Assembly: GCA_964349945.1 (NCBI GenBank)
Contig: CAYGIH010000001.1
Span: 3,934 to 67,933, forward strand
Source of the DNA: an uncultured Candidatus Saccharibacteria bacterium
Lineage (GTDB): Bacteria > Patescibacteriota > Minisyncoccia > Phycocordibacterales > Zambryskibacteraceae
Length of the DNA stretch: 64,000 nucleotides
Direction of reading: 5' to 3'
The translations under genes were made by a program, and so were the position numbers. The first letter of the stretch is position 1, and each line of letters begins with the position of its first letter. This document shows, piece after piece, positions 1 to 64,000 of this stretch. Below the pieces are notes generated by a model that saw nothing but the letters and a program-made list of their open reading frames with translations, did no database searches and had not been told where the DNA came from.

Positions 1-1343
1 TCGGTGAAGAAAGTTTTTCAGATAGGATGCAATATATTTTACAAAACACTATCCTCGCACTTTTGGAATATCCTGGGGCCACAATGCTTGGGATAAATAA
101 AATGCTTGTAGATAAAGCTTATAGGGACAAGGTTGTAGCCAATGTGACAGACTCATCAGTGAAAGTTTATTGGACCAAAGAGTTTGCTGGTTATACAGAA
201 AGATTTGCAGCAGAAGCTATCCCAGCCATTCAAAACAAAATTGGACAGTTTACTTCTAACCCATTAATTAGAAACATTATCGGCCAATCAAAATCTACTT
301 TTGATATCCGTGAATTCATGGATAAGAAAAAGATTATTATAGTTAACCTCTCGAAGGGACGAGTGGGTGAAGGTAATGCGAACCTCTTAGGTTCAATGCT
401 CATCACCAAGATTTACCTTGCAGCCATGAGTCGTGCAGACAAGAACAATGCTGAACTAGTCAAGCTCCCAAACTTTTATTTATATGTGGATGAATTTCAA
501 TCCTTTGCGAACGAGTCCTTTGCAGATATTTTATCTGAGGCTCGCAAGTATAAACTTAACTTAACTATCGCTCACCAATACATCGAACAGATGGAAGAAG
601 AGGTGAGAGACGCAGTCTTTGGTAACGTGGGCACGATGATCGCCTTTAGAGTAGGAGCTTATGATGCAGAAGTTTTGGAGAAAGAATTTGCTCCAACATT
701 CATCGCAGAAGATTTAGTGAATTTAGGGATGTATCAAATATATTTGAAGCTCATGATTGATGGGGTTTCTTCTAAACCATTTTCTGCGACGACTATGGCC
801 CCAATCAAGGCCCCAGAAATTAATTATAAAAAAGAAGTTATAGAAAGTTCTCGAGCTCAGTTTGCTCATTCTAGAAAAGATGTAGAGAAAACTATTTCAG
901 ATTGGCAAGGTGAAGCTAAACCAACAGAAGTACACGCCTTTTCTGGTCTTAAACACACAGAATACAAAACCAAGAAAGATGTCCACAGAGAAGTGAGACC
1001 AGAACCAAGACGAGATGTTCCAAGGGCCATTGACCCCAGAGCTATCAAAGAAGAAAGTGATGACTTCAAACCACTAACAGCTATTAATCTGCCTAAAATA
1101 TCACCAGCACCACAAGTACAAAAAGTTTCTTTGGATAATTTAAAGCCTAAACAACAAAATAATCAGCGACAACCAAGCAAGGAACACATGTCTGATTTGA
1201 GGAATGTGTTGGCTGGTATGGTTAAAAATGAACCTCCAAAATCAGAGGTAAAAAAAGAAGAATTAAAAAAACCAGAAGAAAAGAAAAAAACTAATGAACC
1301 TACTCCTGAAGAACTAAAAAAGATTTTAGGAGTTGATGAATAA
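1..1343 (+). CDS. Type IV secretion/conjugative coupling protein (VirD4/TraG/TraD family), C-terminal part. The reading frame is open to the window edge, so it is 5'-truncated here.
   Basis: ORF 27..1343, with the frame open back to nt 3. It contains the motif 'YLYVDEFQSF...ARKYKLNLTIAHQYIEQM...FGNVGTMIAFRVG', typical of the TraG/TraD C-terminal ATPase domain. The C-terminus is a K/E/P-rich disordered tail. Confidence 0.45.
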   Translation, partial: GEESFSDRMQYILQNTILALLEYPGATMLGINKMLVDKAYRDKVVANVTDSSVKVYWTKEFAGYTERFAAEAIPAIQNKIGQFTSNPLIRNIIGQSKSTFDIREFMDKKKIIIVNLSKGRVGEGNANLLGSMLITKIYLAAMSRADKNNAELVKLPNFYLYVDEFQSFANESFADILSEARKYKLNLTIAHQYIEQMEEEVRDAVFGNVGTMIAFRVGAYDAEVLEKEFAPTFIAEDLVNLGMYQIYLKLMIDGVSSKPFSATTMAPIKAPEINYKKEVIESSRAQFAHSRKDVEKTISDWQGEAKPTEVHAFSGLKHTEYKTKKDVHREVRPEPRRDVPRAIDPRAIKEESDDFKPLTAINLPKISPAPQVQKVSLDNLKPKQQNNQRQPSKEHMSDLRNVLAGMVKNEPPKSEVKKEELKKPEEKKKTNEPTPEELKKILGVDE

Positions 1344-2436
1344 AATGAAGCGAGTATTAATCTTCTCATTTGCATATGAGCCAGTGATTGGTGGAGCAGA
1401 AGTGGCGGTTAAAGAAATCACTTCAAGGATTAGTGATGTGGAGTTTGATATGGTGACCAAAAGGTTCGATGTGTCGCATAAAGGATTAGAAAGGATAGGT
1501 AATGTGAATGTTTATAGGATAAACTCTTCTAAATTATTTTTCCCAATAAAAGCGTATCTATTTGGTGAGAAGCTTCATAAACAAAAACCCTATGATGTTG
1601 TTTGGTCAATCATGGCCGCTTTTGCGGGCTTCGCAGCACTCTTTTTCAAAATGAGTTTTCCAAATGTGAAATATGTTCTGACTCTCCAAGAAGGTGATCC
1701 GATTGGACATATTAAACGTCGAGCGTTTTTTGTATCACCACTTTTTAAAAGAATTTTTCTAAAGGCAGATATAATCCAAGTTATCTCAAACTATCTTGGA
1801 GATTTCGCTCGTAGCATGGGGTACAAAGGTAGGATAGAAGTTATCCCTAACGGTGTAGATGTTCGCAAATTTGAAAACGTGCGATCCTCGGGGTCGCACA
1901 AGGATAAAGTGGTGCTTATAACTACTTCTAGGTTAGTGGTGAAAAATGGTGTAGGAGACATTATTGAAGCTTTAAAATATCTTCCAGAAAATGTTGAGTT
2001 ACAAATTGTTGGAGTTGGACCACTGGAAAAAGAGTTAAAGCAAAAAGTTAAAAGTTTACAACTAGAAGCTCGTGTGAAGTTTCTTGGATTTATAAAATAT
2101 GATGACATCCAAAATTGTTTACACGAGGCAGATATTTTCATACGACCGTCGCTTTCAGAAGGCATGGGGAATTCATTCATAGAGGCGATGGCTGCAGGAC
2201 TACCTGTGATAGCCACACCTGTTGGAGGGATAGTTGATTTCCTAAAGGACGGGGAGACAGGACTATTTTGTAAGGTAAAGAATCCAAGGAGTATCGCAGA
2301 GCAAGTGTTGAAGCTCATCAATAATTCAGAACTAAAAACTAAATTAGTAGAGAATGCTGGTTGTATGGTAAGGGAGAAATACGAATGGGATTTAGTGGCC
2401 AAGGATATGAAAGAACGAGTGTTTAATCATGGATAA
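1333..2436 (+). CDS. Glycosyltransferase family 1 (GT4-like)
   Basis: 367-aa ORF. The C-terminal region 'SLSEGMGNSFIEAMAAGLPVIATPVGGIVDFLKDGETG' is a classic GT1 EX7E sugar-donor binding region. It overlaps the upstream gene by a few nt, consistent with an operon. Confidence 0.8.
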   Translation: MMNKMKRVLIFSFAYEPVIGGAEVAVKEITSRISDVEFDMVTKRFDVSHKGLERIGNVNVYRINSSKLFFPIKAYLFGEKLHKQKPYDVVWSIMAAFAGFAALFFKMSFPNVKYVLTLQEGDPIGHIKRRAFFVSPLFKRIFLKADIIQVISNYLGDFARSMGYKGRIEVIPNGVDVRKFENVRSSGSHKDKVVLITTSRLVVKNGVGDIIEALKYLPENVELQIVGVGPLEKELKQKVKSLQLEARVKFLGFIKYDDIQNCLHEADIFIRPSLSEGMGNSFIEAMAAGLPVIATPVGGIVDFLKDGETGLFCKVKNPRSIAEQVLKLINNSELKTKLVENAGCMVREKYEWDLVAKDMKERVFNHG

Positions 2437-3070
2437 ATCACCAGAACAAGAAGAGAGCAAAGAATCATTTATAGATTTAGGTGTGGCTTTAAACCTTGAG
2501 GGATTGGTATTAGAACAAGCACATATTTTAGCCAAACAAATTAAAGGAAAAGCCAAATACGTTTTTACTCTTGATGAAAATGCACTGCCACATATTACTT
2601 TGTTTCAAGGGCGATTTGTAGAGGGGGTAGAGGGACGATTGGAAGAGTTATTGAAAGAATTATTAAAGGAAGGTATTGGAGAATTAGAAATGGAAGATAG
2701 GCTATTTTTTAGGCCAAATGGAAATGTTTTTTGGAATGTGAAAGATAACCAAGTATTAAGGGATCTACACGAAAAGTTAAATACTTTATTAATATCTGAG
2801 ACACAAGGGCTTCTAATGGATCAATTTCAAAAAATTATTGATGACCCAAATGCTTCTGAAACAGATAAATTACAAATAAAAAAATATGGAGCACTGCTTG
2901 CAGGAGATAAATTTTTACCTCATGTCACCCTTGGGCGCCTGATTAATCTAGAAGATAGAAAATTACTTGAAGATATAAAGGTACCTACACTTACATTTCA
3001 CCCAAAACATTTTATCTTGGGTAACCTCGGTTCATATGGGGAAGTAAAGACTGTTATTTCAAACTATTGA
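2429..3070 (+). CDS. 2H phosphoesterase superfamily protein (LigT / 2'-5' RNA ligase-like)
   Basis: 213-aa ORF with two H-x-T-x motifs ('PHITLFQ' and 'PHVTLGR') spaced about 100 aa apart, the hallmark of the 2H family. Confidence 0.55.
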   Translation: MDKSPEQEESKESFIDLGVALNLEGLVLEQAHILAKQIKGKAKYVFTLDENALPHITLFQGRFVEGVEGRLEELLKELLKEGIGELEMEDRLFFRPNGNVFWNVKDNQVLRDLHEKLNTLLISETQGLLMDQFQKIIDDPNASETDKLQIKKYGALLAGDKFLPHVTLGRLINLEDRKLLEDIKVPTLTFHPKHFILGNLGSYGEVKTVISNY

Positions 3071-3096
3071 CTTTTGGGTATAAGGTGTGATATAAT
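3067..3096 (+). promoter_or_regulatory. Sigma70-like promoter (TTGACT - 18 nt - TATAAT) for the GC-rich ORF
   Basis: TTGACT at 3067-3072 and TATAAT at 3091-3096. A consensus AGGAGG Shine-Dalgarno follows at 3133-3138, 7 nt before the ATG at 3146. Confidence 0.5.
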
Positions 3097-3145
3097 ATGG
3101 TTCGCAATAAGATCTTTGTTTTCTTGAATCAGAGGAGGTCAACTC

Positions 3146-3778
3146 ATGCTTGTTCGTGTTTCAGTTGGTAATCTTGCCCCTCGTGTAGTTGTGAAGGAGA
3201 CCGGAAACATCATCTTCTTTGGGGTTCTGAACTCTGCTTCCTACCGCAAGGGGGAGAAGAGGATCGGTGCCTTGGGCGGCGCAGCCGAGCTTACGGTCTG
3301 GGGCCGGAAGTTCCTCGAAGACAACTTCGGAGCAAGCGATTTCGAAGGCGAAGATGCTCGTTTCGTTGTCGACGATGCGCATCTGGAGGCAATCTTTGAG
3401 ATCTTTTTCAATCGTGATCCGAAGTTCTTCGAGACTGATCCCACGAGGGAGATCGTTGAAGAGCTCACGAAGGAGAAGATTGCCAGCCTTGGCACCATTC
3501 TTCAACCCGAAGATGTTGCTGGGGCCGTGGTCCAGTATGTGAAGACTGTGCGTCAGAAACAGGGTGCCGGCACTTCGGCTCGAGAGAAGGAGGGGATGCC
3601 CACTCGGCGTATTTTCCATTTCTTCGACCTTCTCGTGTCTGAAGAGGTGCTTCTGAAGATGATGGACCACGAGACCTTCCATCTCCTTTCGGACGAAGAT
3701 GTATTGACGACTGAAGGGGGCTCGAAGAAGGGTCGTACGTCTTCAGGTATCGAGATCGCCGACAACATCTTCTGGTGA
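3146..3778 (+). CDS. Hypothetical protein encoded in a compositionally anomalous (GC-rich, GC3-biased) island
   Basis: 210-aa ORF with a strong Shine-Dalgarno, an upstream near-consensus promoter and a downstream intrinsic terminator. From about nt 3190 the codon third positions are strongly G/C-biased (ttc, atc, aag, gag, gac, ggc). Every flanking gene uses A/T-ending codons. Because of the high GC, several other frames on both strands are also open across this span. Confidence 0.5.
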   Translation: MLVRVSVGNLAPRVVVKETGNIIFFGVLNSASYRKGEKRIGALGGAAELTVWGRKFLEDNFGASDFEGEDARFVVDDAHLEAIFEIFFNRDPKFFETDPTREIVEELTKEKIASLGTILQPEDVAGAVVQYVKTVRQKQGAGTSAREKEGMPTRRIFHFFDLLVSEEVLLKMMDHETFHLLSDEDVLTTEGGSKKGRTSSGIEIADNIFW

Positions 3779-3789
3779 AGGACGCAACA

Positions 3790-3822
3790 GCCCAGCGCAA
3801 TACATCGCGCTGGGCTTTTTTC
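3790..3822 (+). terminator. Rho-independent terminator
   Basis: GCCCAGCGC-aatacatc-GCGCTGGGC followed by TTTTTT. Confidence 0.7.
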
Positions 3823-3841
3823 TTTGTGTTATATTGGTCTC

Positions 3842-4615
3842 ATGCAAAATAGATTTGAATTTATAAAGACTCTTACAAGAGAAGCTGGACAGAAAGTGCT
3901 TGAAGCACGAGACAAGCATCTAGAAGTTTCATCCAAAGAAGGAGATTCAAGGAATTTGGTTACCAATGTGGATTTGGAAGTGAATCGATTTATCACAGAG
4001 AGGATTAATGCAGAATTTCCAAGTGAACTAATTTATTCAGAAGAAACAAAAGATAAAGTGAACGAATCAGGAAATTTCTGGTCGGTAGATCCAATCGATG
4101 GGACTTCAAACTTCGCTCGTTCTATTCCACACTTTGCAGTAGTGATTTCTTGGATGGAGAATGGTGAACCAACAATGGGAGCGATTTATAATCCAGTCAC
4201 AAATGAATTGTTCAGCTTCGATAAATCTCAAGGGGCGTTTTTGAATGATAAATCTATTAAGGTCTCTGATGTGAATGTGTTAAAGGATGCTTATGTTTTG
4301 CTTCACATAGGTCGCAAGGAAGATATAAGGGAGTGGGGTATTAATCTCCAAAGAGCGTTTATAGAAAAGGCGAAGAAAAACACAAACCTCGGTTCATCGG
4401 CCTTGGACTTAGCATACTTGGCTTCTGGACGAGTTGAGGTAGTTATCTATGGCACCATGACTACTATGGATATAGCTTGTGCCACAGCCCTAATCAGAGC
4501 ATCGGGAGGGGAAGTTTATTCTATAGACGGTACTCCGGTGAAATTCCTCACCACTCCACAGCAAATTATTGCTACTTCAAACCGAGCTTTATTTGAAGAA
4601 ATTTCAAAACTCTAA
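3842..4615 (+). CDS. Inositol monophosphatase family protein (IMPase/SuhB-like)
   Basis: 'WSVDPIDGTSNFARSIP' is the IMPase metal-binding motif W-x-x-DPIDGT. 'ALDLAYLASGR' is the second conserved motif. The ORF track starts at a TTG at 3824. The ATG at 3842 (MQNRFEF...) is preferred. Confidence 0.8.
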   Translation: MQNRFEFIKTLTREAGQKVLEARDKHLEVSSKEGDSRNLVTNVDLEVNRFITERINAEFPSELIYSEETKDKVNESGNFWSVDPIDGTSNFARSIPHFAVVISWMENGEPTMGAIYNPVTNELFSFDKSQGAFLNDKSIKVSDVNVLKDAYVLLHIGRKEDIREWGINLQRAFIEKAKKNTNLGSSALDLAYLASGRVEVVIYGTMTTMDIACATALIRASGGEVYSIDGTPVKFLTTPQQIIATSNRALFEEISKL

Positions 4616-5703
4616 GCCACAGCGAATTCTTTTTGTCTTTCTTTTTCTTCTTCTGAGCGGAGAGTATCGCGTTTGCCTTTATATTCATCCACTAATTCTC
4701 TAGGCAATTGTTCGTCTTCTAAAATATGTTCAAGCACTCTATGCCAGAAGGCGATGCGTTTTTTTGTAAGCTCATGAAGGTCTCCAGAGGTCTTAGGTAG
4801 AGAACGGATGTAGTAATCGATTAGATACCCAAGTTTATAAACTCGCATTAGACGGAGGTTTAGATATTCAACTTCTCCGCGGTTGTTTCGGACATAATCA
4901 GCCAAAAGCTTTTCAAGGTCTGGGTTATGAATAACCATATAATTTAGAAATCTTGCCCAACCTTCATACTTGTTTCCAAACTGTACAGCAGCTGCGTCGA
5001 GCACATACATTTTTTGTCCAGAGACACGAAAGTTGTGAGGGACAAAGTCTGTGTGTACCAAATGGTTTGAGTATGTGTCTATAGTAGCTTTGTTTTCCTT
5101 GAGGAATTTCTCAGCACGTTCTAGAACGTCTTCAAGTATTCCGTCTTCGTCAAGTTTTTTCACTGATGATTGAAACTCATTGAACGAATCAAAATAGGTT
5201 CGGGCGGTAAAAATAGGGAAGACAATACCTACTTTTTTAATATGTTCAAAGGTGGTGGCATGAAAAGCTTCTTGAGCCTCAAATGCCTTTAGAGCCATGA
5301 AGAATTGTTGTTCGAGTGGATGTTCAACGAAAACTTTTTCTTGAGCAATATACTCAGTGATATACATTAAGTATTCTCCAATTTGCCCAAAGTATAATTC
5401 TTTCGGAAAGAGTAAGACTTGTTTGGCGAAGGAAACAGATTGGAGTAAATCTCGAGCATTCTTTTCATAATTGATTTCTTTCTTACCATCCAAATGGTTT
5501 GATGCTTTGATAACTATTCTTTTACCATCTTTGTTTTGACCCATAAGCACCAACTTATTTCTGGTCATAAGGAATCTTTCTCCACTAATATGTGGTTGTT
5601 CTTCATCTAAAACATAACCAAGGGTATTGGTGGCTGTACTTATGGCGGCAATTTCTGTTTGGAGTCTTTCTTGCCAGAGGGTCTCTGTTTCGGTTGATTT
5701 CAT
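4612..5703 (-). CDS. Protein-kinase-like phosphotransferase (aminoglycoside/choline kinase-type fold)
   Basis: 363-aa ORF. 'LVHTDFVPHNF' has the form of a Brenner HxDxxxxN catalytic motif. 'MYVLDAA' is a DFG-like Mg-binding motif. Confidence 0.5.
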   Translation of the reverse strand: MKSTETETLWQERLQTEIAAISTATNTLGYVLDEEQPHISGERFLMTRNKLVLMGQNKDGKRIVIKASNHLDGKKEINYEKNARDLLQSVSFAKQVLLFPKELYFGQIGEYLMYITEYIAQEKVFVEHPLEQQFFMALKAFEAQEAFHATTFEHIKKVGIVFPIFTARTYFDSFNEFQSSVKKLDEDGILEDVLERAEKFLKENKATIDTYSNHLVHTDFVPHNFRVSGQKMYVLDAAAVQFGNKYEGWARFLNYMVIHNPDLEKLLADYVRNNRGEVEYLNLRLMRVYKLGYLIDYYIRSLPKTSGDLHELTKKRIAFWHRVLEHILEDEQLPRELVDEYKGKRDTLRSEEEKERQKEFAVA

Positions 5704-5745
5704 CGTCGTTTCATCCTATAGTAGCCTTATCTTTTCTGCAATTAT

Positions 5746-6714
5746 ATGAAAACAGTCATTCTCACCGGTGGGGCAGGTTTTATTGGTTCAGTGGTCGCTC
5801 GTGAACTTTTGGCCAAGGAATATAAGGTTGTTTGTGTAGACAGTTTTACTGATGATCTATATGATCCGAGTTTAAAGGAAGACAATGTTAGTGTCTTTAA
5901 AAATAATGAAAATTTTGTTTTGTATAGGACTGATATTTGTCATATAGAAGAATTAAAAAATATTTTTGAAAAGGAAAAACCAGAACTAGTTGTTCATCTT
6001 GCGGCCAGAGCCAACACCAGAAAAGCAGTTGGTGAACCTCAGAGTTATGTAGATACAAACATTAGTGGCACCTTAAATATTTTGGAACTTTCAAAGGATT
6101 ATAAAATCGGGAATGTTGTCATTGCATCTTCTTCAAGTGTTTATGGCAATAGTTCAAAAGTGCCTTTGAATGAAAATGATGTGGCTGATAAACCCCTTTC
6201 TCCTTATGGGATGACAAAACGAGCAGATGAAATGCTCGCATATACTTATCATCATAATTTTAATATGAACATAACATGCCTCAGGTATTTCAATGCTTAT
6301 GGAGAGAACAACCGCCCAGACCTCGTGCCTTATATTTGGGGAAATCTGATTTTAGATGATGGAGAGATAGAAATTTCTGGAGATGGTTCTAGGAGTAGAG
6401 ATTATACATATATAGGAGATATCGCAGATGGGACGATAAAAGCGATGGGAAAGCCTCTTGGATTTGAAATTATAAATTTAGGTAATAGTCGTCCGGTTTC
6501 TTTAAAAGAGTTAGTAGGAGTGTTTGAAAAGGTGACAGGCAAGACAGCAAAAGTGAAAAGTCGCCCAAGCAATAAAGCCAGTGTTGAATCTACTTGTGCA
6601 GATATTTCTAAGGCTAAAAAATTGCTAAATTGGGAACCAACAACACCAATTGAGGAAGGAATAGAGAAACTAATTATTTGGCTTAGAAACTATAGAACTA
6701 AAAATACTGTTTAA
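5746..6714 (+). CDS. NAD-dependent epimerase/dehydratase (UDP-sugar 4-epimerase-like SDR)
   Basis: N-terminal Rossmann motif 'ILTGGAGFIGS'. Catalytic 'SPYGMTKRADE' (YxxxK). Confidence 0.85.
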   Translation: MKTVILTGGAGFIGSVVARELLAKEYKVVCVDSFTDDLYDPSLKEDNVSVFKNNENFVLYRTDICHIEELKNIFEKEKPELVVHLAARANTRKAVGEPQSYVDTNISGTLNILELSKDYKIGNVVIASSSSVYGNSSKVPLNENDVADKPLSPYGMTKRADEMLAYTYHHNFNMNITCLRYFNAYGENNRPDLVPYIWGNLILDDGEIEISGDGSRSRDYTYIGDIADGTIKAMGKPLGFEIINLGNSRPVSLKELVGVFEKVTGKTAKVKSRPSNKASVESTCADISKAKKLLNWEPTTPIEEGIEKLIIWLRNYRTKNTV

Positions 6715-7821
6715 GTTTTTGATATGTGCTTCCCAAGAAAACTTTTCTTTTAAAAGTACATGACCTTGTTCGGCTAATTTTTGAGCATAGGCTGGGTCAT
6801 TGAATAATCTTTCTATGGCTCCGGCTAATCCTTGTGGATCATTTGGTTTAACAAGTAAGCCAGTCTTTTCATGATAGAGAGCTTCGTTTGTGCCTGGGAT
6901 ATCTGTGGCTATGGTAGGGATGTTGGCTGCGAAGCTTGTTAGCACTGTATGTGGGAGGCCTTCATAAGTAGAGTTTAGGACGTAAATTTCAGAACGTTTT
7001 CGTAGTTGCCATGTTTCTGCACGAGAAACTTTACCCAAAAGTTCAACCGCCTCATCTAAACCAAGCTCTGATTTAAGTTTTTTTAAATTTTCTAATTCTG
7101 GTCCATCTCCAGCCACAACTAGCTTTGCATCAGGGAACTTTTCTCTGACTATTTTTAAAGCTCTTATCATCCCGTCTATGCCTTTCCAGGCGACAAGGCG
7201 TGCAGTAGTGGCTATTTGATGCGGTACCTTTGTTGCCTCAAACGGGAGTACTTCTGTTTCTTCAGCAGCATTATAATTCACTACCGCCCTTTCATTTTTT
7301 ACTCCGTAAGTTTTTTTGAGTTCTTCGAGTAAATACGCAGATGGAGTAGTGACAACCTTTGCTTGTCTAAGGACAAATCCTTGAATCATCATCATTAGTT
7401 TAATTTTGATACCTCCTTCAGGAGAAGAAAGGAAGTCCTCCAACTTCTTTTCTGTGAGTTTATTTTGTGTAGCTCTTTCCCACGCTTCATCTCCAACAAA
7501 TTTAAGTGCAAAAGGTTTGTTGCAAAGTATAGAAACAAGTGCCACAGGCAATCCAGCGGCCATAGCATTTTGAACATAGATCAAATCCGCATTTTCACTG
7601 GCCTTATAAACGGCGAAGAAATATTTAATTAGTCGAGTGAATAATGGTCGCTGTTTGCTGACTGCGATTAGAGTTGTTTTTGGGAATGCCTCTCGGACAT
7701 CTGTGTAGGCTACCACTATGATCTCGTGTTGGTCATGGAGTCGTTCGCAGAGTTCTTTGGTGTATGTAGCTGGTCCACCGATTTCTGGTGGGTAAATTGG
7801 GGTGGCTATAACTATTTTCAT
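6670..7821 (-). CDS. Glycosyltransferase family 1
   Basis: 383-aa ORF. 'STYEGLPHTVLTSFAANIPTIATDIPGTNEALYHEKTGLLVKPNDPQGLAGAIERL' is a GT1 C-terminal domain. Confidence 0.8.
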   Translation of the reverse strand: MKIVIATPIYPPEIGGPATYTKELCERLHDQHEIIVVAYTDVREAFPKTTLIAVSKQRPLFTRLIKYFFAVYKASENADLIYVQNAMAAGLPVALVSILCNKPFALKFVGDEAWERATQNKLTEKKLEDFLSSPEGGIKIKLMMMIQGFVLRQAKVVTTPSAYLLEELKKTYGVKNERAVVNYNAAEETEVLPFEATKVPHQIATTARLVAWKGIDGMIRALKIVREKFPDAKLVVAGDGPELENLKKLKSELGLDEAVELLGKVSRAETWQLRKRSEIYVLNSTYEGLPHTVLTSFAANIPTIATDIPGTNEALYHEKTGLLVKPNDPQGLAGAIERLFNDPAYAQKLAEQGHVLLKEKFSWEAHIKNLNSIFSSIVSKPNN

Positions 7822-7874
7822 AGGAGTACTATAGCATTTCTAAACATCTAAAATAAAGCTATAATTAGACATAT

Positions 7875-8993
7875 ATGAAGAAAAAACTATTCTATATAGC
7901 CAATATGCGTATGCCCACGGAGCGGGCTCATGGCATACAAATTATGGAAATGTGCCAAGCTTTCTCTAATCTTGAATACGATGTGGAGCTTGTGGTGACC
8001 AATAGAAAAACGAGCGTTTTGGAAGATCCGTTTGTTTTCTATGATATTCCAGAAAGTTTTAAAATTACTAAACTTTGGTGTTGGGACGCCATAAATTTAG
8101 GAAGGATTGGTTTTTGGATTCAATCACTCACTTTTGCAGAAAGGACCGCATGGTATTTATTGAATAAAAAAGGCATTTTTTATACACGTGACGAATTATT
8201 GGCTGTTTATCTCAAGCTGTTTGGTAAAGATGTCGCGTGGGAAACTCATATGGGCAGAAATAATATTTTAGTTAGCATGATTAAAGCTCTTAAAATTCCC
8301 GTTGTCGCTATTACTGATGGACTTAAAGACGTTTATTTAAAAAGTGGCATGGCTAGTGAGAAAATTTTAGTAGCACCAGATGGTGCAGATATTGGTCGTT
8401 TTGATATTAGTATTTCAAAGCATGATGCCCGCAAACAGTTAAATCTTCCACAGGATAAAAAAATTATTCTTTATAAGGGGTCTCTTACTCCATGGAAGGG
8501 AGCAGGGACATTGGCTGAGTCTACAAAATTTTCAATGACTCCAGATACTCAATTTGTATTCATTGGTGGCAATCCAACAGATGTAGAAGAGTTTAAAAAG
8601 GAATTTGGTCATATAGAAAATATTTCTATACTAGGTAATCGTCCAAGGAAAGAAACACCAATTTATCAAAAGGCCGCAGATCTTCTTATTATCCCTAATA
8701 GTGCCAAGGAAGATATTTCCAAACTATATACATCTCCAATGAAGCTTTTTGGATATATGGCTGGTGGGGTGCCGATTATTGCTTCTGATTTGCCTTCTAT
8801 TAAGGAAATCCTTGGAGAGAAAGATGCTTATTTCTTTATTCCAGATGATGCGAGGAGTTTAGGAGAAATGATTGATAATGTTTTTTCAAATATAAACGAA
8901 GCGGAACAAAAAGCTTTAAAGTCTTTGTTCAAGGTCAGAGAATATTCATGGGAGAAACGCGCCGAGTCGATTTTAGCTTTTATTAAGGCATAA
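7875..8993 (+). CDS. Glycosyltransferase family 1-like
   Basis: 372-aa ORF. The C-terminal 'MKLFGYMAGGVPIIASDLPSIKEILGE' is GT1-like. Confidence 0.6.
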   Translation: MKKKLFYIANMRMPTERAHGIQIMEMCQAFSNLEYDVELVVTNRKTSVLEDPFVFYDIPESFKITKLWCWDAINLGRIGFWIQSLTFAERTAWYLLNKKGIFYTRDELLAVYLKLFGKDVAWETHMGRNNILVSMIKALKIPVVAITDGLKDVYLKSGMASEKILVAPDGADIGRFDISISKHDARKQLNLPQDKKIILYKGSLTPWKGAGTLAESTKFSMTPDTQFVFIGGNPTDVEEFKKEFGHIENISILGNRPRKETPIYQKAADLLIIPNSAKEDISKLYTSPMKLFGYMAGGVPIIASDLPSIKEILGEKDAYFFIPDDARSLGEMIDNVFSNINEAEQKALKSLFKVREYSWEKRAESILAFIKA

Positions 8994-9003
8994 TACACAA
9001 ATT

Positions 9004-10161
9004 ATGGAACAAGGTGAACTAAAGGTTTTAATGATTAGCACAGATAGGAAAATCCTTGAGGAGGGTAGCGCTGTGCGTGAGCGTATGAAGGAATACGGTA
9101 AGTTGGTCACAGAACTTCATATTGTTTTACTTTCTGATAAGGCACATAAATTAGTTGAGACAACTTTAGATAAAAATGTTTGGGTTTATCCTACAAACTC
9201 GAGTTCAAAATGGTTTCGCTCAAGTGGTGCTGCCACTTTAGGTAAGAAGATTGTTTTAGAAAAGAAATTTGTGCGTGGTCAATCGGTCATCACCACCCAA
9301 GATCCTTTTGAGTGCGGCCGGGCGGGTTTGAAAGTGAAAAATAAATGGCGAATACCTTTGGAAGTTCAACTTCATACTGATCCTTCTTCTCCATACTTTA
9401 GTGGTTTTTTAAATTTTATAAGGAAATATATTGCGAGGGATGTGATAAAGCATGCGGACACTATCCGTGTAGTGAGTGAGAAGGTGGGTGAAGATATTGC
9501 GAGCTCCTATAAGATAGACAAGAAAAATATAAAAGTACTTCCTATATATATAGACAGAGAGAAGATTGAAACTGGGGCAGTAAAGTTTGATTTGCACACA
9601 AGGTTCGGTTGGGGCTTTGTGCTTTTGGCTGTCTCAAGGCTTAGTGAAGAGAAAAATATAAGTATGATGCTTGAAGTTTTGAAAAAGATTTTACCTTTTT
9701 ATCCAACTACAGGATTAGTGGTTGTTGGTTCTGGTCCAGAAGAAGTAAATCTAAAAAAGAAGGCCAAAGACCTCGGTGTGGATGCTCATGTAGCTTTCGT
9801 TGGATGGCAGGATGAACTTTACACTTATTATCATACTTCAAACGCATTTATCCAGACTTCCTATTTTGAAGGCTACGGACTTTCTTTAGTAGAAGCAGGG
9901 TTGGCGGGGTTGCCTATTGTTTCTACTCCAGTAGGAGTGGCTAATGAACTTGAGAGTGGTGTAGACGCTTATATTTGTCCCCAAAATGATGTTGAGTATA
10001 TGTTTAAAGCAGTTTATGACCTTATAGAAAATAATTCTAAGAGAGAAAGCTTGAGCATAAATATTAAGAACAAAATTCGTTCTAAATTAATTTCTAAGGA
10101 AGATTATTTGGCCAAGATGAAAAGTGCTTGGGCTGAAGCTGCTCTAAAGGTAAATGCATGA
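9004..10161 (+). CDS. Glycosyltransferase family 1
   Basis: 'SYFEGYGLSLVEAGLAGLPIVSTPVGVANEL' is the canonical GT1 motif. Confidence 0.8.
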   Translation: MEQGELKVLMISTDRKILEEGSAVRERMKEYGKLVTELHIVLLSDKAHKLVETTLDKNVWVYPTNSSSKWFRSSGAATLGKKIVLEKKFVRGQSVITTQDPFECGRAGLKVKNKWRIPLEVQLHTDPSSPYFSGFLNFIRKYIARDVIKHADTIRVVSEKVGEDIASSYKIDKKNIKVLPIYIDREKIETGAVKFDLHTRFGWGFVLLAVSRLSEEKNISMMLEVLKKILPFYPTTGLVVVGSGPEEVNLKKKAKDLGVDAHVAFVGWQDELYTYYHTSNAFIQTSYFEGYGLSLVEAGLAGLPIVSTPVGVANELESGVDAYICPQNDVEYMFKAVYDLIENNSKRESLSINIKNKIRSKLISKEDYLAKMKSAWAEAALKVNA

Positions 10162-11204
10162 GACTTTTAATTCTTACTCAGAAAGTAGATAACAAGGATG
10201 ACATTTTAGGATTTTTCCATGAATGGATTAGAGAATTTTCAAAAAATGTAGATTCAATAATAGTCATTTGTTTGTGGAAGGGGGGAGTAGACTTGCCAGA
10301 GAATGTGAAAGTTCTTTCTTTGGGTAAAGAAAATAATTCTTCTAAACTAAAGCAAATTTTTAGTTTCTATAAATATATTTGGCAGGAACGAAAAAATTAT
10401 GATTCAGTTTTTGTACACATGAATCAAATCTATATTATTTTAGGTGGTTGGTTGTGGAAGTTGTGGCACAAAAAGATTGCTCTCTGGTATGTCCATAGAC
10501 AGAAAAATTTTAGTCTTTGGTTAGCTACAAGGTTAGTAAACAATATTTTCACATCATCTTCAGAGAGTTTCACTATAAAGAGTGATAAGGTTTCTTATAT
10601 TGGGCATGGAGTTGATTCTAGTAGATTTAGTATTAATGTTTTTAATAAAGACAATTCGAAAACAAAAATAGTTCATGTAGGTAGAATTTCTGAAATTAAA
10701 GATTTAAAAACTTTGATTTTGGCTGGAGCGATTTTAAAAGAAAAAATAAATAATTTATCCATAGAACTTTATGGTGGTCCGTCGAATGATGTAGATAGAG
10801 TGTATGTAGAGGAATTAAAAAAACTAATCAAGCAGAAAAATCTTGGAAATGTAATTTTGTTTAAAGGTCCAGTTTCGAATAGTGAGATTTCAAGTGTTTA
10901 TGCGGGCGCAAACCTATCTGTGAACATGAGCCCAAAAGGGGGTTGGGACAAGGTAGTTATAGAGTCTTTGATGGCTGAGTGCCCTGTATTTGCCTCAAAT
11001 TTGGCCCTAAAACCGGTGTTTGGAGGGGATAGCGACAAATTCCTGTTTGAGTATAAAAACCCTCAGGATTTGGCTTATAAGATTGAGTCGTTTTTGGCTC
11101 TAGAAAACAAAGAAGAAATCATCAAGGCTCTTCACGACCACGCAGTTGCTGAATATGATTTCAAGAATTTGATAAGGAAAATAACAGCAAAGTTAAATGA
11201 TTAA
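10158..11204 (+). CDS. Glycosyltransferase family 1-like
   Basis: 348-aa ORF with a GT-B like layout and a C-terminal 'VIESLMAECPVFASN' motif. It overlaps its neighbours by 4 nt (ATGA). Confidence 0.6.
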   Translation: MRLLILTQKVDNKDDILGFFHEWIREFSKNVDSIIVICLWKGGVDLPENVKVLSLGKENNSSKLKQIFSFYKYIWQERKNYDSVFVHMNQIYIILGGWLWKLWHKKIALWYVHRQKNFSLWLATRLVNNIFTSSSESFTIKSDKVSYIGHGVDSSRFSINVFNKDNSKTKIVHVGRISEIKDLKTLILAGAILKEKINNLSIELYGGPSNDVDRVYVEELKKLIKQKNLGNVILFKGPVSNSEISSVYAGANLSVNMSPKGGWDKVVIESLMAECPVFASNLALKPVFGGDSDKFLFEYKNPQDLAYKIESFLALENKEEIIKALHDHAVAEYDFKNLIRKITAKLND

Positions 11205-12252
11205 ATACAATATTTATTCTATTCCTAATGAAGTCAGAGGCCTTGAGTATTTGAATTTGTTGTATAAGAACACAATGGGTCAGGATGGTTCAGAAAATAT
11301 ATTTGAACTAAGAAATTTTTCTTGGACGAAAGCTTTTCTAATCTTTAATCATAAGAATGAGAAGAACATTGTTCATATTCATTGGGAGACAAATATATAT
11401 GGGAGTAGATATGCATTGATTTCAATCCTAAGAATGATTTTAAGATTCAGTATACTTTTTGTATTAAAACTTACTGGTATAAAAATTGTTTGGACGATGC
11501 ACAACCTTGAAGCTCATGACTATAAACATAGTGAGATAGATAGATTGGGTAAAAGGATTATGTGGGGAATTGCAGACAGGGTAATCATTCAAGAAAAAAA
11601 AATTGTAGAAGACAAAAACAATAAAAAAGTGGTTTGGATTCCCCAAGGTAATTATGTTGGGGTTTACGGAGAGTTATCAAAAGTAGATCAAAAAGTTTTA
11701 AAGAAACAAAATGGTTTTGATGAGAACAGCATTTTACTCTTGGCCTTAGGCAGCATTCGTCCATATAAAGCATTGTCTAAACTTATTGAGCAAATTGAGA
11801 TTGCAGTTAATCAAGGAGCAAAAATACATTTATTGATTGCTGGCAAATTAGCGGATGATTATAAGGAAGTTATGGAAGAAGCAGTGAGGGGGAAAAATTT
11901 TATAACTTTGAAAGCCGGTTTTGTGCCTGACAAAGAAATTCCAAGTATTTTGAATATGGCCGATTATACGATTTATTATTATAGTAAATCTTCTCTGTCT
12001 TCTGCGGCTATGATTATGTCTCTCTCTTATGGCACACCAGTCATCACCAGAGACATCCCAGCTTCAGAAATGGTTCAAGAAGGAATAAACGGATTTATTT
12101 ACAAAAATGATGATGAATTAATCAGATTATTAAAAAATTTGAAAAGTAAATCATATTTTAAAATTGAAAATGTGGTATCAACTATAGAGGATCAAAGTTG
12201 GGGTAGAGTAGCCAAGGAGCTACGAGAGTTATATATTAATCTATACAAGTAA
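11197..12252 (+). CDS. Glycosyltransferase family 1-like
   Basis: 351-aa ORF. 'SLSYGTPVITRDIPASEMVQEGINGFIY' is GT1-type. Confidence 0.55.
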   Translation: MIKYNIYSIPNEVRGLEYLNLLYKNTMGQDGSENIFELRNFSWTKAFLIFNHKNEKNIVHIHWETNIYGSRYALISILRMILRFSILFVLKLTGIKIVWTMHNLEAHDYKHSEIDRLGKRIMWGIADRVIIQEKKIVEDKNNKKVVWIPQGNYVGVYGELSKVDQKVLKKQNGFDENSILLLALGSIRPYKALSKLIEQIEIAVNQGAKIHLLIAGKLADDYKEVMEEAVRGKNFITLKAGFVPDKEIPSILNMADYTIYYYSKSSLSSAAMIMSLSYGTPVITRDIPASEMVQEGINGFIYKNDDELIRLLKNLKSKSYFKIENVVSTIEDQSWGRVAKELRELYINLYK

Positions 12253-12920
12253 TGCAAAAGTCATTTATCCAAAGAGTGTGGCCATTTATTAAGGCCCGTT
12301 TTGCTCCTCGAGGAGCAAGGATTTCCTTTTCTCAATACGGAGAAGATTTGATAATTGAAGATATTTTAAAGAAAGAAGGAATTAAAGAAATAACTTATAT
12401 AGACATAGGCACACATCACCCATATTTTGGGAACAATACTTATCTTTTTTATAAATCAGGAGGCAGAGGGGTTTTGGTTGAACCTAATAGTGAGATGTGT
12501 GATGTGATAAAAAACAAAAGACCCAAGGATATTTGTCTAAATGCGGGGGTTGGGGCACGAGATGGGGAAGCGGATTTTTATGAATTTACCCAAAGCACCA
12601 GAGATACTTTTTCAAAAATTGATGCAGAAGAACAAGAGAAGAGAGTTGGCGAGAAGGCCAAGATAAAAAAACGAGAAATAATTTCTTTAAATACAATAGT
12701 GGATAAATACTTTGAGGATAAAAACATTTCTCTGGTTTCTATAGATGCAGAAGGTTTAGATTATGAAATTCTTTCAAATTTTAATTTTTCTAAAAGACCA
12801 AAGGTTTTCTGTGTTGAATCAAATAATGAAGATAAGAAAGTTGAAGACCTAATGCATGGAAAAGGTTATGAATGTGTAGCTAAAATTTTCCAAAACGCTA
12901 TATTCGTAGATAAAAAATAA
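12252..12920 (+). CDS. FkbM-family methyltransferase
   Basis: 'SQYGEDLIIEDIL....YIDIGTHHPYFGNNT...GVGARDGEADFYEF' is typical of FkbM-type SAM methyltransferases. Confidence 0.7.
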   Translation: MQKSFIQRVWPFIKARFAPRGARISFSQYGEDLIIEDILKKEGIKEITYIDIGTHHPYFGNNTYLFYKSGGRGVLVEPNSEMCDVIKNKRPKDICLNAGVGARDGEADFYEFTQSTRDTFSKIDAEEQEKRVGEKAKIKKREIISLNTIVDKYFEDKNISLVSIDAEGLDYEILSNFNFSKRPKVFCVESNNEDKKVEDLMHGKGYECVAKIFQNAIFVDKK

Positions 12921-13690
12921 TGAAACTTGTCGCTATCCTTAGGATTAAAGATCAGATGTTGACCATAGATGCTTGTTTATCCAAGCTCTCTGATCTAGTG
13001 GATGAGATAGTGATAGTTGATAATGGTTCAACTGATGGCACATTGGAGGCTTACAAAAAATATCCAAAAATAGTGAAAGTGTTAGAAACCGTTGGATTTG
13101 ATGAGGGAAGAGATAAAATCATGGTTCATGAGGAGGCTAAGGGGAGGAATCCAGATTGGATACTTTGGATAGATGGAGATGAAGTTTTTGAAGCTCATCT
13201 AACCAGAGAGGTTTTAGACGGTTATATGAATTCAAAATATAATCGTATTAGTTTTAGAATGTGTAACTTTTGGTTGAGCGACAAGAAGTGTAGATATGAT
13301 AGTGAGTATTATCTATATACCCTTCACCCGCAGAGGAGTATGTGGAGAAACGTAGAAAGTGCTTATTTTAGAAATATGGTTATCCATAATGGAGACATCC
13401 AAGGAGTGCTGGGCAAGGCTTATATTTCTCCGTACAGAATCAAGCATTATGGTTATGTATACAAACAGAAGATAGAAGATAAAATCAAAATTTATAAAGC
13501 TGCAGACAAAGGAGACGAAAGAGATTACGATCATACATTAAGAGGGATGATTAAATATAAAACTTTCAGATTTTTTGAATTCAAAAATAAGTATTTAAAC
13601 TTGGTTTATATTTATTTTTATAAATATTTTTGTAATCTCTTGTGGCTTTTTGAACGTTTGAGGCTTAAAATAATCAAACTTTTAAAATGA
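12920..13690 (+). CDS. Glycosyltransferase family 2
   Basis: 'IVIVDNGSTDGT' and a 'DGDE' (DxD) motif. Confidence 0.7.
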   Translation: MKLVAILRIKDQMLTIDACLSKLSDLVDEIVIVDNGSTDGTLEAYKKYPKIVKVLETVGFDEGRDKIMVHEEAKGRNPDWILWIDGDEVFEAHLTREVLDGYMNSKYNRISFRMCNFWLSDKKCRYDSEYYLYTLHPQRSMWRNVESAYFRNMVIHNGDIQGVLGKAYISPYRIKHYGYVYKQKIEDKIKIYKAADKGDERDYDHTLRGMIKYKTFRFFEFKNKYLNLVYIYFYKYFCNLLWLFERLRLKIIKLLK

Positions 13691-14592
13691 ATAATCCTAA
13701 ATGCATAATCGATGGGGAAGAGGCTGTTTTTCTACTCAAGAAAGACGGTTTTGATGAGTATATTTGTTCTAAATGCGGTTTGTCCTTTGTCCATCCTCAA
13801 CCTACTGCAGAGTGGCTTAAAGACGAAATATATTCCTCAAAGTCAGGATACCAAGGAAATAAAACTATTGATTTATCTATAGAGAAAGAAGGGAAAAGGT
13901 TTGGGCGACCTCTTGATTATGTGGCGAAGAGAAAACCAAATGGAAAGATGCTTGATGTTGGGTGTTCTAGTGGCCAGGTGATGTATTGGGCTAGGAAAAA
14001 GGGCTTGAATCCAAGCGGTGTGGAGATCAATAAACGTACGGCTGATTTAGCAATCCAAAATGGTTTTCAGGTGTTCAATGGATTTTTGGCCGATGCAGAT
14101 TATTCAAAGGGGAGTTTCGATTTGATTTTCTTGGGTGATGTCTTAGAGCATGTGAACAATCCCAGGCAGTTTATAAAGGAAGCAAAATCTTTTTTAAAGA
14201 ATGACGGATTAATCATAGTCTCTACTCCAAATATAAATTGCTTTTGGTCCAAAGCAACTCTTTGGTTATACAGAGCATTTAACATTCCTTGGACCTCGGC
14301 GACTCCACCTCATCATCTTTTTCAATTCAGCTATGAAAATTTGAACATTCTTATGAAAGAATTTGATTTTGAACCAGAAAAAGTTTTCTATTTACCGCCA
14401 CCAAGTTTAAAGTACGAATTGGGTTCACTTCATTTATATAAAAGATATAAACAAGAGAGAAGTTTAAAGAATTTGTTTTATATGATTTTTGCCTTTAGTT
14501 TATATACTATTGTGTATGGATTAAATTGGTTGAAATTCATTTTTATAAAGAAAGATTTTCAGATGACAGTGGTGTATAGTTTGAGTAAATAA
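13687..14592 (+). CDS. Class I SAM-dependent methyltransferase
   Basis: 'MLDVGCSSGQV' (motif I) and 'DLIFLGDVLEHVNNP'. Confidence 0.7.
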   Translation: MNNPKCIIDGEEAVFLLKKDGFDEYICSKCGLSFVHPQPTAEWLKDEIYSSKSGYQGNKTIDLSIEKEGKRFGRPLDYVAKRKPNGKMLDVGCSSGQVMYWARKKGLNPSGVEINKRTADLAIQNGFQVFNGFLADADYSKGSFDLIFLGDVLEHVNNPRQFIKEAKSFLKNDGLIIVSTPNINCFWSKATLWLYRAFNIPWTSATPPHHLFQFSYENLNILMKEFDFEPEKVFYLPPPSLKYELGSLHLYKRYKQERSLKNLFYMIFAFSLYTIVYGLNWLKFIFIKKDFQMTVVYSLSK

Positions 14593-14593
14593 T

Positions 14594-15271
14594 ATGGATG
14601 AAAAAGAGGCCTTATTTAAGAAAATAGATGGTTCGACAACCTTTAGGAATATTTGCGATACTTTTGGTCTAAGAGAGAAAAAAGTTCTAGATATTGGGAG
14701 TGGGTTTGGGCATTACCTCAGACATTTTGGGAGGGGGAGTATTGGGGTAACCACCTCTCTTCTTGAAGTAGATTTTGGTAAAAAGAATAATTTGGATATT
14801 GTTTTTGGTAATGCAGAATTCCTTGAAGAGAAAAATTTTGATGCTACTTTTGATGCTTTTTGGGCCAACAATCTTTTTGAACATCTTCTTTCACCTCATG
14901 CATTTCTAATGAATCTAAAAAAGTTAGCCAAAGATGATGCAGTGGTTATTCTAGGGGTACCCGTTGTACCTATCTTTCCTTGGTTATTAAATCTCAAATG
15001 GTGGAGAGGGCCACTCGCTTCTAATCATGTGAACTTTTTTAACAACACCACTCTAAGGTTAACTACACAGTACGCAGGTTGGGATTTGCTTGCAGTTAGA
15101 CCTTTTATATTCAAGAATAAGTTTCTTGATATACTAATTCGACCGTTTGCTCCACATATATATGTGGTGGCCAAGAATAAGGTAGATTTTAAGTATCCGC
15201 TTAAGAAAATCCATGAATGGGAGAGTGACAAACATTACAAAGATTTACTTAGTATTACTAAGCAGATTTAA
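14594..15271 (+). CDS. Class I SAM-dependent methyltransferase
   Basis: 'VLDIGSGFGHY' (motif I) and 'NNLFEHL'. Confidence 0.6.
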   Translation: MDEKEALFKKIDGSTTFRNICDTFGLREKKVLDIGSGFGHYLRHFGRGSIGVTTSLLEVDFGKKNNLDIVFGNAEFLEEKNFDATFDAFWANNLFEHLLSPHAFLMNLKKLAKDDAVVILGVPVVPIFPWLLNLKWWRGPLASNHVNFFNNTTLRLTTQYAGWDLLAVRPFIFKNKFLDILIRPFAPHIYVVAKNKVDFKYPLKKIHEWESDKHYKDLLSITKQI

Positions 15272-15274
15272 TTT

Positions 15275-15961
15275 ATGAATCACTTTGATAACATACTTTC
15301 ATATACACCTGATTTATCAAAGAGAAATATTTTAGATGTAGGAGCAGGTAAGGGCAAATTTGTTATTGAGGGTACAAAACTTGGTTATAAAATTACAGGG
15401 GTAGAATATAACATTGAAAATGTAAATCTAGCAAAAAAAACAGCCAACAATCTCGGGATAGATATAAGTATTATTCAGGGTGAAGCGGAACACCTACCAT
15501 TTCCTGATAAAATCTTTGATTTTATAAATTTTTCAGAAGTTATAGAACATGTGAATAGCCCTGAAGAGACATTAAGAGAAGCTTTTCGTGTTTTAAATAA
15601 TGGAGGGGATGTTTATATTTCTGTACCTTGTAGATATTCTTGGTATGACCCACATTTTCATTTGGCGTTTGTTAATTGGTTGCCTAGAAATTTGTCTGAT
15701 TTTTATATTTCAGTTTTTAGTAAACATAAAGATTATAAGGGCGAATCCGGACATCAAAGACTTTCAGAAATGCATTATTATACTTACAACGATTTTGTAT
15801 ATCTAGCAAAAGATACAGGTTTTCAAATTGAAGATATAAGAAAGTTAAAAATTAAAAAAAGATTTGCTAATAAAATAGTTAGAGCTATGGTTGAGAGTGT
15901 GTATTTCTTAATTAGATCTTGGTATTTTAGGGCTTTTCATTTTAAACTCCATAAAATATAA
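15275..15961 (+). CDS. Class I SAM-dependent methyltransferase (Methyltransf_11-like)
   Basis: 'ILDVGAGKGKF' and 'FDFINFSEVIEHVNSPEE'. Confidence 0.75.
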   Translation: MNHFDNILSYTPDLSKRNILDVGAGKGKFVIEGTKLGYKITGVEYNIENVNLAKKTANNLGIDISIIQGEAEHLPFPDKIFDFINFSEVIEHVNSPEETLREAFRVLNNGGDVYISVPCRYSWYDPHFHLAFVNWLPRNLSDFYISVFSKHKDYKGESGHQRLSEMHYYTYNDFVYLAKDTGFQIEDIRKLKIKKRFANKIVRAMVESVYFLIRSWYFRAFHFKLHKI

Positions 15962-15965
15962 AAAT

Positions 15966-17024
15966 ATGAAAATTGGTTATTTATTACACACTATGAATGA
16001 AAAGAGAGGGGATGGTCGTTTTTCTTCAGATATTATCAATGAGGTTATTTCAAGAGGTCACGAAGTTATCGTTTTAAAGGCGATTAATGATGGATTGATG
16101 GGAGAAGTAATTCTTGACCGAGGTATAAACATTTTTAAATCATTATCACAAATCAGGAATTTATTAAAAGATTGTGACATTATCCATGCAATAGATCCTT
16201 ATCCATATGGAGTAATTGGTTGGTTGGTAAATAGAAAATTAAAAAAGAAATTCATTATTAGTGCTTTAGGAACTTATGCTGTGGCTCCACTTTATAGATG
16301 GCAAACTTCATTTTTAGTTAGACAAGCATACAAAAGTGCTTATAAGGTTGTAGCTATTAGTAAATTCACTAAAAGTAAAATTTTAGAAAAATTAAAGCTG
16401 GATAATATTTTAGTTATTAATCCGGGGATAAAATTATCCAATGAAAATCCAAAGAGAGTCGAGTCAAATGAAAAATTTATTCTTGGAGTTGGAGCTTTGA
16501 AAGAGAGAAAGGGATATCACATCGCATTAAGGGCTTTCTCGCAGATTTCCAAAGAATTTCCAGATTTGAGGTACGTGATTGTAGCTGACCCAGATAGGGC
16601 TTATAGAGAAATATTGGATAATATTGTAAAGAAAAATAATCTTGAGGGTAGAGTAGATTTTTTAAGTTTTATTTCAGAAGAAAAATTAGTTGAATTATAT
16701 TCAAGTGCTACTTTGTTTACTTTAACTTCTATCAATACTGCAGGCATTCACTTTGAGGGTTTTGGTTTGGTGTATTTAGAGGCGGCAAGTTTTGGCTTGC
16801 CGGTTATAGGGACATTTGACACTGGTGGAGAAGATGCAATAAATAATGGTAAGAACGGTATATTGGTTCATCAGAATAATGTAGAGGAGATCGCAGCGGC
16901 TATGAGAAAGATTCTTTCTGATAAATCTTTGTGGGGACAAATGAGCAAAGAGAGCCTTGAGTGGTCAAAAGTGAATTCTGTTGAAAGGGAAGTAGAAAAA
17001 ATTTTAAATATTTATAATTCATAA
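15966..17024 (+). CDS. Glycosyltransferase family 1
   Basis: 'HFEGFGLVYLEAASFGLPVIGTFDTGGEDAINNGKNG'. Confidence 0.8.
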   Translation: MKIGYLLHTMNEKRGDGRFSSDIINEVISRGHEVIVLKAINDGLMGEVILDRGINIFKSLSQIRNLLKDCDIIHAIDPYPYGVIGWLVNRKLKKKFIISALGTYAVAPLYRWQTSFLVRQAYKSAYKVVAISKFTKSKILEKLKLDNILVINPGIKLSNENPKRVESNEKFILGVGALKERKGYHIALRAFSQISKEFPDLRYVIVADPDRAYREILDNIVKKNNLEGRVDFLSFISEEKLVELYSSATLFTLTSINTAGIHFEGFGLVYLEAASFGLPVIGTFDTGGEDAINNGKNGILVHQNNVEEIAAAMRKILSDKSLWGQMSKESLEWSKVNSVEREVEKILNIYNS

Positions 17025-17025
17025 A

Positions 17026-17670
17026 ATGTATATATTCCAACCAGATAGATATTTATTGGATAAACAGATAAGAAAATTCTCTCATTATATAAAAGGGAAG
17101 GTTTTAGATGTTGGAGCAGGTGAGTTTAATCGATACAGCGGATATTTTAAATATTCGGAATATGTTCGGATGGACCCAAGGCACGTCGAACATGCGGATG
17201 TTGTGGGAAGTGCAGATAATATACCTTTACCGGACGAAAGTTTTGATTCTGTAGTTTGTACTCAAGTGTTTGAACATTTAGAAAATCCACAAAAAAGTGC
17301 TGAAGAGATTTATAGAGTTTTGAGGAAGGGTGGGTATGTTTTATTGACTGTGCCTCAAATGAATGAATTACACGAAGAGCCGTATGACTTTTTTAGATAT
17401 ACAAAATTTGGTTTAAAATCAATGTTTGAAAAGCCTGGGTTTGAAGTAGTGGAGATTGATCAAAGAGGGGGATACTATTCAACCATGGCTCAGATGAGAA
17501 TTCGTCATGCTATAGATAAGTATTCTTTATACAAGAATAAATTTTTAGGTAAAATATTTTCCCCAATATGCAAAATTTATGGCCGTTTTGCAATCTGGAT
17601 GGATAACTTGGATAAAAGTGTTTCAAATACTAAGCATACTATTGGTTGGTGCATCGTTTTAAAAAAATAA
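17026..17670 (+). CDS. Class I SAM-dependent methyltransferase
   Basis: 'VLDVGAGEFNRY' and 'VVCTQVFEHLENPQK'. It is a tandem paralog of the next gene. Confidence 0.7.
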   Translation: MYIFQPDRYLLDKQIRKFSHYIKGKVLDVGAGEFNRYSGYFKYSEYVRMDPRHVEHADVVGSADNIPLPDESFDSVVCTQVFEHLENPQKSAEEIYRVLRKGGYVLLTVPQMNELHEEPYDFFRYTKFGLKSMFEKPGFEVVEIDQRGGYYSTMAQMRIRHAIDKYSLYKNKFLGKIFSPICKIYGRFAIWMDNLDKSVSNTKHTIGWCIVLKK

Positions 17671-17671
17671 T

Positions 17672-18292
17672 ATGAAATCATTTAATAACACCAGAGAAAT
17701 AATAATTCATACCCAAAAATTTGTTCAAGGTAAGACATTGGATTTTGGAGCTGGTACTGCCAAATACAGAGGTTTAATTAAACCAAAAACAAGTGAATAT
17801 ATTACATTTGACATGATGGGGGGTTCAAATATTGATATAGTCGGTGATGTTTTAAATCCTCCTTTTAAAGATGGAGAGTTTGATACTGTTATCTCTACTC
17901 AAGTTTTAGAACATGTTGAGAAGCCGTGGGTTATGATTAATCAAATAGGAAGAATAATAAAACCCGGTGGTATTTGTATTATAACAGCACCTTTTATCGT
18001 CCCTTATCATGCAGATCCGTATGATTTTTTTAGATATACAGAAACTGGATTAACAAGTATGTTTAAAAATGAAAATTTCGAAATTGTTGAAAGCGGTAGC
18101 TATGGCAAAATATTCGGAGTACTTTCAGAAATGATTCACTTCTCTTTGTTTAGTCCTTATGAGGAGAGAGGAAAAAAATTGTTATCCAAAAGAATTATTA
18201 TGAGAATAGAAAAAATAGCTAGATTTCTTGATAAATTTGTTAAAAATAAAGTAATTTATTCTAATGTTTACGTTGTGGCAAGAAAAAAATAA
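17672..18292 (+). CDS. Class I SAM-dependent methyltransferase
   Basis: 'TLDFGAGTAKY', 'TVISTQVLEHVEKP' and 'DPYDFFRYTETGL'. These match the upstream paralog motif for motif. Confidence 0.7.
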   Translation: MKSFNNTREIIIHTQKFVQGKTLDFGAGTAKYRGLIKPKTSEYITFDMMGGSNIDIVGDVLNPPFKDGEFDTVISTQVLEHVEKPWVMINQIGRIIKPGGICIITAPFIVPYHADPYDFFRYTETGLTSMFKNENFEIVESGSYGKIFGVLSEMIHFSLFSPYEERGKKLLSKRIIMRIEKIARFLDKFVKNKVIYSNVYVVARKK

Positions 18293-18294
18293 TT

Positions 18295-20571
18295 ATGAGA
18301 GTTCCTGGAAAATATTTTGATATTTTAATTTTTACACTACCAATAATTTCTGTTTTGTTTATTTTTAGGAATATTATTTTTACAGATAGTATTACATATA
18401 ATGGGGATTTTCTTTTTAATTATTACCCTTATTTTTACTATTTTTCTAAGGGTGCACCACTTATTATTCAAGAGATACTTTCTGGTTTCCCGGGATTTGT
18501 TACTGTTTCGGGAATATGGTTTTATCCTTTAAATAAAATTGCATTTTCTTTTTTAAACCCAATTTACTTTTATAAATATATGACAGTGATAAACATATTA
18601 CTTACATATGTTTTCACATATTTGTATGCTAAAAAAATGAAATTTTCACACCTTACTGCAATTTTTATTTCTTCAGTTTTTGTTTTTTCGGGGCAGTTGA
18701 TGCAGTGGTCTGATACACTGCTTTTAACTTCATGTTACTTTACCTTACCTCTGGCTCTATATTTGTTTGAAATTTCTTTAGAAAAGACAAGTAGGACTAA
18801 ATATATTTATTATGTATTAAGTGGGATGGTTCTTGGTTTTGGTTGGTTATCTAGTCAACCACAATTTGTTGTTTATCAACATATTTTTTTCTTAGTGTAT
18901 ATTTTATTTAAGGTTAAAAAAATTTGGGTTCCAATAATACCTCTTGTGGTATCTTTTTTGGTTGGTTTTCAACAAATTATAGCTATTTTAGCTTTTAAGG
19001 CAGACACGTTTAGAGTTTCTGGTGTCCCTGTCAGCGAATATTTTATTGGAGCATATCTTCCACAAGACCTAATCCACTATGTTTTACCCTTTTTTACTGC
19101 ATCTCCTAAATTATTAGCATTTGGTAGTCCAAATCTGTATATTGGTATATTGCCAATAATTTTACTTTTATTTTCTTTTTTTATTTTTAAAAAAATCCAG
19201 AGTAATTTATTTAAGTTTTATTTTTTTGTTTTTATATTTAGTATATTAGCTTCTATAAAATATTCTCCAGTTGCCTTTTTAATGCACATTTTGCCAGTAC
19301 TCGATAATTTTAGAGAGGCCCCAAGAATAATGTTTATTGGAGAATTTGCTGCTGCATTTATTGTTGGTTTTAGTTTGGACCATATTTTACTCAAAAAAGA
19401 AGAGATCAATTTATTATTAAAAAAATATTTAAAATATATAGAAAAAGTAATTATATATATATTTACTCCTATAATTATTATTGTTTCTTTATTAAAAATA
19501 TTCTTTTTTGATCATTTATTAAATTTTGCAAACAATTTATTTATTGAAAATATATATAGTCAAACCTCCAAGCTGCCAATTGAGTATTATTTTTCTGTTA
19601 TAAAAATTGAGTTAAATCAACTCTTAAATCAGTTTTATATCTTAGATTTTTCGGTAATAATTGCACTTATTTTTATAATAGCTTCTTTGTATTTATTATC
19701 TTCAATCACAACATTATCAGAAAAACATTTTTTGATCGTCTCTATTTTGCTGGTTTTGTTAAATTTTAGTTTTGTTTACGCATTTTATTACAAAACAGTT
19801 TCAATAAAAGATTATCTTTCAGTGCCTAACACAGCACTCTTTATTAAAGACAGAGAGAAAAATAACAAAGAACCATTTAGGATTTATTCGGTCTTTCCAA
19901 ATGACACTGTCTATAAAGAACAAATACGTTGTGGCATGAACGATCAATCAGAAAGCTTAGAGCTTCAAAAAGAACTCATTGTCCCAAATTTAAACATTCT
20001 TTATGATCTGGATGTGGCTGATGGATATGACCAATTTACTCCCAGAAACATTTCTATACTAACAGCAAAATTTGGTTCTGAGCGTGCTCCAACTGGACCA
20101 ACCCTTGCTTCGGAAAAAATTCCAATAGAAGAAAAAATAAAGAAAATTGTTTCTATGAAGAATGTGTTTCAAATGATGAATGTAAAATATATTATTTCTC
20201 ATTATGAGATAAAAGACATTGATTTTAATAAAGTGTATGCAGCCGATGTTGGCAGATGTGGAACAATTGTTTATGTGTATGAATTAAAAAATCACTGGCC
20301 CAGGTATTACTTATCTAATAATAATGATAAAGTTTCTGTACCCGCTAAATATAATAAAAATGGTATGGATTTTGTGATTGATACGACCAATGATACCAAT
20401 TTATATGTTGGTAATACGTTTTTAAGTGGGTGGAGAGTGAGTGTTGATGGTGAGTGGGTAGAGATATCAAATGCGAACCAAGTTTATATGTCAATTCCAG
20501 TTAAAAAAGGTAACCACGAAATATCATTTATTTATAAAGAACCCAGTATTTTTAACTGGCTTAAAAAATGA
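18295..20571 (+). CDS. Large polytopic membrane protein, YfhO-like / GT-C-fold putative glycosyltransferase
   Basis: 758-aa ORF with about 12 or more hydrophobic helices in the first ~500 aa and a soluble C-terminal domain. It lies immediately upstream of GtrA-like and GtrB-like genes. Confidence 0.45.
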   Translation: MRVPGKYFDILIFTLPIISVLFIFRNIIFTDSITYNGDFLFNYYPYFYYFSKGAPLIIQEILSGFPGFVTVSGIWFYPLNKIAFSFLNPIYFYKYMTVINILLTYVFTYLYAKKMKFSHLTAIFISSVFVFSGQLMQWSDTLLLTSCYFTLPLALYLFEISLEKTSRTKYIYYVLSGMVLGFGWLSSQPQFVVYQHIFFLVYILFKVKKIWVPIIPLVVSFLVGFQQIIAILAFKADTFRVSGVPVSEYFIGAYLPQDLIHYVLPFFTASPKLLAFGSPNLYIGILPIILLLFSFFIFKKIQSNLFKFYFFVFIFSILASIKYSPVAFLMHILPVLDNFREAPRIMFIGEFAAAFIVGFSLDHILLKKEEINLLLKKYLKYIEKVIIYIFTPIIIIVSLLKIFFFDHLLNFANNLFIENIYSQTSKLPIEYYFSVIKIELNQLLNQFYILDFSVIIALIFIIASLYLLSSITTLSEKHFLIVSILLVLLNFSFVYAFYYKTVSIKDYLSVPNTALFIKDREKNNKEPFRIYSVFPNDTVYKEQIRCGMNDQSESLELQKELIVPNLNILYDLDVADGYDQFTPRNISILTAKFGSERAPTGPTLASEKIPIEEKIKKIVSMKNVFQMMNVKYIISHYEIKDIDFNKVYAADVGRCGTIVYVYELKNHWPRYYLSNNNDKVSVPAKYNKNGMDFVIDTTNDTNLYVGNTFLSGWRVSVDGEWVEISNANQVYMSIPVKKGNHEISFIYKEPSIFNWLKK

Positions 20572-20972
20572 AAATCATATTGAAATTCATAATTTCTGGT
20601 GGTACAGCTGCTTTCATAAATTTTTCCTCTTTTTTAATATTTACTAAACTTTTTCATTTTTATTACTTAACATCATCAGTACTAGCTTTCATTCTTTCTG
20701 CTGTTACCAGTTTCTGTTTACAAAAAATCTGGACTTTCAAAAATGTTTCTATTGAAAAGTTACACATACAGTTTGGTATTTATTTTAGTATTATTTTATT
20801 GAATTTAACAATTAATACTTCTCTGGTTTATTTATTTGTTGAATATTTATATTTAGGACATTTTGTTTCTCAAGTAATTGCTGGATCAATTTTGGCAATA
20901 GAAAGTTTTTTCATTTTTAAACATATAATATTCAAAAATAAGGTTATTGATTTACCAGAAAAACATATATGA
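20568..20972 (+). CDS. GtrA-family small membrane protein (polyprenyl-phosphate-sugar flippase-associated)
   Basis: 134-aa, 4-TM protein beginning 'KFIISGGTAAFINFSSFLIF', typical of the GtrA family. Confidence 0.65.
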   Translation: MKIILKFIISGGTAAFINFSSFLIFTKLFHFYYLTSSVLAFILSAVTSFCLQKIWTFKNVSIEKLHIQFGIYFSIILLNLTINTSLVYLFVEYLYLGHFVSQVIAGSILAIESFFIFKHIIFKNKVIDLPEKHI

Positions 20973-21682
20973 AATTTGCATTATGTGTACCAACTTATAA
21001 TGAAGAATCGATAATCTTAGATACTATTTTTGAGTTATCAAATATTTTGGATAAATTATCTAAAAATATTCAATGGCAGATTATTATTGCAGATAATGGT
21101 TCTTCAGATAAGACGCGGGAATTAGTGGCATCTCTTAAGACAGATAATGTGTCTGTTATGTCTATCCTTGAAAAAGGTAAGGGGATTGCTATATCAAATG
21201 TGTCAAAAAACATAGATGCAGATTTTTTTGGTTTTATTGATGCTGATTTATCAGCTGATCCTAAGATAATTCCTGAGATGCTTAATTATTTAATATTTGA
21301 AAAATTTGATGTGGTTATTGGCTCTAGGTTTTCAGATAAAACTTTGGTTAGTAGAGGATATTTTAGAAGTGCTTCTTCAAAAATATTTAATTTTTTACAG
21401 TCATTTATTTTAGGTATTCAAGTTTCAGATACTCAATGTGGTATTAAATTGATGAATAGACAAGGAGTTGAAATATTAAAAATTTGTGAAGAAAAAACAT
21501 GGTTTTTGGATTTAGAGTTTCTGGCTTATGCTGAATTAAAAAAGTTAAAAATAGTCGAAGTACCAGTAAGATGGAATGAATTTAGATATAAAAATCGCAA
21601 AAGCAAGCTTCGAGTATGGCAAGATGGATTTTCTGCTATTATTGCTATGTTTAGGGTAAAAATGAGAGTAAATAATATATGA
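20969..21682 (+). CDS. Glycosyltransferase family 2, GtrB/DPM1-like polyprenyl-phosphate sugar synthase
   Basis: 'IIIADNGSSDKT', 'DADLSADP' and 'SRFSDKT'. The size (237 aa) fits the Dpm1/GtrB class. Confidence 0.75.
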   Translation: MKFALCVPTYNEESIILDTIFELSNILDKLSKNIQWQIIIADNGSSDKTRELVASLKTDNVSVMSILEKGKGIAISNVSKNIDADFFGFIDADLSADPKIIPEMLNYLIFEKFDVVIGSRFSDKTLVSRGYFRSASSKIFNFLQSFILGIQVSDTQCGIKLMNRQGVEILKICEEKTWFLDLEFLAYAELKKLKIVEVPVRWNEFRYKNRKSKLRVWQDGFSAIIAMFRVKMRVNNI

Positions 21683-22386
21683 AAAAGAGAGCCTTTCAAC
21701 TACTTTACGACATGGAGAATTCTTGGTGGTATCAAGGAAGAAGAGTTGTTGTATCAAAAATTTTGTCTAAATTTTTGATAAGTAAAGAACGAATATCAAT
21801 ACTAGATTTTGGGGCAGGATATGGCGGCATGTTTGGTTTATTAAATAAATATGGCAACGTTGATGCTTTTGAATTAGATGCAGAAGCAAGAGATTTGTGT
21901 TCCAAACGTGGATACAGAAATGTATTTAATTCTAGAAATATTGCTCTGTCTGAAAAAAATAGGTTTGACCTAATTTCTCTGTTTGATGTTGTTGAACATG
22001 TTGAAAATGATAAAGATTTGATTGATTCTCTTTATAAATTTTTGTCTAAAGATGGACAAGTTGTTATAACAGTTCCAGCATATCAGTGGTTATGGAGTAC
22101 TCACGATATAGAACATAATCATTATAGAAGATATACAAAAGGAAGTATTGCGAGGCTTTTAAAAGAGGTGGGTTTTGAAATTGAATATTCAAGCTATTGG
22201 AATACGTTGCTTTTTTTACCAGCAGCTTTTACCAGAATATTTGGTTTAAGTGGGGAAGGTTCTCTTAAAATGTCAAAATTTTTTGATTCTGTTCTATATA
22301 TTATTGTTCTTATAGAATCAATGCTTATGCCATTTTTATCTTATAATTTTGGTTTGGGAATTATTGTTATCGCAAAAAAGAAATAA
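21679..22386 (+). CDS. Class I SAM-dependent methyltransferase
   Basis: 'ILDFGAGYGG' and 'DLISLFDVVEHVEND'. Confidence 0.7.
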   Translation: MKKRAFQLLYDMENSWWYQGRRVVVSKILSKFLISKERISILDFGAGYGGMFGLLNKYGNVDAFELDAEARDLCSKRGYRNVFNSRNIALSEKNRFDLISLFDVVEHVENDKDLIDSLYKFLSKDGQVVITVPAYQWLWSTHDIEHNHYRRYTKGSIARLLKEVGFEIEYSSYWNTLLFLPAAFTRIFGLSGEGSLKMSKFFDSVLYIIVLIESMLMPFLSYNFGLGIIVIAKKK

Positions 22387-22388
22387 TT

Positions 22389-23615
22389 ATGAAAATATTA
22401 ATTTTATCTGACGATTTTCCTCCCAAAAGTTCTGGTGGGGCTGGGCTGGTAGCTTTTATGCAGGCCAAAGAATTGGCTAACAGGGGGCATAGTGTTTCTG
22501 TTATAACTACTTTTCAAGAAGAGGATTCAGATGAAAAGATTGATTTTGAAGGGATGACTGTTTATAGAATTTACACCAAGTACAACATGTTTTTTCGTGC
22601 GTATATTTCTTTAGTTAATCTTGGAATAATTTTTAAAGTAAAAAATATTTTAAAGGAAATAAAACCAGATGTAGTTCATGCTCACAATGTTCATCAATAT
22701 CTTTCTTACAAGGTTTTAGATTATGCTAAGCAATATTCAAAAAAAGTTTTTATCACCTTTCATGATGTGATGTCTTTTCATTACACTAAGCTTTATCCAA
22801 AAAGAGTGGGAGACAAATTTGATTATAAAGTTTCTTGGATATATCAGTTAAAAAACTTTAGACTTCAATATAATCCATTTAGAAATATTTTAATTAAGAA
22901 ATACCTAAAGAATATAGATCAAAAATTTGCAGTTAGTGGAGCCCTAAAGGATGCCTTAGAGCAGAACGGGATTGGTGGAGTAGAGGTATTGCACAACGGC
23001 TTAAATATCCATGATTTTAAGGAAAATCAGGAGAGAATAAGAGAGTTTAAGGATAAATATGATTTGAATGATAAGAAAGTGTTGTTTTTTTCCGGACGCA
23101 TAAGTCGGGCGAAGGGTATAGATGTCTGTATTAATTTAATTAGAGAGATTTCTAAGACTACACAAAATATTAGAATTTTAATCGCAGGCAAAGAAAATGA
23201 ATATATAAAGTCTCTATTAAATAAAAATGAGAATAAGAGTATTAAAGATAAAATTATTTTTACTGGGTGGTTAAACAGAACAGACGTTGTCTCTGCTTAT
23301 TATTCAGCAGATTTAATCCCTGTTTTGTCACTTTATCTTGACCCATTTCCAACTACAAACTTGGAAGCTATGGCTACAAAAAAATCTGTTCTAGGTACGT
23401 GTTATGGTGGTACACAAGAAATTATTAAAGATGGACTAAATGGTTTTATAGTTAATCCCAACAATTTTGATTTTGTTTTAGAGAAAGCTAAATTACTTAT
23501 TGAAAATAGTAGTATGGCTATAAGGTTTGGTGATGCTGGTTTTGAAAGGCTAAACTCAATGTTTTTGATTAAAAATCAAATTGATAGACTCGAAGATGTA
23601 TATGTCAGAAGTTAA
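22389..23615 (+). CDS. Glycosyltransferase family 1
   Basis: N-terminal 'ILSDDFPPKSSGGAGLVA'. C-terminal 'PFPTTNLEAMATKKSVLGTCYGGTQEIIKDGLNG'. Confidence 0.8.
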   Translation: MKILILSDDFPPKSSGGAGLVAFMQAKELANRGHSVSVITTFQEEDSDEKIDFEGMTVYRIYTKYNMFFRAYISLVNLGIIFKVKNILKEIKPDVVHAHNVHQYLSYKVLDYAKQYSKKVFITFHDVMSFHYTKLYPKRVGDKFDYKVSWIYQLKNFRLQYNPFRNILIKKYLKNIDQKFAVSGALKDALEQNGIGGVEVLHNGLNIHDFKENQERIREFKDKYDLNDKKVLFFSGRISRAKGIDVCINLIREISKTTQNIRILIAGKENEYIKSLLNKNENKSIKDKIIFTGWLNRTDVVSAYYSADLIPVLSLYLDPFPTTNLEAMATKKSVLGTCYGGTQEIIKDGLNGFIVNPNNFDFVLEKAKLLIENSSMAIRFGDAGFERLNSMFLIKNQIDRLEDVYVRS

Positions 23616-23672
23616 TTATCAAATTGAATCTAAACATTTCAATAACAACATTACTGTGATAACCTCATTTAT

Positions 23673-24389
23673 ATGATTCAAGACGCAGTAGAATTTTATG
23701 ATAAGGAAAGCGGTCATTATACAACCAAGAGATATCCTAAGGTGACCTTGAGTTACACTCAATATGTTTTTAAAAAAAGATTGGAAATTTTTCTTAATCA
23801 ATTAGCTGAGATAGAAAAGAATCTTCCTAGGAACGCTACGGTTTTAGAAATAGGTTGTGCAGATGGAATTGTCTTTAAGGCTATGGAGCAAAGATTTCCT
23901 AATAGATTTGTGAAGATGATTGGCATAGATGTTTCCCCAAAAATGATTAGTGAAGCAAAGAAGACTAATACAAACCCTAGAGCAAATTTTTTTCTACGTA
24001 ATGATGTAAAATCAGAAAAATTCGATTTAATTATTGAGCTTGGTATTCATCCATATGATATTAATGGAGAATTAGAGTATGTTAATGATCATTTAAATTC
24101 TAACGGCCATTATTTTTATTCAGCCGTAGGGAGGAAATCAGCATTTGTTGGCTTAAAACTAAAAAGAGAAAAATATTTGGACGATTATAAATCATATAAA
24201 AAATATGAAGAAATATTTAGTAAATATTTTTCAGTAGAAAAAGGTGAGGTTTATGGTTTATTTATACCGAAATTGTGGACAACTCCCTTTTTGGGCCGTA
24301 ATTTACAATCAATTTTTGATTTAATTTTTAAAGAATTATTTCCAGAATTATTTCATGAAAAGATCTATATGCTAAAAAAGTTAGACTAG
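23673..24389 (+). CDS. Class I SAM-dependent methyltransferase
   Basis: 'VLEIGCADGI' (motif I). 238 aa. Confidence 0.6.
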   Translation: MIQDAVEFYDKESGHYTTKRYPKVTLSYTQYVFKKRLEIFLNQLAEIEKNLPRNATVLEIGCADGIVFKAMEQRFPNRFVKMIGIDVSPKMISEAKKTNTNPRANFFLRNDVKSEKFDLIIELGIHPYDINGELEYVNDHLNSNGHYFYSAVGRKSAFVGLKLKREKYLDDYKSYKKYEEIFSKYFSVEKGEVYGLFIPKLWTTPFLGRNLQSIFDLIFKELFPELFHEKIYMLKKLD

Positions 24390-25652
24390 AATACTTTCTC
24401 TTTTTTCTTTAACAAAGTAATACCAGTGAGCAATAAGCATTACTAACCAAGAAATTCCATTTGCAACAACGGCTCCTTCAAGTCCAAATTTATAAATTAA
24501 TATGAAAGTAATAATTAACGTGGAGATGTTACCAATTAAATTAAGTTCATATAGTTTTCTAGTTGCCTTTTTAAGATTAAAATAAATACTAAAAAGGGAA
24601 ATACCCGGGATGGTAATCATGCCCATCATATAAATTTCTGAATAAAATACGGCTTCAATATATTTAGGGAAGAGAATTATGAATATATATTTTGCTATCA
24701 AAATATAAACTAAAATTCCTAGTGCAGTAATAATTGTAAGTTGAGTGAATTTTTTCATCATACTTTGTCTCATTTCAGCATCTGATAATTTTGCATACTT
24801 AGGCATAGCTAACCCAAATATACTTTTAAATACACCCTTTACTTGATCTGGAATGGCTTGTGCGAAGGCATAAATAGCGAGTTGCCATGAACCTAAATAG
24901 TGGAAGATAAAAATTTTATCTATTGTACCAGCAAGTGTTCCAAAAAACCCCATGATGCTCAAATGTTTCCCATAAGGTATGAGAGTGTGGTCATGAGTGT
25001 CGTTTATATGAAATATTTTAAGAGTGTGTCTGTAAGCCCAAATAGTAGAGATGGTGTTCAAAGCGAAATAAGTGAGAACCATAAACACAATATTTTTTGT
25101 GAGTACAGCCACAGTGATGAGTCCTACAGTGTTCAATAACTGAGAACTAACTGCATAAAGAGTTACTTTTTTAAAATCTTTTTTACCCACCAAATAATTT
25201 CCATAAAGAGTGTATGCTTGGCTCAAGGGCAAACTTAAACCAGCGATGAGCATGGAGAATCCGAGCACTGTGTTCCCGCGAGTGAAGTAGTAAGTAGAAA
25301 TACAAAGTGCGACTAATACAATAATAGAACCCCAACGCAATGTTGAACGAACCGCTGTTTTTAGTATTCCTTCAAATCCTTTGGCCACACCTTGAGCGAC
25401 CACAGAACCCATGCCGGTCAAAGATAGACCAGCAAGTATGCTCGTGGTAGCAATGATGAATTTATAGTTTCCATAAATATCCTTGGAGATAAGATTGGCG
25501 AAGAAGAGGGAGCTTATGAAAGCAATGAACGCAGAAAAGACTTGCCCAACTCCAAGCCAAAACCCACCTTGGGCCACGTATATCATGTCTGTTTTAAAGA
25601 AGTTCTCGCTCTTTTTAAGGAGCATGTGGGTGCCCAATTTCAGATTATCCAT
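24381..25652 (-). CDS. Wzx-type oligosaccharide flippase (MOP/polysaccharide biosynthesis protein family)
   Basis: 423-aa ORF with about 12 TM helices and the typical Wzx size and hydropathy profile. Confidence 0.65.
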   Translation of the reverse strand: MDNLKLGTHMLLKKSENFFKTDMIYVAQGGFWLGVGQVFSAFIAFISSLFFANLISKDIYGNYKFIIATTSILAGLSLTGMGSVVAQGVAKGFEGILKTAVRSTLRWGSIIVLVALCISTYYFTRGNTVLGFSMLIAGLSLPLSQAYTLYGNYLVGKKDFKKVTLYAVSSQLLNTVGLITVAVLTKNIVFMVLTYFALNTISTIWAYRHTLKIFHINDTHDHTLIPYGKHLSIMGFFGTLAGTIDKIFIFHYLGSWQLAIYAFAQAIPDQVKGVFKSIFGLAMPKYAKLSDAEMRQSMMKKFTQLTIITALGILVYILIAKYIFIILFPKYIEAVFYSEIYMMGMITIPGISLFSIYFNLKKATRKLYELNLIGNISTLIITFILIYKFGLEGAVVANGISWLVMLIAHWYYFVKEKRESILV

Positions 25653-25674
25653 AGTTTGATGCTACCATATTCTT

Positions 25675-26220
25675 ATGTCCGAAACACAGCCATATAGTAA
25701 AGAATGGTATGAGAACCAAAAGCATGGCGCCTTTAAATCTGCTGAGATAATTTTACCTATAGTGATTGATTTGGTTTCTCCTAAAATATTCAGCGACGCT
25801 GAATATTCGGACGAACGATCGAAAAATCGTTTTAGTCCAAAGTCAGTGGTGGATGTTGGGAGTGGGGTGGGGATGTGGCTCGCATGTTTTCAAACTCTTG
25901 GTGTGAAAGATATTTTAGGTATTGATGGTGATTATATTACAGAAGAACAGCTTCATATCCCAAAAGAAAAATATTTGAATATAGATATTTCTAAGCCTTT
26001 CAATATAGACAAGAAAGCAGACTTGGTTATTTCTCTAGAGGTAGGGGAACATCTTCCAGACTCTTCAGCAGAAGGTTTTGTAGAAAGTCTTACTAAAATC
26101 GCTCCAATAGTTTTGTTTTCCGCAGCCATTCCTCATCAACCGGGGACTGCGCATATAAACTGTCAGTGGCCAGAGTATTGGGCAATTTTGTTTAAAAAGT
26201 TTGGACGAATCCAAAAGTAG
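25675..26220 (+). CDS. Class I SAM-dependent methyltransferase, possibly C-terminally truncated by a frameshift
   Basis: 'VVDVGSGVGMW' and 'LVISLEVGEHLPD'. It has 181 aa, versus 206-235 aa for its paralogs. A +2 frame stays open from 26202 to 26425 with protein-like sequence. Confidence 0.6.
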   Translation: MSETQPYSKEWYENQKHGAFKSAEIILPIVIDLVSPKIFSDAEYSDERSKNRFSPKSVVDVGSGVGMWLACFQTLGVKDILGIDGDYITEEQLHIPKEKYLNIDISKPFNIDKKADLVISLEVGEHLPDSSAEGFVESLTKIAPIVLFSAAIPHQPGTAHINCQWPEYWAILFKKFGRIQK

Positions 26221-26440
26221 AATATTGGTATGCACAAAATACAATTATTTATGTGAAGGTGAGCGAACTTTCAAAATATCCAAAGCTTCAAAAAGAAATC
26301 GAAAATGGTTTTTCAGCAACTCTGCCTCTCGTTCACCCAGAACGATATAGATACGCACTCAAACCCGCCCCAACCATCCTTTTTCGCATCATCCGCAAAT
26401 TCAAAAAAATCCTCAGCGCAAATTAACATTTCCCTTATTA

Positions 26441-26472
26441 ACATTCCAACATTCTCAAGAATGTTGGAATGT
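26441..26472. promoter_or_regulatory. Perfect palindromic operator-like site upstream of the ArsR-family gene
   Basis: ACATTCCAACATTCT-ca-AGAATGTTGGAATGT: 15-bp perfect inverted arms with a 2-bp spacer. It ends 15 nt before the ATG at 26487. Confidence 0.5.
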
Positions 26473-26486
26473 TTTATAATTGATGT

Positions 26487-26774
26487 ATGAAAAATTCAAT
26501 AAAAACAGCCAGGCAAATTGAACGACATATGAAGGGTGTGGCAAATCACTGGAGAATTGAAATACTTCTCTTCATTAATAATAATGACAAAGCGACATTA
26601 GACGAAATTGCAGATGGTTTAAAGATGAATATAAAAACTGCATCAGAACATACTAGACGTTTGGTTCAGTCGGGATTAATTAATAAGACTTACGCTGGTA
26701 GGCAAGTACAACACTCGCTTTCACCTTATGGAAAATTATTTGTTTCCTTCATTAAATCATTCCAACATTCTTAA
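26487..26774 (+). CDS. ArsR/SmtB-family winged-helix transcriptional regulator
   Basis: 95-aa ORF. 'WRIEILLFINNNDKATLDEIADGLKMNIKTASEHTRRLVQSGLI' matches the HTH_20/ArsR pattern. Confidence 0.7.
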   Translation: MKNSIKTARQIERHMKGVANHWRIEILLFINNNDKATLDEIADGLKMNIKTASEHTRRLVQSGLINKTYAGRQVQHSLSPYGKLFVSFIKSFQHS

Positions 26775-26784
26775 GAATATTGGA
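26759..26784. promoter_or_regulatory. Second, near-identical copy of the palindromic operator (one arm mismatch), overlapping the ArsR stop and upstream of the lipase-like gene
   Basis: TTCCAACATTCT-ta-AGAATATTGGAA at 26759-26784. It has the same half-site as the 26441 site. Confidence 0.45.
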
Positions 26785-26859
26785 ATATCCACGATATGAA
26801 GGGTGTGCATAACTTTCTGGAAATAAATACCTGGAGGTATAGGATTAATAACAATATAT

Positions 26860-29478
26860 ATGAAACGGCTTGGCCTTTCATTTGTTCTTATATTTTTATT
26901 TTCTCCTAGTTTTGCTGACGCTGAGATAACTTACCCATATACAGTTGATGAAAAATCACAAGTGATCTTTGGTGATAGTAATGAAGTCGTAGTTATAGCT
27001 ACCACAACATCCGGTGTTGTGGCGACTACTACATATAGAGGATTAGAAAATTATACGCAAGATTATATAAACGGTTTTGCTCATTTTTCATTTACATATA
27101 CTCATCACCAATGTTGTTATGCTAGCTATCCACCCATTGTTTATGTCACAAATGTTGATCCAAGGTCAACATCTACTCCTATAGATAGATATCGAAGAAC
27201 AATTACTGAGCTTCCGCCTAATACTTGGTTTTGGCCAACAGATTGGTATGTGTTTGATGTTCAGTTTGATGCTCTTGGGTATACGGTGTTAGCCAAACAA
27301 AAGGGTATAGATGAAATTTGGAGCATTCGTGCGGATGTACCGAATATTGCAAGCACTGATTGGGTGTCTGTTGCGAATAATCATCTTTATAATCATGATC
27401 CATCAGTTATCAATTCTCCACAAAGCATGGCATTTTCTCCTCTACCTATTAAGGAGGTATTACCCCCAATTTTGGAATGTTGTTCTAATGTTTTGTTTCT
27501 CCCAGGTATAGAAGCCAGTCGTTTATACAAAATAGAAGAAAATTCAGAAAACCAGCTTTGGGAACCGAATAGAAACTTAGATGCAGAAAAATTGTTTATG
27601 AATGTAGACGGTTCAAGTGTAGATGCAAGTATTTATACAAAGGATGTGATAAATGAAGCTTATATCCAGACAGCTGGTCCAAATATTTATAAATCATTTC
27701 TAAATATCTTGGCCGTTCTAAAATCAGAGAACAATATTACTGATTATTCTGCCGCGCCTTATGATTGGAGATATTCTCCGGATGATGTGGTTAAGCGAGG
27801 GATAAAGGATGAAGAGAAAATTTCTTATCTTAATGAGACGAATAATCCATATATTATTCAAGAATTAAATAGACTGGCTTCTACTTCTCAAACAGGAAAG
27901 GTGACTATTGTGGCGCATTCAAACGGAGGTCTGGTGACTAAAGCATTAATGCAGAAATTAAAAAATGACAACAATCCGCTTTTAAACAAAATAGATAAAA
28001 TTGTCTTTGTAGCTGTGCCACACTTGGGCACACCATCCGCTATCCCTGCATTACTCAATGGATACAATCAAGGTATCACTCCGTTTTTGGATGCTTATGT
28101 GGCTCGTGGGCTTGGTCAAAACTTACCTGGGGCATACACACTCCTCCCGAGCGACAAATACTTTACCTATATAGACAATCCAGTGATGCAGTTTGATGCT
28201 AGTTTGTCTAGTTGGGCAGATAAATTTGGAGATGAAATTCATTCAAAAGAACTTCAGCATAATTTCCTCATAGATATGTTTGAGAGAGTCGAAAGTTCAA
28301 ATGCAGACACAGATAGTCCAAGTTATCTGAGAGAAAGTTTTTTAAATAATGCTGAATTAGCTCACGAAGTCTACGACAACTGGACTCCACCAGACGGAGT
28401 AGAGATGATAGACATTGCGGGGTGGGGAATACCCACAACCATAAGCGGAGTTAAATATGTCAAGGAAAAAGATAAAATAAAATTATATCCAACATGGACT
28501 ATAGACGGTGATGGAACAGTGGTGACCCCAAGTGCTCTATGGGCAAATGATTATGCAAGTACGAGTAGGTATTGGGTTAATGAAAGATTGTGGAATGTCG
28601 ACCATCCTTATGTTTTTATTGATCCTTTTAGTATTTATGCAAAAGACCATAAAAGTATTCTTGATATTTTTGAACTCAATAATTTCATAAAAAATAATAT
28701 AATTCTTGAAACATCAATAACTCTACCGACTTATATATCTACAACAACTCCAAATGGTAATAATTCAAATTATTTGATTTATTCTCTCCATTCACCTCTA
28801 ACTTTAGATATATATGATGATGCTGGGAATCATACAGGAGTATCTACTACCACAGGACAAATAGAAGAACAAATCCCCGGTACATACTTTGTGAAGTTTG
28901 GAGAAGAGAAATATTTCTTCGCTGGCAGTGATGCACCACTGCATATAGTGATGAATGGGTATGAGACAGGGACATTCACGTTCAGTATTGAAGAGAAGCA
29001 AGGTGACAATACTATCTCGACGGTCACTTATAAAGATATCCCCACTACTCCAACCACAAAGGTTTCTATGTCCGTGGTGGGGGATATTAATACACTCTCA
29101 CCACTTAATGTTGATTCTGATAATAATGGCACCACTGACATCATCCTTAATCCCGTTATAGGAGCCGTGGTCACTTATGAATCACCACTAATTCCAGTGT
29201 CGCAGATTAAACCACCATCAGGTGGTAGTTCAAGACGAACTATACAAGGTATAGATACTACTGTATCTACTACTAGTCCTGTAGTCTCATCTACCTCATC
29301 GCAAACAAAATTTATACCAAAACAAACTATACCCACAAAAGCGACAGCAAGGGTTATAAAGATTAAAAAAGCTAATACTCAAACAGCACAAGCAATATCT
29401 GCGAATTCTAAAGTGACTTCAATGATTGGTTCTTTGTGGGGTAGGGCAGTGGGGTGGTTGGTTTCTAAATTCAAATGA
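26860..29478 (+). CDS. Secreted alpha/beta-hydrolase, lipase/esterase-like (LCAT/PGAP1-type GxSxG) with large extra domains and a Ser/Thr-rich C-terminus
   Basis: Signal peptide 'MKRLGLSFVLIFLFSPSFADA'. Nucleophile elbow 'VTIVAHSNGGLV' (AHSxG). 872 aa. The C-terminal ~150 aa are T/S-rich. Confidence 0.55.
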   Translation: MKRLGLSFVLIFLFSPSFADAEITYPYTVDEKSQVIFGDSNEVVVIATTTSGVVATTTYRGLENYTQDYINGFAHFSFTYTHHQCCYASYPPIVYVTNVDPRSTSTPIDRYRRTITELPPNTWFWPTDWYVFDVQFDALGYTVLAKQKGIDEIWSIRADVPNIASTDWVSVANNHLYNHDPSVINSPQSMAFSPLPIKEVLPPILECCSNVLFLPGIEASRLYKIEENSENQLWEPNRNLDAEKLFMNVDGSSVDASIYTKDVINEAYIQTAGPNIYKSFLNILAVLKSENNITDYSAAPYDWRYSPDDVVKRGIKDEEKISYLNETNNPYIIQELNRLASTSQTGKVTIVAHSNGGLVTKALMQKLKNDNNPLLNKIDKIVFVAVPHLGTPSAIPALLNGYNQGITPFLDAYVARGLGQNLPGAYTLLPSDKYFTYIDNPVMQFDASLSSWADKFGDEIHSKELQHNFLIDMFERVESSNADTDSPSYLRESFLNNAELAHEVYDNWTPPDGVEMIDIAGWGIPTTISGVKYVKEKDKIKLYPTWTIDGDGTVVTPSALWANDYASTSRYWVNERLWNVDHPYVFIDPFSIYAKDHKSILDIFELNNFIKNNIILETSITLPTYISTTTPNGNNSNYLIYSLHSPLTLDIYDDAGNHTGVSTTTGQIEEQIPGTYFVKFGEEKYFFAGSDAPLHIVMNGYETGTFTFSIEEKQGDNTISTVTYKDIPTTPTTKVSMSVVGDINTLSPLNVDSDNNGTTDIILNPVIGAVVTYESPLIPVSQIKPPSGGSSRRTIQGIDTTVSTTSPVVSSTSSQTKFIPKQTIPTKATARVIKIKKANTQTAQAISANSKVTSMIGSLWGRAVGWLVSKFK

Positions 29479-29910
29479 GTGATATTATTAATAAATATAT
29501 TTATGTTAAATAAAAAAATTGTATTATGGGTTTCCGGGATTATTTCTATTATTTTGTTATTAATAAATTTTATTGGCACATACAAGACATGTAATCTAGA
29601 CATTAATTGTGCTCAATTACTTGCTGATACGTTAAGAATATTATTTATAATTATTCCGACTTTTATTCTCTCTCTCATCACATATAAAATGCGAGATGCG
29701 GTTTATCAAGCTTGGCTTAAATTTGCTTATGTTTGGGTGCCTCTAACAATCATTCTCACACTTATTGCTCCAGAATATAATCCATCTTTGTTTCCAATCA
29801 CCAAAGGTGTTGTGTCTTTTTATATGTCCGTTCTCTTCGTAATAATCTCAACAGGTATAATCATCATCAAATTCCGTACCTCAAAACATATCTCTAATTC
29901 GCGCGAATAG
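29479..29910 (+). CDS. Small integral membrane protein, hypothetical
   Basis: 143-aa ORF with 3-4 hydrophobic helices. Its start overlaps the upstream stop. Confidence 0.4.
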   Translation: MILLINIFMLNKKIVLWVSGIISIILLLINFIGTYKTCNLDINCAQLLADTLRILFIIIPTFILSLITYKMRDAVYQAWLKFAYVWVPLTIILTLIAPEYNPSLFPITKGVVSFYMSVLFVIISTGIIIIKFRTSKHISNSRE

Positions 29911-29945
29911 GCGAATAGTTAGAGTTTCATGCATCTTGAGTAATT

Positions 29946-30024
29946 TGAGCAACATCGGGTGTTGCTCAAAGCAAATGTGCGACCCCGAGGGTCGCACAAA
30001 GTGTTAAACCCCAGGGTTTAACAC
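29946..30024. repeat. Three consecutive perfect palindromes (hairpin-capable), each of different sequence
   Basis: First: TTGAGCAACA-tcggg-TGTTGCTCAA at 29946-29970. Second: TGTGCGACCC-cga-GGGTCGCACA at 29976-29998. Third: GTGTTAAACCC-ca-GGGTTTAACAC at 30001-30024. A tandem 8-mer GCGAATAG x2 precedes them at 29901-29916. Confidence 0.5.
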
Positions 30025-30078
30025 TAAGGGAATGCAGAGTTTGGTTTGGGGAGGGGATTTCTGGTAACATATACGAAT

Positions 30079-32250
30079 ATGAATAAAAATACGTTGAGAT
30101 TGGTGATTATTTGCGGGTTGTTTTTGGTGCCTTTTATCCCTTTTTTAGTTTATAGTGGTTTCTTTTTCCCATTTATTACCTCTAAGGCTTTCACTTGGAG
30201 AATAATCATTGAAGTTGTTTTTGCTTGTTGGGCAGTGCTTGCGGTAGTAGCTCCAGAGTATAGACCAAAGAAATCCATCATTCTTTATGCTTTAGGTGCT
30301 TTTATAATCTCTATTGGCATCTCTGATTTGTTTGGGATGGCTCCAGTGAAAAGTTTTTGGTCAAACTACGAACGCATGGAGGGATTCATCACCCTACTTC
30401 ACTTAGGAGCATTTTTCTTGGTTTTAGTGTCAGTGTTTAAAGAAAAAGATTGGACCAGATGGTGGAATACTTCTTTGGTCGCTTCTTTCCTTATGTCCTT
30501 GTATTGCTTCGCTCAACTTCTTGGGTTGACACCAATAAACCAAGGAGGAGTGAGAGTTGATGGGACTTTTGGAAACGCTGCTTACCTCGCAGTTTATCTT
30601 CTCATTCATATATTTATTGCCATTCTATTTATTGTTAGAGAGAAAAAAGATTCTTATTTACGCTGGGTTTACGGAGCACTTATTTTCGTTCAGCTCATTG
30701 TTCTATACAACACAGCTACCAGAGGTTCTATCCTCGGACTCATTGGAGGACTCATATTAGTGTCTCTATTAAATATTTGGAATAAGGAATCTTCTTCGGC
30801 TAGGAAGGTAAGTCTTGTAACCCTTGGAGCTATTATTATTTTAGTTGGTGGTTTTTACTCCCTTAGAAACGCTTCATTTGTGCAAAACAGCCCAGTGCTT
30901 CAAAGATTCGCAAGCATAAGTATTTCTTCTGTAAAAACCGAAGGACGTTCGTTCATCTGGCCTATGGCTGTGAAAGGTATCATGGAGCGCCCAATACTTG
31001 GTTGGGGACAAGAGAACTTTAACTATGTTTTCAATCAGTTTTATGACCCAAAGATGTATAACCTCGAACCTTGGTTCGACAGAGCCCACAACATCTTCCT
31101 TGACTGGGGAGTGGCTGGAGGGCTATTAGGACTCTTACTCTACTTATCTCTATACGTAGTGTTGCTTATGTCTATATGGAAAAAAGATGATGATATGCAT
31201 TATATAGAAAAGTCAGTACTCACTGGATTAATCGCTGGATATTTCTTCCATAATTTATTCGTGTTTGATCAGTTGATTAGTTATATTTTGTTTATTTCAC
31301 TTTTGGCTTATGTTCATTCTAGGACAGTTCATAATAGTGAAGATTTGAAACAGAAGAATGATGAGGAAAATATTTCTTATATCCTCGCACCAGCAGTAGT
31401 TGGTTTGGTTTTGGTAATGTATTTTGTAAATATTAAACCAATTATTGCGAACACTACCCTCATCCAAGGATTGCAAACTGTACAAAATCCACAGAGCGAT
31501 AAAAAGCTGGCATTTGTTTATTTCAAAAATGCTTATAATTCTTCAAGGTTGGGTAGACCAGAGACAGTTGAGTGGATTACCTCTTCAGCGGATAGTTTAC
31601 TTAGAGACACCACTCTTTCAAATGATGAGAAGTTGAAGTATCTTGATTTTTCCAAGGATTCTATGAGGACGCAAGTAAATGAACTACCAACGGACACAAG
31701 ATACAGATTAATAGCTGGTACGTTTTTTGGGAAAATTGGAGAATTGGACGAATCAATAAAAAACTTGGAAGAAGCCAAAAGATTGAGTCCTGGTAAGCAA
31801 GCCACTTATTTTGCCCTTGGTTCAGTTTATATAAGTAAAAAAGATTTCAACAAGGCGCTTGAAGAATTCAAGAGTGCCTATGAACTGGCTCCTGATTATG
31901 TTGATGCCAGAATTGCTTATATGATAGGGGCCATATATTCGGGGAAGTTAGATATAGTGAATGAGATGTCGAAAACTTTGCCAGTTGCCACCTATGCGAA
32001 AGATCAAAGGGTCATCAATGCGCTCATGGACACAAACCGATATGACGTATTAGGCGATCTTTTGACTTCTTGGCTAAAAATGGAGCCACAAAATCAAGAT
32101 GCTTATACAACCCTTGCAGCTTTCTACATGAAAATAGGAAGTGTAGAAAAAGCTATCGCATTACTCACTGCCCTCGGTGAAAATATTCCAAGCTCCAAGG
32201 TTCAAGCAGATGAATATATAAAACAAATAAAAAATTCTCCAACAAAATAA
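30079..32250 (+). CDS. O-antigen ligase-like (Wzy_C domain) polytopic membrane protein with C-terminal TPR repeats
   Basis: About 10-12 TM helices, with 'FDRAHNIFLDWGVAGGLLGL' as the Wzy_C conserved loop. The C-terminal ~250 aa carry TPR-like repeats ('AKRLSPGKQATYFALGSVYISKKDFNKALEEFKSAYELAPDY'). The ORF track uses a TTG at 30046. The ATG at 30079 is preferred. Confidence 0.7.
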   Translation: MNKNTLRLVIICGLFLVPFIPFLVYSGFFFPFITSKAFTWRIIIEVVFACWAVLAVVAPEYRPKKSIILYALGAFIISIGISDLFGMAPVKSFWSNYERMEGFITLLHLGAFFLVLVSVFKEKDWTRWWNTSLVASFLMSLYCFAQLLGLTPINQGGVRVDGTFGNAAYLAVYLLIHIFIAILFIVREKKDSYLRWVYGALIFVQLIVLYNTATRGSILGLIGGLILVSLLNIWNKESSSARKVSLVTLGAIIILVGGFYSLRNASFVQNSPVLQRFASISISSVKTEGRSFIWPMAVKGIMERPILGWGQENFNYVFNQFYDPKMYNLEPWFDRAHNIFLDWGVAGGLLGLLLYLSLYVVLLMSIWKKDDDMHYIEKSVLTGLIAGYFFHNLFVFDQLISYILFISLLAYVHSRTVHNSEDLKQKNDEENISYILAPAVVGLVLVMYFVNIKPIIANTTLIQGLQTVQNPQSDKKLAFVYFKNAYNSSRLGRPETVEWITSSADSLLRDTTLSNDEKLKYLDFSKDSMRTQVNELPTDTRYRLIAGTFFGKIGELDESIKNLEEAKRLSPGKQATYFALGSVYISKKDFNKALEEFKSAYELAPDYVDARIAYMIGAIYSGKLDIVNEMSKTLPVATYAKDQRVINALMDTNRYDVLGDLLTSWLKMEPQNQDAYTTLAAFYMKIGSVEKAIALLTALGENIPSSKVQADEYIKQIKNSPTK

Positions 32251-32441
32251 ATTAATTAAAATATAAAATAGATAAAAAATATTTTTCTAAAGTTATCCAC
32301 ATATAAAAAAATAAAATGCTTGTACGTAGCTTCTTTGCATATGATAATTAATGCAAGTCGCACGTAGAAAAATATTTTTAGAAATATTTCTCTGCGACGT
32401 TAACAGTAACTGCGTCTCTTGATCAGGGCGCAAAAAATAAA

Positions 32442-32513
32442 ATGGCAGCAAAAAAGAAAGCAAAGAAAGCAAAGAAGGCAGCTCCAAAGCGAAAGGCAAA
32501 GAAACGAGCATAG
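32442..32513 (+). CDS. Tiny lysine-rich ORF in the secA leader (MAAKKKAKKAKKAAPKRKAKKRA)
   Basis: 23-codon ORF rich in AAA/AAG Lys codons, followed by a terminator-like hairpin. It lies about 100 nt upstream of secA. Confidence 0.3.
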   Translation: MAAKKKAKKAKKAAPKRKAKKRA

Positions 32514-32531
32514 TCGACTTCTGTTTTCATG

Positions 32532-32560
32532 AAAAAGCGTTCCCTAGGGGGCGCTTTTTC
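32532..32560 (+). terminator. Terminator/attenuator-like hairpin between the micro-ORF and secA
   Basis: AAAAAGCGTTCC-ctag-GGGGCGCTTTTT: a GC stem with two G.U wobble pairs in RNA, flanked by an A-run and a T-run. Confidence 0.4.
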
Positions 32561-32611
32561 TTTATCCAAAATCTTCGAATTCAAGGTAATTTATGGTAAA
32601 ATAGGCTTCTT

Positions 32612-35116
32612 ATGGCGTTTTTAGGCAAATTATTCAAATCAAACGAGTCAAAAATCATCTCTTCTTGGAATCCAATGGTAGAGCGTATAAATTCGTTTGA
32701 GAAGGATTATGTAAATTTAAGTGAAGAAGAGCTAAGAGCAAAAACTGTTGAATTTAAAAACCGTTTGTCTAAAGGAGAAAGTTTGGATGATATTCTCCCT
32801 GAAGCTTTTGCTGTAGTAAGAGAAGCATCGAAGAGAACGCTCGGTCAAAGACATTTTGATGTCCAACTTCTTGGAGGTATCGCACTTCATCGTGGTGGCA
32901 TCGCAGAAATGCGAACCGGGGAAGGGAAAACTTTGGTGGCAACTTTGCCGGCGTATCTAAATGCACTTGAAGGTAAGGGAGTGCACGTGGTGACAGTCAA
33001 TGATTATTTGTCTCGACGTGATGCGGTCTGGATGGGGCAAATATATTCGTACCTAGGACTTTCAGTTGGGGTTTTGAATAATCAAATTTCATTTTTGTAT
33101 GACAAAGAACATATAAACAAGGATGAGGAGCGCGATGAGACGGGTTCCTTCAAGGTAGTTCATGAATTCCTTAGACCTTCTACTAAGAAGGATGCTTATA
33201 ATGCAGACATAACATATGGTACAAACAACGAATTTGGATTTGATTATCTTCGAGACAACCTTGTCTACAATAAACTCGACCTTGCTCAAAGGAATTTTCA
33301 CTATGCAGTAGTTGATGAAATTGACTCTATTCTCATAGATGAAGCCAGAACTCCTCTTATCATTTCTTCTAATGTTGGAGCGGCCGGAGATTTGTATGTG
33401 AAGTTTGCTGATATAGCTTCTAAATTAAATGCTCCAGAACATTTTGAGATAGATGAAAAGCTAAAAGCAATAAGTTTGACCGAGGCGGGGATAAACAAAG
33501 CCGAAGCACTTTTAGGTATAGATAATATTTATACTGATGGGGGAGTGAAGTATGTGCATCATCTTGAGACGGCTGTGAGAGCCAAAGCTCTATATGAGAA
33601 TAATAAGGAATACGTAGTGAAAGATGGTGAAGTAGTGATAGTGGATGAATTCACTGGACGCACTCAACCCGGCCGTCGTTGGTCAGAAGGTTTACATCAA
33701 GCAATAGAGGCCAAAGAAGGGGTGAAGATAAAGGAAGAGTCTCGAACCTTCGCTTCTATTACATTCCAAAATTATTTCAGAATGTACAAAAAGCTTTCTG
33801 GTATGACGGGTACAGCCATCACCTCCAAAGAAGAATTTTATAAAGTTTATGGTCTTGATACTTTTGTTATCCCCACAAACGTCAAAGTAGCCCGAATCGA
33901 CCACAATGATCTTATTTTTCAAAATCAAAGTGGCAAGATGAAGGCTGTGGCTAGAAAAGTCAAAGAACTAAATGAGAAGGGTCAGCCAGTACTTATTGGA
34001 ACAGTTTCCATTGAACACAATGAATTGCTTTCTGCATATTTAACTAGTGAAGGTATAAAACATGAGATTCTTAATGCCAAGAATCATGAGAGGGAAGGAG
34101 AAATCATCGCTCAGGCAGGTAGGAAGCATGCGGTGACCATCGCGACCAACATGGCCGGTCGTGGAGTGGACATAAAGCTAGGAGGCAATCCAGGCTCTCA
34201 AGAAGCATTGGAAGAAGTAAGGAAGCTCGGTGGGCTCTTTGTGTTAGGAACAGAACGACATGATGCGAGGAGGATTGATAATCAGCTCCGGGGTCGTTCT
34301 GGTAGACAAGGTGATCCTGGAGAAACACAATTCTTTGTTTGTCTTGAGGACGACCTCATGCGTATCTTTGCCACAGATGCTATCAAATCTATGATGGGTA
34401 GGTTTAATATCCCTGAAGATGAAGCCATAGAAAACGGTATGATTACCAGCTCTCTTGAAAAGGCACAAGAAAAAATCGAAGGTTTTAACTTTGATGCACG
34501 CAAACATGTATTGGAATTCGATGATGTTTTGAATTTCCAACGTTCAATAATTTATAACCAAAGGAAAACAATTTTAAGTGGAGGAATTAAGGAGGTAAAT
34601 GAGTATCTAGACGGAGCCACAATTCAGTTAGATGAAGAAACAAACAAGAAATTAATAGAAAAGAGAAATGCTCTAAATGAACTGCCGATTGAAAAGCAAA
34701 ATTTGGTCTGTGAAGTTTTAAGCAGGGTGATTCTCCAAACTATAGACATGTTTTGGGTTGATCACCTCGAGATGATGGAACATCTAAGGAATACCGTGAA
34801 CCTCCGTGCGTATGGCCAACGAGATCCACTAGTTGAATACAAAAAAGAAGGTCTTATGTTTTTCAAAAATATGGAAGGTTCTATTATTCGTCAGATAGTA
34901 GAGTTTTTCACCGCACTTGATTTTGATGCTTTTGGACAAGTGAAAGTCACAGCAGTAGAGCAAGGTGCACTTGAAGTGGCTGATATAAACAGGATGGTCT
35001 CATCACATGATGAAGTTGGTCGAAATGATCAGTGCCCATGTGGTTCAGGTAAAAAATATAAAAAATGTGGATTACTAAACACAGAAGAGCATCAGAGTTT
35101 AATGAGTAAAAAATAA
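32612..35116 (+). CDS. secA: Preprotein translocase ATPase SecA
   Basis: 834-aa ORF. Walker A 'MRTGEGKTLVATLPAYLNAL', DEAD-like 'AVVDEIDSILIDEARTPLIIS' and 'TNMAGRGVDIKLGG'. C-terminal zinc-binding 'CPCGSGKKYKKCG'. Confidence 0.97.
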   Translation: MAFLGKLFKSNESKIISSWNPMVERINSFEKDYVNLSEEELRAKTVEFKNRLSKGESLDDILPEAFAVVREASKRTLGQRHFDVQLLGGIALHRGGIAEMRTGEGKTLVATLPAYLNALEGKGVHVVTVNDYLSRRDAVWMGQIYSYLGLSVGVLNNQISFLYDKEHINKDEERDETGSFKVVHEFLRPSTKKDAYNADITYGTNNEFGFDYLRDNLVYNKLDLAQRNFHYAVVDEIDSILIDEARTPLIISSNVGAAGDLYVKFADIASKLNAPEHFEIDEKLKAISLTEAGINKAEALLGIDNIYTDGGVKYVHHLETAVRAKALYENNKEYVVKDGEVVIVDEFTGRTQPGRRWSEGLHQAIEAKEGVKIKEESRTFASITFQNYFRMYKKLSGMTGTAITSKEEFYKVYGLDTFVIPTNVKVARIDHNDLIFQNQSGKMKAVARKVKELNEKGQPVLIGTVSIEHNELLSAYLTSEGIKHEILNAKNHEREGEIIAQAGRKHAVTIATNMAGRGVDIKLGGNPGSQEALEEVRKLGGLFVLGTERHDARRIDNQLRGRSGRQGDPGETQFFVCLEDDLMRIFATDAIKSMMGRFNIPEDEAIENGMITSSLEKAQEKIEGFNFDARKHVLEFDDVLNFQRSIIYNQRKTILSGGIKEVNEYLDGATIQLDEETNKKLIEKRNALNELPIEKQNLVCEVLSRVILQTIDMFWVDHLEMMEHLRNTVNLRAYGQRDPLVEYKKEGLMFFKNMEGSIIRQIVEFFTALDFDAFGQVKVTAVEQGALEVADINRMVSSHDEVGRNDQCPCGSGKKYKKCGLLNTEEHQSLMSKK

Positions 35117-35139
35117 TTTAAAAATGTTAATATAAAGAC

Positions 35140-35520
35140 ATGAAAAAGAAAAATATTATCTGGTTGGTGATTCTTGTGGCCTTTATAGGTTTAGTTGTTT
35201 GGCTTATAAAGACTCCAGGGAGGCAGGTACCTTCAAAGTATGAAGGATTGGCTGCTTGTATAAAAGACAGTGGGGCAATATTCTATGGAGCATTTTGGTG
35301 TCCACATTGCCAGAAACAAAAAGCCAATTTTGGAAGCGCAGCTAAACTTCTCCCTTATATAGAGTGTTCCACTCCTGATGGTAATGGACAACTTCCAATT
35401 TGTAAGGATGCGGGTGTAACTGGTTATCCAACTTGGGTGTTTAAAAACGGTGAAAAGCTTTCTGGTGAATTGTCTATGGAAGAATTAGCTAAACAAACTT
35501 CCTGTGTACTCCCACAATAA
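35140..35520 (+). CDS. Membrane-anchored thioredoxin-fold thiol-disulfide oxidoreductase (DsbA/BdbD-like)
   Basis: N-terminal TM anchor, then 'FWCPHCQKQ' (a CxxC active site). Confidence 0.6.
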   Translation: MKKKNIIWLVILVAFIGLVVWLIKTPGRQVPSKYEGLAACIKDSGAIFYGAFWCPHCQKQKANFGSAAKLLPYIECSTPDGNGQLPICKDAGVTGYPTWVFKNGEKLSGELSMEELAKQTSCVLPQ

Positions 35521-36056
35521 TGCCTGAACTCATCACTTCAATTTTTTCTTTCCTCACTCTCGTGTCTCACATTGTCTTTGTGGTTTGTATCTTCGCATTT
35601 ATTTATAGAAAGACTTGGGGTCATGAGTTAATAAAGTTTGTTCATAAACACGCGCTTTGGCTTGGATTTGGAGTTTCTATGGTGGCTATAGTAGGGAGCC
35701 TTCTTTATTCAAATTTGATTGGTTTTGCACCTTGTACACTTTGTTGGTGGCAGAGGATTTTCATTTATCCTCAAGCAGTGTTATTCCTTGTGGCTATTTT
35801 GAAAAAAGATAGAGGGATATTTGATTATGCTCTACCACTATCTATTGCAGCATTTATCATCTCACTCTATCAATCGTATTCAAACTTTAGTGGCATCTCC
35901 ATCTTGCCTTGTACAGCAGAGGGGGGTGAATGTTCAAAGATATTTGTCTTGGAGTATGGCTACATCACTATCCCACTTATGAGTTTGACCCTCGTATGTT
36001 ATCTACTTTTTATTAAACTTTGCGCCTATAAACATGAAAACAATAGTAACTCATAG
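35520..36056 (+). CDS. DsbB/BdbC-family disulfide bond formation membrane protein
   Basis: 4 TM helices. First loop 'APCTLCWWQRI' (compare the DsbB 'CxLCxYQR' motif). Second loop Cys pair 'PCTAEGGEC'. Confidence 0.6.
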   Translation: MPELITSIFSFLTLVSHIVFVVCIFAFIYRKTWGHELIKFVHKHALWLGFGVSMVAIVGSLLYSNLIGFAPCTLCWWQRIFIYPQAVLFLVAILKKDRGIFDYALPLSIAAFIISLYQSYSNFSGISILPCTAEGGECSKIFVLEYGYITIPLMSLTLVCYLLFIKLCAYKHENNSNS

Positions 36057-36912
36057 TGGTAATTTCCACAGTGATGACGTTTTCGCAGTAGCCACTTTGC
36101 TTTTGGTTTATCCTGATGCGAATGTAGTTAGAACTCGTGATGAAGAAGAAATAAAGAAAGCAGACATTGTCGTAGACGTTGGGGGAGAGTACGATCCTTC
36201 TAAAAAGAGATTTGATCACCACCAAACAGGAGGGGCTGGAAAACACGAGAACGGGATACCCTATGCTTCGTTTGGTTTAGTATGGAAAGAATACGGTGAG
36301 AAATTGTCTGGTTCAAAGGAGGTGGCCAAGGCTATAGAAACCAAATTAGTGTTTTTTATTGATGCTTTGGACAATGGAGTAAATATTAGCCAAAATTTAT
36401 TTGAAGATGTTCGTCCTTATACAATATCTGATTATTTTTATTCATATTGGGTAGTCGGTGATTCAGAAAAGGAACACACCGCCAAAATTTTTGGTCAGGT
36501 ATCGGGTTTGGCCAAAGAAATCATCAAACAAGAAATAGAGAAAGCCAAGAAGATATTTGAAGAAACTAAAATTGTTGAACAAGTCTACGAACAGTCTCAA
36601 GATAAAAAAATTATTGTTTTGAATGAAAATCTGGCCTGGGGAAAAGTTTTCGATAATAAATCTGAGACACTGGCTGTGGTATATCCAAATAATGAAGCAG
36701 ATACTTGGAGCGCCAAGATGGTAAGGAAGGGTGACCAGACATTTGAGACAAGGGCATCATTTCCTCAAGCTTGGGCCGGTAAAACTGACAAGGAGCTCAT
36801 AAAAATTTCTGGAGTCCCTGATGCTGTCTTTTGCCATAATGCACGTTTTTTAGCTATAGCAAAATCTAAGGAAGGTGCCATAAAACTTGCTGAAATCGCT
36901 TTAAATGCGTAA
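36034..36912 (+). CDS. MYG1/UPF0160-family metal-dependent hydrolase
   Basis: 'THSGNFHSDDVFAVATLL...RFDHHQ' is the characteristic MYG1 N-terminal His/Asp cluster. Confidence 0.7.
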   Translation: MKTIVTHSGNFHSDDVFAVATLLLVYPDANVVRTRDEEEIKKADIVVDVGGEYDPSKKRFDHHQTGGAGKHENGIPYASFGLVWKEYGEKLSGSKEVAKAIETKLVFFIDALDNGVNISQNLFEDVRPYTISDYFYSYWVVGDSEKEHTAKIFGQVSGLAKEIIKQEIEKAKKIFEETKIVEQVYEQSQDKKIIVLNENLAWGKVFDNKSETLAVVYPNNEADTWSAKMVRKGDQTFETRASFPQAWAGKTDKELIKISGVPDAVFCHNARFLAIAKSKEGAIKLAEIALNA

Positions 36913-36927
36913 GGTTAGGTCAATATT

Positions 36928-37917
36928 ATGTTCATAGATGAAATAACACTACATTTAAAGGCTGGTAAAGGTGGCGATGGAGTAGAACGCTGGCTTCATG
37001 AGAAGGGTAGAGACCACGGAGGACCTTCTGGAGGCAATGGAGGTAAGGGTGGAGATGTCTTCGCTTTGGCTGTTCGAGATATAGGGATATTGGCTTCATA
37101 TAGACAAGTGAAAGTTTTTGAAGCACTGCCTGGTAAGGATGGTATGAATAATACTTGGAGTGGTCGAGAGGGAGAAGATATTGTGGTCAAGTTTCCAATT
37201 GGTTCAAGGATTACTAACCTAACCACAGGTCATGTTTTCGAACTTCTTGAAAACGATCAAAAGATAAAGTTATTGTCTGGAGGTAGAGGAGGCTTAGGCA
37301 ATGAACATTTCAAAGGTTCGACCAACGTTCGACCCAAGGAAACCACTCCAGGCATGTTAGGGGAAGAAGCGGATTTTCATATAGAAGTAGAACTAGTGGT
37401 TGATTATGGGCTAATCGGATTACCAAATGCCGGTAAATCAAGTTTACTCAATGCTCTCACACGTTCTCGTTCCAAGGTTGGAGCCTTCCCGTTTACTACC
37501 CTTGAACCATCACTCGGTGATTTGTACGGCATTATTCTCGGAGACATCCCTGGACTCATAAAAGGAGCGTCTGAAGGTCGAGGATTGGGTCATAAATTTT
37601 TGCGTCATATAAAGAGGACCAAGGGACTCATTCATCTTGTCTCTGCAGAAGAAGAGGATGTGGTGAAAACTTATGAGATTGTAAGGAAAGAGTTAGAACT
37701 TTATAATAAAGAAATAATAGAGAAGTCAGAGATGGTACTTTTGACCAAAGTAGATCTCATAACAGATGAAGAGAAAGGAAAAAAGTTGAAGCTTTTAAGT
37801 ACAGTATCAAAAGCAGAAGTTTATCCAATGTCAGTGATAGATGATAATTTGGTAAAAAACTTTAAAGATATTTTGACCCAAAAAGCTGACAAAATTAAAG
37901 ATGAAGGAACAATATAA
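36928..37917 (+). CDS. obg: GTPase Obg/CgtA
   Basis: Gly-rich Obg fold N-terminus 'AGKGGDGVERWLHEKGRDHGGPSGGNGGKGGDV'. G1 'GLIGLPNAGKSSLLNAL'. G3 'DIPGLI'. Confidence 0.95.
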   Translation: MFIDEITLHLKAGKGGDGVERWLHEKGRDHGGPSGGNGGKGGDVFALAVRDIGILASYRQVKVFEALPGKDGMNNTWSGREGEDIVVKFPIGSRITNLTTGHVFELLENDQKIKLLSGGRGGLGNEHFKGSTNVRPKETTPGMLGEEADFHIEVELVVDYGLIGLPNAGKSSLLNALTRSRSKVGAFPFTTLEPSLGDLYGIILGDIPGLIKGASEGRGLGHKFLRHIKRTKGLIHLVSAEEEDVVKTYEIVRKELELYNKEIIEKSEMVLLTKVDLITDEEKGKKLKLLSTVSKAEVYPMSVIDDNLVKNFKDILTQKADKIKDEGTI

Positions 37918-39286
37918 ACCAACCATAGGACTTGAGATACACGCTGAACTTCGAACCAAGACGAAGATGTTTTGTAATTCAAAAAATGATACTGATGAGG
38001 AGAAGCCCAACATAAATATCTGTCCAGTGTGTATGGGTTATCCAGGGACACTACCAGTTATAAACAAAGAAGCAGTTAGGCAAGTGCTCCGTGTTGGATA
38101 TGCGGTAGGAGGAAACATTGCTGATTATACAGAGTTCGATAGGAAGAATTATTTTTATCCAGATATCCCCAAGGGCTATCAGATCAGCCAGTATAAATAT
38201 CCTTTAGTGACCGGAGGAAACCTTGCGGGGGTAGCCATCACTCGTATTCACTTGGAGGAGGATACAGCCAAATCAAGTCATGATAAAGGAGATGAGAGTC
38301 TCATTGATTTTAATCGTGCTGGGGTACCTCTTATGGAGCTTGTGACTGAACCAGTAATACACGACGCAGAGACGGCTGCCAAGTTTGCAAAAGAGTTCCA
38401 ACTTTTACTAACATACCTTGAAGCAAGTCATGCGAATATGGAAAAGGGAGAAATGAGAGTAGAGGCCAATATTTCTGTAAGCAAAGACGATAAGTTTGGA
38501 ACCAAGGTAGAAGTCAAAAACCTTAATTCATTTAGAGCTGTAGAAAAGGCCATAAAATATGAAGTAGAAAGACACATAGAGCTACTAGAGAAAGGGGAAC
38601 AGATAGTGCAGGAAACTAGAGGGTGGGATGAGAATAAAGAAGAAACTTTCTCTCAAAGAGCCAAAGAAGACTCTCATGATTATAGATATTTCCCAGATCC
38701 AGATTTACCTAAATTATTTATAAGTGAAATACCAGAATTTTCTAAAGAAAAAATATTTGAGTCACTTCCAGAATTACCTGCGGTAAAAAGAAACAGACTT
38801 CAAAAGGAGTTTCTCATTAAACCCGAGGATGCAGAGATATATGTGCAGGATAGAGAATGGGGGAGTTATTTTGAGACAGTTGTAGAACTACTAGGCAATA
38901 AGGAGTTAAATCAGCTTGCTTCAAACTACATCACTACAGACCTCAAGATACTTATCAAAGCAGAGGACTTTGCAGAATTAATACGAATGGTTGGGAGTGG
39001 GGAAGTGTCGTCTAGAGGGGCAAAAAACATCATCAAAATAATTGAAGAAAAAGGTGGTAAACCAAGAATGATTGCAGAAGAAAATAATCTCATTCAGAAA
39101 AGTGATAAGGAGGAATTGAAGAAAATAGTTGATACGGTTATAAATGAAAATCCAAAAATAGTTGAAGATTATAAAAATGGAAATGTCGCATTACTACAAT
39201 TTCTGATTGGGCAGTCTATGAAAGCATCGAAGGGAAGTGGAAACCCGGTCGTGCTTAAAGAAATTCTTGAAGAAGTATTAAAATAA
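37901..39286 (+). CDS. gatB: Asp/Glu-tRNA(Asn/Gln) amidotransferase subunit B
   Basis: 'YKPTIGLEIHAELRTKTKMFC...CPVCMGYPGTLPVINKEAV' is a GatB N-terminal signature. It also has a C-terminal YqeY-like tail. It overlaps obg by 17 nt. Confidence 0.95.
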   Translation: MKEQYKPTIGLEIHAELRTKTKMFCNSKNDTDEEKPNINICPVCMGYPGTLPVINKEAVRQVLRVGYAVGGNIADYTEFDRKNYFYPDIPKGYQISQYKYPLVTGGNLAGVAITRIHLEEDTAKSSHDKGDESLIDFNRAGVPLMELVTEPVIHDAETAAKFAKEFQLLLTYLEASHANMEKGEMRVEANISVSKDDKFGTKVEVKNLNSFRAVEKAIKYEVERHIELLEKGEQIVQETRGWDENKEETFSQRAKEDSHDYRYFPDPDLPKLFISEIPEFSKEKIFESLPELPAVKRNRLQKEFLIKPEDAEIYVQDREWGSYFETVVELLGNKELNQLASNYITTDLKILIKAEDFAELIRMVGSGEVSSRGAKNIIKIIEEKGGKPRMIAEENNLIQKSDKEELKKIVDTVINENPKIVEDYKNGNVALLQFLIGQSMKASKGSGNPVVLKEILEEVLK

Positions 39287-39287
39287 A

Positions 39288-39313
39288 AAACTTCCCAATC
39301 GGGAAGTTTTTAG
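39288..39313. terminator. Bidirectional rho-independent terminator between gatB (+) and the HTH gene (-)
   Basis: AAACTTCCC-aatc-GGGAAGTTT, flanked by an A-run and a T-run. Confidence 0.7.
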
Positions 39314-39334
39314 TATTGACAAACAATAAATTTT

Positions 39335-39574
39335 CTAGTCCTCTAGGTGTTTAATCATTAGTTTCTTAATACGCTTTTCAGCGTTACTTTTGGTGGTACC
39401 TATCTCAATATCCTCAATTATCTTCTGGAGTGCGGTTAGTTTATAAACCCTATAGTTATTCATTGGGTGTCTGTGGGCAGGAAACTTACCTGAAGCGTCC
39501 CAATTCCTAAGAGTGAGAGGAGTGACACCTAATATCTCCGCCGCTTCTTTTATAGAAAAATATACTTCGCTCAT
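39335..39574 (-). CDS. Small HTH_17 (excisionase/MerR-like) DNA-binding protein
   Basis: 79-aa ORF. 'SIKEAAEILGVTPLTLRNWDASGKFPAHR...YRVYKLTAL' has the HTH_17/Xis-type pattern. It is homologous to the N-terminal repeats of both giant genes. Confidence 0.6.
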   Translation of the reverse strand: MSEVYFSIKEAAEILGVTPLTLRNWDASGKFPAHRHPMNNYRVYKLTALQKIIEDIEIGTTKSNAEKRIKKLMIKHLED

Positions 39575-39582
39575 ATAATTAG

Positions 39583-39603
39583 TTTAATAAACATTAATAA
39601 TCT
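39583..39603. promoter_or_regulatory. Dyad-symmetric motif GTTTAATAA-ACA-TTAATAATC in the divergent promoter region between the HTH gene and giant gene 1
   Basis: Imperfect copy of the perfect palindrome found at 49795-49815. It sits 9 nt upstream of the minus-strand HTH gene's start. Confidence 0.4.
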
Positions 39604-39857
39604 TGTATATTAATTTTATATTGATTGTATACAACTAGCAATAGATATGTATGTTTGAATGTTGATAACAGCAATTAATAATATTACTGAGTAAATGATC
39701 ATAAATAGAAATTCTGTGTGAAAAATTTACTATCTTCAGCACTAGGGTCGGTATAGGTCAGTATAATTCAAAGCGAGATGAGAGTGCTCCTGAGTACATA
39801 AATCAAACATTAAAAAAAATTTTTTATGCTGTAAAAAATTTTAGAATCTGCATAAAA

Positions 39858-39869
39858 GTTGTCCACAAA
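39858..39869 (+). promoter_or_regulatory. Conserved 12-mer GTTGTCCACAAA, 64 nt upstream of the giant gene 1 ATG (39922)
   Basis: The identical 12-mer recurs at 50019-50030, exactly 64 nt upstream of the giant gene 2 start (GTG 50083). Confidence 0.45.
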
Positions 39870-39897
39870 ACAAGAGATTTCTTGTTAGGAGAATAAG

Positions 39898-42800
39898 TTG
39901 CCGAGATTTACAATTAACCTTATGAATAAAGACTATTTTGCCGAGGAGGCAAAATACATCTCGGCAAAAGTTGCTTCAAAAAAAACTGGTTATGCGCAAG
40001 ATCATATCGGCGCTCTTGTGCGTTCTGGAAAGGTGATAGGAAAGAAAATCGGTCGAGCTTGGTTTGTTGATTTGGAGTCACTAGAGAATCATAAAAATTC
40101 GCAAAGTTTCAAAAGTGATAAAAAAGTTTCTCCTATCAAAAAATCTTTGGAGAGGGCGCTCGTCAGCGCGAGCTTCGCTTCAACTAAAGTTGGCTATGCT
40201 CAAGACCATATCGGAGCACTTATTCGTACAGGCAAGGTTAAAGGCAAAAAAATTGGTAGAGCTTGGTTTGTGGATTTGGAGTCACTTGAGAACCACAAGA
40301 CAAACATAAAGCTAAAAACAGTTTTAAAGCCAACAGCGAAAATTTTACCAATTGCTTCGATTGCACCAATTGAACCAAGACTTTCTTTACCCCATCCAAT
40401 TAGTCAAAAGGTAATTAAGTATGAAGAAGAAGTCGCTCCAAAATTTGTAGAGGTTTCTAAGGACAAATATAAGATAAAGAAAGAACTACTTCTCAGGGAA
40501 CTTCTAGGGGGAGCTCTCATCACCTCAATGCTCATTATGGTGGTCACCCTTGCTTCTGTCTCTGGTATAAAACAAATAGCTAAAACAGATACATTTAATA
40601 AATTGGCCGATGGTTCAATCAGTGCAGAAATATCTCAAGGTTTAAACAATACTAGCGCTTCTATCCTAGCTACTATCTCGGATGGATTACAGAATCTTTG
40701 GAATAATCTCTTTGGTAAGAAAGAAAATACTGTTTTGGTAGTGGTGCCACCAGATTCTCTTTCTAATAAAGAACCAACATTAAAACCCTCTACATCAGAA
40801 GGTTCAGGTAAGACTACTATAATCAATAATCCTCCGGCTCAAACAATCATCAATGAATACAAATCCATCACTCAAGTCACTCCGCTAGATCTAACCTTGG
40901 ATGATGTGGTAAACAATGGTGATACAACAAGACTGGATGTACGTTTACTCGGTAATGTAGAAATAGGAAAAAACCTTAATATTAAGGGCAGTATCGTTTC
41001 TGGCAGTTCAGTTATAGCCAAAAATGGCTCTTTTTCTTCGCTTAGCACTAGTGGAGATTTCTCTGCAGGAGGAGAGATAACCCTAGGGAATCCAGAAGAT
41101 AACTTCATCATTAATTCTAAGAATGTTTCTATAGATAAGGACGGCAACACTACCTTCCTAGGTAATTTCTTCTCGGCCAATGCTTCTACCACTAACGTTT
41201 ATGCAGTTAACTCTACCTCTACCAATTCATATATTTCTCTACTTACAGGAGATATTGCCACTATCACTAATTTCACTGGTACAAACAACACTCTTACTAA
41301 TCTCATCTATACCAATGCCACAGGTACTAACTCCACCACTACAAATCTTTTTGCCAACTCTGGAGTAATCACAAATCTCAATACTAATAATCTCAGTCTT
41401 GGTACAACCTCTACTTCAGCCAACATAAACATTGTTCAAACTTCTAATGGTTCGACCACTATCCAAGCGAATAGAATTACTGATGCTGCTCCTGCTGGAG
41501 ATTTCATCCGCTACAACAATGCGGCGAACGACACCACATTATTTAGAGTAGATAATTCTGGAAATTTGTATGCAGGAGGAATCATCAACTCTGGTTCACA
41601 AACAATCACCTCTACCTCTCAACCTCAGTTTAGAGTGCAGTATGATGCCTCAAACGAAAACACTAATTCTATCTCTGCTACAGGAGTCTCCACCTTTGGC
41701 TTTAATGGTTCAACTCCTCGAGCAATCTTTACCCCACAACTCAACGCCACCAACTCTTTCACCTTCACTGATCTCTCTTCTACTCCCATCTTCAACATAG
41801 ATACCCTAAACCAAATTGTCTCTGCTCCACATTTCCTCTCTACAAGTTCCACTACTCTCCAAAACTTCACCTTCATAAATGCTACAGGTACAAGTGCAAC
41901 GACGACGAATCTTTACACCACTTTACTCGTAGCAGGTAGTGCCACAACAACCAATCTTTTCTCTACAAATGGGGCTTTCACCAATTTATTATCTTCTTAT
42001 GCCACAACAACCAATCTTTATTCTTCAGGTCAAACTATATTGGCAGGAACAAGTGGAAATGTGGGCATAGGAACAACAAATCCAACAAACGCACTTAGTT
42101 TTGGAAATTCACAAAATCAGAAAATTTGGGTTGAGAATTCAACTAATGTTATTGCAGGTAGAGCACTTACTCTTTCGGCGGGAAGTACCGTAAACACAGG
42201 ACTCGTTGATTTTGCTCCTCTGAGTCAGGCAAATCTCAACTGGTGGAGTATGGCAGCTGCTCCTAGTGGCAATGTGTATGCTGCTGCTTATAATAACAAT
42301 CTTTACAAACAAACAAACGGAACGGGAAATTTTGTTGCCCAAGGTTTAAATGGAGGTTTGTGGGGTGTAGCGGTCGCCCCCAATGGAAATGTGTATGTAG
42401 CAAAGCACAATGATGATATCTACATGCAAACAAATGAGACTGGAAGTTTCGTAGCCCTTGGACAAACGCCAAGCTCTTGGGGAGCAATGGCCGCCGCCCC
42501 TAGCGGCAATGTGTATGCTCTAAAAGTGTATTCTGGAGCAGGACTTTACAAACAAACAAACGGAACTGGAGATTTTAATCTTGTTGTATCGGGTTCTTGG
42601 AATGCCGTAGCCGTCGCGCCAAATGGGAACGTCTATCTTGTTGGTAGTAGTGACATCTACATGCAGACAAATGAGACTGGAAGCTTCGTAGCCCTTGGGC
42701 AAGGAGCTAAAAGTTGGCAGTCTGTTACCGTTGCTCCAAACGGAGATGTGTATGCCGTTGTTTATGGTGGAGATGTCTACAGGCAAACAGGAGGAACTGG

Positions 42801-45800
42801 AAACTTCGTGGCACTTGGACAGATAAGTAGAAACTGGCAATCAATGGCTGCCGCTCCAAACGGAAATATCTATGCCGGTGTTGGTGGAGGAGATATTTAC
42901 ATGAATGTGGCACAAGGAGGAACAGCTGATTTGGCTGGAGGAAATTTGATTTTGTCTGCTGGGGTGGGTAAGGGAACTGGTGCAAGCAACATCTCATTCT
43001 TGACCGGCACAACGTTGACCTCGGGGACAACACTACAAGCATTGTCTGAAAAGATGACAATTTTAGGTAATGGAAATGTCGGCATAGGCACCACATCACC
43101 AACATACAAACTCTCCGTCGAAGGTTCATCAACTCTTGGTAATCAAGCTATCGCAGGATATTTTACTGCAACATCAACTACAGCCACTTCGACTTTTGCG
43201 GGAGCGGTGGGGATTGGGACGACGAATCCAACACGAGCATTCGAAATTGTTGGCAATGTTGAAAATAATAATACTGGAACAGCTTCACAATTATCAATAC
43301 GTGGAACTGCAAGTACAATAGATAAGTTAAATATTGGATATAACACTACAAGTAATTTTGGTTTTATTGAAGCAGTAAGAGAATCTTCCGTAACTCAGAA
43401 TCTTATTCTCGGACCTGTTGGAGGTAACGTTGGAATTGGAATTACGAATCCCAATTCTAAGCTCGCAGTGAATGGGACTATAGCAATTGCTGCTACAGTA
43501 AGCACAAGCATTCCTCAAACATTAATTTGGTCAAGACAAAGTGATAATTGGACACCAGCATCCATTGGTCAATTATATGATGGTTCAACATATGGAGGGT
43601 ATTTGGTTTTTAATACACACACTTCAAATCTGACTATTGGTGATCAGGCTACTCCACTAGAAAGAATGAGAATTGATAGTTCTGGTAATGTGGGTATAGG
43701 CACCACTTCTCCAGCATACAAACTCTCCGTCGAAGGTTCATCAACTCTCGGCAATCAAGCCATCGCAGGATACTTCACTGCGACTTCTACAACAGCCACT
43801 TCGACGTTTGCAGGAGGAATAACTGGCCCAAATAATTTTATTGTCCAACAAGTAAGCGGGAATGTTGGAATAGGGGTGAACCCAACATCAAATAAACTAG
43901 AAGTAACTGGCGTGACAAAAATAAATGGCACACTTACTGTGGATGGTCAGGGAACATACACGATCATTGGTCAATCAACAGGCTCCAGTCCTGCATGGTT
44001 TCAAACAAAAAATGGGAGTGGTGCATTCAATGAATTCGGTATAGTTGGTTCAAATGGGCAATTTGCAGTTACAACTATTACAGACGACGCGGTATTCAAA
44101 TTTACCGGTAGTAATTTCGTTATTGTTGGAGACAATCAATTAGAAAAATATAGATTTACTTCTTTGGGTAAATTTGGAATTGGAAGTACTTCTCCAACTT
44201 ATCAACTTTCCGTCGAAGGTTCGTCCACTCTTGGTAATCAAGCTATTGCGGGATACTTCACTGCGACTTCGACTACAGCCACATCAACATTTGCGGGAGG
44301 AATTTCTGGACCAAATAATTTTGTGGTTCAACAAGGAAGTGGGAATGTTGGGATTGGTGTGACTAATCCACAAGGAAAACTGGATGTATCTGAAATTCCT
44401 GATTTAGGAAGTGTTTACTTTCGTTCAACTGGTAGACCTTTTATAGATATTAAAGGAGGAGCAAATAGTTATAAAACACTTAGATTTTCTGACGGCGCTG
44501 ATGGTACTTATAAATGGGATGTAAATGTTTTACCTGCAGACGATGGAACATTACCTAATGGTTTTAGAATTAGCAATTCGGGTGGAACTGCTCTCTCTAT
44601 TAATTCAACAAATTATTATGTTGGTTTGGGAGGTATTAATTCTCCTGCTGGTGTACTTGATGTTAATGTTGGAGGTGGTCAAAGTGTATATTTTCGTTCA
44701 GCAGGACGACCATTTGTAGATATTAAAGGAGGAGCTAGTGATTATAAAACACTCCGATTTTCTGAAGGAGCAGATAGTACATATTTGTGGGATGTGAATG
44801 TTGAACCAACAAACAATAATATGGAATTTTGGGGAGGTGGAGGTTTTAGAGTAGCCTTCACTTCTGGGGGTAGTGTTGGTATTGGGACAGCGAATCCAGG
44901 ATATATGCTTGATGTTTCTGGAAGCAATGCAACTAGCCCGATGATTGTGGCTAGAAATGCGGTGAATTCTGGTGATACAAATTGGGGTTCACTAGGTATT
45001 CTAAATGATGCTGCGTATGCAGTGGGGAATAATGCACGTCTTATGTTTTTAGCTCATGATTCTTCTCAAGTCATTCATCCTTACGCAAGTCTTGGTTTAG
45101 AAGTTGAGGGTAATTATATGGGAGCAATAACTTTCAATACTCGAACTGTGGGTGGAGCTACTGGTGAACGAATGAGGATTACAAATGCTGGCAATGTAGG
45201 AATCGGATCAACCACTCCTGCATACAAACTCTCCGTCGAAGGCTCTTCCACACTTGGTAACCAAGCTATCGCAGGATACTTTACTGCCACTTCAACCACA
45301 GCTACTTCAACTTTTTCAGGAGCGGTTGGGATAGGAACGACGAGTCCAAATGCAAAACTTGCGATAACTGGGACAAGTGTTTCTGCGAACAATAAAACAT
45401 TTGTTGTTACCGACAGTTCGAATAATAAACTGTTTACTATACTTGATGACGGGAAAGTTGCCGTTGGCGCAAGAGACCCCTTTTACAACAAGTTCACTAT
45501 TAATCTAGGGGTCAATCAAAATATTGGTTTTGATAATGATGGAGGGGTATCACGTATCCAATTTAGAAATGATGTTAATTCTGGTCATGTGCCTGGAGTT
45601 TTTTCCGCTTCGAGTTTTAGTTTTTTAAGTGGAAATGTCGGAATTAACTTACCATCATTTTCATCTATTCCAAGTAGCCAACTTGATGTCAATGGAAATA
45701 TCGTGAGACAGGTTGATGCCACTGGAGTAGAGACTCGCATAGGCATACATTCAAATGATGGGCCAATCACGGCAACTTTTGGGGGTACATTGATTGGCAC

Positions 45801-48800
45801 AACCGGTGTTACGGATGGTAATGGAAATACATCGAACTACATTGCATTCCACACATACAAATCTGGTGTTAGATCAGGTGAAGTGATGAGAATAGACGAA
45901 AACGGGAATATTGGAATAGGGACGACTAGTCCAATGGCCAACCTTACAATAAATGGTACAACGGGTGCCATCTCGCAATCAGGAACCGCAAGTGGTGGAA
46001 CATTGCGAATCACAGAATATCCAAATTCAGGAGCAATGTTTTTGATTGGAACGAACGGAGGAAATTATGGTTATATTCAATACACGAACAGCGCTGATAA
46101 ATCAGTCGGTTATCCATTGGTCCTAAATCCAACTGCAGGCAACGTCGGAATAGGCACGACCACACCAACAGGGAAATTACACATTGTTTCAAACACAATA
46201 CCTTCACTTGTTGGAAGTGCTGCCGCAGGAATAATTATCACAAGCCAACAAAACTCCGGAACGGAATTAGCTATGGGTGTAGATTTAACTAATTCTCCTT
46301 ATCCAGCATATTTACAGTCCAGACATGCAGGCAATGGAACAGCTTATCCTTTAGCACTTAATCCTCTTGGTGGTAACGTCGGTATTGGGACTACGAATCC
46401 GGGGACGAAGTTAGATATTCAAGGCAACGATACCACGGCATACTCCACATCTTTGGCTGTAAGTCCCTCTGGGTCAGATTTGTTGAGGCTTTACAACATG
46501 TCTAACAGTTCCAACTTCACAGCTATTGAGCTTGGGTCACGTAATAGTGGCGCAGCGATAGGTCGCATCGTGCTCGTAGATGATGGAGGAGCTAATGGTG
46601 ACTTTGCGTTTCAGTTACGAAATGCGAGTGGAGCCAACACAGTGGAAAAAATGAGAATAACAACCACTGGCAACGTGGGTATTGGGACGACGGCACCGTT
46701 TACAAAATTAACCATCAAAGGTACGACATTCGCTGAAATGGATTTGACAAATGGGTCAACTGCTTTATTGGGCAATGATATTCTTGGTAAATATTCATTT
46801 AGGTCAGTTGATGCTGACGCTCATGTTGGTGGAGATCAAACTCTCGGTGGCATGTACGGTATTATTGTTCACGAAGCAGGTGGGACAGGTGTAATAGATG
46901 GTTCTGCAGATGAAGGTATGGAGCTATCCTTTACAACTTCAAAAAGGCCATCACCGAATACTCTTTTCACACTTACAGAGGCAATGAGAATTAATAAACT
47001 CGGTAATGTCGGTATTGGGACGACGACACCCGGGGCGGCTTTTCATTTATATAAATCAAACGCATCGCAGCCCTTTGCGCTATTTGAAGATATTGGGATA
47101 GATAGTAATCCAGCTATCCAAATTAAAAATGACGCTCAAGCATGGAACCTCCATACAGTTGGTGCAAGAAGTAATAATTTTGAAATATTTAATGCTACAG
47201 CAGGTGGCGCAGCAGCTAATGCATATTTGACAGTAACAACCGCAGGCAACGTTGGCATAGGGACAACATCACCAACAACTAAATTAGTAGTAAATGGTGG
47301 AGATATTTCAGTTGTAGATGTGAATCCATCTATAATGTTGAAATCAAGCGCTTCGGGAGAGCATTATGGTTTTTTACAATTCGATCACACAGAAGGAGAT
47401 TTTTTGAGAATGTTTGATGGCACAACTTATTCAATGCATTGGAGAGCTGGCAATGTCGGTATCGGCACCACAACACCAACTGCGGCACTAACTGTAAAAG
47501 ATAATAACCTTAATAAGAATGCTATTGAAATACAATCTAGTGCAGTTTCACCAAATAATTATATTTGGGGTTTGAGTGCACAATCAAATAATTTCTTTTA
47601 TATAAATCAAGGTTCAAACTATGGCACACCTACGACTAGATTAACTATTGATAATAATGGCAACGTCGGTATTGGTGTGACTAATCCTGGGAAACGGTTA
47701 TCAGTAGGTACTACTGGTACTGGAGATATTGGAGTGGGAGGAAGTATTTATATTGGAGAAAATTCTCCTTATGCAGGTGGTGGAAATTTATATTTGGATG
47801 CAACCGGTACGGGAGATAGAGATTTTAATTTAATTCAGTATAATGGTGCATCTTGGGTTACTAATTTATTTGTGAATGGAGGAAACGGCAACGTCGGGAT
47901 TGGAACTACGACCCCGACCAGCCATCTAGATGTCTATGGTTCAGCCATAAGTCAGGCTAACTTCAATTCAATATTTACCAACTTACATACAGGTGCTTCT
48001 GTAGTAAAAATTGAAGCAAGCGCAGATACGACTGTTAATACGTTTTATCACAGACTTCTTGATTTAGATTATAGCGGGGATGCCTCGGGTGTTACTGGAA
48101 CATATATGAGAATGCTTACTGGTGGTACTGAACGTTTTGGTATCGGTCTTTCTAATGATGAATTTGCAATTACTTCCAATGCTGTCGAAGTATTACATAT
48201 AACAACTGCTGGTAACGTCGGCATCGGGACGACGAATCCAAATTCATTACTCGAGCTTAAAGGGAATGGTGCAAGAATGGCAGTGAGAGATGACGGTGTT
48301 TCAACTGATGCTATAAATTTTGGCACAGATACGTCCGGAAATGGTATATTCCAAATGTATGATACAAATGGGGTACAGAGGGTAAATCTTTATTCTCATC
48401 AGACAGAAGGTATTGCAAATTATTGGTTTACAAACGGCAACGTCGGCATCGGGACGACGAGTCCGGGAGCGAAACTTCATTTAACTTCTAGTGTTGCAAA
48501 TGATACCTATTTGTTTTTAGATGCCGCTCATGCAACTGCAGGAACAGCTGGAGGTCTTGTTCAAAGGAGGGCACGGGGTTCGATTTCTTCACCTAGTGCT
48601 GTTTCAAGCGGTGACAGATTAGGATTGTTTGTAGCCCAGGGTTATGGCTCAACAGCATATGGTACTGCTGGAGGAATGACTGTAATAGCAGACGGTACTC
48701 CTTCTGGTGATAATATTCCTGGTCGTGTGGAATTTTGGACTTCAACAGCAAGCCTTCAAGATCAAATTAGAATGACAATAAAAAATGATGGCAACGTAGG

Positions 48801-49788
48801 CATAGGTACTACAAATCCCGGACAACAACTTACCGTCGCTGGTTCAATTGGATTTCTTGGAGTAACCAATGGAGCGGGGACTGCTTATCTCTGTCAGACT
48901 TTGGCGACTGGTGTAGTCTCAACTTCGACTACTGCTTGTAACCCTTCATCTATGAGGTTCAAGGATAATGTTGCAAATATAAATTATGGATTGAATGAAG
49001 TGATTCGTATGAGACCAACAACATTTGATTACAAACCAGAATTACTCGTACCTGGTCACCAAGTTGGATTCATTGCAGAAGATATGGCTGGCATAATCCC
49101 TGAAGTAGTTGGTTATGATTCAAACGGTTTGCCTTCAAACATTGATTATGGGAAGTTGACTCCAGTGTTAGTGAGAGCAATCCAAGAACTTGATTTGAAG
49201 TTTGATTTATTAAATGCTTCTACCACCGCATCGCTCTCACAAATTTCATTGGCTATCCAAGACCAGAGTCTGAAGATAGAAAGTATGCAAGCTGACATAG
49301 CCAACCTCATGAATACTGCTTCAACCACTCTAGCTACTCTCTCTACTCAAGAACAAAGAATTTCTGACATCGAAACATTGATTGCTTCATCAACAATATT
49401 TACAATAGCTACAAGTACAGCAACATCTTCAATAGATACAAATAATGGATTCCTCGCAAATATTATCTCTTGGTTAGGAAGTATGACAAATGGAATAGGG
49501 GACGTGTTCGCGAGTACGTTTAATGCGAAGGATAAAATCTGCGTAGATGGGGAATGTCTAACCAAGGATGATATCAGGGCCATGCTTTTGGTTATACATC
49601 CAGCAACCACAACAACAGATACGGGCACTACCACTCCAACTACAGATGTTGGCTTAACTCCTACTACAATAATAGATACATCCACAACCACCCCTATACT
49701 AGATACAAGTTCAACTACCACCCCTACTATAGACACCACTACGACAACAGTAACAATAGATACAGCCTCAACCACTCCAGTTATATAG
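39898..49788 (+). CDS. Giant (about 3290 aa) type-II membrane-anchored surface protein. It has two cytoplasmic HTH_17-like domains, one TM helix, and a tail-fibre-like GNVGIGTT repeat ectodomain. It also has a 7-blade propeller-like block and a C-terminal peptidase-S74 intramolecular-chaperone domain.
   Basis: Single uninterrupted ORF. The track start is a TTG at 39898, preceded by AGGAGA 7 nt upstream. An alternative start is the ATG at 39922 (MNKDYF...), which aligns with the gene 2 N-terminus. See the domain features below. Confidence 0.85.
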   Translation: MPRFTINLMNKDYFAEEAKYISAKVASKKTGYAQDHIGALVRSGKVIGKKIGRAWFVDLESLENHKNSQSFKSDKKVSPIKKSLERALVSASFASTKVGYAQDHIGALIRTGKVKGKKIGRAWFVDLESLENHKTNIKLKTVLKPTAKILPIASIAPIEPRLSLPHPISQKVIKYEEEVAPKFVEVSKDKYKIKKELLLRELLGGALITSMLIMVVTLASVSGIKQIAKTDTFNKLADGSISAEISQGLNNTSASILATISDGLQNLWNNLFGKKENTVLVVVPPDSLSNKEPTLKPSTSEGSGKTTIINNPPAQTIINEYKSITQVTPLDLTLDDVVNNGDTTRLDVRLLGNVEIGKNLNIKGSIVSGSSVIAKNGSFSSLSTSGDFSAGGEITLGNPEDNFIINSKNVSIDKDGNTTFLGNFFSANASTTNVYAVNSTSTNSYISLLTGDIATITNFTGTNNTLTNLIYTNATGTNSTTTNLFANSGVITNLNTNNLSLGTTSTSANINIVQTSNGSTTIQANRITDAAPAGDFIRYNNAANDTTLFRVDNSGNLYAGGIINSGSQTITSTSQPQFRVQYDASNENTNSISATGVSTFGFNGSTPRAIFTPQLNATNSFTFTDLSSTPIFNIDTLNQIVSAPHFLSTSSTTLQNFTFINATGTSATTTNLYTTLLVAGSATTTNLFSTNGAFTNLLSSYATTTNLYSSGQTILAGTSGNVGIGTTNPTNALSFGNSQNQKIWVENSTNVIAGRALTLSAGSTVNTGLVDFAPLSQANLNWWSMAAAPSGNVYAAAYNNNLYKQTNGTGNFVAQGLNGGLWGVAVAPNGNVYVAKHNDDIYMQTNETGSFVALGQTPSSWGAMAAAPSGNVYALKVYSGAGLYKQTNGTGDFNLVVSGSWNAVAVAPNGNVYLVGSSDIYMQTNETGSFVALGQGAKSWQSVTVAPNGDVYAVVYGGDVYRQTGGTGNFVALGQISRNWQSMAAAPNGNIYAGVGGGDIYMNVAQGGTADLAGGNLILSAGVGKGTGASNISFLTGTTLTSGTTLQALSEKMTILGNGNVGIGTTSPTYKLSVEGSSTLGNQAIAGYFTATSTTATSTFAGAVGIGTTNPTRAFEIVGNVENNNTGTASQLSIRGTASTIDKLNIGYNTTSNFGFIEAVRESSVTQNLILGPVGGNVGIGITNPNSKLAVNGTIAIAATVSTSIPQTLIWSRQSDNWTPASIGQLYDGSTYGGYLVFNTHTSNLTIGDQATPLERMRIDSSGNVGIGTTSPAYKLSVEGSSTLGNQAIAGYFTATSTTATSTFAGGITGPNNFIVQQVSGNVGIGVNPTSNKLEVTGVTKINGTLTVDGQGTYTIIGQSTGSSPAWFQTKNGSGAFNEFGIVGSNGQFAVTTITDDAVFKFTGSNFVIVGDNQLEKYRFTSLGKFGIGSTSPTYQLSVEGSSTLGNQAIAGYFTATSTTATSTFAGGISGPNNFVVQQGSGNVGIGVTNPQGKLDVSEIPDLGSVYFRSTGRPFIDIKGGANSYKTLRFSDGADGTYKWDVNVLPADDGTLPNGFRISNSGGTALSINSTNYYVGLGGINSPAGVLDVNVGGGQSVYFRSAGRPFVDIKGGASDYKTLRFSEGADSTYLWDVNVEPTNNNMEFWGGGGFRVAFTSGGSVGIGTANPGYMLDVSGSNATSPMIVARNAVNSGDTNWGSLGILNDAAYAVGNNARLMFLAHDSSQVIHPYASLGLEVEGNYMGAITFNTRTVGGATGERMRITNAGNVGIGSTTPAYKLSVEGSSTLGNQAIAGYFTATSTTATSTFSGAVGIGTTSPNAKLAITGTSVSANNKTFVVTDSSNNKLFTILDDGKVAVGARDPFYNKFTINLGVNQNIGFDNDGGVSRIQFRNDVNSGHVPGVFSASSFSFLSGNVGINLPSFSSIPSSQLDVNGNIVRQVDATGVETRIGIHSNDGPITATFGGTLIGTTGVTDGNGNTSNYIAFHTYKSGVRSGEVMRIDENGNIGIGTTSPMANLTINGTTGAISQSGTASGGTLRITEYPNSGAMFLIGTNGGNYGYIQYTNSADKSVGYPLVLNPTAGNVGIGTTTPTGKLHIVSNTIPSLVGSAAAGIIITSQQNSGTELAMGVDLTNSPYPAYLQSRHAGNGTAYPLALNPLGGNVGIGTTNPGTKLDIQGNDTTAYSTSLAVSPSGSDLLRLYNMSNSSNFTAIELGSRNSGAAIGRIVLVDDGGANGDFAFQLRNASGANTVEKMRITTTGNVGIGTTAPFTKLTIKGTTFAEMDLTNGSTALLGNDILGKYSFRSVDADAHVGGDQTLGGMYGIIVHEAGGTGVIDGSADEGMELSFTTSKRPSPNTLFTLTEAMRINKLGNVGIGTTTPGAAFHLYKSNASQPFALFEDIGIDSNPAIQIKNDAQAWNLHTVGARSNNFEIFNATAGGAAANAYLTVTTAGNVGIGTTSPTTKLVVNGGDISVVDVNPSIMLKSSASGEHYGFLQFDHTEGDFLRMFDGTTYSMHWRAGNVGIGTTTPTAALTVKDNNLNKNAIEIQSSAVSPNNYIWGLSAQSNNFFYINQGSNYGTPTTRLTIDNNGNVGIGVTNPGKRLSVGTTGTGDIGVGGSIYIGENSPYAGGGNLYLDATGTGDRDFNLIQYNGASWVTNLFVNGGNGNVGIGTTTPTSHLDVYGSAISQANFNSIFTNLHTGASVVKIEASADTTVNTFYHRLLDLDYSGDASGVTGTYMRMLTGGTERFGIGLSNDEFAITSNAVEVLHITTAGNVGIGTTNPNSLLELKGNGARMAVRDDGVSTDAINFGTDTSGNGIFQMYDTNGVQRVNLYSHQTEGIANYWFTNGNVGIGTTSPGAKLHLTSSVANDTYLFLDAAHATAGTAGGLVQRRARGSISSPSAVSSGDRLGLFVAQGYGSTAYGTAGGMTVIADGTPSGDNIPGRVEFWTSTASLQDQIRMTIKNDGNVGIGTTNPGQQLTVAGSIGFLGVTNGAGTAYLCQTLATGVVSTSTTACNPSSMRFKDNVANINYGLNEVIRMRPTTFDYKPELLVPGHQVGFIAEDMAGIIPEVVGYDSNGLPSNIDYGKLTPVLVRAIQELDLKFDLLNASTTASLSQISLAIQDQSLKIESMQADIANLMNTASTTLATLSTQEQRISDIETLIASSTIFTIATSTATSSIDTNNGFLANIISWLGSMTNGIGDVFASTFNAKDKICVDGECLTKDDIRAMLLVIHPATTTTDTGTTTPTTDVGLTPTTIIDTSTTTPILDTSSTTTPTIDTTTTTVTIDTASTTPVI
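39958..40095 (+). other. HTH_17-like domain, repeat 1, of giant protein 1 (cytoplasmic)
   Basis: 'ISAKVASKKTGYAQDHIGALVRSGKVIGKKIGRAWFVDLESLENHK'. This aligns with excisionase/MerR HTH_17 (..G.s..ti..li..G.l...kiGr.W.i...dLe..). Confidence 0.55.
40168..40299 (+). other. HTH_17-like domain, repeat 2, of giant protein 1
   Basis: 'ASFASTKVGYAQDHIGALIRTGKVKGKKIGRAWFVDLESLENHK' is nearly identical to repeat 1. Confidence 0.55.
40364..41136 (+). repeat. 773-bp segment of giant gene 1 that is 100% identical to 50546-51318 in giant gene 2
   Basis: Line-by-line comparison shows it is identical throughout. It covers the juxtamembrane region, the TM helix and the first ~190 aa of the ectodomain. Flanking sequence is only about 85% identical. 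Confidence 0.8.
40501..40569 (+). other. Single transmembrane anchor of giant protein 1 (N-in, C-out predicted)
   Basis: 'LLGGALITSMLIMVVTLASVSGI' is preceded by the basic stretch 'KDKYKIKKELLLRE', following the positive-inside rule. Confidence 0.6.
42241..42909 (+). other. Seven tandem ~40-aa repeats (beta-propeller-like) in giant protein 1
   Basis: The repeats follow the pattern W..[AV]A[AV]APNGNVYA......IY[KM]QTN[GE]TG[NS]FVALGQ, 7 times. Confidence 0.5.
43103..43228 (+). repeat. About 110-bp intragenic module, copy A (encodes ..YKLSVEGSSTLGNQAIAGYFTATSTTATSTFAGAVGIGTT..)
   Basis: Near-identical at the DNA level to copies at 43713, 44197, 45220 (gene 1) and 53044, 53695, 54247 (gene 2). 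Confidence 0.7.
43713..43815 (+). repeat. 110-bp module copy B
   Basis: gcatacaaactctccgtcgaaggttcatcaactctcggcaatcaagccatcgcaggatacttcactgcgacttctacaacagccacttcgacgtttgc. Confidence 0.7.
44197..44300 (+). repeat. 110-bp module copy C
   Basis: acttatcaactttccgtcgaaggttcgtccactcttggtaatcaagctattgcgggatacttcactgcgacttcgactacagccacatcaacatttgc. Confidence 0.65.
45220..45346 (+). repeat. 110-bp module copy D
   Basis: gcatacaaactctccgtcgaaggctcttccacacttggtaaccaagctatcgcaggatactttactgccacttcaaccacagctacttcaactttttc. Confidence 0.65.
48936..49220 (+). other. Peptidase S74 / tail-fibre intramolecular chaperone auto-processing domain at the C-terminus of giant protein 1
   Basis: 'NPSSMRFKDNVANINYGLNEVIRMRPTTFDYKPE...HQVGFIAEDMAGIIPEVV...IDYGKLTPVLVRAIQELD' matches the endosialidase/tail-spike chaperone pattern: a Ser-x4-Lys dyad, GFIAQEv..P.lV, and vDY..L...Li.AiQEL. 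A predicted coiled coil follows (49221-49400), then a Thr-rich tail (49600-49785). Confidence 0.6.
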
Positions 49789-49794
49789 GAGTAA

Positions 49795-49815
49795 GTTTAT
49801 TAAACATTAATAAAC
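49795..49815. promoter_or_regulatory. Perfect palindrome GTTTATTAA-ACA-TTAATAAAC, 7 nt after the giant gene 1 stop and upstream of giant gene 2
   Basis: 9-bp perfect inverted arms around an ACA centre. A degenerate copy lies at 39583-39603, upstream of the small HTH gene. Confidence 0.45.
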
Positions 49816-49829
49816 TAGGATAGAGAAAC

Positions 49830-49947
49830 TAGCTTTTAGCTGTTAAATTATAGCTGCTAGTAGATTCAGCTATTAGCTAAGAGCTTTCAGCTTCTAGCTT
49901 ATGATTCAAATAAGTTCTTAATACCAATAGCTCACAGCTAGTAGCTA
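49830..49947. repeat. AGCT-rich degenerate heptamer tract ([CT]AGCTNN, 7-bp phasing) in the intergenic region between the giant genes
   Basis: About a dozen AGCT tetramers between 49831 and 49987. Runs with exact 7-bp spacing: 49868/75/82/89/96, 49831/38 and 49928/35/42. Confidence 0.5.
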
Positions 49948-50018
49948 GTCAAGAAAGATGACAGTTCGTAGCCAGCACTTAAAAGCTGCACTAAAAATTT
50001 ATATAAATTTTAGTGCTA

Positions 50019-50030
50019 GTTGTCCACAAA
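50019..50030 (+). promoter_or_regulatory. Second copy of the conserved GTTGTCCACAAA box, 64 nt upstream of the giant gene 2 start
   Basis: Same 12-mer and same spacing as at 39858. Confidence 0.45.
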
Positions 50031-50082
50031 GTGATATATATTCTGCTAGGATAATTGTAATTGGAATTCTATAATATATGTT

Positions 50083-53000
50083 GTGAATAAAGAACTTTTT
50101 AGCGAGAACGGAGAATTCATCTCGTCGAGACTTGCCTCAAAAAAAATTGGTTATTCTCATGACCATATTAGTGCTCTCATCCGTTCTGGAAAAGTTAGTG
50201 GAAAGAAAGTTGGCCGTGTTTGGTTGGTAGATTTTCATTCACTAGAAAATTATAAAAAAAGTATTGATTTAAAGAACTTTGAGCCAGGAAAAATAAGTGG
50301 CCAAATGAGATCATACACGTTTAAGACTAAAAATCACTTAGGTAAGAATTTTTTATCTGTAGAGAAGGCTTCTAAGAAAATTGGTTATAGTCAGGACCAT
50401 ATAGGAGCCCTTGTTCGTGGAGGAAAGGTGGCTGGTCAAAAAATTGGGAGAGTGTGGTACGTAGATTTTAGATCTCTCCGTAGGCACAAAAAAAGTCAAA
50501 GAATTATATTTAGGCAGAATGTTCAAAAGCCAACAACGAATGTTCCACCAATTGAACCAAGACTTTCTTTACCCCATCCAATTAGTCAAAAGGTAATTAA
50601 GTATGAAGAAGAAGTCGCTCCAAAATTTGTAGAGGTTTCTAAGGACAAATATAAGATAAAGAAAGAACTACTTCTCAGGGAACTTCTAGGGGGAGCTCTC
50701 ATCACCTCAATGCTCATTATGGTGGTCACCCTTGCTTCTGTCTCTGGTATAAAACAAATAGCTAAAACAGATACATTTAATAAATTGGCCGATGGTTCAA
50801 TCAGTGCAGAAATATCTCAAGGTTTAAACAATACTAGCGCTTCTATCCTAGCTACTATCTCGGATGGATTACAGAATCTTTGGAATAATCTCTTTGGTAA
50901 GAAAGAAAATACTGTTTTGGTAGTGGTGCCACCAGATTCTCTTTCTAATAAAGAACCAACATTAAAACCCTCTACATCAGAAGGTTCAGGTAAGACTACT
51001 ATAATCAATAATCCTCCGGCTCAAACAATCATCAATGAATACAAATCCATCACTCAAGTCACTCCGCTAGATCTAACCTTGGATGATGTGGTAAACAATG
51101 GTGATACAACAAGACTGGATGTACGTTTACTCGGTAATGTAGAAATAGGAAAAAACCTTAATATTAAGGGCAGTATCGTTTCTGGCAGTTCAGTTATAGC
51201 CAAAAATGGCTCTTTTTCTTCGCTTAGCACTAGTGGAGATTTCTCTGCAGGAGGAGAGATAACCCTAGGGAATCCAGAAGATAACTTCATCATTAATTCT
51301 AAGAATGTTTCTATAGATGAAGATGGTAATGCCAACTTTGTTGGTGGGCTGACTGCGACTTTTTTGGATTTGACTGGGCCAACCACTATGGGTGATTTGG
51401 AATTTAATAATGCCACAGGCACTTCTGCTACTACTACAAATCTTGCTACCACTAATTTCACCACTTCTAACCTCAACACGAATAATTTAAGTCTTGGGAC
51501 TACTTCAACTTCTGCCAACATTAATATCACCCAAACTGCCAATGGTTCAACTACTATCCAAGCCAACAGATTCACTGATGCTGCACCAAGTGGAGATTTC
51601 ATCAGATACAACAATGCGGCGAATGACACCACACTCTTTCGAGTAGATAATTCTGGCAACCTTTATGCAGGAGGAATCATTAACTCTGGTTCTCAAACCA
51701 TCACCTCCACCTCTCAACCGCAATTTAGAATTCAATACGATGCATCAAATGAAAACACCACTTCAGTTACCTTAAACGGAGTTACTACATATGGTTTCAA
51801 TGGTACCACCCCTCGAGCTATCTTCACTCCGCAGTCTAACCGCACTGATACCTTTACTTTTACTGATGCATCATCAAATCCAATATTTAATATTGATACG
51901 ACTAATCAACGAGTAGGTATTGGCACTACTTCTCCATTCGCTAAACTTTCAATCAGTAATGCAGTCACAGATACAGTCAACACTCCACTTCTAAATATTT
52001 CTTCAACTACCGGAGGTACATCAACTACTACTTTGTTTACAGTTCTTGCGAGTGGAAATGTGGGTATAGGAACTACGTCGCCAACAAATAAACTTAGTGT
52101 TTCAGGAAACGCCGATATTTCAGGCACTCTTACTGTTTCTGGAAATGCGGCGTTTGGAGGTGGTACGGTTCAAGGCAATGCTGTAGTGTATGCGTCTAAG
52201 ACAATAACATCAGTTTTATCTCAAGCAGGTTTAAGTGGAGTGCTTACTCTTAATCCCAGTGGCAATACAAGTGCGAGTTATCTCGGTGGTCAAGGGGCTC
52301 TTCTTGTTTCAAGTGGAAATGTAAGAAATCTTACAGGTACGATTTTAGGACTACTTGGTGAGGTTCAACATAGTGGTACCGGAATTTTAAGCAATCCAAT
52401 CGGTGTGATTGGTAATGTGATAAATAAATCATCCGGCAACATGACGAATGCTCAGGGGGTTAGATCCAGTATTGATAATAATGGTACTGGAATAATCACC
52501 AATGCTTATGGTACATACGCGATTATAGATAATACGAACACAGGCACAACAACAAATGCTTTTGATTTATTTGCTGCGAACGGAGCAGTTTCCGCAGGAA
52601 GAATTGATAATTATTATGGTCTTTATTTAGAAAATATAACTGCTGGAGCACTGACTAATTATTCGATTTATTCTGCTGGTGGTAATAATTATTTTGGTGG
52701 AAATGTAGGCATAGGGACGACGAATCCTGGGTATAAACTTGATGTTGTTGGAAATGTGGATGGAGCAGTGAATGCATACGGCATGAGAAATCTTAGTGAT
52801 GGTGGCAGTGCCTATAGTATTTTCCAAATGTGGAATAATACAGCCAATACTGCTGGATTTTTCTTTAATTCATCCAATCGTGGTGGAGATGGTGGGCCAA
52901 ATGGATTCTCTTTCTTCAATGATGCTGGGCCAGTAAGATTTAGGGGTAATGGAAATGTGATTTTTGCCACAGGGGCTTATCCGGGTGTAGATAAAATGAT

Positions 53001-56000
53001 TCTTTCTTCTGGGGGTAATTTTGGTATTGCTACTTCTTCTCCTACATATGCTCTCTCCGTCGAAGGTTCATCAACTCTTGGTAATCAAGCTATTGCTGGT
53101 TACTTCACTGCAACTTCTACAACAGCTACGTCTACGTTTGCTGGAGCGGTGGGGATTGGGACGACAACGCCTTCCTCTAAGTTTGCGATCACAGGCTTGG
53201 GAACAGGTATTGGTAGAGCCTTTGTTGTTGCTGATTCTACAAATTCAGAGAAACTTTCAGTTCTTGATAATGGAAGCATTGTTTCAAATGGCCAAATTAC
53301 TTTCCCTAATTCGAATGGTCTCCATTCTGGTTATGGCATAGGGAATAGTGGCGAAAATCGTCTCCAATTTAATGGAGGTCCTAATGGATATGTTTTCAAT
53401 AGTTATAGCAATGGTTCGAATATTTTGAGTATAGATAATACTGGAAATATCGGTGTGCTTGGTTCAAACATTAGTCTGGGTACAGGCAGTGGTTCATATT
53501 CACAAGTTATCTTGAGTACTTCAGGTAGGAATTGGGATTTTGGGGTGGATACTGGTTCAGCTCCTGTTGGGGGGTTCTCTATACGTGATAGAGATAATTC
53601 CTATGCAAAAGTATTTACCTTGGAAGCTGGTGCACCAAATGGTTCATTTTATGTAAAAAATTCTGGCAACGTTGGTATTGGCACTACCTCTCCAACACAC
53701 AAACTCTCCGTTGAAGGTTCATCAACTCTTGGTAATCAAGCCATCGCTGGATATTTTACTGCGACTTCGACTACAGCTACTTCGACTTTCGCTGGAGATG
53801 TGAGAATTGCAAATAATAAAAAATTAGGTTTCCAACCTGTTCAAGGATATGACCATGCGAAATGGAACATGTCTGTTGATACAAATAATGATTTCACATT
53901 TAATGGTGAGGCTGGTAAAAACCTTACCTTTGCTGGTTTTGGTTCACTTGCTGCATGGCCGGAAAATGTAAGCCATCTCATATCTGGAACTGGAGATTTT
54001 CAAATGGATGGTTATACAGGTGGACAGTTGCGTTATCTCGGTGGTGATGCGAATTGGTATTCAGGTGCCGCAAGTGATTATTCGCTCGATGGAAGTTTTG
54101 GTATGAGATTTAGTATTGGTGCATCTGGAAACTCAAATCGAGGATGGACATTTTATGATAATACTTCATCAACGATTGAGGCTGCTATTTCATCTATAGG
54201 AAATGGATACTTTAGAGGAAGTTTGGGTATAGGCACCACAACTCCCGCATACAAACTTTCTGTCGAAGGTTCATCAACTCTCGGCAATCAAGCTATTGCA
54301 GGATATTTCACTGCAACTTCAACTACGGCTACTTCAACATTTGCAGGTGCGGTGGGGATTGGGACGACAACCCCAACTTCAAAAATGAGTATCGTTGGAA
54401 ATGGGTCTTCTGGAATTTTTGGACCATATATGAGCAACGTTTTGAATGTTAGTGGTGCAAATTTAGGTACTACCGCAGGGGATAATTCGCTCATTGCGTC
54501 GTTTGGTGCTGATGTTGGATCAGGTTGGCAAAATGCTTTAGGAATTAGAAGTTATAGATATTCAAATGGAAATGGTTATACTACTGCAGGAATAATGCTT
54601 GGGCTTGATTACAATACTGCGCCGATAATGAGTTATATAGGTTTGAATCAAAACGGCAATATTGGAATAGGAACAATGGACCCTCAAAAAAAATTAACAA
54701 TTGAAGTTGGGGGTGGTATTGATTATCAACTGCGTTTGGGTAAATCAAACGCTTATTATGATATAGGTAGAAATGATGTTGATGGATTACTGTACTTTAC
54801 AGGTAATCAAAGCTTTCCATATGTTGGTTATGTTTTCAATACTGGTAATTTAGGAATAGGCACTACTTCTCCATATCAGAAACTGGCAGTAGTTGGGAAT
54901 GTTTTGGCTGATGCATTTATTGCCACCTCGACTACTGCCACATCAACATTCTCAGGATTTATAGATGTAAATGGCACAGGGACAAATGCTACATCAACCT
55001 TCGCTTCAAACCTTTGGGTCAAGGGAGGATTGAAAGTAGGAACTGGTTCACTTTATCTGAATGATGCAGGTATCACTTCATCAGATGGAAACCTTTCAAT
55101 CCAAAGAAATACTAGTTCATATTTACTTGGTGGAAACGTGGGCATAGGGACAACTACACCAAATAAGAAATTTGTAATTCGAAGCAATAGTGACGCTAGT
55201 TTTTTAAGATTAGAGACTGATGGGACACACGGTGTTAAACCAATTATTTCTTTTGATTCAGGATTATCTGGAATTAATAGAATGGATAAGGCTCAAATTC
55301 AGGGTGGATATGATTCTGTGCAAAGTGGTTCTGGTGGTATTTTAAATTTTTTGACTAAAGATACTTCCGAAGTGTTGCAAAGTAGAATGTATTTAGATGC
55401 AATGGGTAATGTAGGGATAGGAACGACGGGACCGGGGGCACTATTAGATCTCTACAAGTCGGATGCGATCACTGGGGCGGGATTAAGAATTGTGAGTCAA
55501 GATACTGCCGTGGGCAGTCCTCCGTTTTCTACTATAGAATTCAAAACTTCACGGACAGATTCCACCAGCCTTCTACAAGCAGGCAGAATAGTCAGTGGTT
55601 GGGATGGTGCTGGATATGACACTGCGCGTACCACACTTCAATATCCTACAGGAGCTGATGCTTGGACTGATGGACTAACTCTTAAATACGGCAATGTTGG
55701 TATAGGGACAACGAATCCAGGGGCAAAATTGGATATTGGAACAACAGTAGATGGTAGTAAAACATTAGGAATTAATGGAGCAGATACAGCTTGGGATGCT
55801 ATTAGTTTCAATGCAGCATCTGCAGCCAAGAGTTATTCTATTGCGAGACGAGGGTCTGCAGAATATTTTGGTATTCTTAATAATGGTAATTGGCGCCTTG
55901 TTATAGCAGATACTACTGGTAATGTCGGTATAGGGACGACCACTCCTGGTTCTTTGTTGCATGCATATGCTGGTTCTGGTAATCCAGAATTTAGACTTGA

Positions 56001-59000
56001 AACTGCGGGGGCAGGGAACAATCCTTATATAACTCTCAAGGGTGGTTCAAATTATTGGGGTATTCAAGGTACATTTAGTGATTCAAATAAAAATTTACAA
56101 TTTTTATATAATGGTTCAGCTGTAAATGTTGCAATAGATAATACGGGCAAGGTAGGAATCGGAAATGTAAACCCAGGTAAAACACTAGATGTCACAGGTA
56201 CAGGTAGATTCTCTGGAGTACTTACCATCTCAAATACTTCAAACTGTACAGGAAGCCAAGCTCTCCAAACTAATGCCAATGGAGATATAGCTTGTGGCAC
56301 TATCAACACAGGGGGTATCTCATCTGCAGGAGGTTGGACAACAAACAATGTTGGTTTTGTCTCTCTTTCTACCACTACAGATATCGCAGTAGTAGGTGCT
56401 TCCTCTACCCCTTATGCCAAATTTGCCATCATCTCTGGAGCTACAGCTACCACCACTTTAGCCATAGTGCCTTCAGGTTCTCAAACAGCTAACATCATTG
56501 ATATCTACAACACTTCAGGTGCTCTTTCTTCTGTCTTTACAGCAGGAGGAAATTTGGGGATTGGGACGGTGGGACCAACAGAAAAACTTCATGTGGCAGG
56601 AAATATTATTGCAAATTCAGGGAATGCTATCGGTTGGGGAGATAGAACAGCACAAATAGTTGGTGTTACTGGTGGGAGTGGAAGAATAGCTTTCGAGGTG
56701 GCTGGAGCAGAAAAAATGCGGATCGATGGAGCAACAGGCAATGTGGGAATAGGGACGACGACTCCACTGATGCCACTTTCTATAGCAGCAAATTCTGGAG
56801 CATCCGCTGTTCAACTTATTGGTCGTGTTGCGGATAATATTAGTACATTAAATTTTAGTACAAATTCTGGTGCGGTCAGCACTTATATTCAAGGCAATGG
56901 TTCTTGGCTTCGTTCTCAAGCAGATGGAGGAATTCATTTTAGAAATGGTGGGACACCTTCTGTGGCTTCTACTGATTATACGATTGAAGGTATGAATTTG
57001 GGTATAAATTCAACTTCTCCTGGTGAAAAATTGTCAGTAGAGGGTTCTGCGATAGCAAACGAAAATATTGTACGTTTTAATAATCAAGGAAATTATGCTT
57101 CGAGGATATGGTTGAGAAATACTAATCGTTCTGCATATTTTTCTGTTTCTGGTACAACCGCTGACACAATCGCAACAGATATACTCCCTTCAGGTTTGGC
57201 AATTGGTTTGGGGGGTAGTCCGAGCCCGGTTCAATTTTTTAACGGAGCCTCTGCTTCTGTGAAAATGACTATTGCTACTGATGGAAATGTGGGAATTGGG
57301 ACAACGACTCCACAACAAAAACTTGAAGTGGTGAGTGGGAATATCGGTCTTTACAACACTGGTGCTTTGAAATTTTCTCAAACATATGCAACTCCTTACA
57401 TGGACATTGCGATGCCAGATACGGACACTCTTTCTTTTAGAACAAATGTTGGCTCTGCTGATGTAAACGGAACTGCAATGGTTATCAAAAGAACTACAGG
57501 CAACGTTGGTATAGGGACAACAACACCTTCAAACTTACTTGTAGTAAATACCACAACTGCAGGAGCAGTGGGGCGTATTCATGTTCTCGGCGGGCAACCA
57601 TCCAGTGTAGGAGATACTACCTCTGCTTTGGTACTTGGAATGAATGAAGGTGCTGTGGCAAATAATGGGGTTGAGCTCCGTGCTGTCCGTTCAGCATTTT
57701 CATCACCCAATGCAACTGACTTCTCGATCGCTGTCGCTGGTTCTGAACGTGTAAGGGTCGATAAATCAGGTAATGTCGGGATTGGTTCTTCAACTCCAAT
57801 GGATTTGTTGAGTATAGGAAACTCTAACAATGGTTCGACTGATAGAAGAGCTATTAATCTTGGAGCTGGTGGATATGGTGTCCCTGGAAATGCTAACAGT
57901 TCTTCTAATGGGGATAAATTAATTTTGTTCCGCACACCAACTGGTGCGAGTGGCGATATTACTCTTGGTGTTGGAGATATTGGTGATATGTGGTTCAAGG
58001 GCACTGTATTTCGTTGGTATACCCACAATGGAGGGACAGGAGCAAGTTCAGAAAAGATGCGCTTAACACAAGCTGGCAACGTCGGTATAGGCACCACTAA
58101 CCCTGCAGAAAAGTTGCAGGTAGGAGATACTGGTTCAAATGCGATTTATATTCAATCAAGTGGTCAGACGGATACATCAGCATTAAAGTTTAGAAATACT
58201 TATGGTTCTAGTGCTACACGCAATATAAGAATGTCTGGTGATTTGGCAGTGCACATTACAGATGCTGGTGATGTGGAAAAAATGACAATACTGAATAGTG
58301 GGAACGTGGGTATAGGGATTACGAATCCTGGATATGCATTGGATGTTCAAAGGGCCGCCACTTCTGATTGGACAACCAGGATTTATAATACTGGAGTTGG
58401 AAACGGTCTTTTGGTGAGAACTTCTTCAGTAGATATGAACATGGCCCTTGGTGTTTATAATGGCACCTCGTATGTAATGTCAGTATTAAATAATGGCAAC
58501 GTAGGGATAGGGACAACAACACCAATCAATTCTCTCGGTTTTGGAACTGGAAGCACAGGTATTGGATTTTATAGTAGCAACACAACTCTTAATAGTGGGA
58601 AAATAGCAGAAATAGTCCAGAGTGAAGTTGGATCTGGAAATGGTCATCTTTTGTTTAAAACGTACCAAGGTGGTTCTGGTGGAGCAGAACGAATGCGGAT
58701 ACAGAATGATGGTAATGTAGGTATCGGGACGACGACACCGATGTCTGCCTTACATTTAGTTTCTCCAAATACAGCGACTTCTCTTACGATAGGCAATGGT
58801 CAATTCGGCAAAACCCTAGGACTCATTCAAACTTCTGCAGACACTAGTGGTTTTTTAAGAATTCAAAGTGTGCAGTCTAATGGAAGTACATATGGAAATA
58901 TCGTTCTTAATGATGCCGGTGGTAATGTAGGTATCGGGACGACGAATCCTGGGAGAGCTCTGGATGTTGTTGGCACCGCACAAGTAAGAACAGATGAAGG

Positions 59001-62000
59001 TGGTTGGTATCTCTATTCTACTGCAAATGCATTTCGTGGAGCATTTTATGACAACGGAACTTATACAGGTATCTTTGGTGATGGATCAGGAAGTAGTCCA
59101 GCTATTGCAATAGAAAATAGTAATGTGGGTATTGGGACAACTGGGCCAGGTAGCAAATTATCTATTGTGGATGGTGCGGGTGGTACAGGAAAGGGTTTTG
59201 AACTCTATTATGGTTCTGGTGCCAATAGACCTCTCACAATGGGTATCAACCGAAGTAATGGTGATGGTTGGCTTGGTTGGAATGCATATCAATCCACGGG
59301 TGATACTCAAACATACGCTGTTTCAAATTTCGCCGCACAAATTCTGTCGGCGGATGGATTAAGATTCAAGGTTGCTCCGAACGGTACTGGTGGCAATGTC
59401 ATAACTTGGACGGACGCCATGACCATTCTTTCTGGTGGTAATGTAGGTATCGGGACGACGAATCCAAGTGGTGTGTTGCAAGTAGGACCACTAGGAGGAA
59501 CTCCAGCTGGTTGGGTATATTTGAATAATAATGTTGGTCCAACTAGTGCGAATCCTTCTGCCTTTGCAGGTTTAGCTTTAGGTTGGAATGCGACGAACGG
59601 GAATGGGGAATCCATTATTGCTTTTGGGACAGGTTCTGGTTCGGCAGGAGGAGGTGCTGCCAGAAGATTATCATTTGTTGAGTGGGATGGAACCACAAGA
59701 AATGAAAGGTTAACAATTGATGAAGGTGGCAATATTGGAGTAGGTACTACCTCTCCTTATACACGATTTGCAGTCGTTGATTCTACTTCTGTGAGAGAGA
59801 TGATTTTTAACGACACCATTAATTCTGCTGCTAACTATTTGACTCTAAAGGGTCCATCAGGGGTAAATGGTCAAGTTGGTTTGAATCTCCGTATTGACAG
59901 TACAAATCTTTGGCAAATTTATGCAGATAACAATCAATCTGGTGCATCACAAAATGGTTTGGCTATCCAAAGTGGTGGTGGGGTAAAAATGTTTATACAA
60001 GGCGGGGGTAATGTAGGAATTGGGACGACTACACCGATTGAACAACTTACAGTTTATGGAGCAACAAATCCAAGAATCGGTATTAATGCTCCTGCAGGCA
60101 CTTCTGTTGGGTTGAACTTGTATGAAGCCCAGGTGACTAAATGGACTGTAGGGAAAGATAGCAACAATAAGTTCCTAATCGCTCGTCCAGGTCAGTCAGA
60201 TTTTTATATTGATACTTCTGGAAACGTCGGCATCGGGACGACGACTCCTGCGACTATGTTGGAAATAAGTGGAACCGCAAATATTGGCCCACAATTAACC
60301 TTACGTTCTACTAGTGCTAATGGTACATATGCGGGTCTCAAAATTAATACTGACGTCACTACGAATAACAGTTCTCGAACCTGGTTTATTGGATCCAACA
60401 CATATGAATATGGCGATTTTGCTCTGATTCAAAGCAATACGAAAATGGGCGATCCGGTTATTGCTGGAACTGATAGATTTCACATTAGTGCCGGTGGCAA
60501 CGTCGGGATTGGAATAACAAATCCTGCATATAAATTAGAAGTTAAGGAAACAGGTGGTGCTGCGATAAACTTAATTAATCAATTAGAGTTGGAAACAGTT
60601 GGAACCAATACTTGGGCAGGTGTTAGGTTTACTGATGGTGTTACTGCTAATGCTTTCATAGGTTATATTACCGGAACAGGGGCATCAGATAGACTGCTGG
60701 GTTTTGCTAATAATTCCGCAACATCACAAATGGTTATAAATGGAAACGGCAACGTCGGTATCGGGACTACGAATCCAGCAAATGCAAAACTTGATGTGAA
60801 TGGGAACATTAGTTTGGGAACTAATGCTGGTGGTGGTACTTTATATTTTGGAAACGATGCTGCTGGTGGTGTTCAAAATAGAATTCAATATGCAGCGAGT
60901 GAATTTGGTTTGTACACAAATCAAAGTCTTGGTTTTAATTTTTACAATAGTGGAACTAATGCTGTTGCCATTAATGCGAATGGCAAGGTTGGTATCGGGA
61001 CGACGAGCCCACTTACAAATTTGCATGTTTATGGAACTTCATACCCATGGTTTATGCTTGATGGTAATGGAACAACAAAGGGGTTTTTGGCTATGAGAGT
61101 TAATACTGCCACAAATAATGATGTCAATGTTTTTTATGGCAATGATAATAGTTCAAAATTGATTTTTAACAGACAAGGGTATGCGAATCGAGGCACAGCT
61201 GTCGGTGAGACGGCGGTTATGACATTAGATAGCACTGGCAACGTCGGTATCGGGACGACGAACCCGAGCCAGTTGCTCACGTTAGCAAGCACTGGGTACT
61301 TTGGATGGGATAATGGAGCGGGCACTGTCGACGCAAGTTTATATCGTGCTGCAAGTGGCATTATTAGGACGGGTAGTCGTCTTGATGTGACGAACGCAAG
61401 TGGTATCCTCACGAACAGTATCGCACAATATACCGCAAGCAATCTCGTTATTGGTAACGCTGCCTATAACATATCAATGAACGGCAATGTCGGGATTGGA
61501 ACCACGAGCCCTGGGGTTAAATTTGATGTTCTTAATAGTGCTGGGGGTACAGTCAGTAGATTTTATAATTCTGGCACAAATGGTGTAGCAGGATATGCGG
61601 CCACTCCAGTACTCGCAGTTTCCTCAAAAAGTAATGGAACTTTCACAGCTGGGCATGCAATATTTAGTGTGGGTCGAGATAATACATCATCAGACTATTT
61701 CAACATAACTGACACATTGTTTACAGTTCTTGGTGCTGGAAATGTGGGAATTGGGACAACGAATCCAGGTACCAAATTGGAAATAGTTGCATCTGGAGGT
61801 ACTACTGCATTAATTAGAAATACCGATTCCACAAGCTATGGGGGCTTGAGAGTTTACAATGATCAAAACAGTAATTTGCGATCATTAGAAATTGATTATT
61901 CGGGTAGTACTTATGCTGGTTCATTAGTTACTGGAGGACCTACTGGAGAATCTGCGTCAATCGCCACTACTGGTGCATATCCACTAGTTCTAGGAACTAA

Positions 62001-64000
62001 CAATACAGCCAGGATGACAATATTGTCTGGTGGAAATGTAGGAATTGGAACAACAGCACCAGGAAATATTTTGGAAATCAAAAGTGGGGTTCCAAGGCTG
62101 TTAATTAATGGAACAACCAATCCAGGTTATAGAGGAATTGAATTTCAAAATACAGGTACATCATTTGCATCAACAACAGCAGATGCATCTTCTGGAGAAT
62201 ATAGAGATAGTATCGGACCTATTACTCCGTGGGGAGGTTTTAGAACATTTTATACTGATACTGTAGAAAGAATGAGGATTACATCAACAGGCAACGTAGG
62301 TATTGGGACGACTAATCCTTCTACAGCTCTCTATGTAGTCGGAGAAATTACAGCTAGCACTGTATTAAATGCTGGGTCGTATGTATATACTGGTGATCTT
62401 TATCATCGAGGAAATTTCCGAGTTCTCAACAAAGCCGCCAACGATTTTGTGACATGGGCAACACGGGACACATCTGGATCAGAAAGTGTTATGAATTTAT
62501 CAAGCATTGGGACTATTACAACGAGTGGGGCTGTTACTATAAATGCGAGTGGTGCAGGAGCTTTTGTTATGAATGGTTCTGGAGGAACAGATTCATATAT
62601 TAGATTTGCGGATGCGCAAATTGGAGGACAGACTGCAGGACTCGCCTATCTTCAATGGCAACGAGATAATAATCAAGGAAGAAGGTTTTCAGTAAATGTA
62701 TCAAGTAATGGGGGTGTGACAAATCAAGCGATGACAATTATGGAGACAGGCAACGTCGGAATAGGCACTACCACACCTGCAGAAAAATTAAACTTGTATG
62801 GAGGAAATATTAGATTGAGTAATTCTTTAGGTGGAACAGGAGAGATAGGTAGAATTGTTGGTTGGAACAATATCGGGACACAATTGGAGGCAGCTTCAAT
62901 TGCATTCTTGAGAGATAGTATAGGAGATGGTGATTATGGTGCGATTGCATTTAATACACTAGCTGGCTCGGAAAGAATGAGGATTGCTTCTACTGGCAAT
63001 GTGGGTATTGGGACAACAAGTCCTGTTACAAAATTAGAAGTAGCATCAGCTACTGATGGAGATGGATTAAGACTGCATTATACAGGTGGTACTGCTGGGG
63101 GTGTTGGTTCTCGATTGACATTCAATTCAAATACTAATAGTGGACCCTCTCAAATATTTGCAGCTATCAAGTCATATATGCAAAGTGGTAATGATGTGAA
63201 TTATGGTGGAGATTTGAATTTCTATACAGCTGATTCAGGAAATGCTGGAGCATTAACTCAAAGAATGACAATTTTAACTGGGGGTAATGTTGGTATTGGG
63301 ACGACTGCACCAGGTGCGAAGTTAGATATTTATGAAGGGGGAAGTGTTGATAACCTGCATTTATATAAAACATCTGGGGGTGCACATGTACTTTCAATGG
63401 GTACAAATTTTGGAGGAGGAAACACTTTTGCAATAGATCCTTTTATAAATGGAGTTGATAATGGAGGATTTAGTATTTATGATGTAACTAATTCTGTTAA
63501 TAGATTGGTAATAGCACCAACTACTGGCAACATTGGAGTTGGAACAGTAAGCCCTGGTGCGAAGTTAAGTGTTTCTGGTGGAGTTGGAATTGGTAGTGGG
63601 TACGCAACAACCGCAGTTTCTGATGGAAATTTGATTGTATCTGGTAATGTTGGCGTAGGTACAACAAACGCAACTAATCGTGGGTTAAATGTTGTGGCTC
63701 CAAGTGATGTGGGAATTGAGGTTTCTGTTCCACGCACGACAGGAACTAATTATGCAATATTGGCTAGTGCCACCGGAGCGGGGGCTGGTTTGAATCAAGG
63801 TTTGAACGTGGGGGCAAGTGGTGCGACTAGCAATTATTCTATACGAATTGCTAGTCCAGTGGCTTCTGCGGGTAATTATGCAATATACAGCGATGCGACC
63901 GCTCAAGCTTATTTTGAAGGTAGTGTTGGGATAGGGGTTGCAAGTCCAGGACAAAAACTTGATGTGAATGGAATTTCTAGATTTAGAGATTATTTAAATT
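50083..64000 (+). CDS. Giant paralog 2 (more than 4630 aa inside the window; runs off the 3' edge). It has the same architecture: two HTH_17-like domains, a TM anchor, and a GNVGIGTT-repeat ectodomain.
   Basis: The frame is open from the in-frame TAG at 50047-49 to the window end. The first start is a GTG at 50083 (VNKELFSENGEFISSRLASKKIGYSHDHISALIRSGKVSGKKVGRVWLVDFHSLENYKK...). The second HTH repeat is 'ASKKIGYSQDHIGALVRGGKVAGQKIGRVWYVDFRSL'. The TM helix is identical to gene 1. The frame was spot-checked at 53041 (..PTYALSVEGSSTLGNQAIAGYFTATSTTATSTFAGAVGIGTT..). No long + strand ORF in any other frame is listed in this span. Confidence 0.8.
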   Translation, partial: MNKELFSENGEFISSRLASKKIGYSHDHISALIRSGKVSGKKVGRVWLVDFHSLENYKKSIDLKNFEPGKISGQMRSYTFKTKNHLGKNFLSVEKASKKIGYSQDHIGALVRGGKVAGQKIGRVWYVDFRSLRRHKKSQRIIFRQNVQKPTTNVPPIEPRLSLPHPISQKVIKYEEEVAPKFVEVSKDKYKIKKELLLRELLGGALITSMLIMVVTLASVSGIKQIAKTDTFNKLADGSISAEISQGLNNTSASILATISDGLQNLWNNLFGKKENTVLVVVPPDSLSNKEPTLKPSTSEGSGKTTIINNPPAQTIINEYKSITQVTPLDLTLDDVVNNGDTTRLDVRLLGNVEIGKNLNIKGSIVSGSSVIAKNGSFSSLSTSGDFSAGGEITLGNPEDNFIINSKNVSIDEDGNANFVGGLTATFLDLTGPTTMGDLEFNNATGTSATTTNLATTNFTTSNLNTNNLSLGTTSTSANINITQTANGSTTIQANRFTDAAPSGDFIRYNNAANDTTLFRVDNSGNLYAGGIINSGSQTITSTSQPQFRIQYDASNENTTSVTLNGVTTYGFNGTTPRAIFTPQSNRTDTFTFTDASSNPIFNIDTTNQRVGIGTTSPFAKLSISNAVTDTVNTPLLNISSTTGGTSTTTLFTVLASGNVGIGTTSPTNKLSVSGNADISGTLTVSGNAAFGGGTVQGNAVVYASKTITSVLSQAGLSGVLTLNPSGNTSASYLGGQGALLVSSGNVRNLTGTILGLLGEVQHSGTGILSNPIGVIGNVINKSSGNMTNAQGVRSSIDNNGTGIITNAYGTYAIIDNTNTGTTTNAFDLFAANGAVSAGRIDNYYGLYLENITAGALTNYSIYSAGGNNYFGGNVGIGTTNPGYKLDVVGNVDGAVNAYGMRNLSDGGSAYSIFQMWNNTANTAGFFFNSSNRGGDGGPNGFSFFNDAGPVRFRGNGNVIFATGAYPGVDKMILSSGGNFGIATSSPTYALSVEGSSTLGNQAIAGYFTATSTTATSTFAGAVGIGTTTPSSKFAITGLGTGIGRAFVVADSTNSEKLSVLDNGSIVSNGQITFPNSNGLHSGYGIGNSGENRLQFNGGPNGYVFNSYSNGSNILSIDNTGNIGVLGSNISLGTGSGSYSQVILSTSGRNWDFGVDTGSAPVGGFSIRDRDNSYAKVFTLEAGAPNGSFYVKNSGNVGIGTTSPTHKLSVEGSSTLGNQAIAGYFTATSTTATSTFAGDVRIANNKKLGFQPVQGYDHAKWNMSVDTNNDFTFNGEAGKNLTFAGFGSLAAWPENVSHLISGTGDFQMDGYTGGQLRYLGGDANWYSGAASDYSLDGSFGMRFSIGASGNSNRGWTFYDNTSSTIEAAISSIGNGYFRGSLGIGTTTPAYKLSVEGSSTLGNQAIAGYFTATSTTATSTFAGAVGIGTTTPTSKMSIVGNGSSGIFGPYMSNVLNVSGANLGTTAGDNSLIASFGADVGSGWQNALGIRSYRYSNGNGYTTAGIMLGLDYNTAPIMSYIGLNQNGNIGIGTMDPQKKLTIEVGGGIDYQLRLGKSNAYYDIGRNDVDGLLYFTGNQSFPYVGYVFNTGNLGIGTTSPYQKLAVVGNVLADAFIATSTTATSTFSGFIDVNGTGTNATSTFASNLWVKGGLKVGTGSLYLNDAGITSSDGNLSIQRNTSSYLLGGNVGIGTTTPNKKFVIRSNSDASFLRLETDGTHGVKPIISFDSGLSGINRMDKAQIQGGYDSVQSGSGGILNFLTKDTSEVLQSRMYLDAMGNVGIGTTGPGALLDLYKSDAITGAGLRIVSQDTAVGSPPFSTIEFKTSRTDSTSLLQAGRIVSGWDGAGYDTARTTLQYPTGADAWTDGLTLKYGNVGIGTTNPGAKLDIGTTVDGSKTLGINGADTAWDAISFNAASAAKSYSIARRGSAEYFGILNNGNWRLVIADTTGNVGIGTTTPGSLLHAYAGSGNPEFRLETAGAGNNPYITLKGGSNYWGIQGTFSDSNKNLQFLYNGSAVNVAIDNTGKVGIGNVNPGKTLDVTGTGRFSGVLTISNTSNCTGSQALQTNANGDIACGTINTGGISSAGGWTTNNVGFVSLSTTTDIAVVGASSTPYAKFAIISGATATTTLAIVPSGSQTANIIDIYNTSGALSSVFTAGGNLGIGTVGPTEKLHVAGNIIANSGNAIGWGDRTAQIVGVTGGSGRIAFEVAGAEKMRIDGATGNVGIGTTTPLMPLSIAANSGASAVQLIGRVADNISTLNFSTNSGAVSTYIQGNGSWLRSQADGGIHFRNGGTPSVASTDYTIEGMNLGINSTSPGEKLSVEGSAIANENIVRFNNQGNYASRIWLRNTNRSAYFSVSGTTADTIATDILPSGLAIGLGGSPSPVQFFNGASASVKMTIATDGNVGIGTTTPQQKLEVVSGNIGLYNTGALKFSQTYATPYMDIAMPDTDTLSFRTNVGSADVNGTAMVIKRTTGNVGIGTTTPSNLLVVNTTTAGAVGRIHVLGGQPSSVGDTTSALVLGMNEGAVANNGVELRAVRSAFSSPNATDFSIAVAGSERVRVDKSGNVGIGSSTPMDLLSIGNSNNGSTDRRAINLGAGGYGVPGNANSSSNGDKLILFRTPTGASGDITLGVGDIGDMWFKGTVFRWYTHNGGTGASSEKMRLTQAGNVGIGTTNPAEKLQVGDTGSNAIYIQSSGQTDTSALKFRNTYGSSATRNIRMSGDLAVHITDAGDVEKMTILNSGNVGIGITNPGYALDVQRAATSDWTTRIYNTGVGNGLLVRTSSVDMNMALGVYNGTSYVMSVLNNGNVGIGTTTPINSLGFGTGSTGIGFYSSNTTLNSGKIAEIVQSEVGSGNGHLLFKTYQGGSGGAERMRIQNDGNVGIGTTTPMSALHLVSPNTATSLTIGNGQFGKTLGLIQTSADTSGFLRIQSVQSNGSTYGNIVLNDAGGNVGIGTTNPGRALDVVGTAQVRTDEGGWYLYSTANAFRGAFYDNGTYTGIFGDGSGSSPAIAIENSNVGIGTTGPGSKLSIVDGAGGTGKGFELYYGSGANRPLTMGINRSNGDGWLGWNAYQSTGDTQTYAVSNFAAQILSADGLRFKVAPNGTGGNVITWTDAMTILSGGNVGIGTTNPSGVLQVGPLGGTPAGWVYLNNNVGPTSANPSAFAGLALGWNATNGNGESIIAFGTGSGSAGGGAARRLSFVEWDGTTRNERLTIDEGGNIGVGTTSPYTRFAVVDSTSVREMIFNDTINSAANYLTLKGPSGVNGQVGLNLRIDSTNLWQIYADNNQSGASQNGLAIQSGGGVKMFIQGGGNVGIGTTTPIEQLTVYGATNPRIGINAPAGTSVGLNLYEAQVTKWTVGKDSNNKFLIARPGQSDFYIDTSGNVGIGTTTPATMLEISGTANIGPQLTLRSTSANGTYAGLKINTDVTTNNSSRTWFIGSNTYEYGDFALIQSNTKMGDPVIAGTDRFHISAGGNVGIGITNPAYKLEVKETGGAAINLINQLELETVGTNTWAGVRFTDGVTANAFIGYITGTGASDRLLGFANNSATSQMVINGNGNVGIGTTNPANAKLDVNGNISLGTNAGGGTLYFGNDAAGGVQNRIQYAASEFGLYTNQSLGFNFYNSGTNAVAINANGKVGIGTTSPLTNLHVYGTSYPWFMLDGNGTTKGFLAMRVNTATNNDVNVFYGNDNSSKLIFNRQGYANRGTAVGETAVMTLDSTGNVGIGTTNPSQLLTLASTGYFGWDNGAGTVDASLYRAASGIIRTGSRLDVTNASGILTNSIAQYTASNLVIGNAAYNISMNGNVGIGTTSPGVKFDVLNSAGGTVSRFYNSGTNGVAGYAATPVLAVSSKSNGTFTAGHAIFSVGRDNTSSDYFNITDTLFTVLGAGNVGIGTTNPGTKLEIVASGGTTALIRNTDSTSYGGLRVYNDQNSNLRSLEIDYSGSTYAGSLVTGGPTGESASIATTGAYPLVLGTNNTARMTILSGGNVGIGTTAPGNILEIKSGVPRLLINGTTNPGYRGIEFQNTGTSFASTTADASSGEYRDSIGPITPWGGFRTFYTDTVERMRITSTGNVGIGTTNPSTALYVVGEITASTVLNAGSYVYTGDLYHRGNFRVLNKAANDFVTWATRDTSGSESVMNLSSIGTITTSGAVTINASGAGAFVMNGSGGTDSYIRFADAQIGGQTAGLAYLQWQRDNNQGRRFSVNVSSNGGVTNQAMTIMETGNVGIGTTTPAEKLNLYGGNIRLSNSLGGTGEIGRIVGWNNIGTQLEAASIAFLRDSIGDGDYGAIAFNTLAGSERMRIASTGNVGIGTTSPVTKLEVASATDGDGLRLHYTGGTAGGVGSRLTFNSNTNSGPSQIFAAIKSYMQSGNDVNYGGDLNFYTADSGNAGALTQRMTILTGGNVGIGTTAPGAKLDIYEGGSVDNLHLYKTSGGAHVLSMGTNFGGGNTFAIDPFINGVDNGGFSIYDVTNSVNRLVIAPTTGNIGVGTVSPGAKLSVSGGVGIGSGYATTAVSDGNLIVSGNVGVGTTNATNRGLNVVAPSDVGIEVSVPRTTGTNYAILASATGAGAGLNQGLNVGASGATSNYSIRIASPVASAGNYAIYSDATAQAYFEGSVGIGVASPGQKLDVNGISRFRDYLN
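50546..51318 (+). repeat. Copy 2 of the 773-bp perfect repeat (in giant gene 2)
   Basis: See 40364-41136. The identical antisense 63-aa ORFs 40635..40826 and 50817..51008 in the ORF track confirm it. Confidence 0.8.
53044..53171 (+). repeat. 110-bp module copy E (gene 2)
   Basis: acatatgctctctccgtcgaaggttcatcaactcttggtaatcaagctattgctggttacttcactgcaacttctacaacagctacgtctacgtttgc. Confidence 0.65.
53695..53800 (+). repeat. 110-bp module copy F (gene 2)
   Basis: cacacacaaactctccgttgaaggttcatcaactcttggtaatcaagccatcgctggatattttactgcgacttcgactacagctacttcgactttcgc. Confidence 0.65.
54247..54374 (+). repeat. 110-bp module copy G (gene 2)
   Basis: gcatacaaactttctgtcgaaggttcatcaactctcggcaatcaagctattgcaggatatttcactgcaacttcaactacggctacttcaacatttgc. 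Confidence 0.65.

Follow-up and report, generated by a model that had tools for sequence, protein, structure and literature searches.

A GC-rich Sa_NUDIX-like gene in an AT-rich Patescibacteria genome: probable exchange of the coding body within a resident transcription unit

Introduction

Nudix enzymes of the NudG/Ndx8 type are ppGpp hydrolases, and the gene for another Nudix enzyme, GDP-mannose mannosyl hydrolase (WcaH/Gmm), lies within a cluster of polysaccharide genes. The Sa_NUDIX domain (PF18167) is associated with SMODS and with conflict systems of the CBASS type. In addition, in situ xenologous allele replacement is known at conserved loci, among them those of capsule/O-antigen genes and of further variable genes with surface or conflict functions.

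We analyzed a stretch of 64,000 nucleotides (hereafter, the window) that contains a GC-rich gene for a 210-aa protein. Part of the family of this protein matches the Sa_NUDIX model, and PADLOC "2TM effector" models matched the same domain weakly. In contrast to the Sa_NUDIX proteins of CBASS, however, the window protein is stand-alone and soluble, with neither TM segments nor an extra module. Its gene lies in a conserved, housekeeping-like glycan neighborhood of CPR genomes instead of a defense island, and no SMODS/CD-NTase gene is nearby. Remote homology to the Sa_NUDIX domain of CBASS-type effectors was the only link of the protein to defense. When set beside canonical Nudix hydrolases, among which are enzymes for alarmone degradation or RNA decapping (NUDT16/X29 and RppH), the window protein has a predicted fold that retrieved Nudix-fold proteins, and it carries a GG motif and a REUxEE-type helix with conserved acidic residues, whereas ~50 residues are inserted between its GG motif and the helix, the helix has the spacing E-x4-RE instead of E-x7-RE, and the TM-score is ~0.28. 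In some relatives, the Nudix-like domain is fused to an HD domain like that of the small alarmone hydrolases of the Mesh1/SpoT type. The window protein itself has no HD domain, and the functional link is one of guilt by fusion only.

Like WcaH/Gmm, the window gene is found among glycosyltransferase and sugar-nucleotide epimerase genes. However, no sequence similarity to WcaH/Gmm was detected, and the gene is hypervariable and forms its own transcription unit, unlike a pathway enzyme. The arrangement also resembles capsule/O-antigen replacement in having conserved flanks, a diverged central gene, breakpoints in conserved sequence, and an atypical composition. It differs in that a single small, cytoplasmic, enzyme-like gene is involved, which is GC-rich rather than AT-rich, and in that the compositional offset recurs across many lineages. 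A search of the literature returned nothing specific on Sa_NUDIX or on codon usage in CPR bacteria.

Composition of the open reading frame

The ORF at 3146-3778 on the forward strand has a GC content of 0.531 (GC1/2/3, 0.60/0.37/0.62), and that of the window as a whole is 0.374. Among 63,368 sliding windows of 633 bp (mean 0.374, sd 0.048), the ORF lay at z = 3.3, and outside 2600-4400 no such window equaled its GC content (maximum, 0.48). The GC3 of the 37 other long ORFs in the window ranged from 0.16 to 0.35 (mean 0.281, sd 0.052), placing this ORF 6.4 sd away from them, and its GC1 was also raised (0.60 vs. a host mean of 0.44). The shift was confined to part of the ORF, since GC3 was 0.13 in codons 1-15 and 0.65 in the rest. 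The coding body (3181-3778) had a GC content of 0.535, and the promoter and leader (3067-3145) had one of 0.354. These values confirmed the original prediction of a GC-rich ORF among AT-rich neighbors, with a switch in GC3 after ~15 codons, and the sliding windows that had been proposed as a check on it showed the expected shift.

Genomic neighborhood

The same gene was then found at one shared slot in more than 10 Patescibacteria contigs (L002, L007, L008, L009, L010, L014, L015, L016, L019, L021, and L023), as a search of other genomes, proposed along with the original prediction, could reveal. The gene order in these contigs is VirD4-like, GT4, the Nudix-like gene, IMPase-family, kinase-like, epimerase, and GT4. 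Three of the loci came from the genome collection and represent a Saccharibacteria MAG (L008), Minisyncoccia (L009), and Adlerbacteria (L010). The Nudix-like gene occupied the slot in all syntenic relatives, including GC-rich contigs in which it is compositionally unremarkable.

The conserved downstream neighbor, with which the right-hand block starts, is a phosphatase gene of the IMPase/CysQ/HisN family (3842-4615, forward strand; Pfam Inositol_P, E 2e-54). It reached no NCBIfam equivalog, and assignment to CysQ, HisN, or SuhB was not possible. In 10 loci (L002, L008, L009, L010, L014, L015, L019, L021, L023, and the window organism itself, L001), the IMPase-family gene lies 3' of the Nudix-like gene, either directly or past one inserted gene; in L007, two genes lie between them. 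The slot 5' of the promoter is variable. In the window it holds an AT-rich gene for a LigT-like 2H phosphoesterase (2429-3070, forward strand; Pfam LigT_PEase, E 1.4e-6), which matched the NCBIfam 2',3'-cyclic phosphodiesterase model below its cut-off (E 2.2e-6). As judged by tblastn, this gene was absent from every other compared locus and was found only in this genome, the slot being filled by an EamA transporter gene in L014 and by a GC-rich 182-aa gene in L015. We propose that the Nudix-like transcription unit is an ancient and conserved component of this cell-envelope glycan/VirD4-like neighborhood, and that the gene would be both resident and monocistronic in the Patescibacteria (CPR, Parcubacteria-type) genome studied here. 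A non-syntenic copy of the gene, in L003, adjoins a DDE transposase gene and a zeta-toxin-like kinase gene.

Expression signals

A sigma-70-type promoter was located at 3067-3096 on the forward strand, with the -35 hexamer TTGACT (3067-3072), an 18-nt spacer, and the extended -10 element TGaTATAAT (-10 hexamer, 3091-3096). In a motif scan of positions 1-10000, this was the sole 11/12 match and the sole one with an extended -10 TG. Promoter-like matches were not in excess in the scanned region (20 vs. 25.9 expected from shuffles), and the promoter is credible because it is conserved in orthologous loci, not from the scan alone. TTGAC and the -10 element were invariant across 8 aligned orthologous loci, the leaders of which were otherwise 37-82% identical. 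The upstream LigT-like ORF ends within the -35 hexamer, at a TGA stop codon (3068-3070).

The AT-rich leader (3097-3145, forward strand) carries the Shine-Dalgarno sequence GAGGAGG at 3132-3138, 7 nt 5' of the ATG, and the 5' UTR would be ~42 nt long if transcription starts near 3103. The 5' region folded no better than shuffled sequences (z +1.08), nor did it significantly lack structure. The spacers of L015 and L002 resembled each other in a way that might have indicated a second promoter type; the likeness was lost over the whole leader (38% identity), and therefore no second promoter type is claimed.

Downstream of the ORF, an intrinsic terminator belonging to the conserved backbone (3789-3822, forward strand) consists of AGCCCAGCGC-AATACATC-GCGCTGGGCT followed by TTTTTTC. 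Its hairpin (3789-3816) contains 10 pairs, 8 of them G-C, and was the strongest of 13 candidates in the 10 kb scanned. The hairpin is almost identical in L018, L014, and L015, and hairpins of other sequence stand at the equivalent place in L002, L008, and L019. Within 10 kb, no promoter match is better and no terminator stronger than those of this gene, in agreement with the near-consensus promoter, strong Shine-Dalgarno sequence, and strong terminator first noted for it. Strong terminators and near-consensus promoters were kept in all syntenic loci. From these signals and from the T>A and G>C skew at synonymous sites, the Nudix-like gene is inferred to be strongly expressed.

Homology breakpoints and allele exchange

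The window was aligned by blastn with L014, its relative with a similar right flank. Homology extended over 3054-3180 (74.6% identity) and then over 3789-10254 (77.7%), excluding the coding body, and the long 77.7% HSP began exactly at 3789. The coding body could not be aligned by blastn with L014 or L015, although the flanks were 77.7% identical, and the homology breaks at 3180 and 3789 matched the compositional shift. The first ~12 codons, MLVRVSVGNLAP (3146-3180, forward strand), are mostly T-ending, and their DNA is still homologous to that of relatives carrying other alleles. Identity over these codons was 81-89% when the window, L018, and L014 were compared, and it fell to 39-46% against L014 over the next ~16 codons. 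Because homology is kept in the first ~12 codons, 3146-3180 is likely to be the 5' recombination crossover zone. The GC-rich segment that follows (3181-3778, forward strand), which we regard as the replaced allele body, encodes most of the 210-aa Sa_NUDIX-like protein.

The encoded proteins showed the same discordance. Relative to L014 and L015, the proteins of the right flank were 83-92% identical, whereas the Nudix-like protein was only 43-45% identical, and dN was 0.51 for the Nudix-like gene compared with 0.06-0.10 for the flanks. L002 showed the reverse pattern, with more distant flanks (46-80%) and a closer allele (68%). In L018, the leader was 82% identical to that of L014, and the coding sequence was 90% identical (protein) to that of the window. 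The dN/dS between the window and L018 was 0.12, indicating that the Nudix-like protein is under purifying selection. Hence, the gene is discordant with both flanks and flanks and alleles occur in recombinant combinations, which is the pattern of homologous (xenologous) allele replacement.

We consider the promoter, leader, first ~12 codons, and terminator native because each has a homologous counterpart in relatives. We therefore favor, with some confidence, the view that this is a resident Nudix-like gene whose coding body was replaced through recombination with a GC-rich allele, and the body at 3181-3778 was most likely brought in horizontally. The horizontal acquisition that had been proposed is thus upheld as far as the coding body is concerned, which disagrees with its flanks, but not as an insertion, the same slot being occupied in more than 10 contigs. 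In the mechanism we propose, homologous recombination would have exchanged the sequence between a crossover within the conserved first ~12 codons (VRVSVGNLA) and a second one located at the stop codon or beyond it, and only the coding body (~3181-3778) would be foreign. Alleles may be exchanged among related lineages roughly at the pace of synonymous-site saturation. The allele pool would be rich in GC and C-ending codons (A3 ~0.08-0.13), which would make the coding body appear as a GC island in AT-rich hosts, and the window allele would be partly ameliorated, with C3 down, T3 up, and A3 still low. What looked like a foreign expression cassette would then be a native transcription unit with only its coding body exchanged; therefore, compositional islands in CPR genomes should not be equated with insertions.

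As regards the donor, no allele near that of the window was found in a GC-rich host, the nearest being that of L019, with 58% identity. Divergence is deep among the GC-rich alleles carried by AT-rich hosts (44-68% identity, dS 1.1-2.0), and recent import would therefore be needed separately for each of them, from an unsampled pool in GC-rich hosts. Differences between the window and L018 were also polarized with L002 and L019 as outgroups, and third-position GC->AT to AT->GC changes stood at 12:4 and 15:5. These ratios were rejected as evidence of amelioration because the saturation (dS 1.64) and GC-richness of the outgroups are enough to bias the result towards a G/C ancestor. No DGR-style template repeat or other repeat of the coding sequence was found elsewhere in the window.

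Within the GC-rich island of L015 (7100-8700) there is another GC-rich gene, as well as a GC-rich stretch without a called gene. A homologue of this additional gene adjoins the allele in the GC-rich host L019, indicating that import does happen.

The encoded protein

The window protein is predicted to adopt a divergent Nudix fold related to Pfam Sa_NUDIX. Its AF2 model had a pLDDT of 96.6. The top 50 Foldseek matches in the PDB consisted entirely of Nudix-fold proteins, with weak scores (best E 0.03, TM ~0.28), and the top matches across the PDB and BFVD were Nudix-fold proteins almost throughout. PF18167 matched the window protein with 20.6 bits (E 4.5e-4), below the gathering threshold of 25 bits. 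It was the only Pfam family detected and matched 33 of 64 relatives (E<=0.01; best E 2.4e-9), with P0091 (39.8 bits) and P0026 (31.2 bits) among those above the gathering score. PF00293 gave no match in the window protein, and no sequence homologues in the PDB were found for the protein or the family profile.

The helix E96-x4-R101-E102-I-V-E105-E106-L107 is encoded at ~3431-3466. Residues E96, R101, E102, E105, and E106 were conserved among the 64 relatives (E106 in 61/64; position 102 always E or D). The GG motif (residues 44-45) lies ~55 residues N-terminal of this helix, in which the spacing is E-x4-RE. The earlier remark that the protein has no recognizable motif is accurate to the extent that its score (20.6 vs. 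25 bits) is below the Pfam Sa_NUDIX threshold.

The family was matched by ~186 clusters (50% identity) at E<=0.001; of five clusters looked up, one bore the source name "hypothetical protein." P0026, P0027, P0054, P0031, and P0159 combine the Nudix-like domain with an HD domain in one protein, and the profile of the extra domain matched 3nr1 (HDDC3; E 1.8e-7), Drosophila Mesh1 (E 6.7e-6), and Rel (E 1.3e-3). Neither a RelA/SpoT synthetase nor a CD-NTase/SMODS gene was present among the called genes of the fetched neighborhoods, and the HD-Nudix fusion locus L025 contained no recognizable alarmone synthetase or defense gene. The window protein is a putative active pyrophosphohydrolase that would act on a nucleotide-derived molecule. 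In view of the Mesh1/SpoT-type HD domain fused to some relatives, our best guess for the substrate is a 3'-phosphorylated or pyrophosphorylated (alarmone-like) nucleotide; the neighborhood suggests a nucleotide-sugar as an alternative.

These proteins define an uncharacterized, CPR-centered, stand-alone branch of Sa_NUDIX-like Nudix proteins. Genes of this branch keep their genomic slot and their strong expression signals, their alleles turn over unusually fast, and fusions to Mesh1/SpoT-type HD domains occur. The combination of these traits provides a testable lead to nucleotide/alarmone metabolism in organisms with poorly known physiology.

Alternative explanations for the GC-rich composition

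In the 13 loci sampled first, the GC content of the Nudix-like gene was 0.49-0.61 and that of the flanking sequence was 0.31-0.56; lower gene values were obtained for L023 (0.44) and L024 (0.40). The GC3 of the gene was at least that of the host in 13/13 hosts, GC-rich hosts included (excess, +0.02 to +0.40), and gene GC3 formed a continuum from 0.79 down to a host-like 0.34. Third positions were A.08, T.15, G.32, and C.45 in L019, L002, L014, and L015; A.10, T.29, G.31, and C.31 in the window gene; and A.38, T.29, G.16, and C.18 in L024, which is near the host composition. The four-fold sites of the window gene contained T 41, A 10, C 29, and G 26. The one-directional excess, together with the rarity of A compared with T at four-fold sites, points to a force beyond strand-symmetric import and amelioration. 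A gene that is GC-rich in many AT-rich hosts offers a compact natural system in which amelioration, codon selection, and biased gene conversion could be told apart in bacteria.

One such force is selection on synonymous sites, which could actively keep GC3 high for strong expression or condition-specific translatability by holding C/G-ending and non-A-ending codons (AAG, TTC, ATC, CTC/CTT, and CGT) against an AT mutation bias; allele swaps would occur but would not be the cause of the island. We consider this rather unlikely. The consistent excess over the host and the T and A counts at four-fold sites speak for it, as does the near absence of TTA, CTA, ATA, AGA, and AAA from alleles of AT-rich hosts in which these codons are common. 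A3 was 0.08-0.13 and T3/A3 was 1.7-3.0, compared with a T3/A3 of 1.0-1.3 in each set of host genes. When the window was compared with L018, third-position A/G differences (10/85) were half as frequent per site as C/T differences (34/125), and four alleles that are 44-62% identical have nearly equal third-position compositions. The conserved near-consensus promoters and strong terminators also fit selection for expression. On the other hand, AT-rich or near-host-like alleles occur (GC3: L024, 0.34; L023, 0.41; L003, 0.49), so high GC3 is not obligatory. An Akashi-type test did not find G/C-ending or non-A-ending codons enriched where residues are conserved (Mantel-Haenszel odds ratio 1.1-1.2, p 0.3-0.5), GC-rich hosts showed a small excess (+0.03 to +0.13), and selection on codons leaves the GC-rich stretch without a called gene in L015 unexplained. 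The 64-kb window contains no ribosomal-protein or EF-Tu reference genes and no tRNA genes.

A more speculative form of this idea, to which we give little credence, is that the A3-poor, GC/C-ending usage is actively maintained independently of lineage, so that the mRNA of a hypervariable, strongly expressed Nudix-type hydrolase of a nucleotide (alarmone or signal) is "codon-insulated" from the usage of its AT-rich host. If this were true, the insulation could secure extreme expression, or the mRNA could stay translatable under attack on A-ending codons by ribosome-dependent RNases or tRNA-targeting toxins in phage/host conflict, and the rapid allele turnover would reflect an arms race.

GC-biased gene conversion is less probable still. 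Here, the gene would be a recombination hot spot, and G/C-biased heteroduplex repair would raise its GC content wherever it resides. The breakpoints at the borders of the coding sequence are direct evidence of recombination, the GC3 excess is always positive, and GC1 is raised too. However, the effect observed amounts to +0.3 to +0.4 GC3, and to our knowledge the effects attributed to this process in bacteria are far below that. Moreover, a strand-symmetric process such as this one would not be expected to yield A<<T at four-fold sites, and AT-like alleles are found at the syntenic slot (L023).

The replacement of a coding body within a native unit, which we prefer, also has to be set against the original prediction, namely that a self-contained mobile cassette (a phage moron, or a defense or toxin gene) entered an AT-rich genome by a recent insertion. 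In its favor are the strong signals of the compositional island, the remote similarity to Sa_NUDIX and to the "2TM effector" models, and the location of the L003 copy beside transposase and zeta-toxin-like kinase genes, yet this explanation is largely refuted and we regard it as very improbable. More than 10 lineages keep the gene at this slot. The unit is not self-contained, for its promoter, leader, first ~12 codons, and terminator, which are AT-rich or backbone-like, have homologous counterparts in relatives that carry other alleles. No CD-NTase partner was present in any neighborhood. No repeats, integrase, or transposase were found at the locus, and searches of viral contigs, phage records, and plasmid records yielded no homologues, so the moron or mobile element was not borne out either. 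Presence/absence polymorphism, imported signals, and border mobility genes or repeats, by which a cassette, moron, or genomic island is recognized, were all lacking.

There is hardly any room for a second DNA or RNA function, in the form of an antisense gene or a structured RNA, as the reason for the GC-richness. A 173-aa ORF does run at 3161-3682 on the reverse strand, where sense position 3 is antisense position 1, but in other alleles the open runs are interrupted differently (56-227 codons; short in L007, L021, and L023), and they are explained as an expected by-product of the avoidance of TTA, CTA, and TCA. An overlapping antisense gene was rejected, the open frames not being conserved. 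The whole transcript folded better than shuffles (z -3.5; 20 shuffles), an excess much of which, by our estimate, comes from the terminator hairpin, and a structured RNA was unsupported, with no Rfam match.

Finally, the abrupt change in GC over ~700 bp of metagenome-derived sequence could be taken for an assembly chimera, in which a GC-rich fragment of another organism was joined into the contig, but we attach practically no probability to this suspicion, raised with the original prediction, as the identical protein occurs on four contigs (one of them, from an ENA assembly, with the window gene order and 100% protein identity), the arrangement recurs with its own GC island in independent, unrelated metagenomes (L002, L008, L014, L015, and L021), and both borders are crossed without a break in the reading frame, the conserved N-terminal codons, or the terminator.

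Composition and expression signals of the Nudix-like gene

The Nudix-like ORF at 3146-3778 (+ strand, 210 aa) had a GC content of 0.531, with GC1, GC2, and GC3 of 0.60, 0.37, and 0.62, respectively; the overall GC of the window was 0.374. GC3 was 0.13 in codons 1-15 and 0.65 in the remaining codons. Among 63,368 sliding 633-bp windows covering the whole window, the ORF lay at z = 3.3, and its GC was unmatched outside 2600-4400, where the highest value was 0.48. GC3 ranged from 0.16 to 0.35 in 37 other long ORFs, placing the Nudix-like ORF 6.4 sd over their mean. A sequence scan located a -35 element, TTGACT, at 3067-3072 (+) and a -10 element at 3091-3096 (+) within TGaTATAAT, the sole 11/12 match and the sole extended -10 in the first 10 kb. 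The sequence GAGGAGG was found 7 nt upstream of the ATG, and the strongest terminator candidate, a hairpin of 10 pairs, 8 of them G-C, that precedes a T-run, at 3789-3816 (+). The original prediction of a GC-rich ORF with a strong promoter, SD sequence, and terminator, and of a shift in GC and GC3, was thus borne out. GC was 0.354 in the promoter and leader (3067-3145, +) and 0.535 in the coding body (3181-3778, +).

Conservation of the gene order

When the cassette was sought in other genomes, the order VirD4-like, GT4, variable slot, Nudix-like, IMPase-family, kinase-like 363-aa (-), epimerase, GT4 (-) was found repeated in 11 of the fetched loci carrying family members (L002, L007, L008, L009, L010, L014, L015, L016, L019, L021, and L023); by their titles, L008 comes from a Saccharibacteria MAG, L009 from Minisyncoccia, and L010 from Adlerbacteria. 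The conserved downstream neighbor is an IMPase/CysQ/HisN-family phosphatase, for which a finer assignment was not reached. TTGAC and the -10 element were invariant in an alignment of 8 loci, and a strong terminator was present at every syntenic locus examined, near-identical in the window, L014, L015, and the short contig L018, with a different hairpin at the equivalent site in L002, L008, and L019. Neither repeats nor mobility genes were detected at the borders of the gene. With its slot conserved across loci, the gene is not a recent insertion, and the idea of a self-contained mobile cassette was abandoned. A phage moron was likewise not supported, since no homologues were found in IMG/VR contigs, INPHARED phages, or PLSDB plasmids. 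An assembly chimera is very unlikely because the identical protein occurs on four contigs: one, from an ENA assembly, shares the gene order of the window with proteins 100% identical, and the other three were classed as similar places.

Probable replacement of the coding body

DNA homology between the window and L014 covered 3054-3180 (promoter, leader, and first ~12 codons; 74.6%) and resumed from the terminator onward at 3789-10254 (77.7%), whereas segment 3181-3788 was unalignable. The points at which homology breaks off match the compositional borders of the coding body, and the coding body alone appears to be foreign. In L014 and L015, right-flank proteins were 83-92% identical to those of the window, whereas the alleles (versions of the Nudix-like gene) were only 43-45% identical; the L014 and L015 alleles were 62% identical to each other. 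In L002, the flanks were 46-80% identical to the window's and the allele was closer, at 68%. The dN of the Nudix-like gene was 0.51 versus 0.06-0.10 for the flanks, where dS had already reached 1.4-2.7. The leader of L018 was 82% identical to that of L014 and 65% to that of the window, whereas its coding sequence was 90% identical to the window's at the protein level; L018 is thus a direct recombinant with a crossover within the conserved N-terminal codons. The dN/dS between the window and L018 was 0.12, indicating purifying selection on the protein within an allele type. Taken together, the sequence comparisons argue that the allele was swapped through homologous recombination, whereas the transcription unit around it is native and conserved; the recent horizontal acquisition originally proposed holds for the allele, but not as an insertion. 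The left-hand genes (VirD4-like and GT4) were 59-67% identical to those of L014 and L015, more diverged than the right-hand block, and the Nudix-like gene therefore lies at a mosaic boundary. Because the window, L014, and L015 hosts are about equally related and each carries a different allele, turnover roughly keeps pace with the saturation of synonymous sites. Such fast turnover in a cytoplasmic enzyme-like protein is worth following.

Origin of the GC excess

GC of the Nudix-like gene and its flanks, respectively, was.53 and.38 in the window,.59 and.42 in L002,.55 and.40 in L008,.57 and.40 in L014,.59 and.40 in L015,.51 and.32 in L021,.50 and.31 in L013,.61 and.53 in L019,.53 and.54 in L007,.57 and.56 in L009,.55 and.51 in L010,.49 and.44 in L003,.44 and.35 in L023, and.40 and.35 in L024. 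GC3 of the gene equaled or exceeded that of host genes in 13/13 hosts. The excess is thus a family-wide trait not confined to the window genome, and the recurrent GC and C-ending codon offset across many AT-rich hosts merits further study.

Third-position composition of the alleles ran as a continuum from GC-rich to host-like. A3, T3, G3, and C3 were ~.08, ~.15, ~.32, and ~.45 in the GC-rich host L019 and in L002, L014, and L015;.10,.29,.31, and.31 in the window;.11,.26,.30, and.33 in L018;.13,.25,.32, and.30 in L008; ~.20, ~.25, ~.29, and ~.27 in L013 and L021;.27,.32,.25, and.17 in L023; and.38,.29,.16, and.18 in L024. The values for host genes of the window were.32,.39,.16, and.13. TTA, CTA, ATA, AGA, and AAA were nearly absent from alleles in AT-rich hosts.

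We favor import from GC-rich relatives as the main cause, after which the alleles would have ameliorated to varying stages. This reading is consistent in itself, and import is documented directly in L015, where the GC-rich island (7100-8700) includes a GC-rich stretch without a called gene and a second GC-rich gene, whose 52%-identical homologue lies beside the allele in L019. Selection on synonymous sites in a gene that, judging from its signals, would be very strongly expressed is another candidate for sustaining the excess. In its favor, the GC3 excess is one-directional, strong expression signals are conserved across loci, and A is avoided strand-specifically: four-fold sites carried A 10 times versus T 41 times, with G (26) near C (29). 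Synonymous A/G differences between the window and L018 (10/85) were rarer per site than C/T differences (34/125). However, host-like alleles exist, the excess is small in GC-rich hosts, and the Akashi test was not significant. Alongside import, we favor a strand-specific contribution that would be associated with a high level of transcription or translation. This preference is tentative: a polarised-substitution test was biased by saturated, GC-rich outgroups. A third candidate, GC-biased gene conversion at a hot spot of recombination, agrees with the signs of recombination but does not account for the asymmetry between strands.

Protein family and predicted function

The window protein scored 20.6 bits against Sa_NUDIX (PF18167), below the cut-off of 25, and weakly matched the PADLOC CBASS "2TM effector" model. 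When 1.84 billion cluster representatives were scanned exhaustively with HMMER, 186 clusters proved related at E<=0.001, the majority being stand-alone proteins of 205-230 aa, and 33 of 64 aligned relatives matched PF18167 at E<=0.01. The 90% cluster that includes the L002 allele also contains a protein of Parcubacteria bacterium C7867-005 annotated as hypothetical. The AlphaFold2 model built from the family alignment was very confident (pLDDT 96.6, pTM 0.90). The best 50 Foldseek PDB matches were all Nudix-fold (NUDT16, X29, RppH, and others), and BFVD matches were mostly Nudix; both sets were weak (E >= 0.03, TM ~0.3). The spacing of the Nudix box is non-canonical. Because the GG motif (residues 44-45) and the Nudix-type helix E96-x4-R101-E102-I-x-E105-E106-L107 are conserved in the family, with position 102 acidic in all members and E106 in 61/64, the protein is read as a divergent Nudix-fold protein and is probably catalytic. 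The gene belongs to an uncharacterised, CPR-centered branch of Sa_NUDIX-like Nudix proteins; a new kind of system is not demonstrated.

Five relatives carry a fused Mesh1/SpoT-type HD domain undetected by Pfam, N-terminal in P0026, P0027, P0054, and P0159 and C-terminal in P0031. Its profile matched human HDDC3/MESH1 (E 1.8e-7), Drosophila Mesh1 (6.7e-6), and Rel/SpoT hydrolase domains. These fusions, which are worth following, are the sole concrete functional clue and point to 3'-(pyro)phosphorylated, alarmone-like nucleotides as substrate. A nucleotide-sugar is an alternative, since the neighborhood comprises glycosyltransferases and a GalE-like epimerase. The protein may thus be a nucleotide-derivative pyrophosphohydrolase, possibly alarmone-related. 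At L025, the fusion gene (4896-6158) has three ORFs of unknown function downstream in the same orientation and a divergently oriented AsnC-type regulator gene upstream.

Variable slots and other features

The slot 5' of the Nudix-like promoter holds an AT-rich LigT-like 2H phosphoesterase gene, found in this genome only (window 2429-3070), an EamA transporter gene in L014 (7009-7875), a GC-rich 182-aa gene in L015 (7111-7659), and a homologue of the latter in L019 (937-1449); it is empty in L002 and L008. The L015 and L019 proteins (170-182 aa, 52% identical) had no match in Pfam, NCBIfam, or PADLOC. Their gene, GC-rich even in AT-rich L015, may in some lineages encode a partner for the Nudix-like protein. 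A second variable slot, between DUF4015 and VirD4-like, holds small, unrelated ORFs in L002 (2208-2507, -), L008 (1125-1463, -), and L001, the window organism's own locus (3789-4340, -), with GC of 0.58, 0.46, and 0.44 and GC3 of 0.68, 0.53, and 0.49, respectively. These ORFs, too, exceed their hosts in GC, and carriage of GC-rich cargo in such slots may therefore be a general trait of these AT-rich CPR genomes.

In two lineages, the Nudix-like terminator and the IMPase-family gene are separated by an AT-rich, weakly PP2C-like gene inserted on the opposite strand (L015 8709-9506, -; L008 5471-6025, -). The conserved 363-aa protein (window 4612-5703, -) is of unknown family, with an APH/choline-kinase-like motif, HTDFVPHNFRV, and a weak Pfam APH match (E 0.03); its gene is always convergent beside the IMPase-family gene and is tandem-duplicated in L008 (6807-7832 and 7829-8794). 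The GT4, IMPase-family, and epimerase genes of L008 (3281-4401, 6058-6810, and 8896-9881) each match window proteins as two different-frame pieces, being either frameshifted pseudogenes or assembly errors.

A non-syntenic family member in L003-L006 (7929-10645), 50% identical and of host-like GC, lies 3' of a zeta-toxin/AAA_33 kinase gene, a DDE transposase fragment, and a canonical NUDIX gene; of the contexts seen, only this one is reminiscent of a mobile or conflict region. In the window, a run of co-directional genes at 15275-24389 is markedly poorer in GC than the remainder (GC 0.23-0.34, GC3 0.16-0.25); these genes sit in a long glycosyltransferase/methyltransferase array and may form a low-GC glycan-variation island. 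Two tandem giant ORFs probably encode huge surface proteins: the first (39898-49788, +; 3,296 aa) has many "GNVGIGTTSP"-type repeats, and the second (about 50050-64000, +) has at least 4,650 open codons and continues past the window end. Both carry a similar N-terminal motif, SKK.GY..DHI.ALIR.GKV.GKK.GR.W.V, and the secondary maxima of GC in the window (~0.46, at about 42.1-42.7 kb and 61.2 kb) fall within these two ORFs.

What the first reader, a model, noticed from the sequence alone, without database searches (positions are those of the whole stretch)
39335..64000. Candidate new locus: a small HTH gene plus two tandem giant membrane-tethered proteins with cytoplasmic HTH_17-like domains and phage-tail-fibre-like ectodomains
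Seen in sequence:
- A 79-aa Xis/MerR-like HTH gene on the minus strand faces two co-oriented giant genes (39898-49788, 50083 to beyond 64000).
- Both giant N-termini (about 190 aa) carry two copies of a ~45-aa module (..ASKK.GYAQDHIGAL.R.GKV.GKKIGRAWFVDLESL..). This module aligns with the HTH_17 helix-turn-helix of the small upstream protein (G.....L.....SGK[FV]).
- A single hydrophobic helix follows a KK-rich stretch, so the HTH-like modules should be cytoplasmic and everything else extracellular.
- The ectodomains are thousands of residues of GNVGIGTT.P..KL repeats. Gene 1 also has a 7-blade repeat block and a C-terminal S74 autoproteolytic chaperone domain. These are features of phage tail fibres/spikes.

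Established knowledge: HTH_17 domains are DNA-binding, and S74 domains fold trimeric beta-helical fibres and then excise themselves.

Inference: these may be giant trimeric adhesin/fibre proteins whose N-terminus is a membrane-tethered transcription factor (ToxR/CadC-like logic), for example a contact sensor for host attachment in an episymbiont, or a domesticated phage receptor-binding protein. The conserved motifs around the genes (palindromes at 39583 and 49795; GTTGTCCACAAA at -64 of both genes) would be candidate operators for the small HTH protein and/or the tethered HTH domains. I am not aware of a described family with this HTH-TM-tail-fibre architecture.
Basis: partly seen in the sequence, partly recalled or inferred. 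Interest (0 to 1): 0.88.

Follow-up and report, generated by a model that had tools for sequence, protein, structure and literature searches.

The report
Giant surface fibres with DNA-binding tails
Two neighbouring giant genes of a tiny uncultured (Patescibacteria) bacterium encode phage-tail-fibre-like surface filaments whose short inner end, inside the cell, is a pair of DNA-binding domains; this design proves widespread but undescribed in the group and could link what the cell touches to its DNA.

Summary
Gene 1 runs 39922-49788 (3288 aa). Gene 2 starts at 50083 and is 5201 aa in a public copy. Each begins with two excisionase/MerR-type winged-helix modules (Pfam HTH_17; AF2 pLDDT 94-97; nearest folds Xis, BldC, RacA, TraN). 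A disordered linker and one membrane helix follow. The ectodomain is acidic, with about 24 or 44 GNVGIGTT modules that match phage tail-fibre profiles, and ends in a Peptidase_S74 chaperone domain with its Ser-x4-Lys dyad.

This is not an isolated locus. The N-terminal module belongs to a Patescibacteria-wide family (about 7000 clusters), mostly about 320-aa proteins encoded just downstream of gatB. In 58 of the 80 related loci kept, a large HTH-TM surface-protein gene lies downstream of it. Fusions of the double module to a giant fibre are rare.

Two cis-elements are conserved. A TKTCCACA box, identical to a DnaA box, sits 41 nt upstream of the -10 of apparently leaderless promoters of these genes. 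AAACMTTRMTAA occurs only beside the small MerR gene.

DNA binding, regulatory function and trimer formation are inferred, not shown. A ToxR-like self-regulating membrane-bound regulator is my favoured reading. Rivals are a RacA-like chromosome tether under DnaA control and a protein-binding module. The family carries no functional annotation, and my text searches found no description.

The parts
39335..39574 (-). Small soluble MerR/HTH_17 protein, 79 aa, transcribed divergently from gene 1
   Evidence: Pfam MerR 42 bits (cut-off 28.2), MerR_1 and HTH_17. A 54-96% identical orthologue sits at position -1 on the opposite strand in 11 related loci. NCBI names it 'MerR family DNA-binding transcriptional regulator'.
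39589..39600 (.). AAACATTAATAA element, 15-26 nt upstream of the small gene's ATG; candidate operator or core promoter of the MerR gene
   Evidence: The pattern AAACMTTRMTAA is found in exactly the 11 loci that carry the small gene, in none of the other 71, and twice in the window (sequences).
39859..39867 (+). TTGTCCACA box (DnaA-box-like) upstream of gene 1; its 8-nt core ends 41 nt before the -10
   Evidence: Exact 12-mer shared with 50019-50030. T[AG]TCCACA lies on the sense strand upstream of HTH-type genes at 68 of 119 intergenic sites in 80 loci. Spacing to a -10-like hexamer peaks at 39-43 nt.
39886..39914 (+). Inferred core promoter of gene 1: TAGGAG (-35 position), 17-nt spacer, TACAAT (-10), then 7 nt to the ATG (apparently leaderless)
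   Evidence: Read. The same layout occurs at gene 2, in L003 (TATAAT) and in L004-type loci. Inference only; no transcript data.
39922..49788 (+). Gene 1: 3288-aa HTH-HTH-TM-fibre-S74 protein
   Evidence: ORF and translation. Identical to NCBI protein P0160. Orthologous N-termini in independent assemblies: L003, P0006, P0161.
39952..40302 (+). Gene 1 cytoplasmic tandem winged-helix modules (about aa 11-59 and 79-127)
40486..40572 (+). Gene 1 membrane helix (about aa 189-217), preceded by KDKYKIKKE
   Evidence: Kyte-Doolittle mean 2.14 over 19 residues. AF2 models a long helix at pLDDT ~90.
40361..41139 (+). 780-bp block 99.7% identical to 50543-51322 in gene 2 (linker, TM helix, proximal ectodomain)
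   Evidence: blastn. The HTH-coding parts are only 76.5% identical, so this suggests recent gene conversion.
42229..42966 (+). Six ~40-aa beta-propeller-like repeats (W..A.AAPxGNVY)
   Evidence: Five copies found by pattern and one more read in the translation. Weak NHL (23 bits, cut-off 20), SBBP and Reg_prop hits.
42055..48816 (+). Fibre shaft: 24 modules marked by GNVGIGTTxPxxKL, spaced about 43-340 aa apart (mostly 58-118)
   Evidence: Motif positions. PHROG tail-fibre families 9942 and 18345, E 3e-21 and 2e-17. The same motif precedes the S74 domain of MYRF.
48946..49110 (+). Peptidase_S74 intramolecular chaperone domain of gene 1, with an S-x4-K dyad in SSMRFKDNV
   Evidence: Pfam 30.4-33.5 bits, cut-off 22. 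Motif located. PDB sequence hit to the MYRF ICA domain 7dc3.
49794..49816 (.). Perfect palindrome AGTTTATTAA-ACA-TTAATAAACT just after the gene 1 stop; contains the second AAACATTAATAA copy (49802-49813)
   Evidence: As an RNA hairpin it is weak (-6.2 kcal/mol, z -1.5), so a DNA site is more likely than a terminator.
50020..50028 (+). TTGTCCACA box upstream of gene 2; its 8-nt core ends 41 nt before the -10
50047..50075 (+). Inferred core promoter of gene 2: TAGGAT, 17-nt spacer, TATAAT, then 7 nt to the GTG
   Evidence: Read.
50083..64000 (+). Gene 2 (5' 13.9 kb; full product 5201 aa): HTH-HTH-TM-fibre, with S74 beyond the window
   Evidence: No stop to the window end. Identical to P0005 over 4639 aa. 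HTH_17 34.3 bits. TM at aa 196-224. 44 GNVGIGTT-type motifs. The P0005 C-terminus scores 57 bits on S74 and contains SDLRLKHNI.

Best explanation
**What is shown.** These are two tandem paralogous genes of a Minisyncoccia (Patescibacteria) chromosome. The products are single-pass, N-in envelope proteins. Outside the cell lies a very long, acidic, Gly/Thr/Ser/Asn-rich shaft built from ~85-aa phage-tail-fibre-like modules. Gene 1 also carries a six-repeat propeller-like block. Each protein ends in a Peptidase_S74 intramolecular chaperone domain.

**Inferred from the S74 family.** The domain should drive trimerisation of the shaft and then cut itself off at the conserved Ser-x4-Lys site.

**Inside the cell.** On flexible linkers sit two excisionase/MerR-type winged-helix modules per chain, which would make six per trimer.

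**Mechanism I commit to (inferred).** The modules bind DNA at the inner face of the membrane. They recognise the direct-orientation TKTCCACA boxes that lie at a fixed ~41 nt upstream of the -10 of the leaderless, weak-(-35) promoters of this gene family. The proteins would then act as ToxR-like membrane-bound regulators that auto- and cross-regulate a small envelope regulon. The state of the fibre or envelope (assembly, load, host contact) would be able to change their activity.

**The small MerR protein.** It is a separate soluble regulator with its own site, AAACMTTRMTAA, at its own promoter in the divergent intergenic region.
For: **Architecture and topology.**

**Fold.** pLDDT is 94-97 on both modules. 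The best structural neighbours are almost all DNA-binding wHTH proteins (Xis, BldC, TipAN, GlnR, RacA, TraN).

**Family.** 6961 clusters at E<=1e-3 share HTH-HTH-linker-TM. 178 loci in species-representative genomes encode a relative; every named record title among the 80 kept is a Patescibacteria lineage (a few say only 'uncultured bacterium'). 77 of the 79 complete ORFs at those loci have a single hydrophobic helix.

**Recurrence of the fusion.** The HTH-TM-large-ectodomain design recurs independently:
- L032, >=2120 aa with GNVGIGTT repeats.
- The single-HTH large genes downstream in 58 of 80 loci.
- L053, which has S74.

**Cis-element.**
- 68 of 119 intergenic TKTCCACA sites in 791 kb lie sense-oriented upstream of HTH-type genes.
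- Box-to-(-10) spacing peaks at 39-43 nt (46 of 72).
- Upstream of the large HTH genes there are 112 sense against 39 antisense T[AG]TCC boxes, where about 25 are expected per strand. Box spacings of 11 and 34 nt recur. Phased direct repeats are how Xis/BldC-type proteins bind (established knowledge).
- The window has exactly the same box, spacing and promoter for both giants.

**Small MerR gene.** It and its motif co-occur perfectly, 11 of 11 loci against 0 of 71.
Against: - No experiment or DNA-protein model was run, so DNA binding and its specificity are inference.
- TTATCCACA is the canonical DnaA box, so DnaA is an obvious competing binder.
- The same box also precedes a Lys-rich mini-ORF in at least 29 loci and in the window. 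It is therefore not private to HTH genes.
- The ~320-aa relatives have only ~40 extracellular residues, which is poor for a sensor.
- Gene 1's HTH_17 score is below Pfam's cut-off.
- Topology rests on hydropathy and charge only.
- Trimer formation was not modelled.
Confidence: 0.42

Rival explanations
1. Chromosome-envelope tether under DnaA control. The tandem winged helices anchor nucleoid DNA to the membrane at the base of the fibres, as RacA anchors the chromosome to the cell pole. They are not transcription factors. The TKTCCACA boxes are genuine DnaA boxes, so the family and the Lys-rich mini-protein form a DnaA-regulated (cell-cycle-coupled) set.
For: - The box consensus over 72 sites is tTATCCACA, the 9-mer DnaA-box consensus.
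- It also precedes a non-HTH gene, a Lys-rich peptide that could be nucleoid-associated.
- The ~320-aa relatives have almost no ectodomain, which suits an anchor better than a sensor.
- The cytoplasmic part is very basic, pI ~10.
Against: - The invariant part of the weaker boxes in the arrays is TATCC, with a variable 3' half. From memory, this is not the usual DnaA-box tolerance pattern.
- 68 of 119 intergenic sites are in front of HTH genes. That is what autoregulation predicts.
- The window shows no GC-skew switch, so the sites are not oriC.
- No dnaA locus or oriC was available for comparison.
Confidence: 0.27
2. Protein-interaction module. The HTH-like modules do not bind DNA. They serve as cytoplasmic docking or oligomerisation domains, as RodZ's HTH binds MreB and CbpM/DafA bind chaperones. 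They might pair the ~320-aa protein with the large surface protein, or recruit export or assembly factors to very long type-II membrane proteins.
For: - The HTH2-TM gene and the HTH1-TM-large gene are adjacent in most loci, and secA is close by in 55 of 80 loci.
- The fusion in the window replaces the separate pair, which is what interacting partners sometimes do.
Against: - The most conserved residues map to the HTH turn, the recognition helix and the wing (GY.QDYIGQLAR, R.GG.WY).
- The strong positive charge suits nucleic-acid binding.
- The top structural neighbours are DNA binders.
- A dedicated cis-element accompanies the genes.
- secA/gatB synteny may be simple housekeeping gene order.
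Confidence: 0.15
3. Prophage remnant or recently domesticated phage receptor-binding protein. The whole unit, HTH included, is of phage origin.
For: PHROG tail-fibre and excisionase profile hits. S74 domains are typical of phage fibres and spikes.
Against: - The flanks are SecA, thioredoxin, DsbB, MYG1, Obg and GatB, with no phage genes seen.
- The gatB-linked position is conserved across a whole bacterial class.
- No relative of the N-terminal module was found in 2.9 million IMG/VR contigs.
- There is no tRNA or integrase nearby.
- A TM anchor has no role in a virion fibre.
- Ancient acquisition of the fibre modules from phages remains possible.
Confidence: 0.04
4. Assembly or gene-calling artefact. 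Repeat-rich sequence was mis-assembled into artificially long ORFs, or the HTH part was joined to the fibre part through the 780-bp repeat.
For: The two genes share a 780-bp block that is 99.7% identical. An exact 29-aa cassette recurs four and three times. These are conditions that can mislead assemblers.
Against: - Gene 2 is identical to P0005 and gene 1 to P0160 in the public record. These come from the same 381.5-kb NCBI contig as the window, so they confirm the gene calls but are not independent assemblies.
- Orthologues from other Minisyncoccia assemblies (P0006 694 aa, P0161 873 aa, L003) run from the HTH through the shared block into gene-1-specific sequence.
- L032 shows the same design in a distant lineage.
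- Neither ORF is interrupted by a stop: 3288 codons in gene 1 and the 4639 visible codons of gene 2.
Confidence: 0.03

Closest known systems
ToxR / CadC / TcpP-type membrane-bound one-component transcription regulators
   Same: N-terminal cytoplasmic DNA-binding domain, one membrane helix and a C-terminal extracytoplasmic part. They bind promoter DNA while membrane-anchored. This is the working logic I favour here.
   Different: Their DNA-binding domain is an OmpR-type winged helix (Trans_reg_C), which gave no hit here. Here there are two excisionase/MerR-type modules. Their outer domains are ~100-250 aa sensors, not 3000-5000-aa fibres with an S74 domain.
MYRF (myelin regulatory factor) family
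   Same: To my knowledge it is the only described family combining a DNA-binding domain, a membrane helix and a Peptidase_S74 (ICA) domain that trimerises and self-cleaves. Its ICA is the only PDB sequence hit for gene 1's C-terminus, including the GRVGINTDRP / GNVGIGTTNP motif.
   Different: MYRF's order is DBD-ICA-TM, with the ICA on the cytoplasmic side, so self-cleavage frees the DNA-binding trimer (from memory). Here the order is HTH-TM-fibre-S74. S74 is extracellular and distal, and its cleavage cannot release the HTH. The DBD type also differs (Ndt80-like versus HTH_17). It is eukaryotic.
Phage tail fibres and spikes with a C-terminal S74 intramolecular chaperone (endosialidase K1F/NF, T5 L-shaped fibre)
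   Same: Repeated fibre modules that hit PHROG tail-fibre families, and a C-terminal S74 domain with a Ser-x4-Lys dyad.
   Different: Phage fibres have no membrane anchor and no HTH domain, and are far shorter. These genes sit in a conserved chromosomal housekeeping context.
Excisionase/BldC/TraN group of small MerR-like winged helices
   Different: Those proteins are small and soluble. TraN's two halves pack as an internal dimer, whereas the two modules here show no confident packing (pTM 0.36).
RacA (Bacillus subtilis chromosome-anchoring protein)
   Different: RacA is soluble and reaches the membrane through DivIVA. It has no TM helix and no ectodomain.
RodZ
   Same: Cytoplasmic N-terminal HTH, one TM helix and an outer C-terminal domain. 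It is a reminder that a membrane-anchored HTH need not be a transcription factor.
   Different: RodZ has an Xre-type HTH that binds MreB (from memory) and only a small periplasmic domain.

Membership tests
HTH_17 / excisionase-type winged helix (PF12728, TIGR01764) | Profile score at or above the curated cut-off | tested here: met
   Gene 2 N-terminus scores 34.3 bits against a cut-off of 27. Gene 1 scores 24.3 bits (E 3.7e-5, two stretches), below the cut-off, but it is 69% identical to gene 2 over the first 725 aa. Five of six ~320-aa relatives tested also pass. TIGR01764 is below its cut-off for all.
HTH_17 / excisionase-type winged helix (PF12728, TIGR01764) | Beta-alpha-alpha-beta-beta-alpha winged-helix fold | tested here: met
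HTH_17 / excisionase-type winged helix (PF12728, TIGR01764) | Binds double-stranded DNA | not testable with these tools
   Only indirect evidence: pI ~10, a conserved recognition helix and wing, and an associated cis-element.
Peptidase_S74 intramolecular chaperone (PF13884) | Profile score at or above the curated cut-off, at the C-terminal end of a fibre | tested here: met
   Gene 1 scores 30.4-33.5 bits and full-length gene 2 (P0005) 57.2 bits, against a cut-off of 22. About 225 aa (gene 1) or 230 aa (gene 2) follow the domain, which I recall is longer than in typical phage examples.
Peptidase_S74 intramolecular chaperone (PF13884) | Catalytic Ser-x4-Lys dyad at the cleavage site | tested here: met
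   Gene 1 has S-SMRF-K in SSMRFKDNV. Gene 2 has S-DLRL-K in SDLRLKHNI. That the dyad is spaced S-x4-K is from memory of endosialidase NF.
Peptidase_S74 intramolecular chaperone (PF13884) | Trimerisation and autoproteolytic release | not tested
   No multimer model was possible and no proteomics are available.
ToxR/CadC-like membrane-bound regulators | OmpR-type winged-helix DNA-binding domain (Trans_reg_C) | tested here: not met
   No Trans_reg_C hit at E<=1. It may work like this family but is not a member.
ToxR/CadC-like membrane-bound regulators | N-in, single-pass topology with the DNA-binding domain in the cytoplasm | tested here: inconclusive
   One strong hydrophobic segment, no N-terminal signal peptide, a basic N-terminal 187-195 aa and an acidic ectodomain. 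No dedicated topology predictor or experiment was available.
MerR family regulators (small 79-aa protein) | N-terminal MerR HTH above the cut-off | tested here: met
   PF00376 42 bits (cut-off 28.2); PF13411 33.5 bits (cut-off 21.6).
MerR family regulators (small 79-aa protein) | C-terminal coiled-coil dimerisation and effector-binding domain | tested here: not met
   Only ~25 residues follow the HTH match (residues 5-54 of 79). In size it is closer to BldC/excisionase-like minimal proteins.
MYRF family | Ndt80-type DBD, then ICA, then TM, in that order | tested here: not met
   The order here is HTH-TM-fibre-S74. There is no NDT80 hit.
DnaA box / oriC | Match to TTATCCACA | tested here: met
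   The window sites are TTGTCCACA (one mismatch) and 32293 is exact. The consensus of 72 related sites is tTATCCACA.
DnaA box / oriC | Cluster of boxes at a GC-skew switch (replication origin) | tested here: not met
   Cumulative GC skew rises across the whole window apart from small dips at 28-30 kb, 40-42 kb and 50-52 kb, with no sustained sign switch. There is one box per promoter in the window. DnaA binding itself cannot be tested here.
Phage tail fibre (virion protein) | Encoded in a phage or prophage structural module | tested here: not met
   Neighbours are SecA, Trx, DsbB, MYG1, Obg and GatB. No IMG/VR relative of the N-terminus was found. Only the repeat modules and S74 resemble phage fibres.

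The most novel reading that the evidence does not exclude
The giant fibres are direct mechanical or contact transducers of an episymbiotic cell. A trimeric host-binding filament passes through the membrane and ends in six DNA-binding winged helices that sit on TKTCCACA (DnaA-box-like) sites. Attachment or load on the fibre would then be coupled, with no second messenger, to transcription of a small envelope/nucleoid regulon. Alternatively, it would be coupled to the positioning of DnaA-box-bearing DNA at the attachment site. The ~320-aa HTH2-TM protein, conserved across Paceibacteria, would be the ancestral core of this system.
Probability: 0.2. Interest if true: 0.9.

Novelty: new variant of a known kind. 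Interest (0 to 1): 0.68.

Why it matters
Patescibacteria (CPR) make up a large share of bacterial diversity. They live attached to other cells and encode few recognisable regulators, and how they sense and hold their hosts is a central open question.

This analysis defines three things:
- A class-wide, unannotated family of membrane-tethered excisionase-type HTH proteins at a fixed chromosomal position.
- Its occasional fusion to 3000-5000-aa phage-fibre-like surface filaments.
- A shared promoter element identical to a DnaA box.

Together these give concrete, testable handles: a ~135-aa domain to purify, a 9-bp site to test, and a defined regulon. They bear on envelope-to-DNA coupling in organisms that are otherwise hard to study.

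The locus is also, to my knowledge, the first bacterial counterpart to the DBD + TM + S74 combination known from eukaryotic MYRF, although the wiring is different.

Tried and rejected
- **Word-indexed homologue search with the N-terminus.** It gave only 3 hits. The exhaustive profile search was needed to see the family.
- **Second homologue search, profile of large-gene N-termini.** It returned 8 short or unnamed hits and was uninformative about lengths or names.
- **The look-up of encoding contigs.** P0005 was not on record, and P0006 and P0020 were on contigs too short for context.
- **IMG/VR scan for the N-terminal module.** No confirmed relative, so a recent phage origin for that module was rejected.
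- **Rfam scan and tRNA scan of the window.** Nothing found. There is no RNA gene or integration-site explanation.
- **Palindromes as terminator hairpins.** The stems are AT-only and weak. The generic promoter/terminator scan was not enriched over shuffles. Rejected as intrinsic terminators.
- **AGGAG at 39887-39891 as a Shine-Dalgarno for the TTG at 39898.** Rejected. The TAGGAK hexamer sits exactly 17 nt upstream of a TAYAAT box, which lies 7 nt before the ATG/GTG in both genes and in relatives. Homologues and NCBI start at MNK.
- **Intergenic region as oriC because of the DnaA-like boxes.** Rejected, since there is no sustained GC-skew switch.
- **Direct homology between the small MerR protein and the modules.** hhalign was not significant.
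- **Full-text literature searches.** The five queries were: Peptidase_S74 + Patescibacteria; giant proteins + CPR; HTH + transmembrane + Patescibacteria; HTH_17 + membrane-anchored; Patescibacteria + tail fiber/adhesin. None turned up a description of this architecture. This is absence of evidence within that library only.
Full report
**1. The observation**

ORF listing and translation confirm the layout.
- A 79-aa gene lies on the minus strand at 39335-39574.
- A 9.9-kb ORF ends at 49788.
- A second ORF runs from GTG 50083 to the window end without a stop.

*Start of gene 1.* It starts at ATG 39922 (MNKDYF...), not at the in-frame TTG 39898.
- Homologues start MNK(D/E).
- The public protein P0160 (3288 aa) starts there.
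- A TACAAT box ends 7 nt upstream.

*Full length of gene 2.* It is identical over all 4639 visible residues to a public 5201-aa protein, P0005. P0005, P0160 and the small protein all come from one 381,535-bp NCBI contig.

*Public annotation.* Orthologues are annotated 'hypothetical protein [Minisyncoccia bacterium]'. The small gene is annotated 'MerR family DNA-binding transcriptional regulator'.

*Genomic context.* Upstream genes are a Wzy_C/TPR protein, SecA, thioredoxin, DsbB, MYG1, Obg and GatB. GC content is 26-43%, and no tRNA or Rfam family is present. This is a chromosomal housekeeping context, not a mobile element.

**2. The cytoplasmic end**

*Profile evidence.*
- Both N-termini hit Pfam HTH_17 with two stretches. 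Gene 2 scores 34.3 bits, above the cut-off of 27. Gene 1 scores 24.3 bits (E 3.7e-5).
- Both hit PHROG excisionase families.

*Fold evidence.*
- With a 36-sequence alignment, AlphaFold2 gives beta-alpha-alpha-beta-beta-alpha twice, at pLDDT 94-97. A disordered linker follows, then a long helix at pLDDT ~90. pTM is 0.36, so the modules have no fixed mutual packing.
- Two protein-binding MerR-like folds, CbpM and DafA, also appear.
- Foldseek ranks TraN first. TraN has two such modules in one chain.

*Topology evidence.*
- Each protein has one strong hydrophobic segment (gene 1 about aa 189-217, gene 2 aa 196-224) after KDKYKIKKE. One further window in gene 1's ectodomain barely exceeds the threshold.
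- The residues before the helix have pI 9.9-10.2 and a net charge of +18 to +23.
- The ectodomains have pI ~5 and are 12-15% Gly, with about 12% Thr and 9-10% each of Ser and Asn.
- With no N-terminal signal peptide, an N-in (type II) topology is the only plausible one. No dedicated predictor was available.

*Relation to the small protein.* It aligns with the modules in HTH register, but not significantly (hhalign E 0.033).

**3. The outer part**

- GNVGIGTT-type motifs recur 24 times in gene 1 and 44 times in gene 2, mostly every 58-118 aa.
- A 500-aa sample of the shaft hits PHROG tail-fibre families at E 3e-21 and 2e-17. The C-terminal 462 aa hit five 'tail fiber' families.
- Gene 1 has Peptidase_S74 at 30-33 bits.
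- The C-terminus of full-length gene 2 scores 57 bits on the same domain.
- Both keep an S-x4-K dyad: SSMRFKDNV in gene 1 and SDLRLKHNI in gene 2.
- The only PDB sequence match is the ICA domain of MYRF. The match includes GRVGINTDRP, which aligns with GNVGIGTTNP. The repeated motif is therefore the stalk element that precedes S74 domains.
- Gene 1 also has six, not seven, ~40-aa propeller-like repeats, with weak NHL, SBBP and Reg_prop hits.

*How the two genes relate.*
- They are 69% identical over the first ~725 aa and ~26% identical in the shaft.
- A 780-bp block (40361-41139 against 50543-51322) is 99.7% identical.
- The HTH-coding DNA is only 76.5% identical.
- This pattern points to recent gene conversion.
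- Orthologues in other assemblies cross this block into gene-1-specific sequence, which argues against a chimeric assembly.

**4. The family behind the N-terminus**

*Size and make-up.*
- An exhaustive profile search found 6961 clusters at E<=1e-3 and 2899 at E<=1e-10.
- Among the best 150 hits, nearly all are 290-360 aa. The exceptions are P0005, two fragments of the window's genes or their orthologues (P0004, P0006), and a few short fragments.
- These ~320-aa proteins have two HTH modules, a conserved helix (HK.EKDALLAAVQ), a ~100-aa variable linker, one TM helix and a ~40-aa outer tail.

*Distribution.* A scan of species-representative genomes confirmed 178 loci. Among the 80 kept, every named record title is a Patescibacteria lineage (Paceibacterota, Kaiserbacteria, Nomurabacteria, Parcubacteria, Minisyncoccia, and MAGs labelled Saccharibacteria); a few titles say only 'uncultured bacterium'.

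*Conserved synteny.*
- GatB lies upstream in 74 of 80 loci (directly upstream in 59), with SecA further upstream in 55 of 80.
- A large gene lies downstream in 58 of 80 loci. Its product starts with one HTH_17-like module (MSDEIFFDG..YISA.DAA...GLTRDYIARLCR.GK..GRR.GKNWYV), usually followed by a TM helix at about aa 120-310.
- The ectodomain reaches 1300-1900+ aa, and many copies are cut by the fetch limit.
- One complete example, L053, ends in S74.

*What this means for the fusion.*
- HTH-TM-large-ectodomain is the rule in this class.
- Fusion of the double module to a giant fibre is rare. It was seen in the window, in its relative L003 (83% identical, same Obg-GatB-MerR-giant order) and in distant L032 (>=2120 aa, with a collagen-like stretch plus GNVGIGTT repeats).

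*The small MerR gene.*
- It sits at position -1 on the opposite strand in 11 loci, at 54-96% identity.
- Its partner there is usually a 334-388-aa HTH2-TM protein, followed by secreted FN3-type proteins.

*Other checks.* The window has no other member of the family. No relative of the module was found in IMG/VR.

**5. Cis-elements**

The two intergenic regions of the window align poorly except for three conserved islands.

*(a) AAACATTAATAA (39589 and 49802).*
- The pattern AAACMTTRMTAA occurs in exactly the 11 loci with the small MerR gene and in none of the other 71.
- It always lies 15-30 nt from that gene's ATG. Three loci have a second, inverted copy ~35 nt away.
- It is the likely operator or core promoter of the MerR gene.
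- The copy after the gene 1 stop is a perfect 10+3+10 palindrome but a weak hairpin.

*(b) GTTGTCCACAAA (39858 and 50019).*
- The core T[AG]TCCACA is found on the sense strand upstream of the family gene in about 30 loci and upstream of the large HTH genes in dozens more.
- Of 119 intergenic sites in 791 kb, 68 precede HTH-type genes and 29 precede a Lys-rich mini-ORF. Several of the remaining 22 show the same two promoter architectures.
- The consensus is tTATCCACA, which is the DnaA-box consensus.
- The distance to a -10-like hexamer peaks sharply at 39-43 nt (46 of 72). A second peak at 30-31 nt comes from one clade.
- Upstream of the large HTH genes, sense-strand T[AG]TCC boxes number 112 against 39 antisense, where about 25 are expected per strand. 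Spacings of 11 nt (nine times) and 34 nt (ten times) recur.

*(c) TAGGAK.*
- It lies exactly 17 nt upstream of TAYAAT, which lies 7 nt before the start codon in both giants.
- I infer leaderless transcripts from promoters with a poor -35.
- The box would then be centred near -58, a typical activator position. No transcript data were available.

**6. Mechanism**

*Shown:* the domain architecture, the fold class, the family, the synteny and the cis-elements.

*Inferred from the S74 family:* the shaft trimerises and the C-terminal chaperone is cut off, which would place six winged helices at the base of each fibre.

*Favoured reading (0.42).*
- The tethered modules bind the TKTCCACA boxes and auto- or cross-regulate the family, as ToxR-like regulators do.
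- The fibre or envelope state modulates that activity.

*Main rival (0.27).*
- The boxes are real DnaA boxes.
- The modules are RacA-like DNA-envelope tethers.
- The perfect DnaA consensus, the Lys-rich mini-ORF in the same set and the near-absent ectodomain of the ~320-aa proteins favour this reading.

*Third reading (0.15).* The module is a protein-docking domain of the RodZ/CbpM type.

*Unlikely.* Phage origin of the unit and assembly artefact.

**7. Comparison and novelty**

- The proteins may work like ToxR/CadC but are not members of that family, because there is no Trans_reg_C domain.
- They share the DBD + TM + S74 parts list with eukaryotic MYRF. The order is different, however, so S74 cleavage cannot free the DNA-binding end.
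- The shaft and S74 domain are phage-fibre-like, but the genes are chromosomal and membrane-anchored.
- Five full-text searches found no description of this architecture, and public records call the proteins hypothetical.
- I rate it a new variant of known kinds (membrane-tethered DNA-binding proteins; S74 fibres).
- The added finding is a class-wide family and a DnaA-box-like promoter element.
- Interest is 0.68: real, widespread and testable, but function remains inferred.

Noticed in passing
window 32292-32560: A 23-aa Lys-rich mini-ORF (MAAKKKAKKAKKAAPKRKAKKRA, 32442-32513) lies upstream of secA. An exact GTTATCCACA box (32292-32301) and a TATGATAAT -10-like box precede it, and a GC-stem terminator-like hairpin follows. 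The same box-N38-TGCAATAAT-MAKKKKAKK..RR unit occurs in at least 29 of 80 Paceibacteria loci. It could be a nucleoid- or ribosome-associated peptide co-regulated with the HTH-TM genes.
   Followed up: partly
window 40361-41139 and 50543-51322: The two giant genes share a 780-bp stretch that is 99.7% identical, covering the linker, TM helix and proximal ectodomain. The flanking HTH-coding DNA is only 76.5% identical. This looks like recent gene conversion, and it is a possible trap for assemblers.
   Followed up: partly
window gene 1 aa ~1063, 1267, 1428, 1769; gene 2 aa ~991, 1208, 1392: An exact 29-aa cassette, LSVEGSSTLGNQAIAGYFTATSTTATSTF, recurs four times in gene 1 and three times in gene 2. 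This suggests ongoing shuffling of cassettes within and between the shafts.
   Followed up: no
loci L010-L082, ~60-130 nt upstream of the large HTH-TM genes: A strongly conserved promoter-like element, CCGAAATAnCTAGTAAAATAcTAGATAAATCG, contains the palindrome CTAGTA-AAA-TACTAG around a TAAAAT -10. A proximal T[AG]TCCGAAA box abuts it and a distal TTATCC(A/C)CA box lies ~34 nt further upstream. The window's giants lack this element.
   Followed up: partly
window 39909-39921 and 50070-50082; 39575-39600: The -10-like boxes end 7 nt before the start codons of both giant genes, and no Shine-Dalgarno lies between. The small MerR gene looks similar. This implies leaderless mRNAs in this organism.
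   Followed up: partly
L032 5986-12348: A distant relative (bin AlinenLipids_bin-4835) has two nearly identical HTH modules from a recent internal duplication, one TM helix, a collagen-like Gly-X-Y stretch (GPAGPKGATGSQGPMGPAG) and ~230-aa near-identical shaft repeats.
   Followed up: no
L004-L008, L017, L023 downstream of the ~370-aa HTH2-TM gene: In the clade with the small MerR gene, the short HTH2-TM protein is followed by a conserved set of secreted or anchored proteins (about 529, 455 and 846 aa). They have signal peptides, C-terminal hydrophobic segments and FN3 / purple-acid-phosphatase-N-like domains. This may be a surface-protein operon.
   Followed up: partly
window 8000-25700: A long co-directional run of ~200-400-aa genes has GC falling to 0.26-0.30 around 18-22 kb. 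It ends with a Polysacc_synt flippase-like gene on the minus strand (24381-25652). A Wzy_C/TPR protein follows at 30046-32250. This looks like a surface-polysaccharide locus lying next to the fibre genes.
   Followed up: no
window 26860-29478: An 872-aa protein has an LCAT / DUF676 serine-esterase-like domain. It may be a lipase or acyltransferase relevant to a lipid-scavenging lifestyle.
   Followed up: no

What the first reader, a model, noticed from the sequence alone, without database searches (positions are those of the whole stretch)
40364..51318. 773-bp perfectly identical segment shared by the two giant genes (recent gene conversion or assembly collapse)
40364-41136 and 50546-51318 are identical base for base. 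They cover the TM anchor and the proximal ectodomain, while the flanking sequence on both sides is only about 85% identical. For two divergent paralogs, this block pattern indicates recent non-reciprocal recombination (concerted evolution of the membrane-proximal module) with free divergence of the N-terminal HTH region and distal ectodomain. Alternatively it could be a mis-assembly. Direct repeats of this length, 10 kb apart, would also allow deletion of the whole of gene 1 distal to the repeat, and variation of the ectodomain cassette.
Basis: seen in the sequence. Interest (0 to 1): 0.55.

Follow-up and report, generated by a model that had tools for sequence, protein, structure and literature searches.

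The report
Gene-conversion block in two giant genes
Two neighbouring giant surface-fibre genes of a tiny (Patescibacteria) bacterium share a 773-base stretch that is letter-for-letter identical although the rest of the genes diverged long ago, which is best explained by one copy recently overwriting the other, an ordinary process, seen here in an unusual gene family.

Summary
Window 40364-41136 equals 50546-51318 (773 bp, 0 mismatches), and the match cannot be extended by a single base. It is the only repeat of 90% identity or more in the window. They are 60-80% identical, with indels next to both edges and saturated synonymous divergence (dS 1.1-1.4, against 0 of 183 synonymous sites in the block).

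The block encodes the only transmembrane helix, a linker and the base of the stalk of two tandem paralogs. Gene 1 is 3288 aa and gene 2 is 5201 aa. Each has two cytoplasmic HTH_17 domains, a transmembrane helix, a phage-tail-fibre-like ectodomain and a Peptidase_S74 chaperone domain.

A sister species at about 81% identity differs from the block at about 23% of bases, so the identity does not come from constraint. The best reading is recent RecA-type gene conversion between the paralogs.

Assembly artefact is not fully excluded. One independent k=31 assembly breaks exactly 30 nt into the block. An independent MEGAHIT contig joins the gene 2 head, the block and the gene 1 body. That contig is either a real recombinant or a mis-walk.

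The sister species' gene is a gene 1/gene 2 hybrid, and a second near-identical patch lies at the C-termini. This is a known kind of process in an undescribed family, of moderate interest.

The parts
39335..39574 (-). Small 79-aa MerR/HTH_17 regulator gene, divergently placed upstream of gene 1. Context only; conserved at the same place in the sister species.
   Evidence: Pfam MerR 42 bits, HTH_17 33.6 bits. The same gene is present in L001 and L068. It has no significant similarity to the giant genes' own HTH domains.
39858..39869 (+). 12-mer GTTGTCCACAAA, 64 nt upstream of the gene 1 start codon. It is a conserved upstream element of unknown role.
   Evidence: There are only two copies in the window, at 39858 and 50019, each 64 nt before a start codon. 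The sister species has GTTGTCCCCAAA at the same place while its neighbouring bases differ.
39922..49788 (+). Giant gene 1 (3288 aa from ATG 39922): two HTH_17 domains, a TM helix, a tail-fibre-like ectodomain and a Peptidase_S74 domain.
   Evidence: ORF list. The exact 3288-aa product is in the protein collection, on an NCBI contig of 381,535 nt. Pfam S74. PHROG tail fibre families, E 1e-74 and 1e-43.
39922..40363 (+). Left flank L1: the cytoplasmic head with two HTH_17/excisionase-like winged-helix domains plus a variable linker. It is only about 48% aa identical to the gene 2 head.
   Evidence: Pfam HTH_17, 2 stretches. AF2 pLDDT about 80 for aa 11-60 and 81-130. Top Foldseek hits are Xis excisionases, but weak. 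dS 1.14, dN 0.39. tblastn 48%.
40364..41136 (+). Block copy 1: the 773-bp exact repeat (gene 1 aa 148-405). It encodes the PIEPRLSLPHP motif, the TM helix, a helix, a Pro/Ser/Thr linker and the conserved stalk base (IAKNGSF...GDFSAGGEITLG).
   Evidence: There is no Pfam family for it. The stalk-base motif is conserved across Patescibacteria loci.
40486..40572 (+). The single transmembrane helix of gene 1, inside the block. The N-terminal side carries net charge +3, so the head is predicted to be cytoplasmic.
   Evidence: Kyte-Doolittle scan: the only 19-aa windows scoring above 1.8. AF2 helix at aa 181-220.
41137..41804 (+). Right flank R1: divergence resumes at once (13 of 27 bases differ). 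Gene 1 then has an extra 84-87 nt, followed by a protein-conserved stretch (75% nt; dN 0.06, dS 1.06). That stretch is where the sister species switches from gene-1-like to gene-2-like.
48946..49110 (+). Peptidase_S74 (intramolecular chaperone of endosialidase/tail spike) domain of gene 1.
   Evidence: Pfam 30.4-34 bits against a cutoff of 22. A Ser and a Lys five residues later are invariant in the alignment with homologs.
49255..49419 (+). Second paralog-specific near-identical patch (gene 1 aa 3112-3166). It is 53/55 aa identical to the gene 2 C-terminus, within a region that is otherwise about 30% identical. It is probably an older conversion tract at the 3' end.
   Evidence: The patch is absent or different in homologs P0159-P0165. 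The gene 2 DNA for this part lies outside the window, so this is protein-level evidence only.
49789..50082 (+). Intergenic region holding the gene 2 upstream region. It contains an AGCT-rich heptad array (49831-49947) and the second copy of the 12-mer at 50019-50030.
50083..64000 (+). Giant gene 2 (GTG start; cut by the window end; 5201 aa in full, ending in a Peptidase_S74 domain).
   Evidence: The frame is open from 50050 to the window end. P0012 (5201 aa) matches the window translation over all 4639 aa. C-terminal S74 57.2 bits. HTH_17 35.7 bits. PHROG tail fibre families, E 2e-105 and 5e-87.
50546..51318 (+). Block copy 2: the 773-bp exact repeat (includes the gene 2 TM helix at 50668-50754).

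Best explanation
The two blocks are real copies in one chromosome, and they became identical through a recent intrachromosomal gene conversion. In that process, RecA-type homologous recombination repairs one paralog using the other as template. The two genes are old tandem paralogs that encode membrane-anchored, phage-tail-fibre-like giant surface proteins of a Patescibacteria (Minisyncoccia) bacterium. The converted tract covers the membrane anchor and the base of the stalk. It ends on both sides where homology collapses: an 18-nt indel abuts the left edge, and an 84-87-nt indel lies 27 nt past the right edge. What is shown: the identity, the age of the paralogs, the absence of any comparable conservation in a sister species, and a graph branch at the block edge in an independent assembly. 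What is inferred: that the mechanism is conversion, its direction (weakly, gene 1 to gene 2), and that the resulting 773-bp direct repeat 10,182 bp apart now serves as a substrate for unequal crossover. Unequal crossover there would delete, amplify or re-pair heads and ectodomains.
For: 1. 773/773 identical, and the only repeat of 90% identity or more in the window.
2. Nei-Gojobori counts give 0 synonymous differences in 183 synonymous sites of the block. The left flank has dS 1.14 and the right flank dS 1.43, and the flanks are under purifying selection (dN/dS 0.05-0.34). So the paralogs are old and protein-level selection cannot explain the identity.
3. A sister species has the syntenic gene after GatB and the small HTH gene. 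Its housekeeping genes are 80-82% identical to the window. Its block is only 60-84% identical per 90-nt window and 76% identical in aa. The paralogs are therefore far more alike than the orthologs, which is the definition of concerted evolution.
4. Both edges are abrupt and lie next to indels.
5. Logan contig L001 (ERR3094292, k=31) is 100% identical to window 34136-40393 and stops exactly 30 nt (k-1) into the block. The same k-1 overlap is seen between L077 and L001. The reads of an independent assembly therefore contain two different left flanks entering the same sequence.
6. Both genes lie on one NCBI contig of 381,535 nt.
7. There is a history of exchange between these paralogs. The sister species' gene is gene-1-like for nt 1-1806 and gene-2-like for nt 1406-2531. 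A second near-identical patch lies at the C-termini.
8. Other members of the family carry sharp exact blocks of 894 bp (L055) and 475 bp (L036).
Against: No reads could be mapped, so exact identity of the two copies in the molecule is not proven. A short-read assembler that resolves an A-rep-B-rep-C loop prints the same repeat node twice, and polishing can erase a few SNPs. An independent MEGAHIT contig (L076) joins the gene 2 head, the block and the gene 1 body. That junction is absent from the window, so either the pairing across the block is not uniquely determined by short reads, or the population is heterogeneous. The direction of conversion is only weakly indicated: block identity to the sister species is about 77%, against about 79-83% for gene 1 flanks and about 63-72% for gene 2 flanks. 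No recombination genes were examined in this genome.
Confidence: 0.78

Rival explanations
1. Assembly artefact. The two copies are truly similar but not identical (for example 97-99%), and the assembler or polisher printed one consensus twice. Alternatively, the 10.2-kb loop between the copies was passed the wrong number of times.
For: A 773-bp exact repeat is longer than typical Illumina inserts. The window is 100% identical to short-read Logan contigs, so it may be a short-read assembly. L076 shows that another assembler took a different path through the same block.
Against: Both copies lie between distinct unique flanks that are themselves homologous, so each gene must carry some version of this module. 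The segment from the end of gene 1 through the intergenic region to the gene 2 head is unique sequence, so it must sit between two block copies in any linear genome (inference from the repeat map). The independent k=31 contig ends exactly at the block edge plus k-1. The block in L076 is also 100% identical. Even with a few erased SNPs, the contrast with dS above 1 in the flanks would remain.
Confidence: 0.1
2. Selected recombination hinge. The identical block (with the 3' patch) is maintained because it lets the cell re-pair heads and ectodomains, or change copy number, by homologous recombination. That would be a cassette or phase-variation system for the attachment fibres of an episymbiont.
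For: An L2-block-R1 junction exists in a public assembly. The sister species' gene is a hybrid. Near-identical patches lie near both ends of the genes and bracket divergent ectodomains. Every product of crossover in the block would be an intact in-frame gene (inference).
Against: L076 may be a MEGAHIT mis-walk in a low-coverage genome: its ends at 50033 and 45120 are not at repeats, and it carries a stop codon at 43742. There is no recombinase or invertase near the genes in the window. A single conversion event needs no selection. No second genome with the same tandem layout was found among 75 loci, although the 10-kb flanks would mostly miss a second copy.
Confidence: 0.1
3. Functional constraint on the nucleotide sequence itself (an embedded RNA, an antisense gene or a regulatory element) keeps the two copies identical.
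For: An antisense ORF, 51054-51659 (201 aa), overlaps copy 2.
Against: The orthologous block in the sister species differs at about 23% of bases and 24% of residues. There is no Rfam family in the window. The antisense ORF extends into the non-identical flank and has no counterpart of 150 aa or more at copy 1. Promoter- and terminator-like sites are at chance level.
Confidence: 0.02

Closest known systems
Gene conversion and chimera formation among Helicobacter pylori bab adhesin paralogs (babA/babB/babC)
   Same: Both involve paralogous surface adhesin genes with highly similar 5' and 3' segments and divergent middles. Intragenomic homologous recombination makes chimeras that re-pair heads and bodies (PMC4552749, as read). 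Here there is an exact 5'-proximal block plus a near-identical C-terminal patch, a hybrid gene in the sister species, and a possible hybrid contig.
   Different: The bab loci are dispersed and about 2.2 kb long, and recombination moves a phase-variable CT repeat. Here the genes are tandem and 10-16 kb long, no slippage repeat is involved, the organism is a Patescibacteria bacterium, and no chimera has been shown experimentally.
Concerted evolution of duplicated genes in prokaryotes (for example tufA/tufB and rRNA operons; survey in PMC6053082)
   Same: The paralogs within one genome are more alike than the orthologs are between species, and the identity is tract-like (definition in the abstract read).
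   Different: The classic cases homogenise whole, highly expressed housekeeping genes over long times. Here only about 8% of gene 1 is homogenised, the rest is at saturated dS, and the event looks single and recent.
Phage tail fibres and tailspikes with a C-terminal intramolecular chaperone (Peptidase_S74, endosialidase type)
   Same: The ectodomains hit PHROG tail-fibre families. Both genes end with an S74 domain above Pfam's cutoff. The Ser and the Lys five residues later are invariant. From established knowledge of the family, this implies trimeric fibres whose chaperone is cut off after folding.
   Different: These genes are chromosomal and lie among SecA, Obg and GatB. They are 3-5 thousand aa long, and they start with two cytoplasmic HTH_17 domains and a transmembrane anchor, which phage fibres lack.
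Giant surface or attachment proteins of uncultivated bacteria (giant genes of Omnitrophota; bioRxiv 10.1101/2023.11.21.568195)
   Same: Both are very long, repeat-rich, membrane-anchored and mostly extracellular proteins proposed to contact host or prey. In both, internal repeats fragment assemblies.
   Different: The domain content differs (no dockerin, thrombospondin or enzymatic domains), the genes are much smaller than the 30,000 aa or more of that study, and the phylum differs. That study does not mention Patescibacteria or tail-fibre repeats (0 occurrences).

Membership tests
Gene conversion / concerted evolution between paralogs | Within the tract, the paralogs are more similar to each other than either is to the ortholog in a related species. 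| tested here: met
   100% between the copies, against 60-84% per 90-nt window (76% aa) to the syntenic sister-species gene L068.
Gene conversion / concerted evolution between paralogs | The tract is embedded in homologous sequence of much older divergence, with discrete end points. | tested here: met
   dS is 0 of 183 sites in the block, against 1.14 and 1.43 in the flanks. The edges are abrupt. The longest exact run elsewhere is 17 nt.
Gene conversion / concerted evolution between paralogs | Both copies are physically present in one molecule and are truly identical. | tested here: inconclusive
   Both genes are on one 381,535-nt contig, and an independent k=31 assembly branches at the block edge. 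No reads were available, and a rival junction contig exists.
Gene conversion / concerted evolution between paralogs | The transfer is non-reciprocal (donor unchanged, recipient overwritten). | not testable with these tools
   This needs the pre-conversion allele or a closer strain. The comparison with the sister species only weakly suggests that gene 1 was the donor.
Peptidase_S74 intramolecular-chaperone fibre proteins | An S74 domain above Pfam's gathering score at the C-terminal end. | tested here: met
   Gene 1: 30.4-34 bits against a cutoff of 22, at aa 3017-3071 of the 3296-aa ORF read from TTG 39898 (nt 48946-49110). Gene 2 C-terminus (from P0012): 57.2 bits.
Peptidase_S74 intramolecular-chaperone fibre proteins | A catalytic Ser with a Lys five residues downstream (autocleavage dyad; recalled from the endosialidase literature). 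| tested here: met
   S3 and K8 of the query are invariant in all 9 aligned sequences. Cleavage itself was not tested.
HTH_17 / excisionase-type winged helix | A Pfam HTH_17 match above the gathering score, and the matching fold. | tested here: inconclusive
   Gene 2 head: 35.7 bits, above the cutoff of 27. Gene 1 head: 25.8 bits, just below it. The AF2 domains have pLDDT about 80. Foldseek's best hits are the Pukovnik Xis and RdfS excisionases, but at E 0.05-0.1. DNA binding was not tested.
Diversity-generating retroelement (template/variable repeat pair) | Two repeats that differ at adenine positions of the template. | tested here: not met
   There are 0 differences in 773 bp. The tract is also several times longer than DGR repeats (recalled from memory). 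The window was not screened for a reverse transcriptase.

The most novel reading that the evidence does not exclude
The exact block near the 5' end and the near-identical patch near the 3' end are maintained as recombination handles. On this reading they let this episymbiotic bacterium re-pair cytoplasmic HTH heads with different tail-fibre-like ectodomains, and expand or contract the array, which would amount to a recombination-based surface-variation system in Patescibacteria. The L2-block-R1 contig and the hybrid gene in the sister species would be its footprints.
Probability: 0.12. Interest if true: 0.65.

Novelty: new member of a known kind. Interest (0 to 1): 0.4.

Why it matters
Gene conversion between paralogous surface-protein genes is a well-known route to variation in pathogens. 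It has hardly been documented in Patescibacteria (CPR), whose lifestyle depends on attaching to host cells and whose giant surface genes are usually broken in assemblies. If it is real, this locus shows three things. These tail-fibre-like giant genes evolve as mosaics by homologous recombination. The membrane-anchor module is exchanged as a unit. Short-read assemblies can mis-pair heads and bodies across such blocks.

The gene family itself deserves description. It combines two cytoplasmic excisionase-like HTH domains, a single TM helix, a phage-fibre ectodomain and an S74 chaperone. The profile search found 1330 representative proteins at E of 1e-10 or better, although many of these match only the HTH part.

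Tried and rejected
- **Exact look-ups of gene 1.** The exact gene 1 product was looked up in the contig index from two start codons, and a predicted Logan fragment (43732-49785) was also tried. Nothing was on record.
- **Block peptide.** A homolog search with the block peptide alone returned nothing, although the protein collection holds proteins that contain it. That is a limit of the word index, not a biological result.
- **Public collections.** JGI metagenomes and GTDB genomes hold no contig of this species, only relatives. IMG/VR has no exact match to the block.
- **Third contig.** A 20-50 kb contig that carries the upstream genes was never shown by the look-ups, so its end is unknown.
- **RNA and signal scans.** Rfam and tRNA scans of the window were empty. 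Promoter and terminator scans were at chance level.
- **Structure prediction.** AF2 of the first 627 aa with 5 sequences gave confident models only for the HTH domains. The fold of the block's ectodomain part is therefore unknown, and the Foldseek hits are weak.
- **Readings rejected.** Rejected readings were a DGR (no mismatches), an ultraconserved element (the sister species diverges) and a collapsed single copy (both copies have distinct unique flanks). The small MerR gene as the source of the giant genes' HTH domains was also rejected (no similarity).
- **Literature.** Searches found no description of this family and nothing on the sample ERR3094292.


Full report
**1. The observation**

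A direct comparison shows that window 40364-41136 and 50546-51318 are both 773 nt and identical. The neighbouring base on each side differs. A self-BLAST of the window finds no other repeat of 90% identity or more. In a gapped alignment of the two gene heads, the longest exact run outside the block is 17 nt.

They are not about 85% identical:
- The upstream region and first HTH are 72% identical.
- The second HTH is about 71% identical.
- The linker just left of the block is unalignable, and gene 1 has 18 extra bases abutting the edge.
- Right of the block, 13 of the first 27 bases differ. Gene 1 then has 84-87 extra bases, followed by a stretch at 75%.

**2. What the block lies in**

Gene 1 runs from 39922 to 49788 (3288 aa). 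Gene 2 starts with GTG at 50083 and leaves the window. A representative-protein search returned P0012, 5201 aa, whose first 4639 residues equal the window's translation. Gene 2 is therefore 5201 aa long. Both genes lie on one NCBI contig of 381,535 nt.

Both proteins have the same architecture:
- Two N-terminal HTH_17 domains. AF2 gives pLDDT of about 80 with a winged-helix topology. The best, but weak, structural matches are Xis-type excisionases.
- One transmembrane helix, with the positive charge on the N-terminal side.
- A very long ectodomain built of GNVGIGTTxP-type repeats that matches PHROG tail-fibre families.
- A Peptidase_S74 intramolecular-chaperone domain near the C-terminus. Its Ser and the Lys five residues later are invariant among homologs.

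The surroundings are cellular: glycosyltransferases, a Wzy-type ligase, SecA, DsbB, Obg and GatB. The nearest database proteins are from Minisyncoccia (Patescibacteria) MAGs.

The block encodes aa 148-405 of gene 1. That covers a conserved PIEPRLSLPHP motif, the TM helix, a helix, a Pro/Ser/Thr linker and the stalk base. The stalk-base motif (IAKxGSF...GxFSAxGxITLG) recurs about 1 kb downstream of the HTH head in many Patescibacteria loci.

**3. Why the identity means recent homogenisation**

- Nei-Gojobori counts on the codon alignment give dS = 1.14 for the left flank and 1.43 for the right flank. A protein-conserved stretch on the right has dN 0.058 and dS 1.06. The block has 0 synonymous differences in 183 synonymous sites. 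The paralogs are therefore old, and selection on the protein does not remove synonymous change in this gene pair.
- Three MAGs of a sister species carry the syntenic gene after GatB and the small divergent MerR/HTH_17 gene. Housekeeping DNA there is 80-82% identical to the window. Its block is 60-84% identical per 90-nt window and 76% identical in protein. The block therefore evolves at an ordinary rate between species, which excludes an ultraconserved element.
- The tract ends abruptly on both sides, next to indels. Branch migration or mismatch-tolerant strand exchange would be expected to stop at such places. That last point is inference.

**4. Is it an assembly artefact?**

A 'collapsed single copy' is not possible as stated, because each copy sits between its own unique flanks. 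The segment from the end of gene 1 through the intergenic region to the gene 2 head contains no repeated 31-mer apart from short ones at 43103-43760. It must therefore lie between two block copies in any linear genome.

Independent evidence comes from Logan contig L001 (run ERR3094292, k=31). It equals window 34136-40393 without a mismatch and ends exactly 30 nt into the block. That is what a de Bruijn graph does when two different left flanks enter the same sequence. The same 30-nt overlap links L077 and L001 at another branch. The organism is also present in run ERR3094302.

Two possibilities remain open. A few true differences between the copies may have been erased by the assembler or polisher. 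The 10.2-kb loop may also occur more than once.

**5. An alternative junction exists in public data**

P0011 (1280 aa) is encoded on L076, a 5270-nt MEGAHIT contig of ENA assembly ERZ27247817. Its parts are as follows:

| L076 position | Window position | Identity |
|---|---|---|
| 1-513 | 50033-50545 (gene 2 head) | 100% |
| 514-1286 | the block | 100% |
| 1287-5270 | 41137-45120 (gene 1 body) | two substitutions, 43742 C>G (creates a stop codon) and 43754 A>G |

Neither substitution is copied from another repeat in the window.

L2-block-R1 is the junction expected from unequal crossover (a triplication) or from an excised circle. It is also a legal mis-walk through the graph if the L1-to-block and block-to-R2 edges were lost at k=141 in a low-coverage genome. 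The contig's ends are not at repeats, which fits low coverage. I cannot decide between these readings. Either way, the contig shows that short reads do not fix the pairing across the block.

**6. Older exchanges between the same paralogs**

The sister species' gene at the gene 1 position aligns with gene 1 over nt 1-1806 (78%), including gene 1's extra 84-87 nt. It aligns with gene 2 over nt 1406-1868 and 1852-2531 (81%), where gene 1 has no counterpart. The switch lies in the protein-conserved stretch near 41750.

At the C-termini, gene 1 aa 3112-3166 (nt 49255-49419) is 53/55 aa identical to gene 2, within a region that is otherwise about 30% identical. Other homologs lack this patch or differ there. 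It is probably a second, older conversion tract, but the gene 2 DNA for it lies outside the window.

The three sister-species MAGs are identical to one another except for short patches, one of which ends within about 25 nt of the window's left block edge. Two other family members carry sharp exact intragenic blocks: L055 has 894 bp repeated 1920 bp apart, and L036 has 475 bp repeated 714 bp apart.

**7. Mechanism and rivals**

The best-supported explanation is a recent RecA-type gene conversion between tandem paralogs (confidence 0.78). The donor is weakly indicated as gene 1. The block's identity to the sister species (about 77%) is nearer to that of the gene 1 flanks (about 79-83%) than to that of the gene 2 flanks (about 63-72%).

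A consequence, by inference, is that the 773-bp direct repeats 10,182 bp apart can now mediate deletion, amplification or re-pairing. Every product of such an event would be an intact in-frame gene.

The rivals are:
- an assembly artefact (0.10);
- a selected recombination hinge for surface variation (0.10; this is compatible with conversion as the mechanism);
- nucleotide-level constraint (0.02, effectively refuted).

**8. Comparison with what is known**

The process is ordinary concerted evolution or gene conversion (definition as in PMC6053082). The closest functional analogue is the H. pylori bab adhesin family. There, similar 5' and 3' segments flank divergent middles, and intragenomic recombination yields chimeras (PMC4552749).

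The proteins resemble phage tail fibres with S74 chaperones, but they are chromosomal, membrane-anchored and headed by HTH domains. I found no paper that describes this architecture.

**9. Verdict**

This is a new member of a known kind, with interest 0.4. The most novel reading that the evidence does not exclude is a recombination-based surface-variation system in Patescibacteria (probability about 0.12).

Noticed in passing
window 49831-49947 (intergenic, upstream of gene 2): There are 12 AGCT tetranucleotides in about 155 nt, 12 times the window's density. They show 7-nt phasing, including five tandem NAGCTNN heptads at 49868-49902. No such array lies upstream of gene 1. The function is unknown.
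   Followed up: partly
window 39858-39869 and 50019-50030: The 12-mer GTTGTCCACAAA lies exactly 64 nt before both giant-gene start codons, and these are its only two copies in the window. The sister species has GTTGTCCCCAAA at the same position while the surrounding bases differ. It could be a promoter or operator element, possibly for one of the HTH proteins.
   Followed up: partly
window 39335-39574 (-): A 79-aa MerR/HTH_17 gene lies divergently upstream of gene 1 and is conserved in the sister species. It is not detectably related to the giant genes' own HTH domains.
   Followed up: yes
L068 10001-12618 (sister species, GCA_049295975.1) against window 39922-41772 and 51467-52739: The sister species' gene at the gene 1 position is a hybrid. 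It has a gene-1-like head and proximal part and a gene-2-like distal part, and the switch lies in a protein-conserved stretch.
   Followed up: yes
L076 (ENA ERZ27247817, k141_850012), nt 3891-3893 = window 43741-43743: The L2-block-R1 contig carries a TCA>TGA change that truncates the hybrid ORF at 1280 aa, plus a second SNP 12 nt later. Neither change comes from another repeat copy in the window. They may be strain differences or errors.
   Followed up: partly
window 49255-49419 and the C-terminus of P0012 (outside the window): A 55-aa patch after the S74 domain is 53/55 identical between the two giant proteins, while the S74 domains themselves are only about 30% identical. It looks like a second homogenised tract.
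   Followed up: partly
L055 11740-12633 / 13660-14553; L036 9995-10469 / 10709-11183: Other Patescibacteria genes of the same family contain exact intragenic repeats of 894 bp and 475 bp with sharp edges. Block-wise homogenisation, or assembler reuse of repeat nodes, may therefore be common in this family.
   Followed up: partly
window 42250-42880: A run of about 39-aa repeats (AAAPSGNVYA...LYKQTNGTGNFVA) occurs in gene 1 only. It resembles a beta-propeller-like repeat and is absent from the collinear part of gene 2.
   Followed up: no
window 26860-29478: An 872-aa protein has an LCAT/DUF676-type alpha/beta-hydrolase (lipase-like) domain. It lies next to a Wzy_C-TPR protein and a long glycosyltransferase cluster (1-25650).
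   Followed up: no
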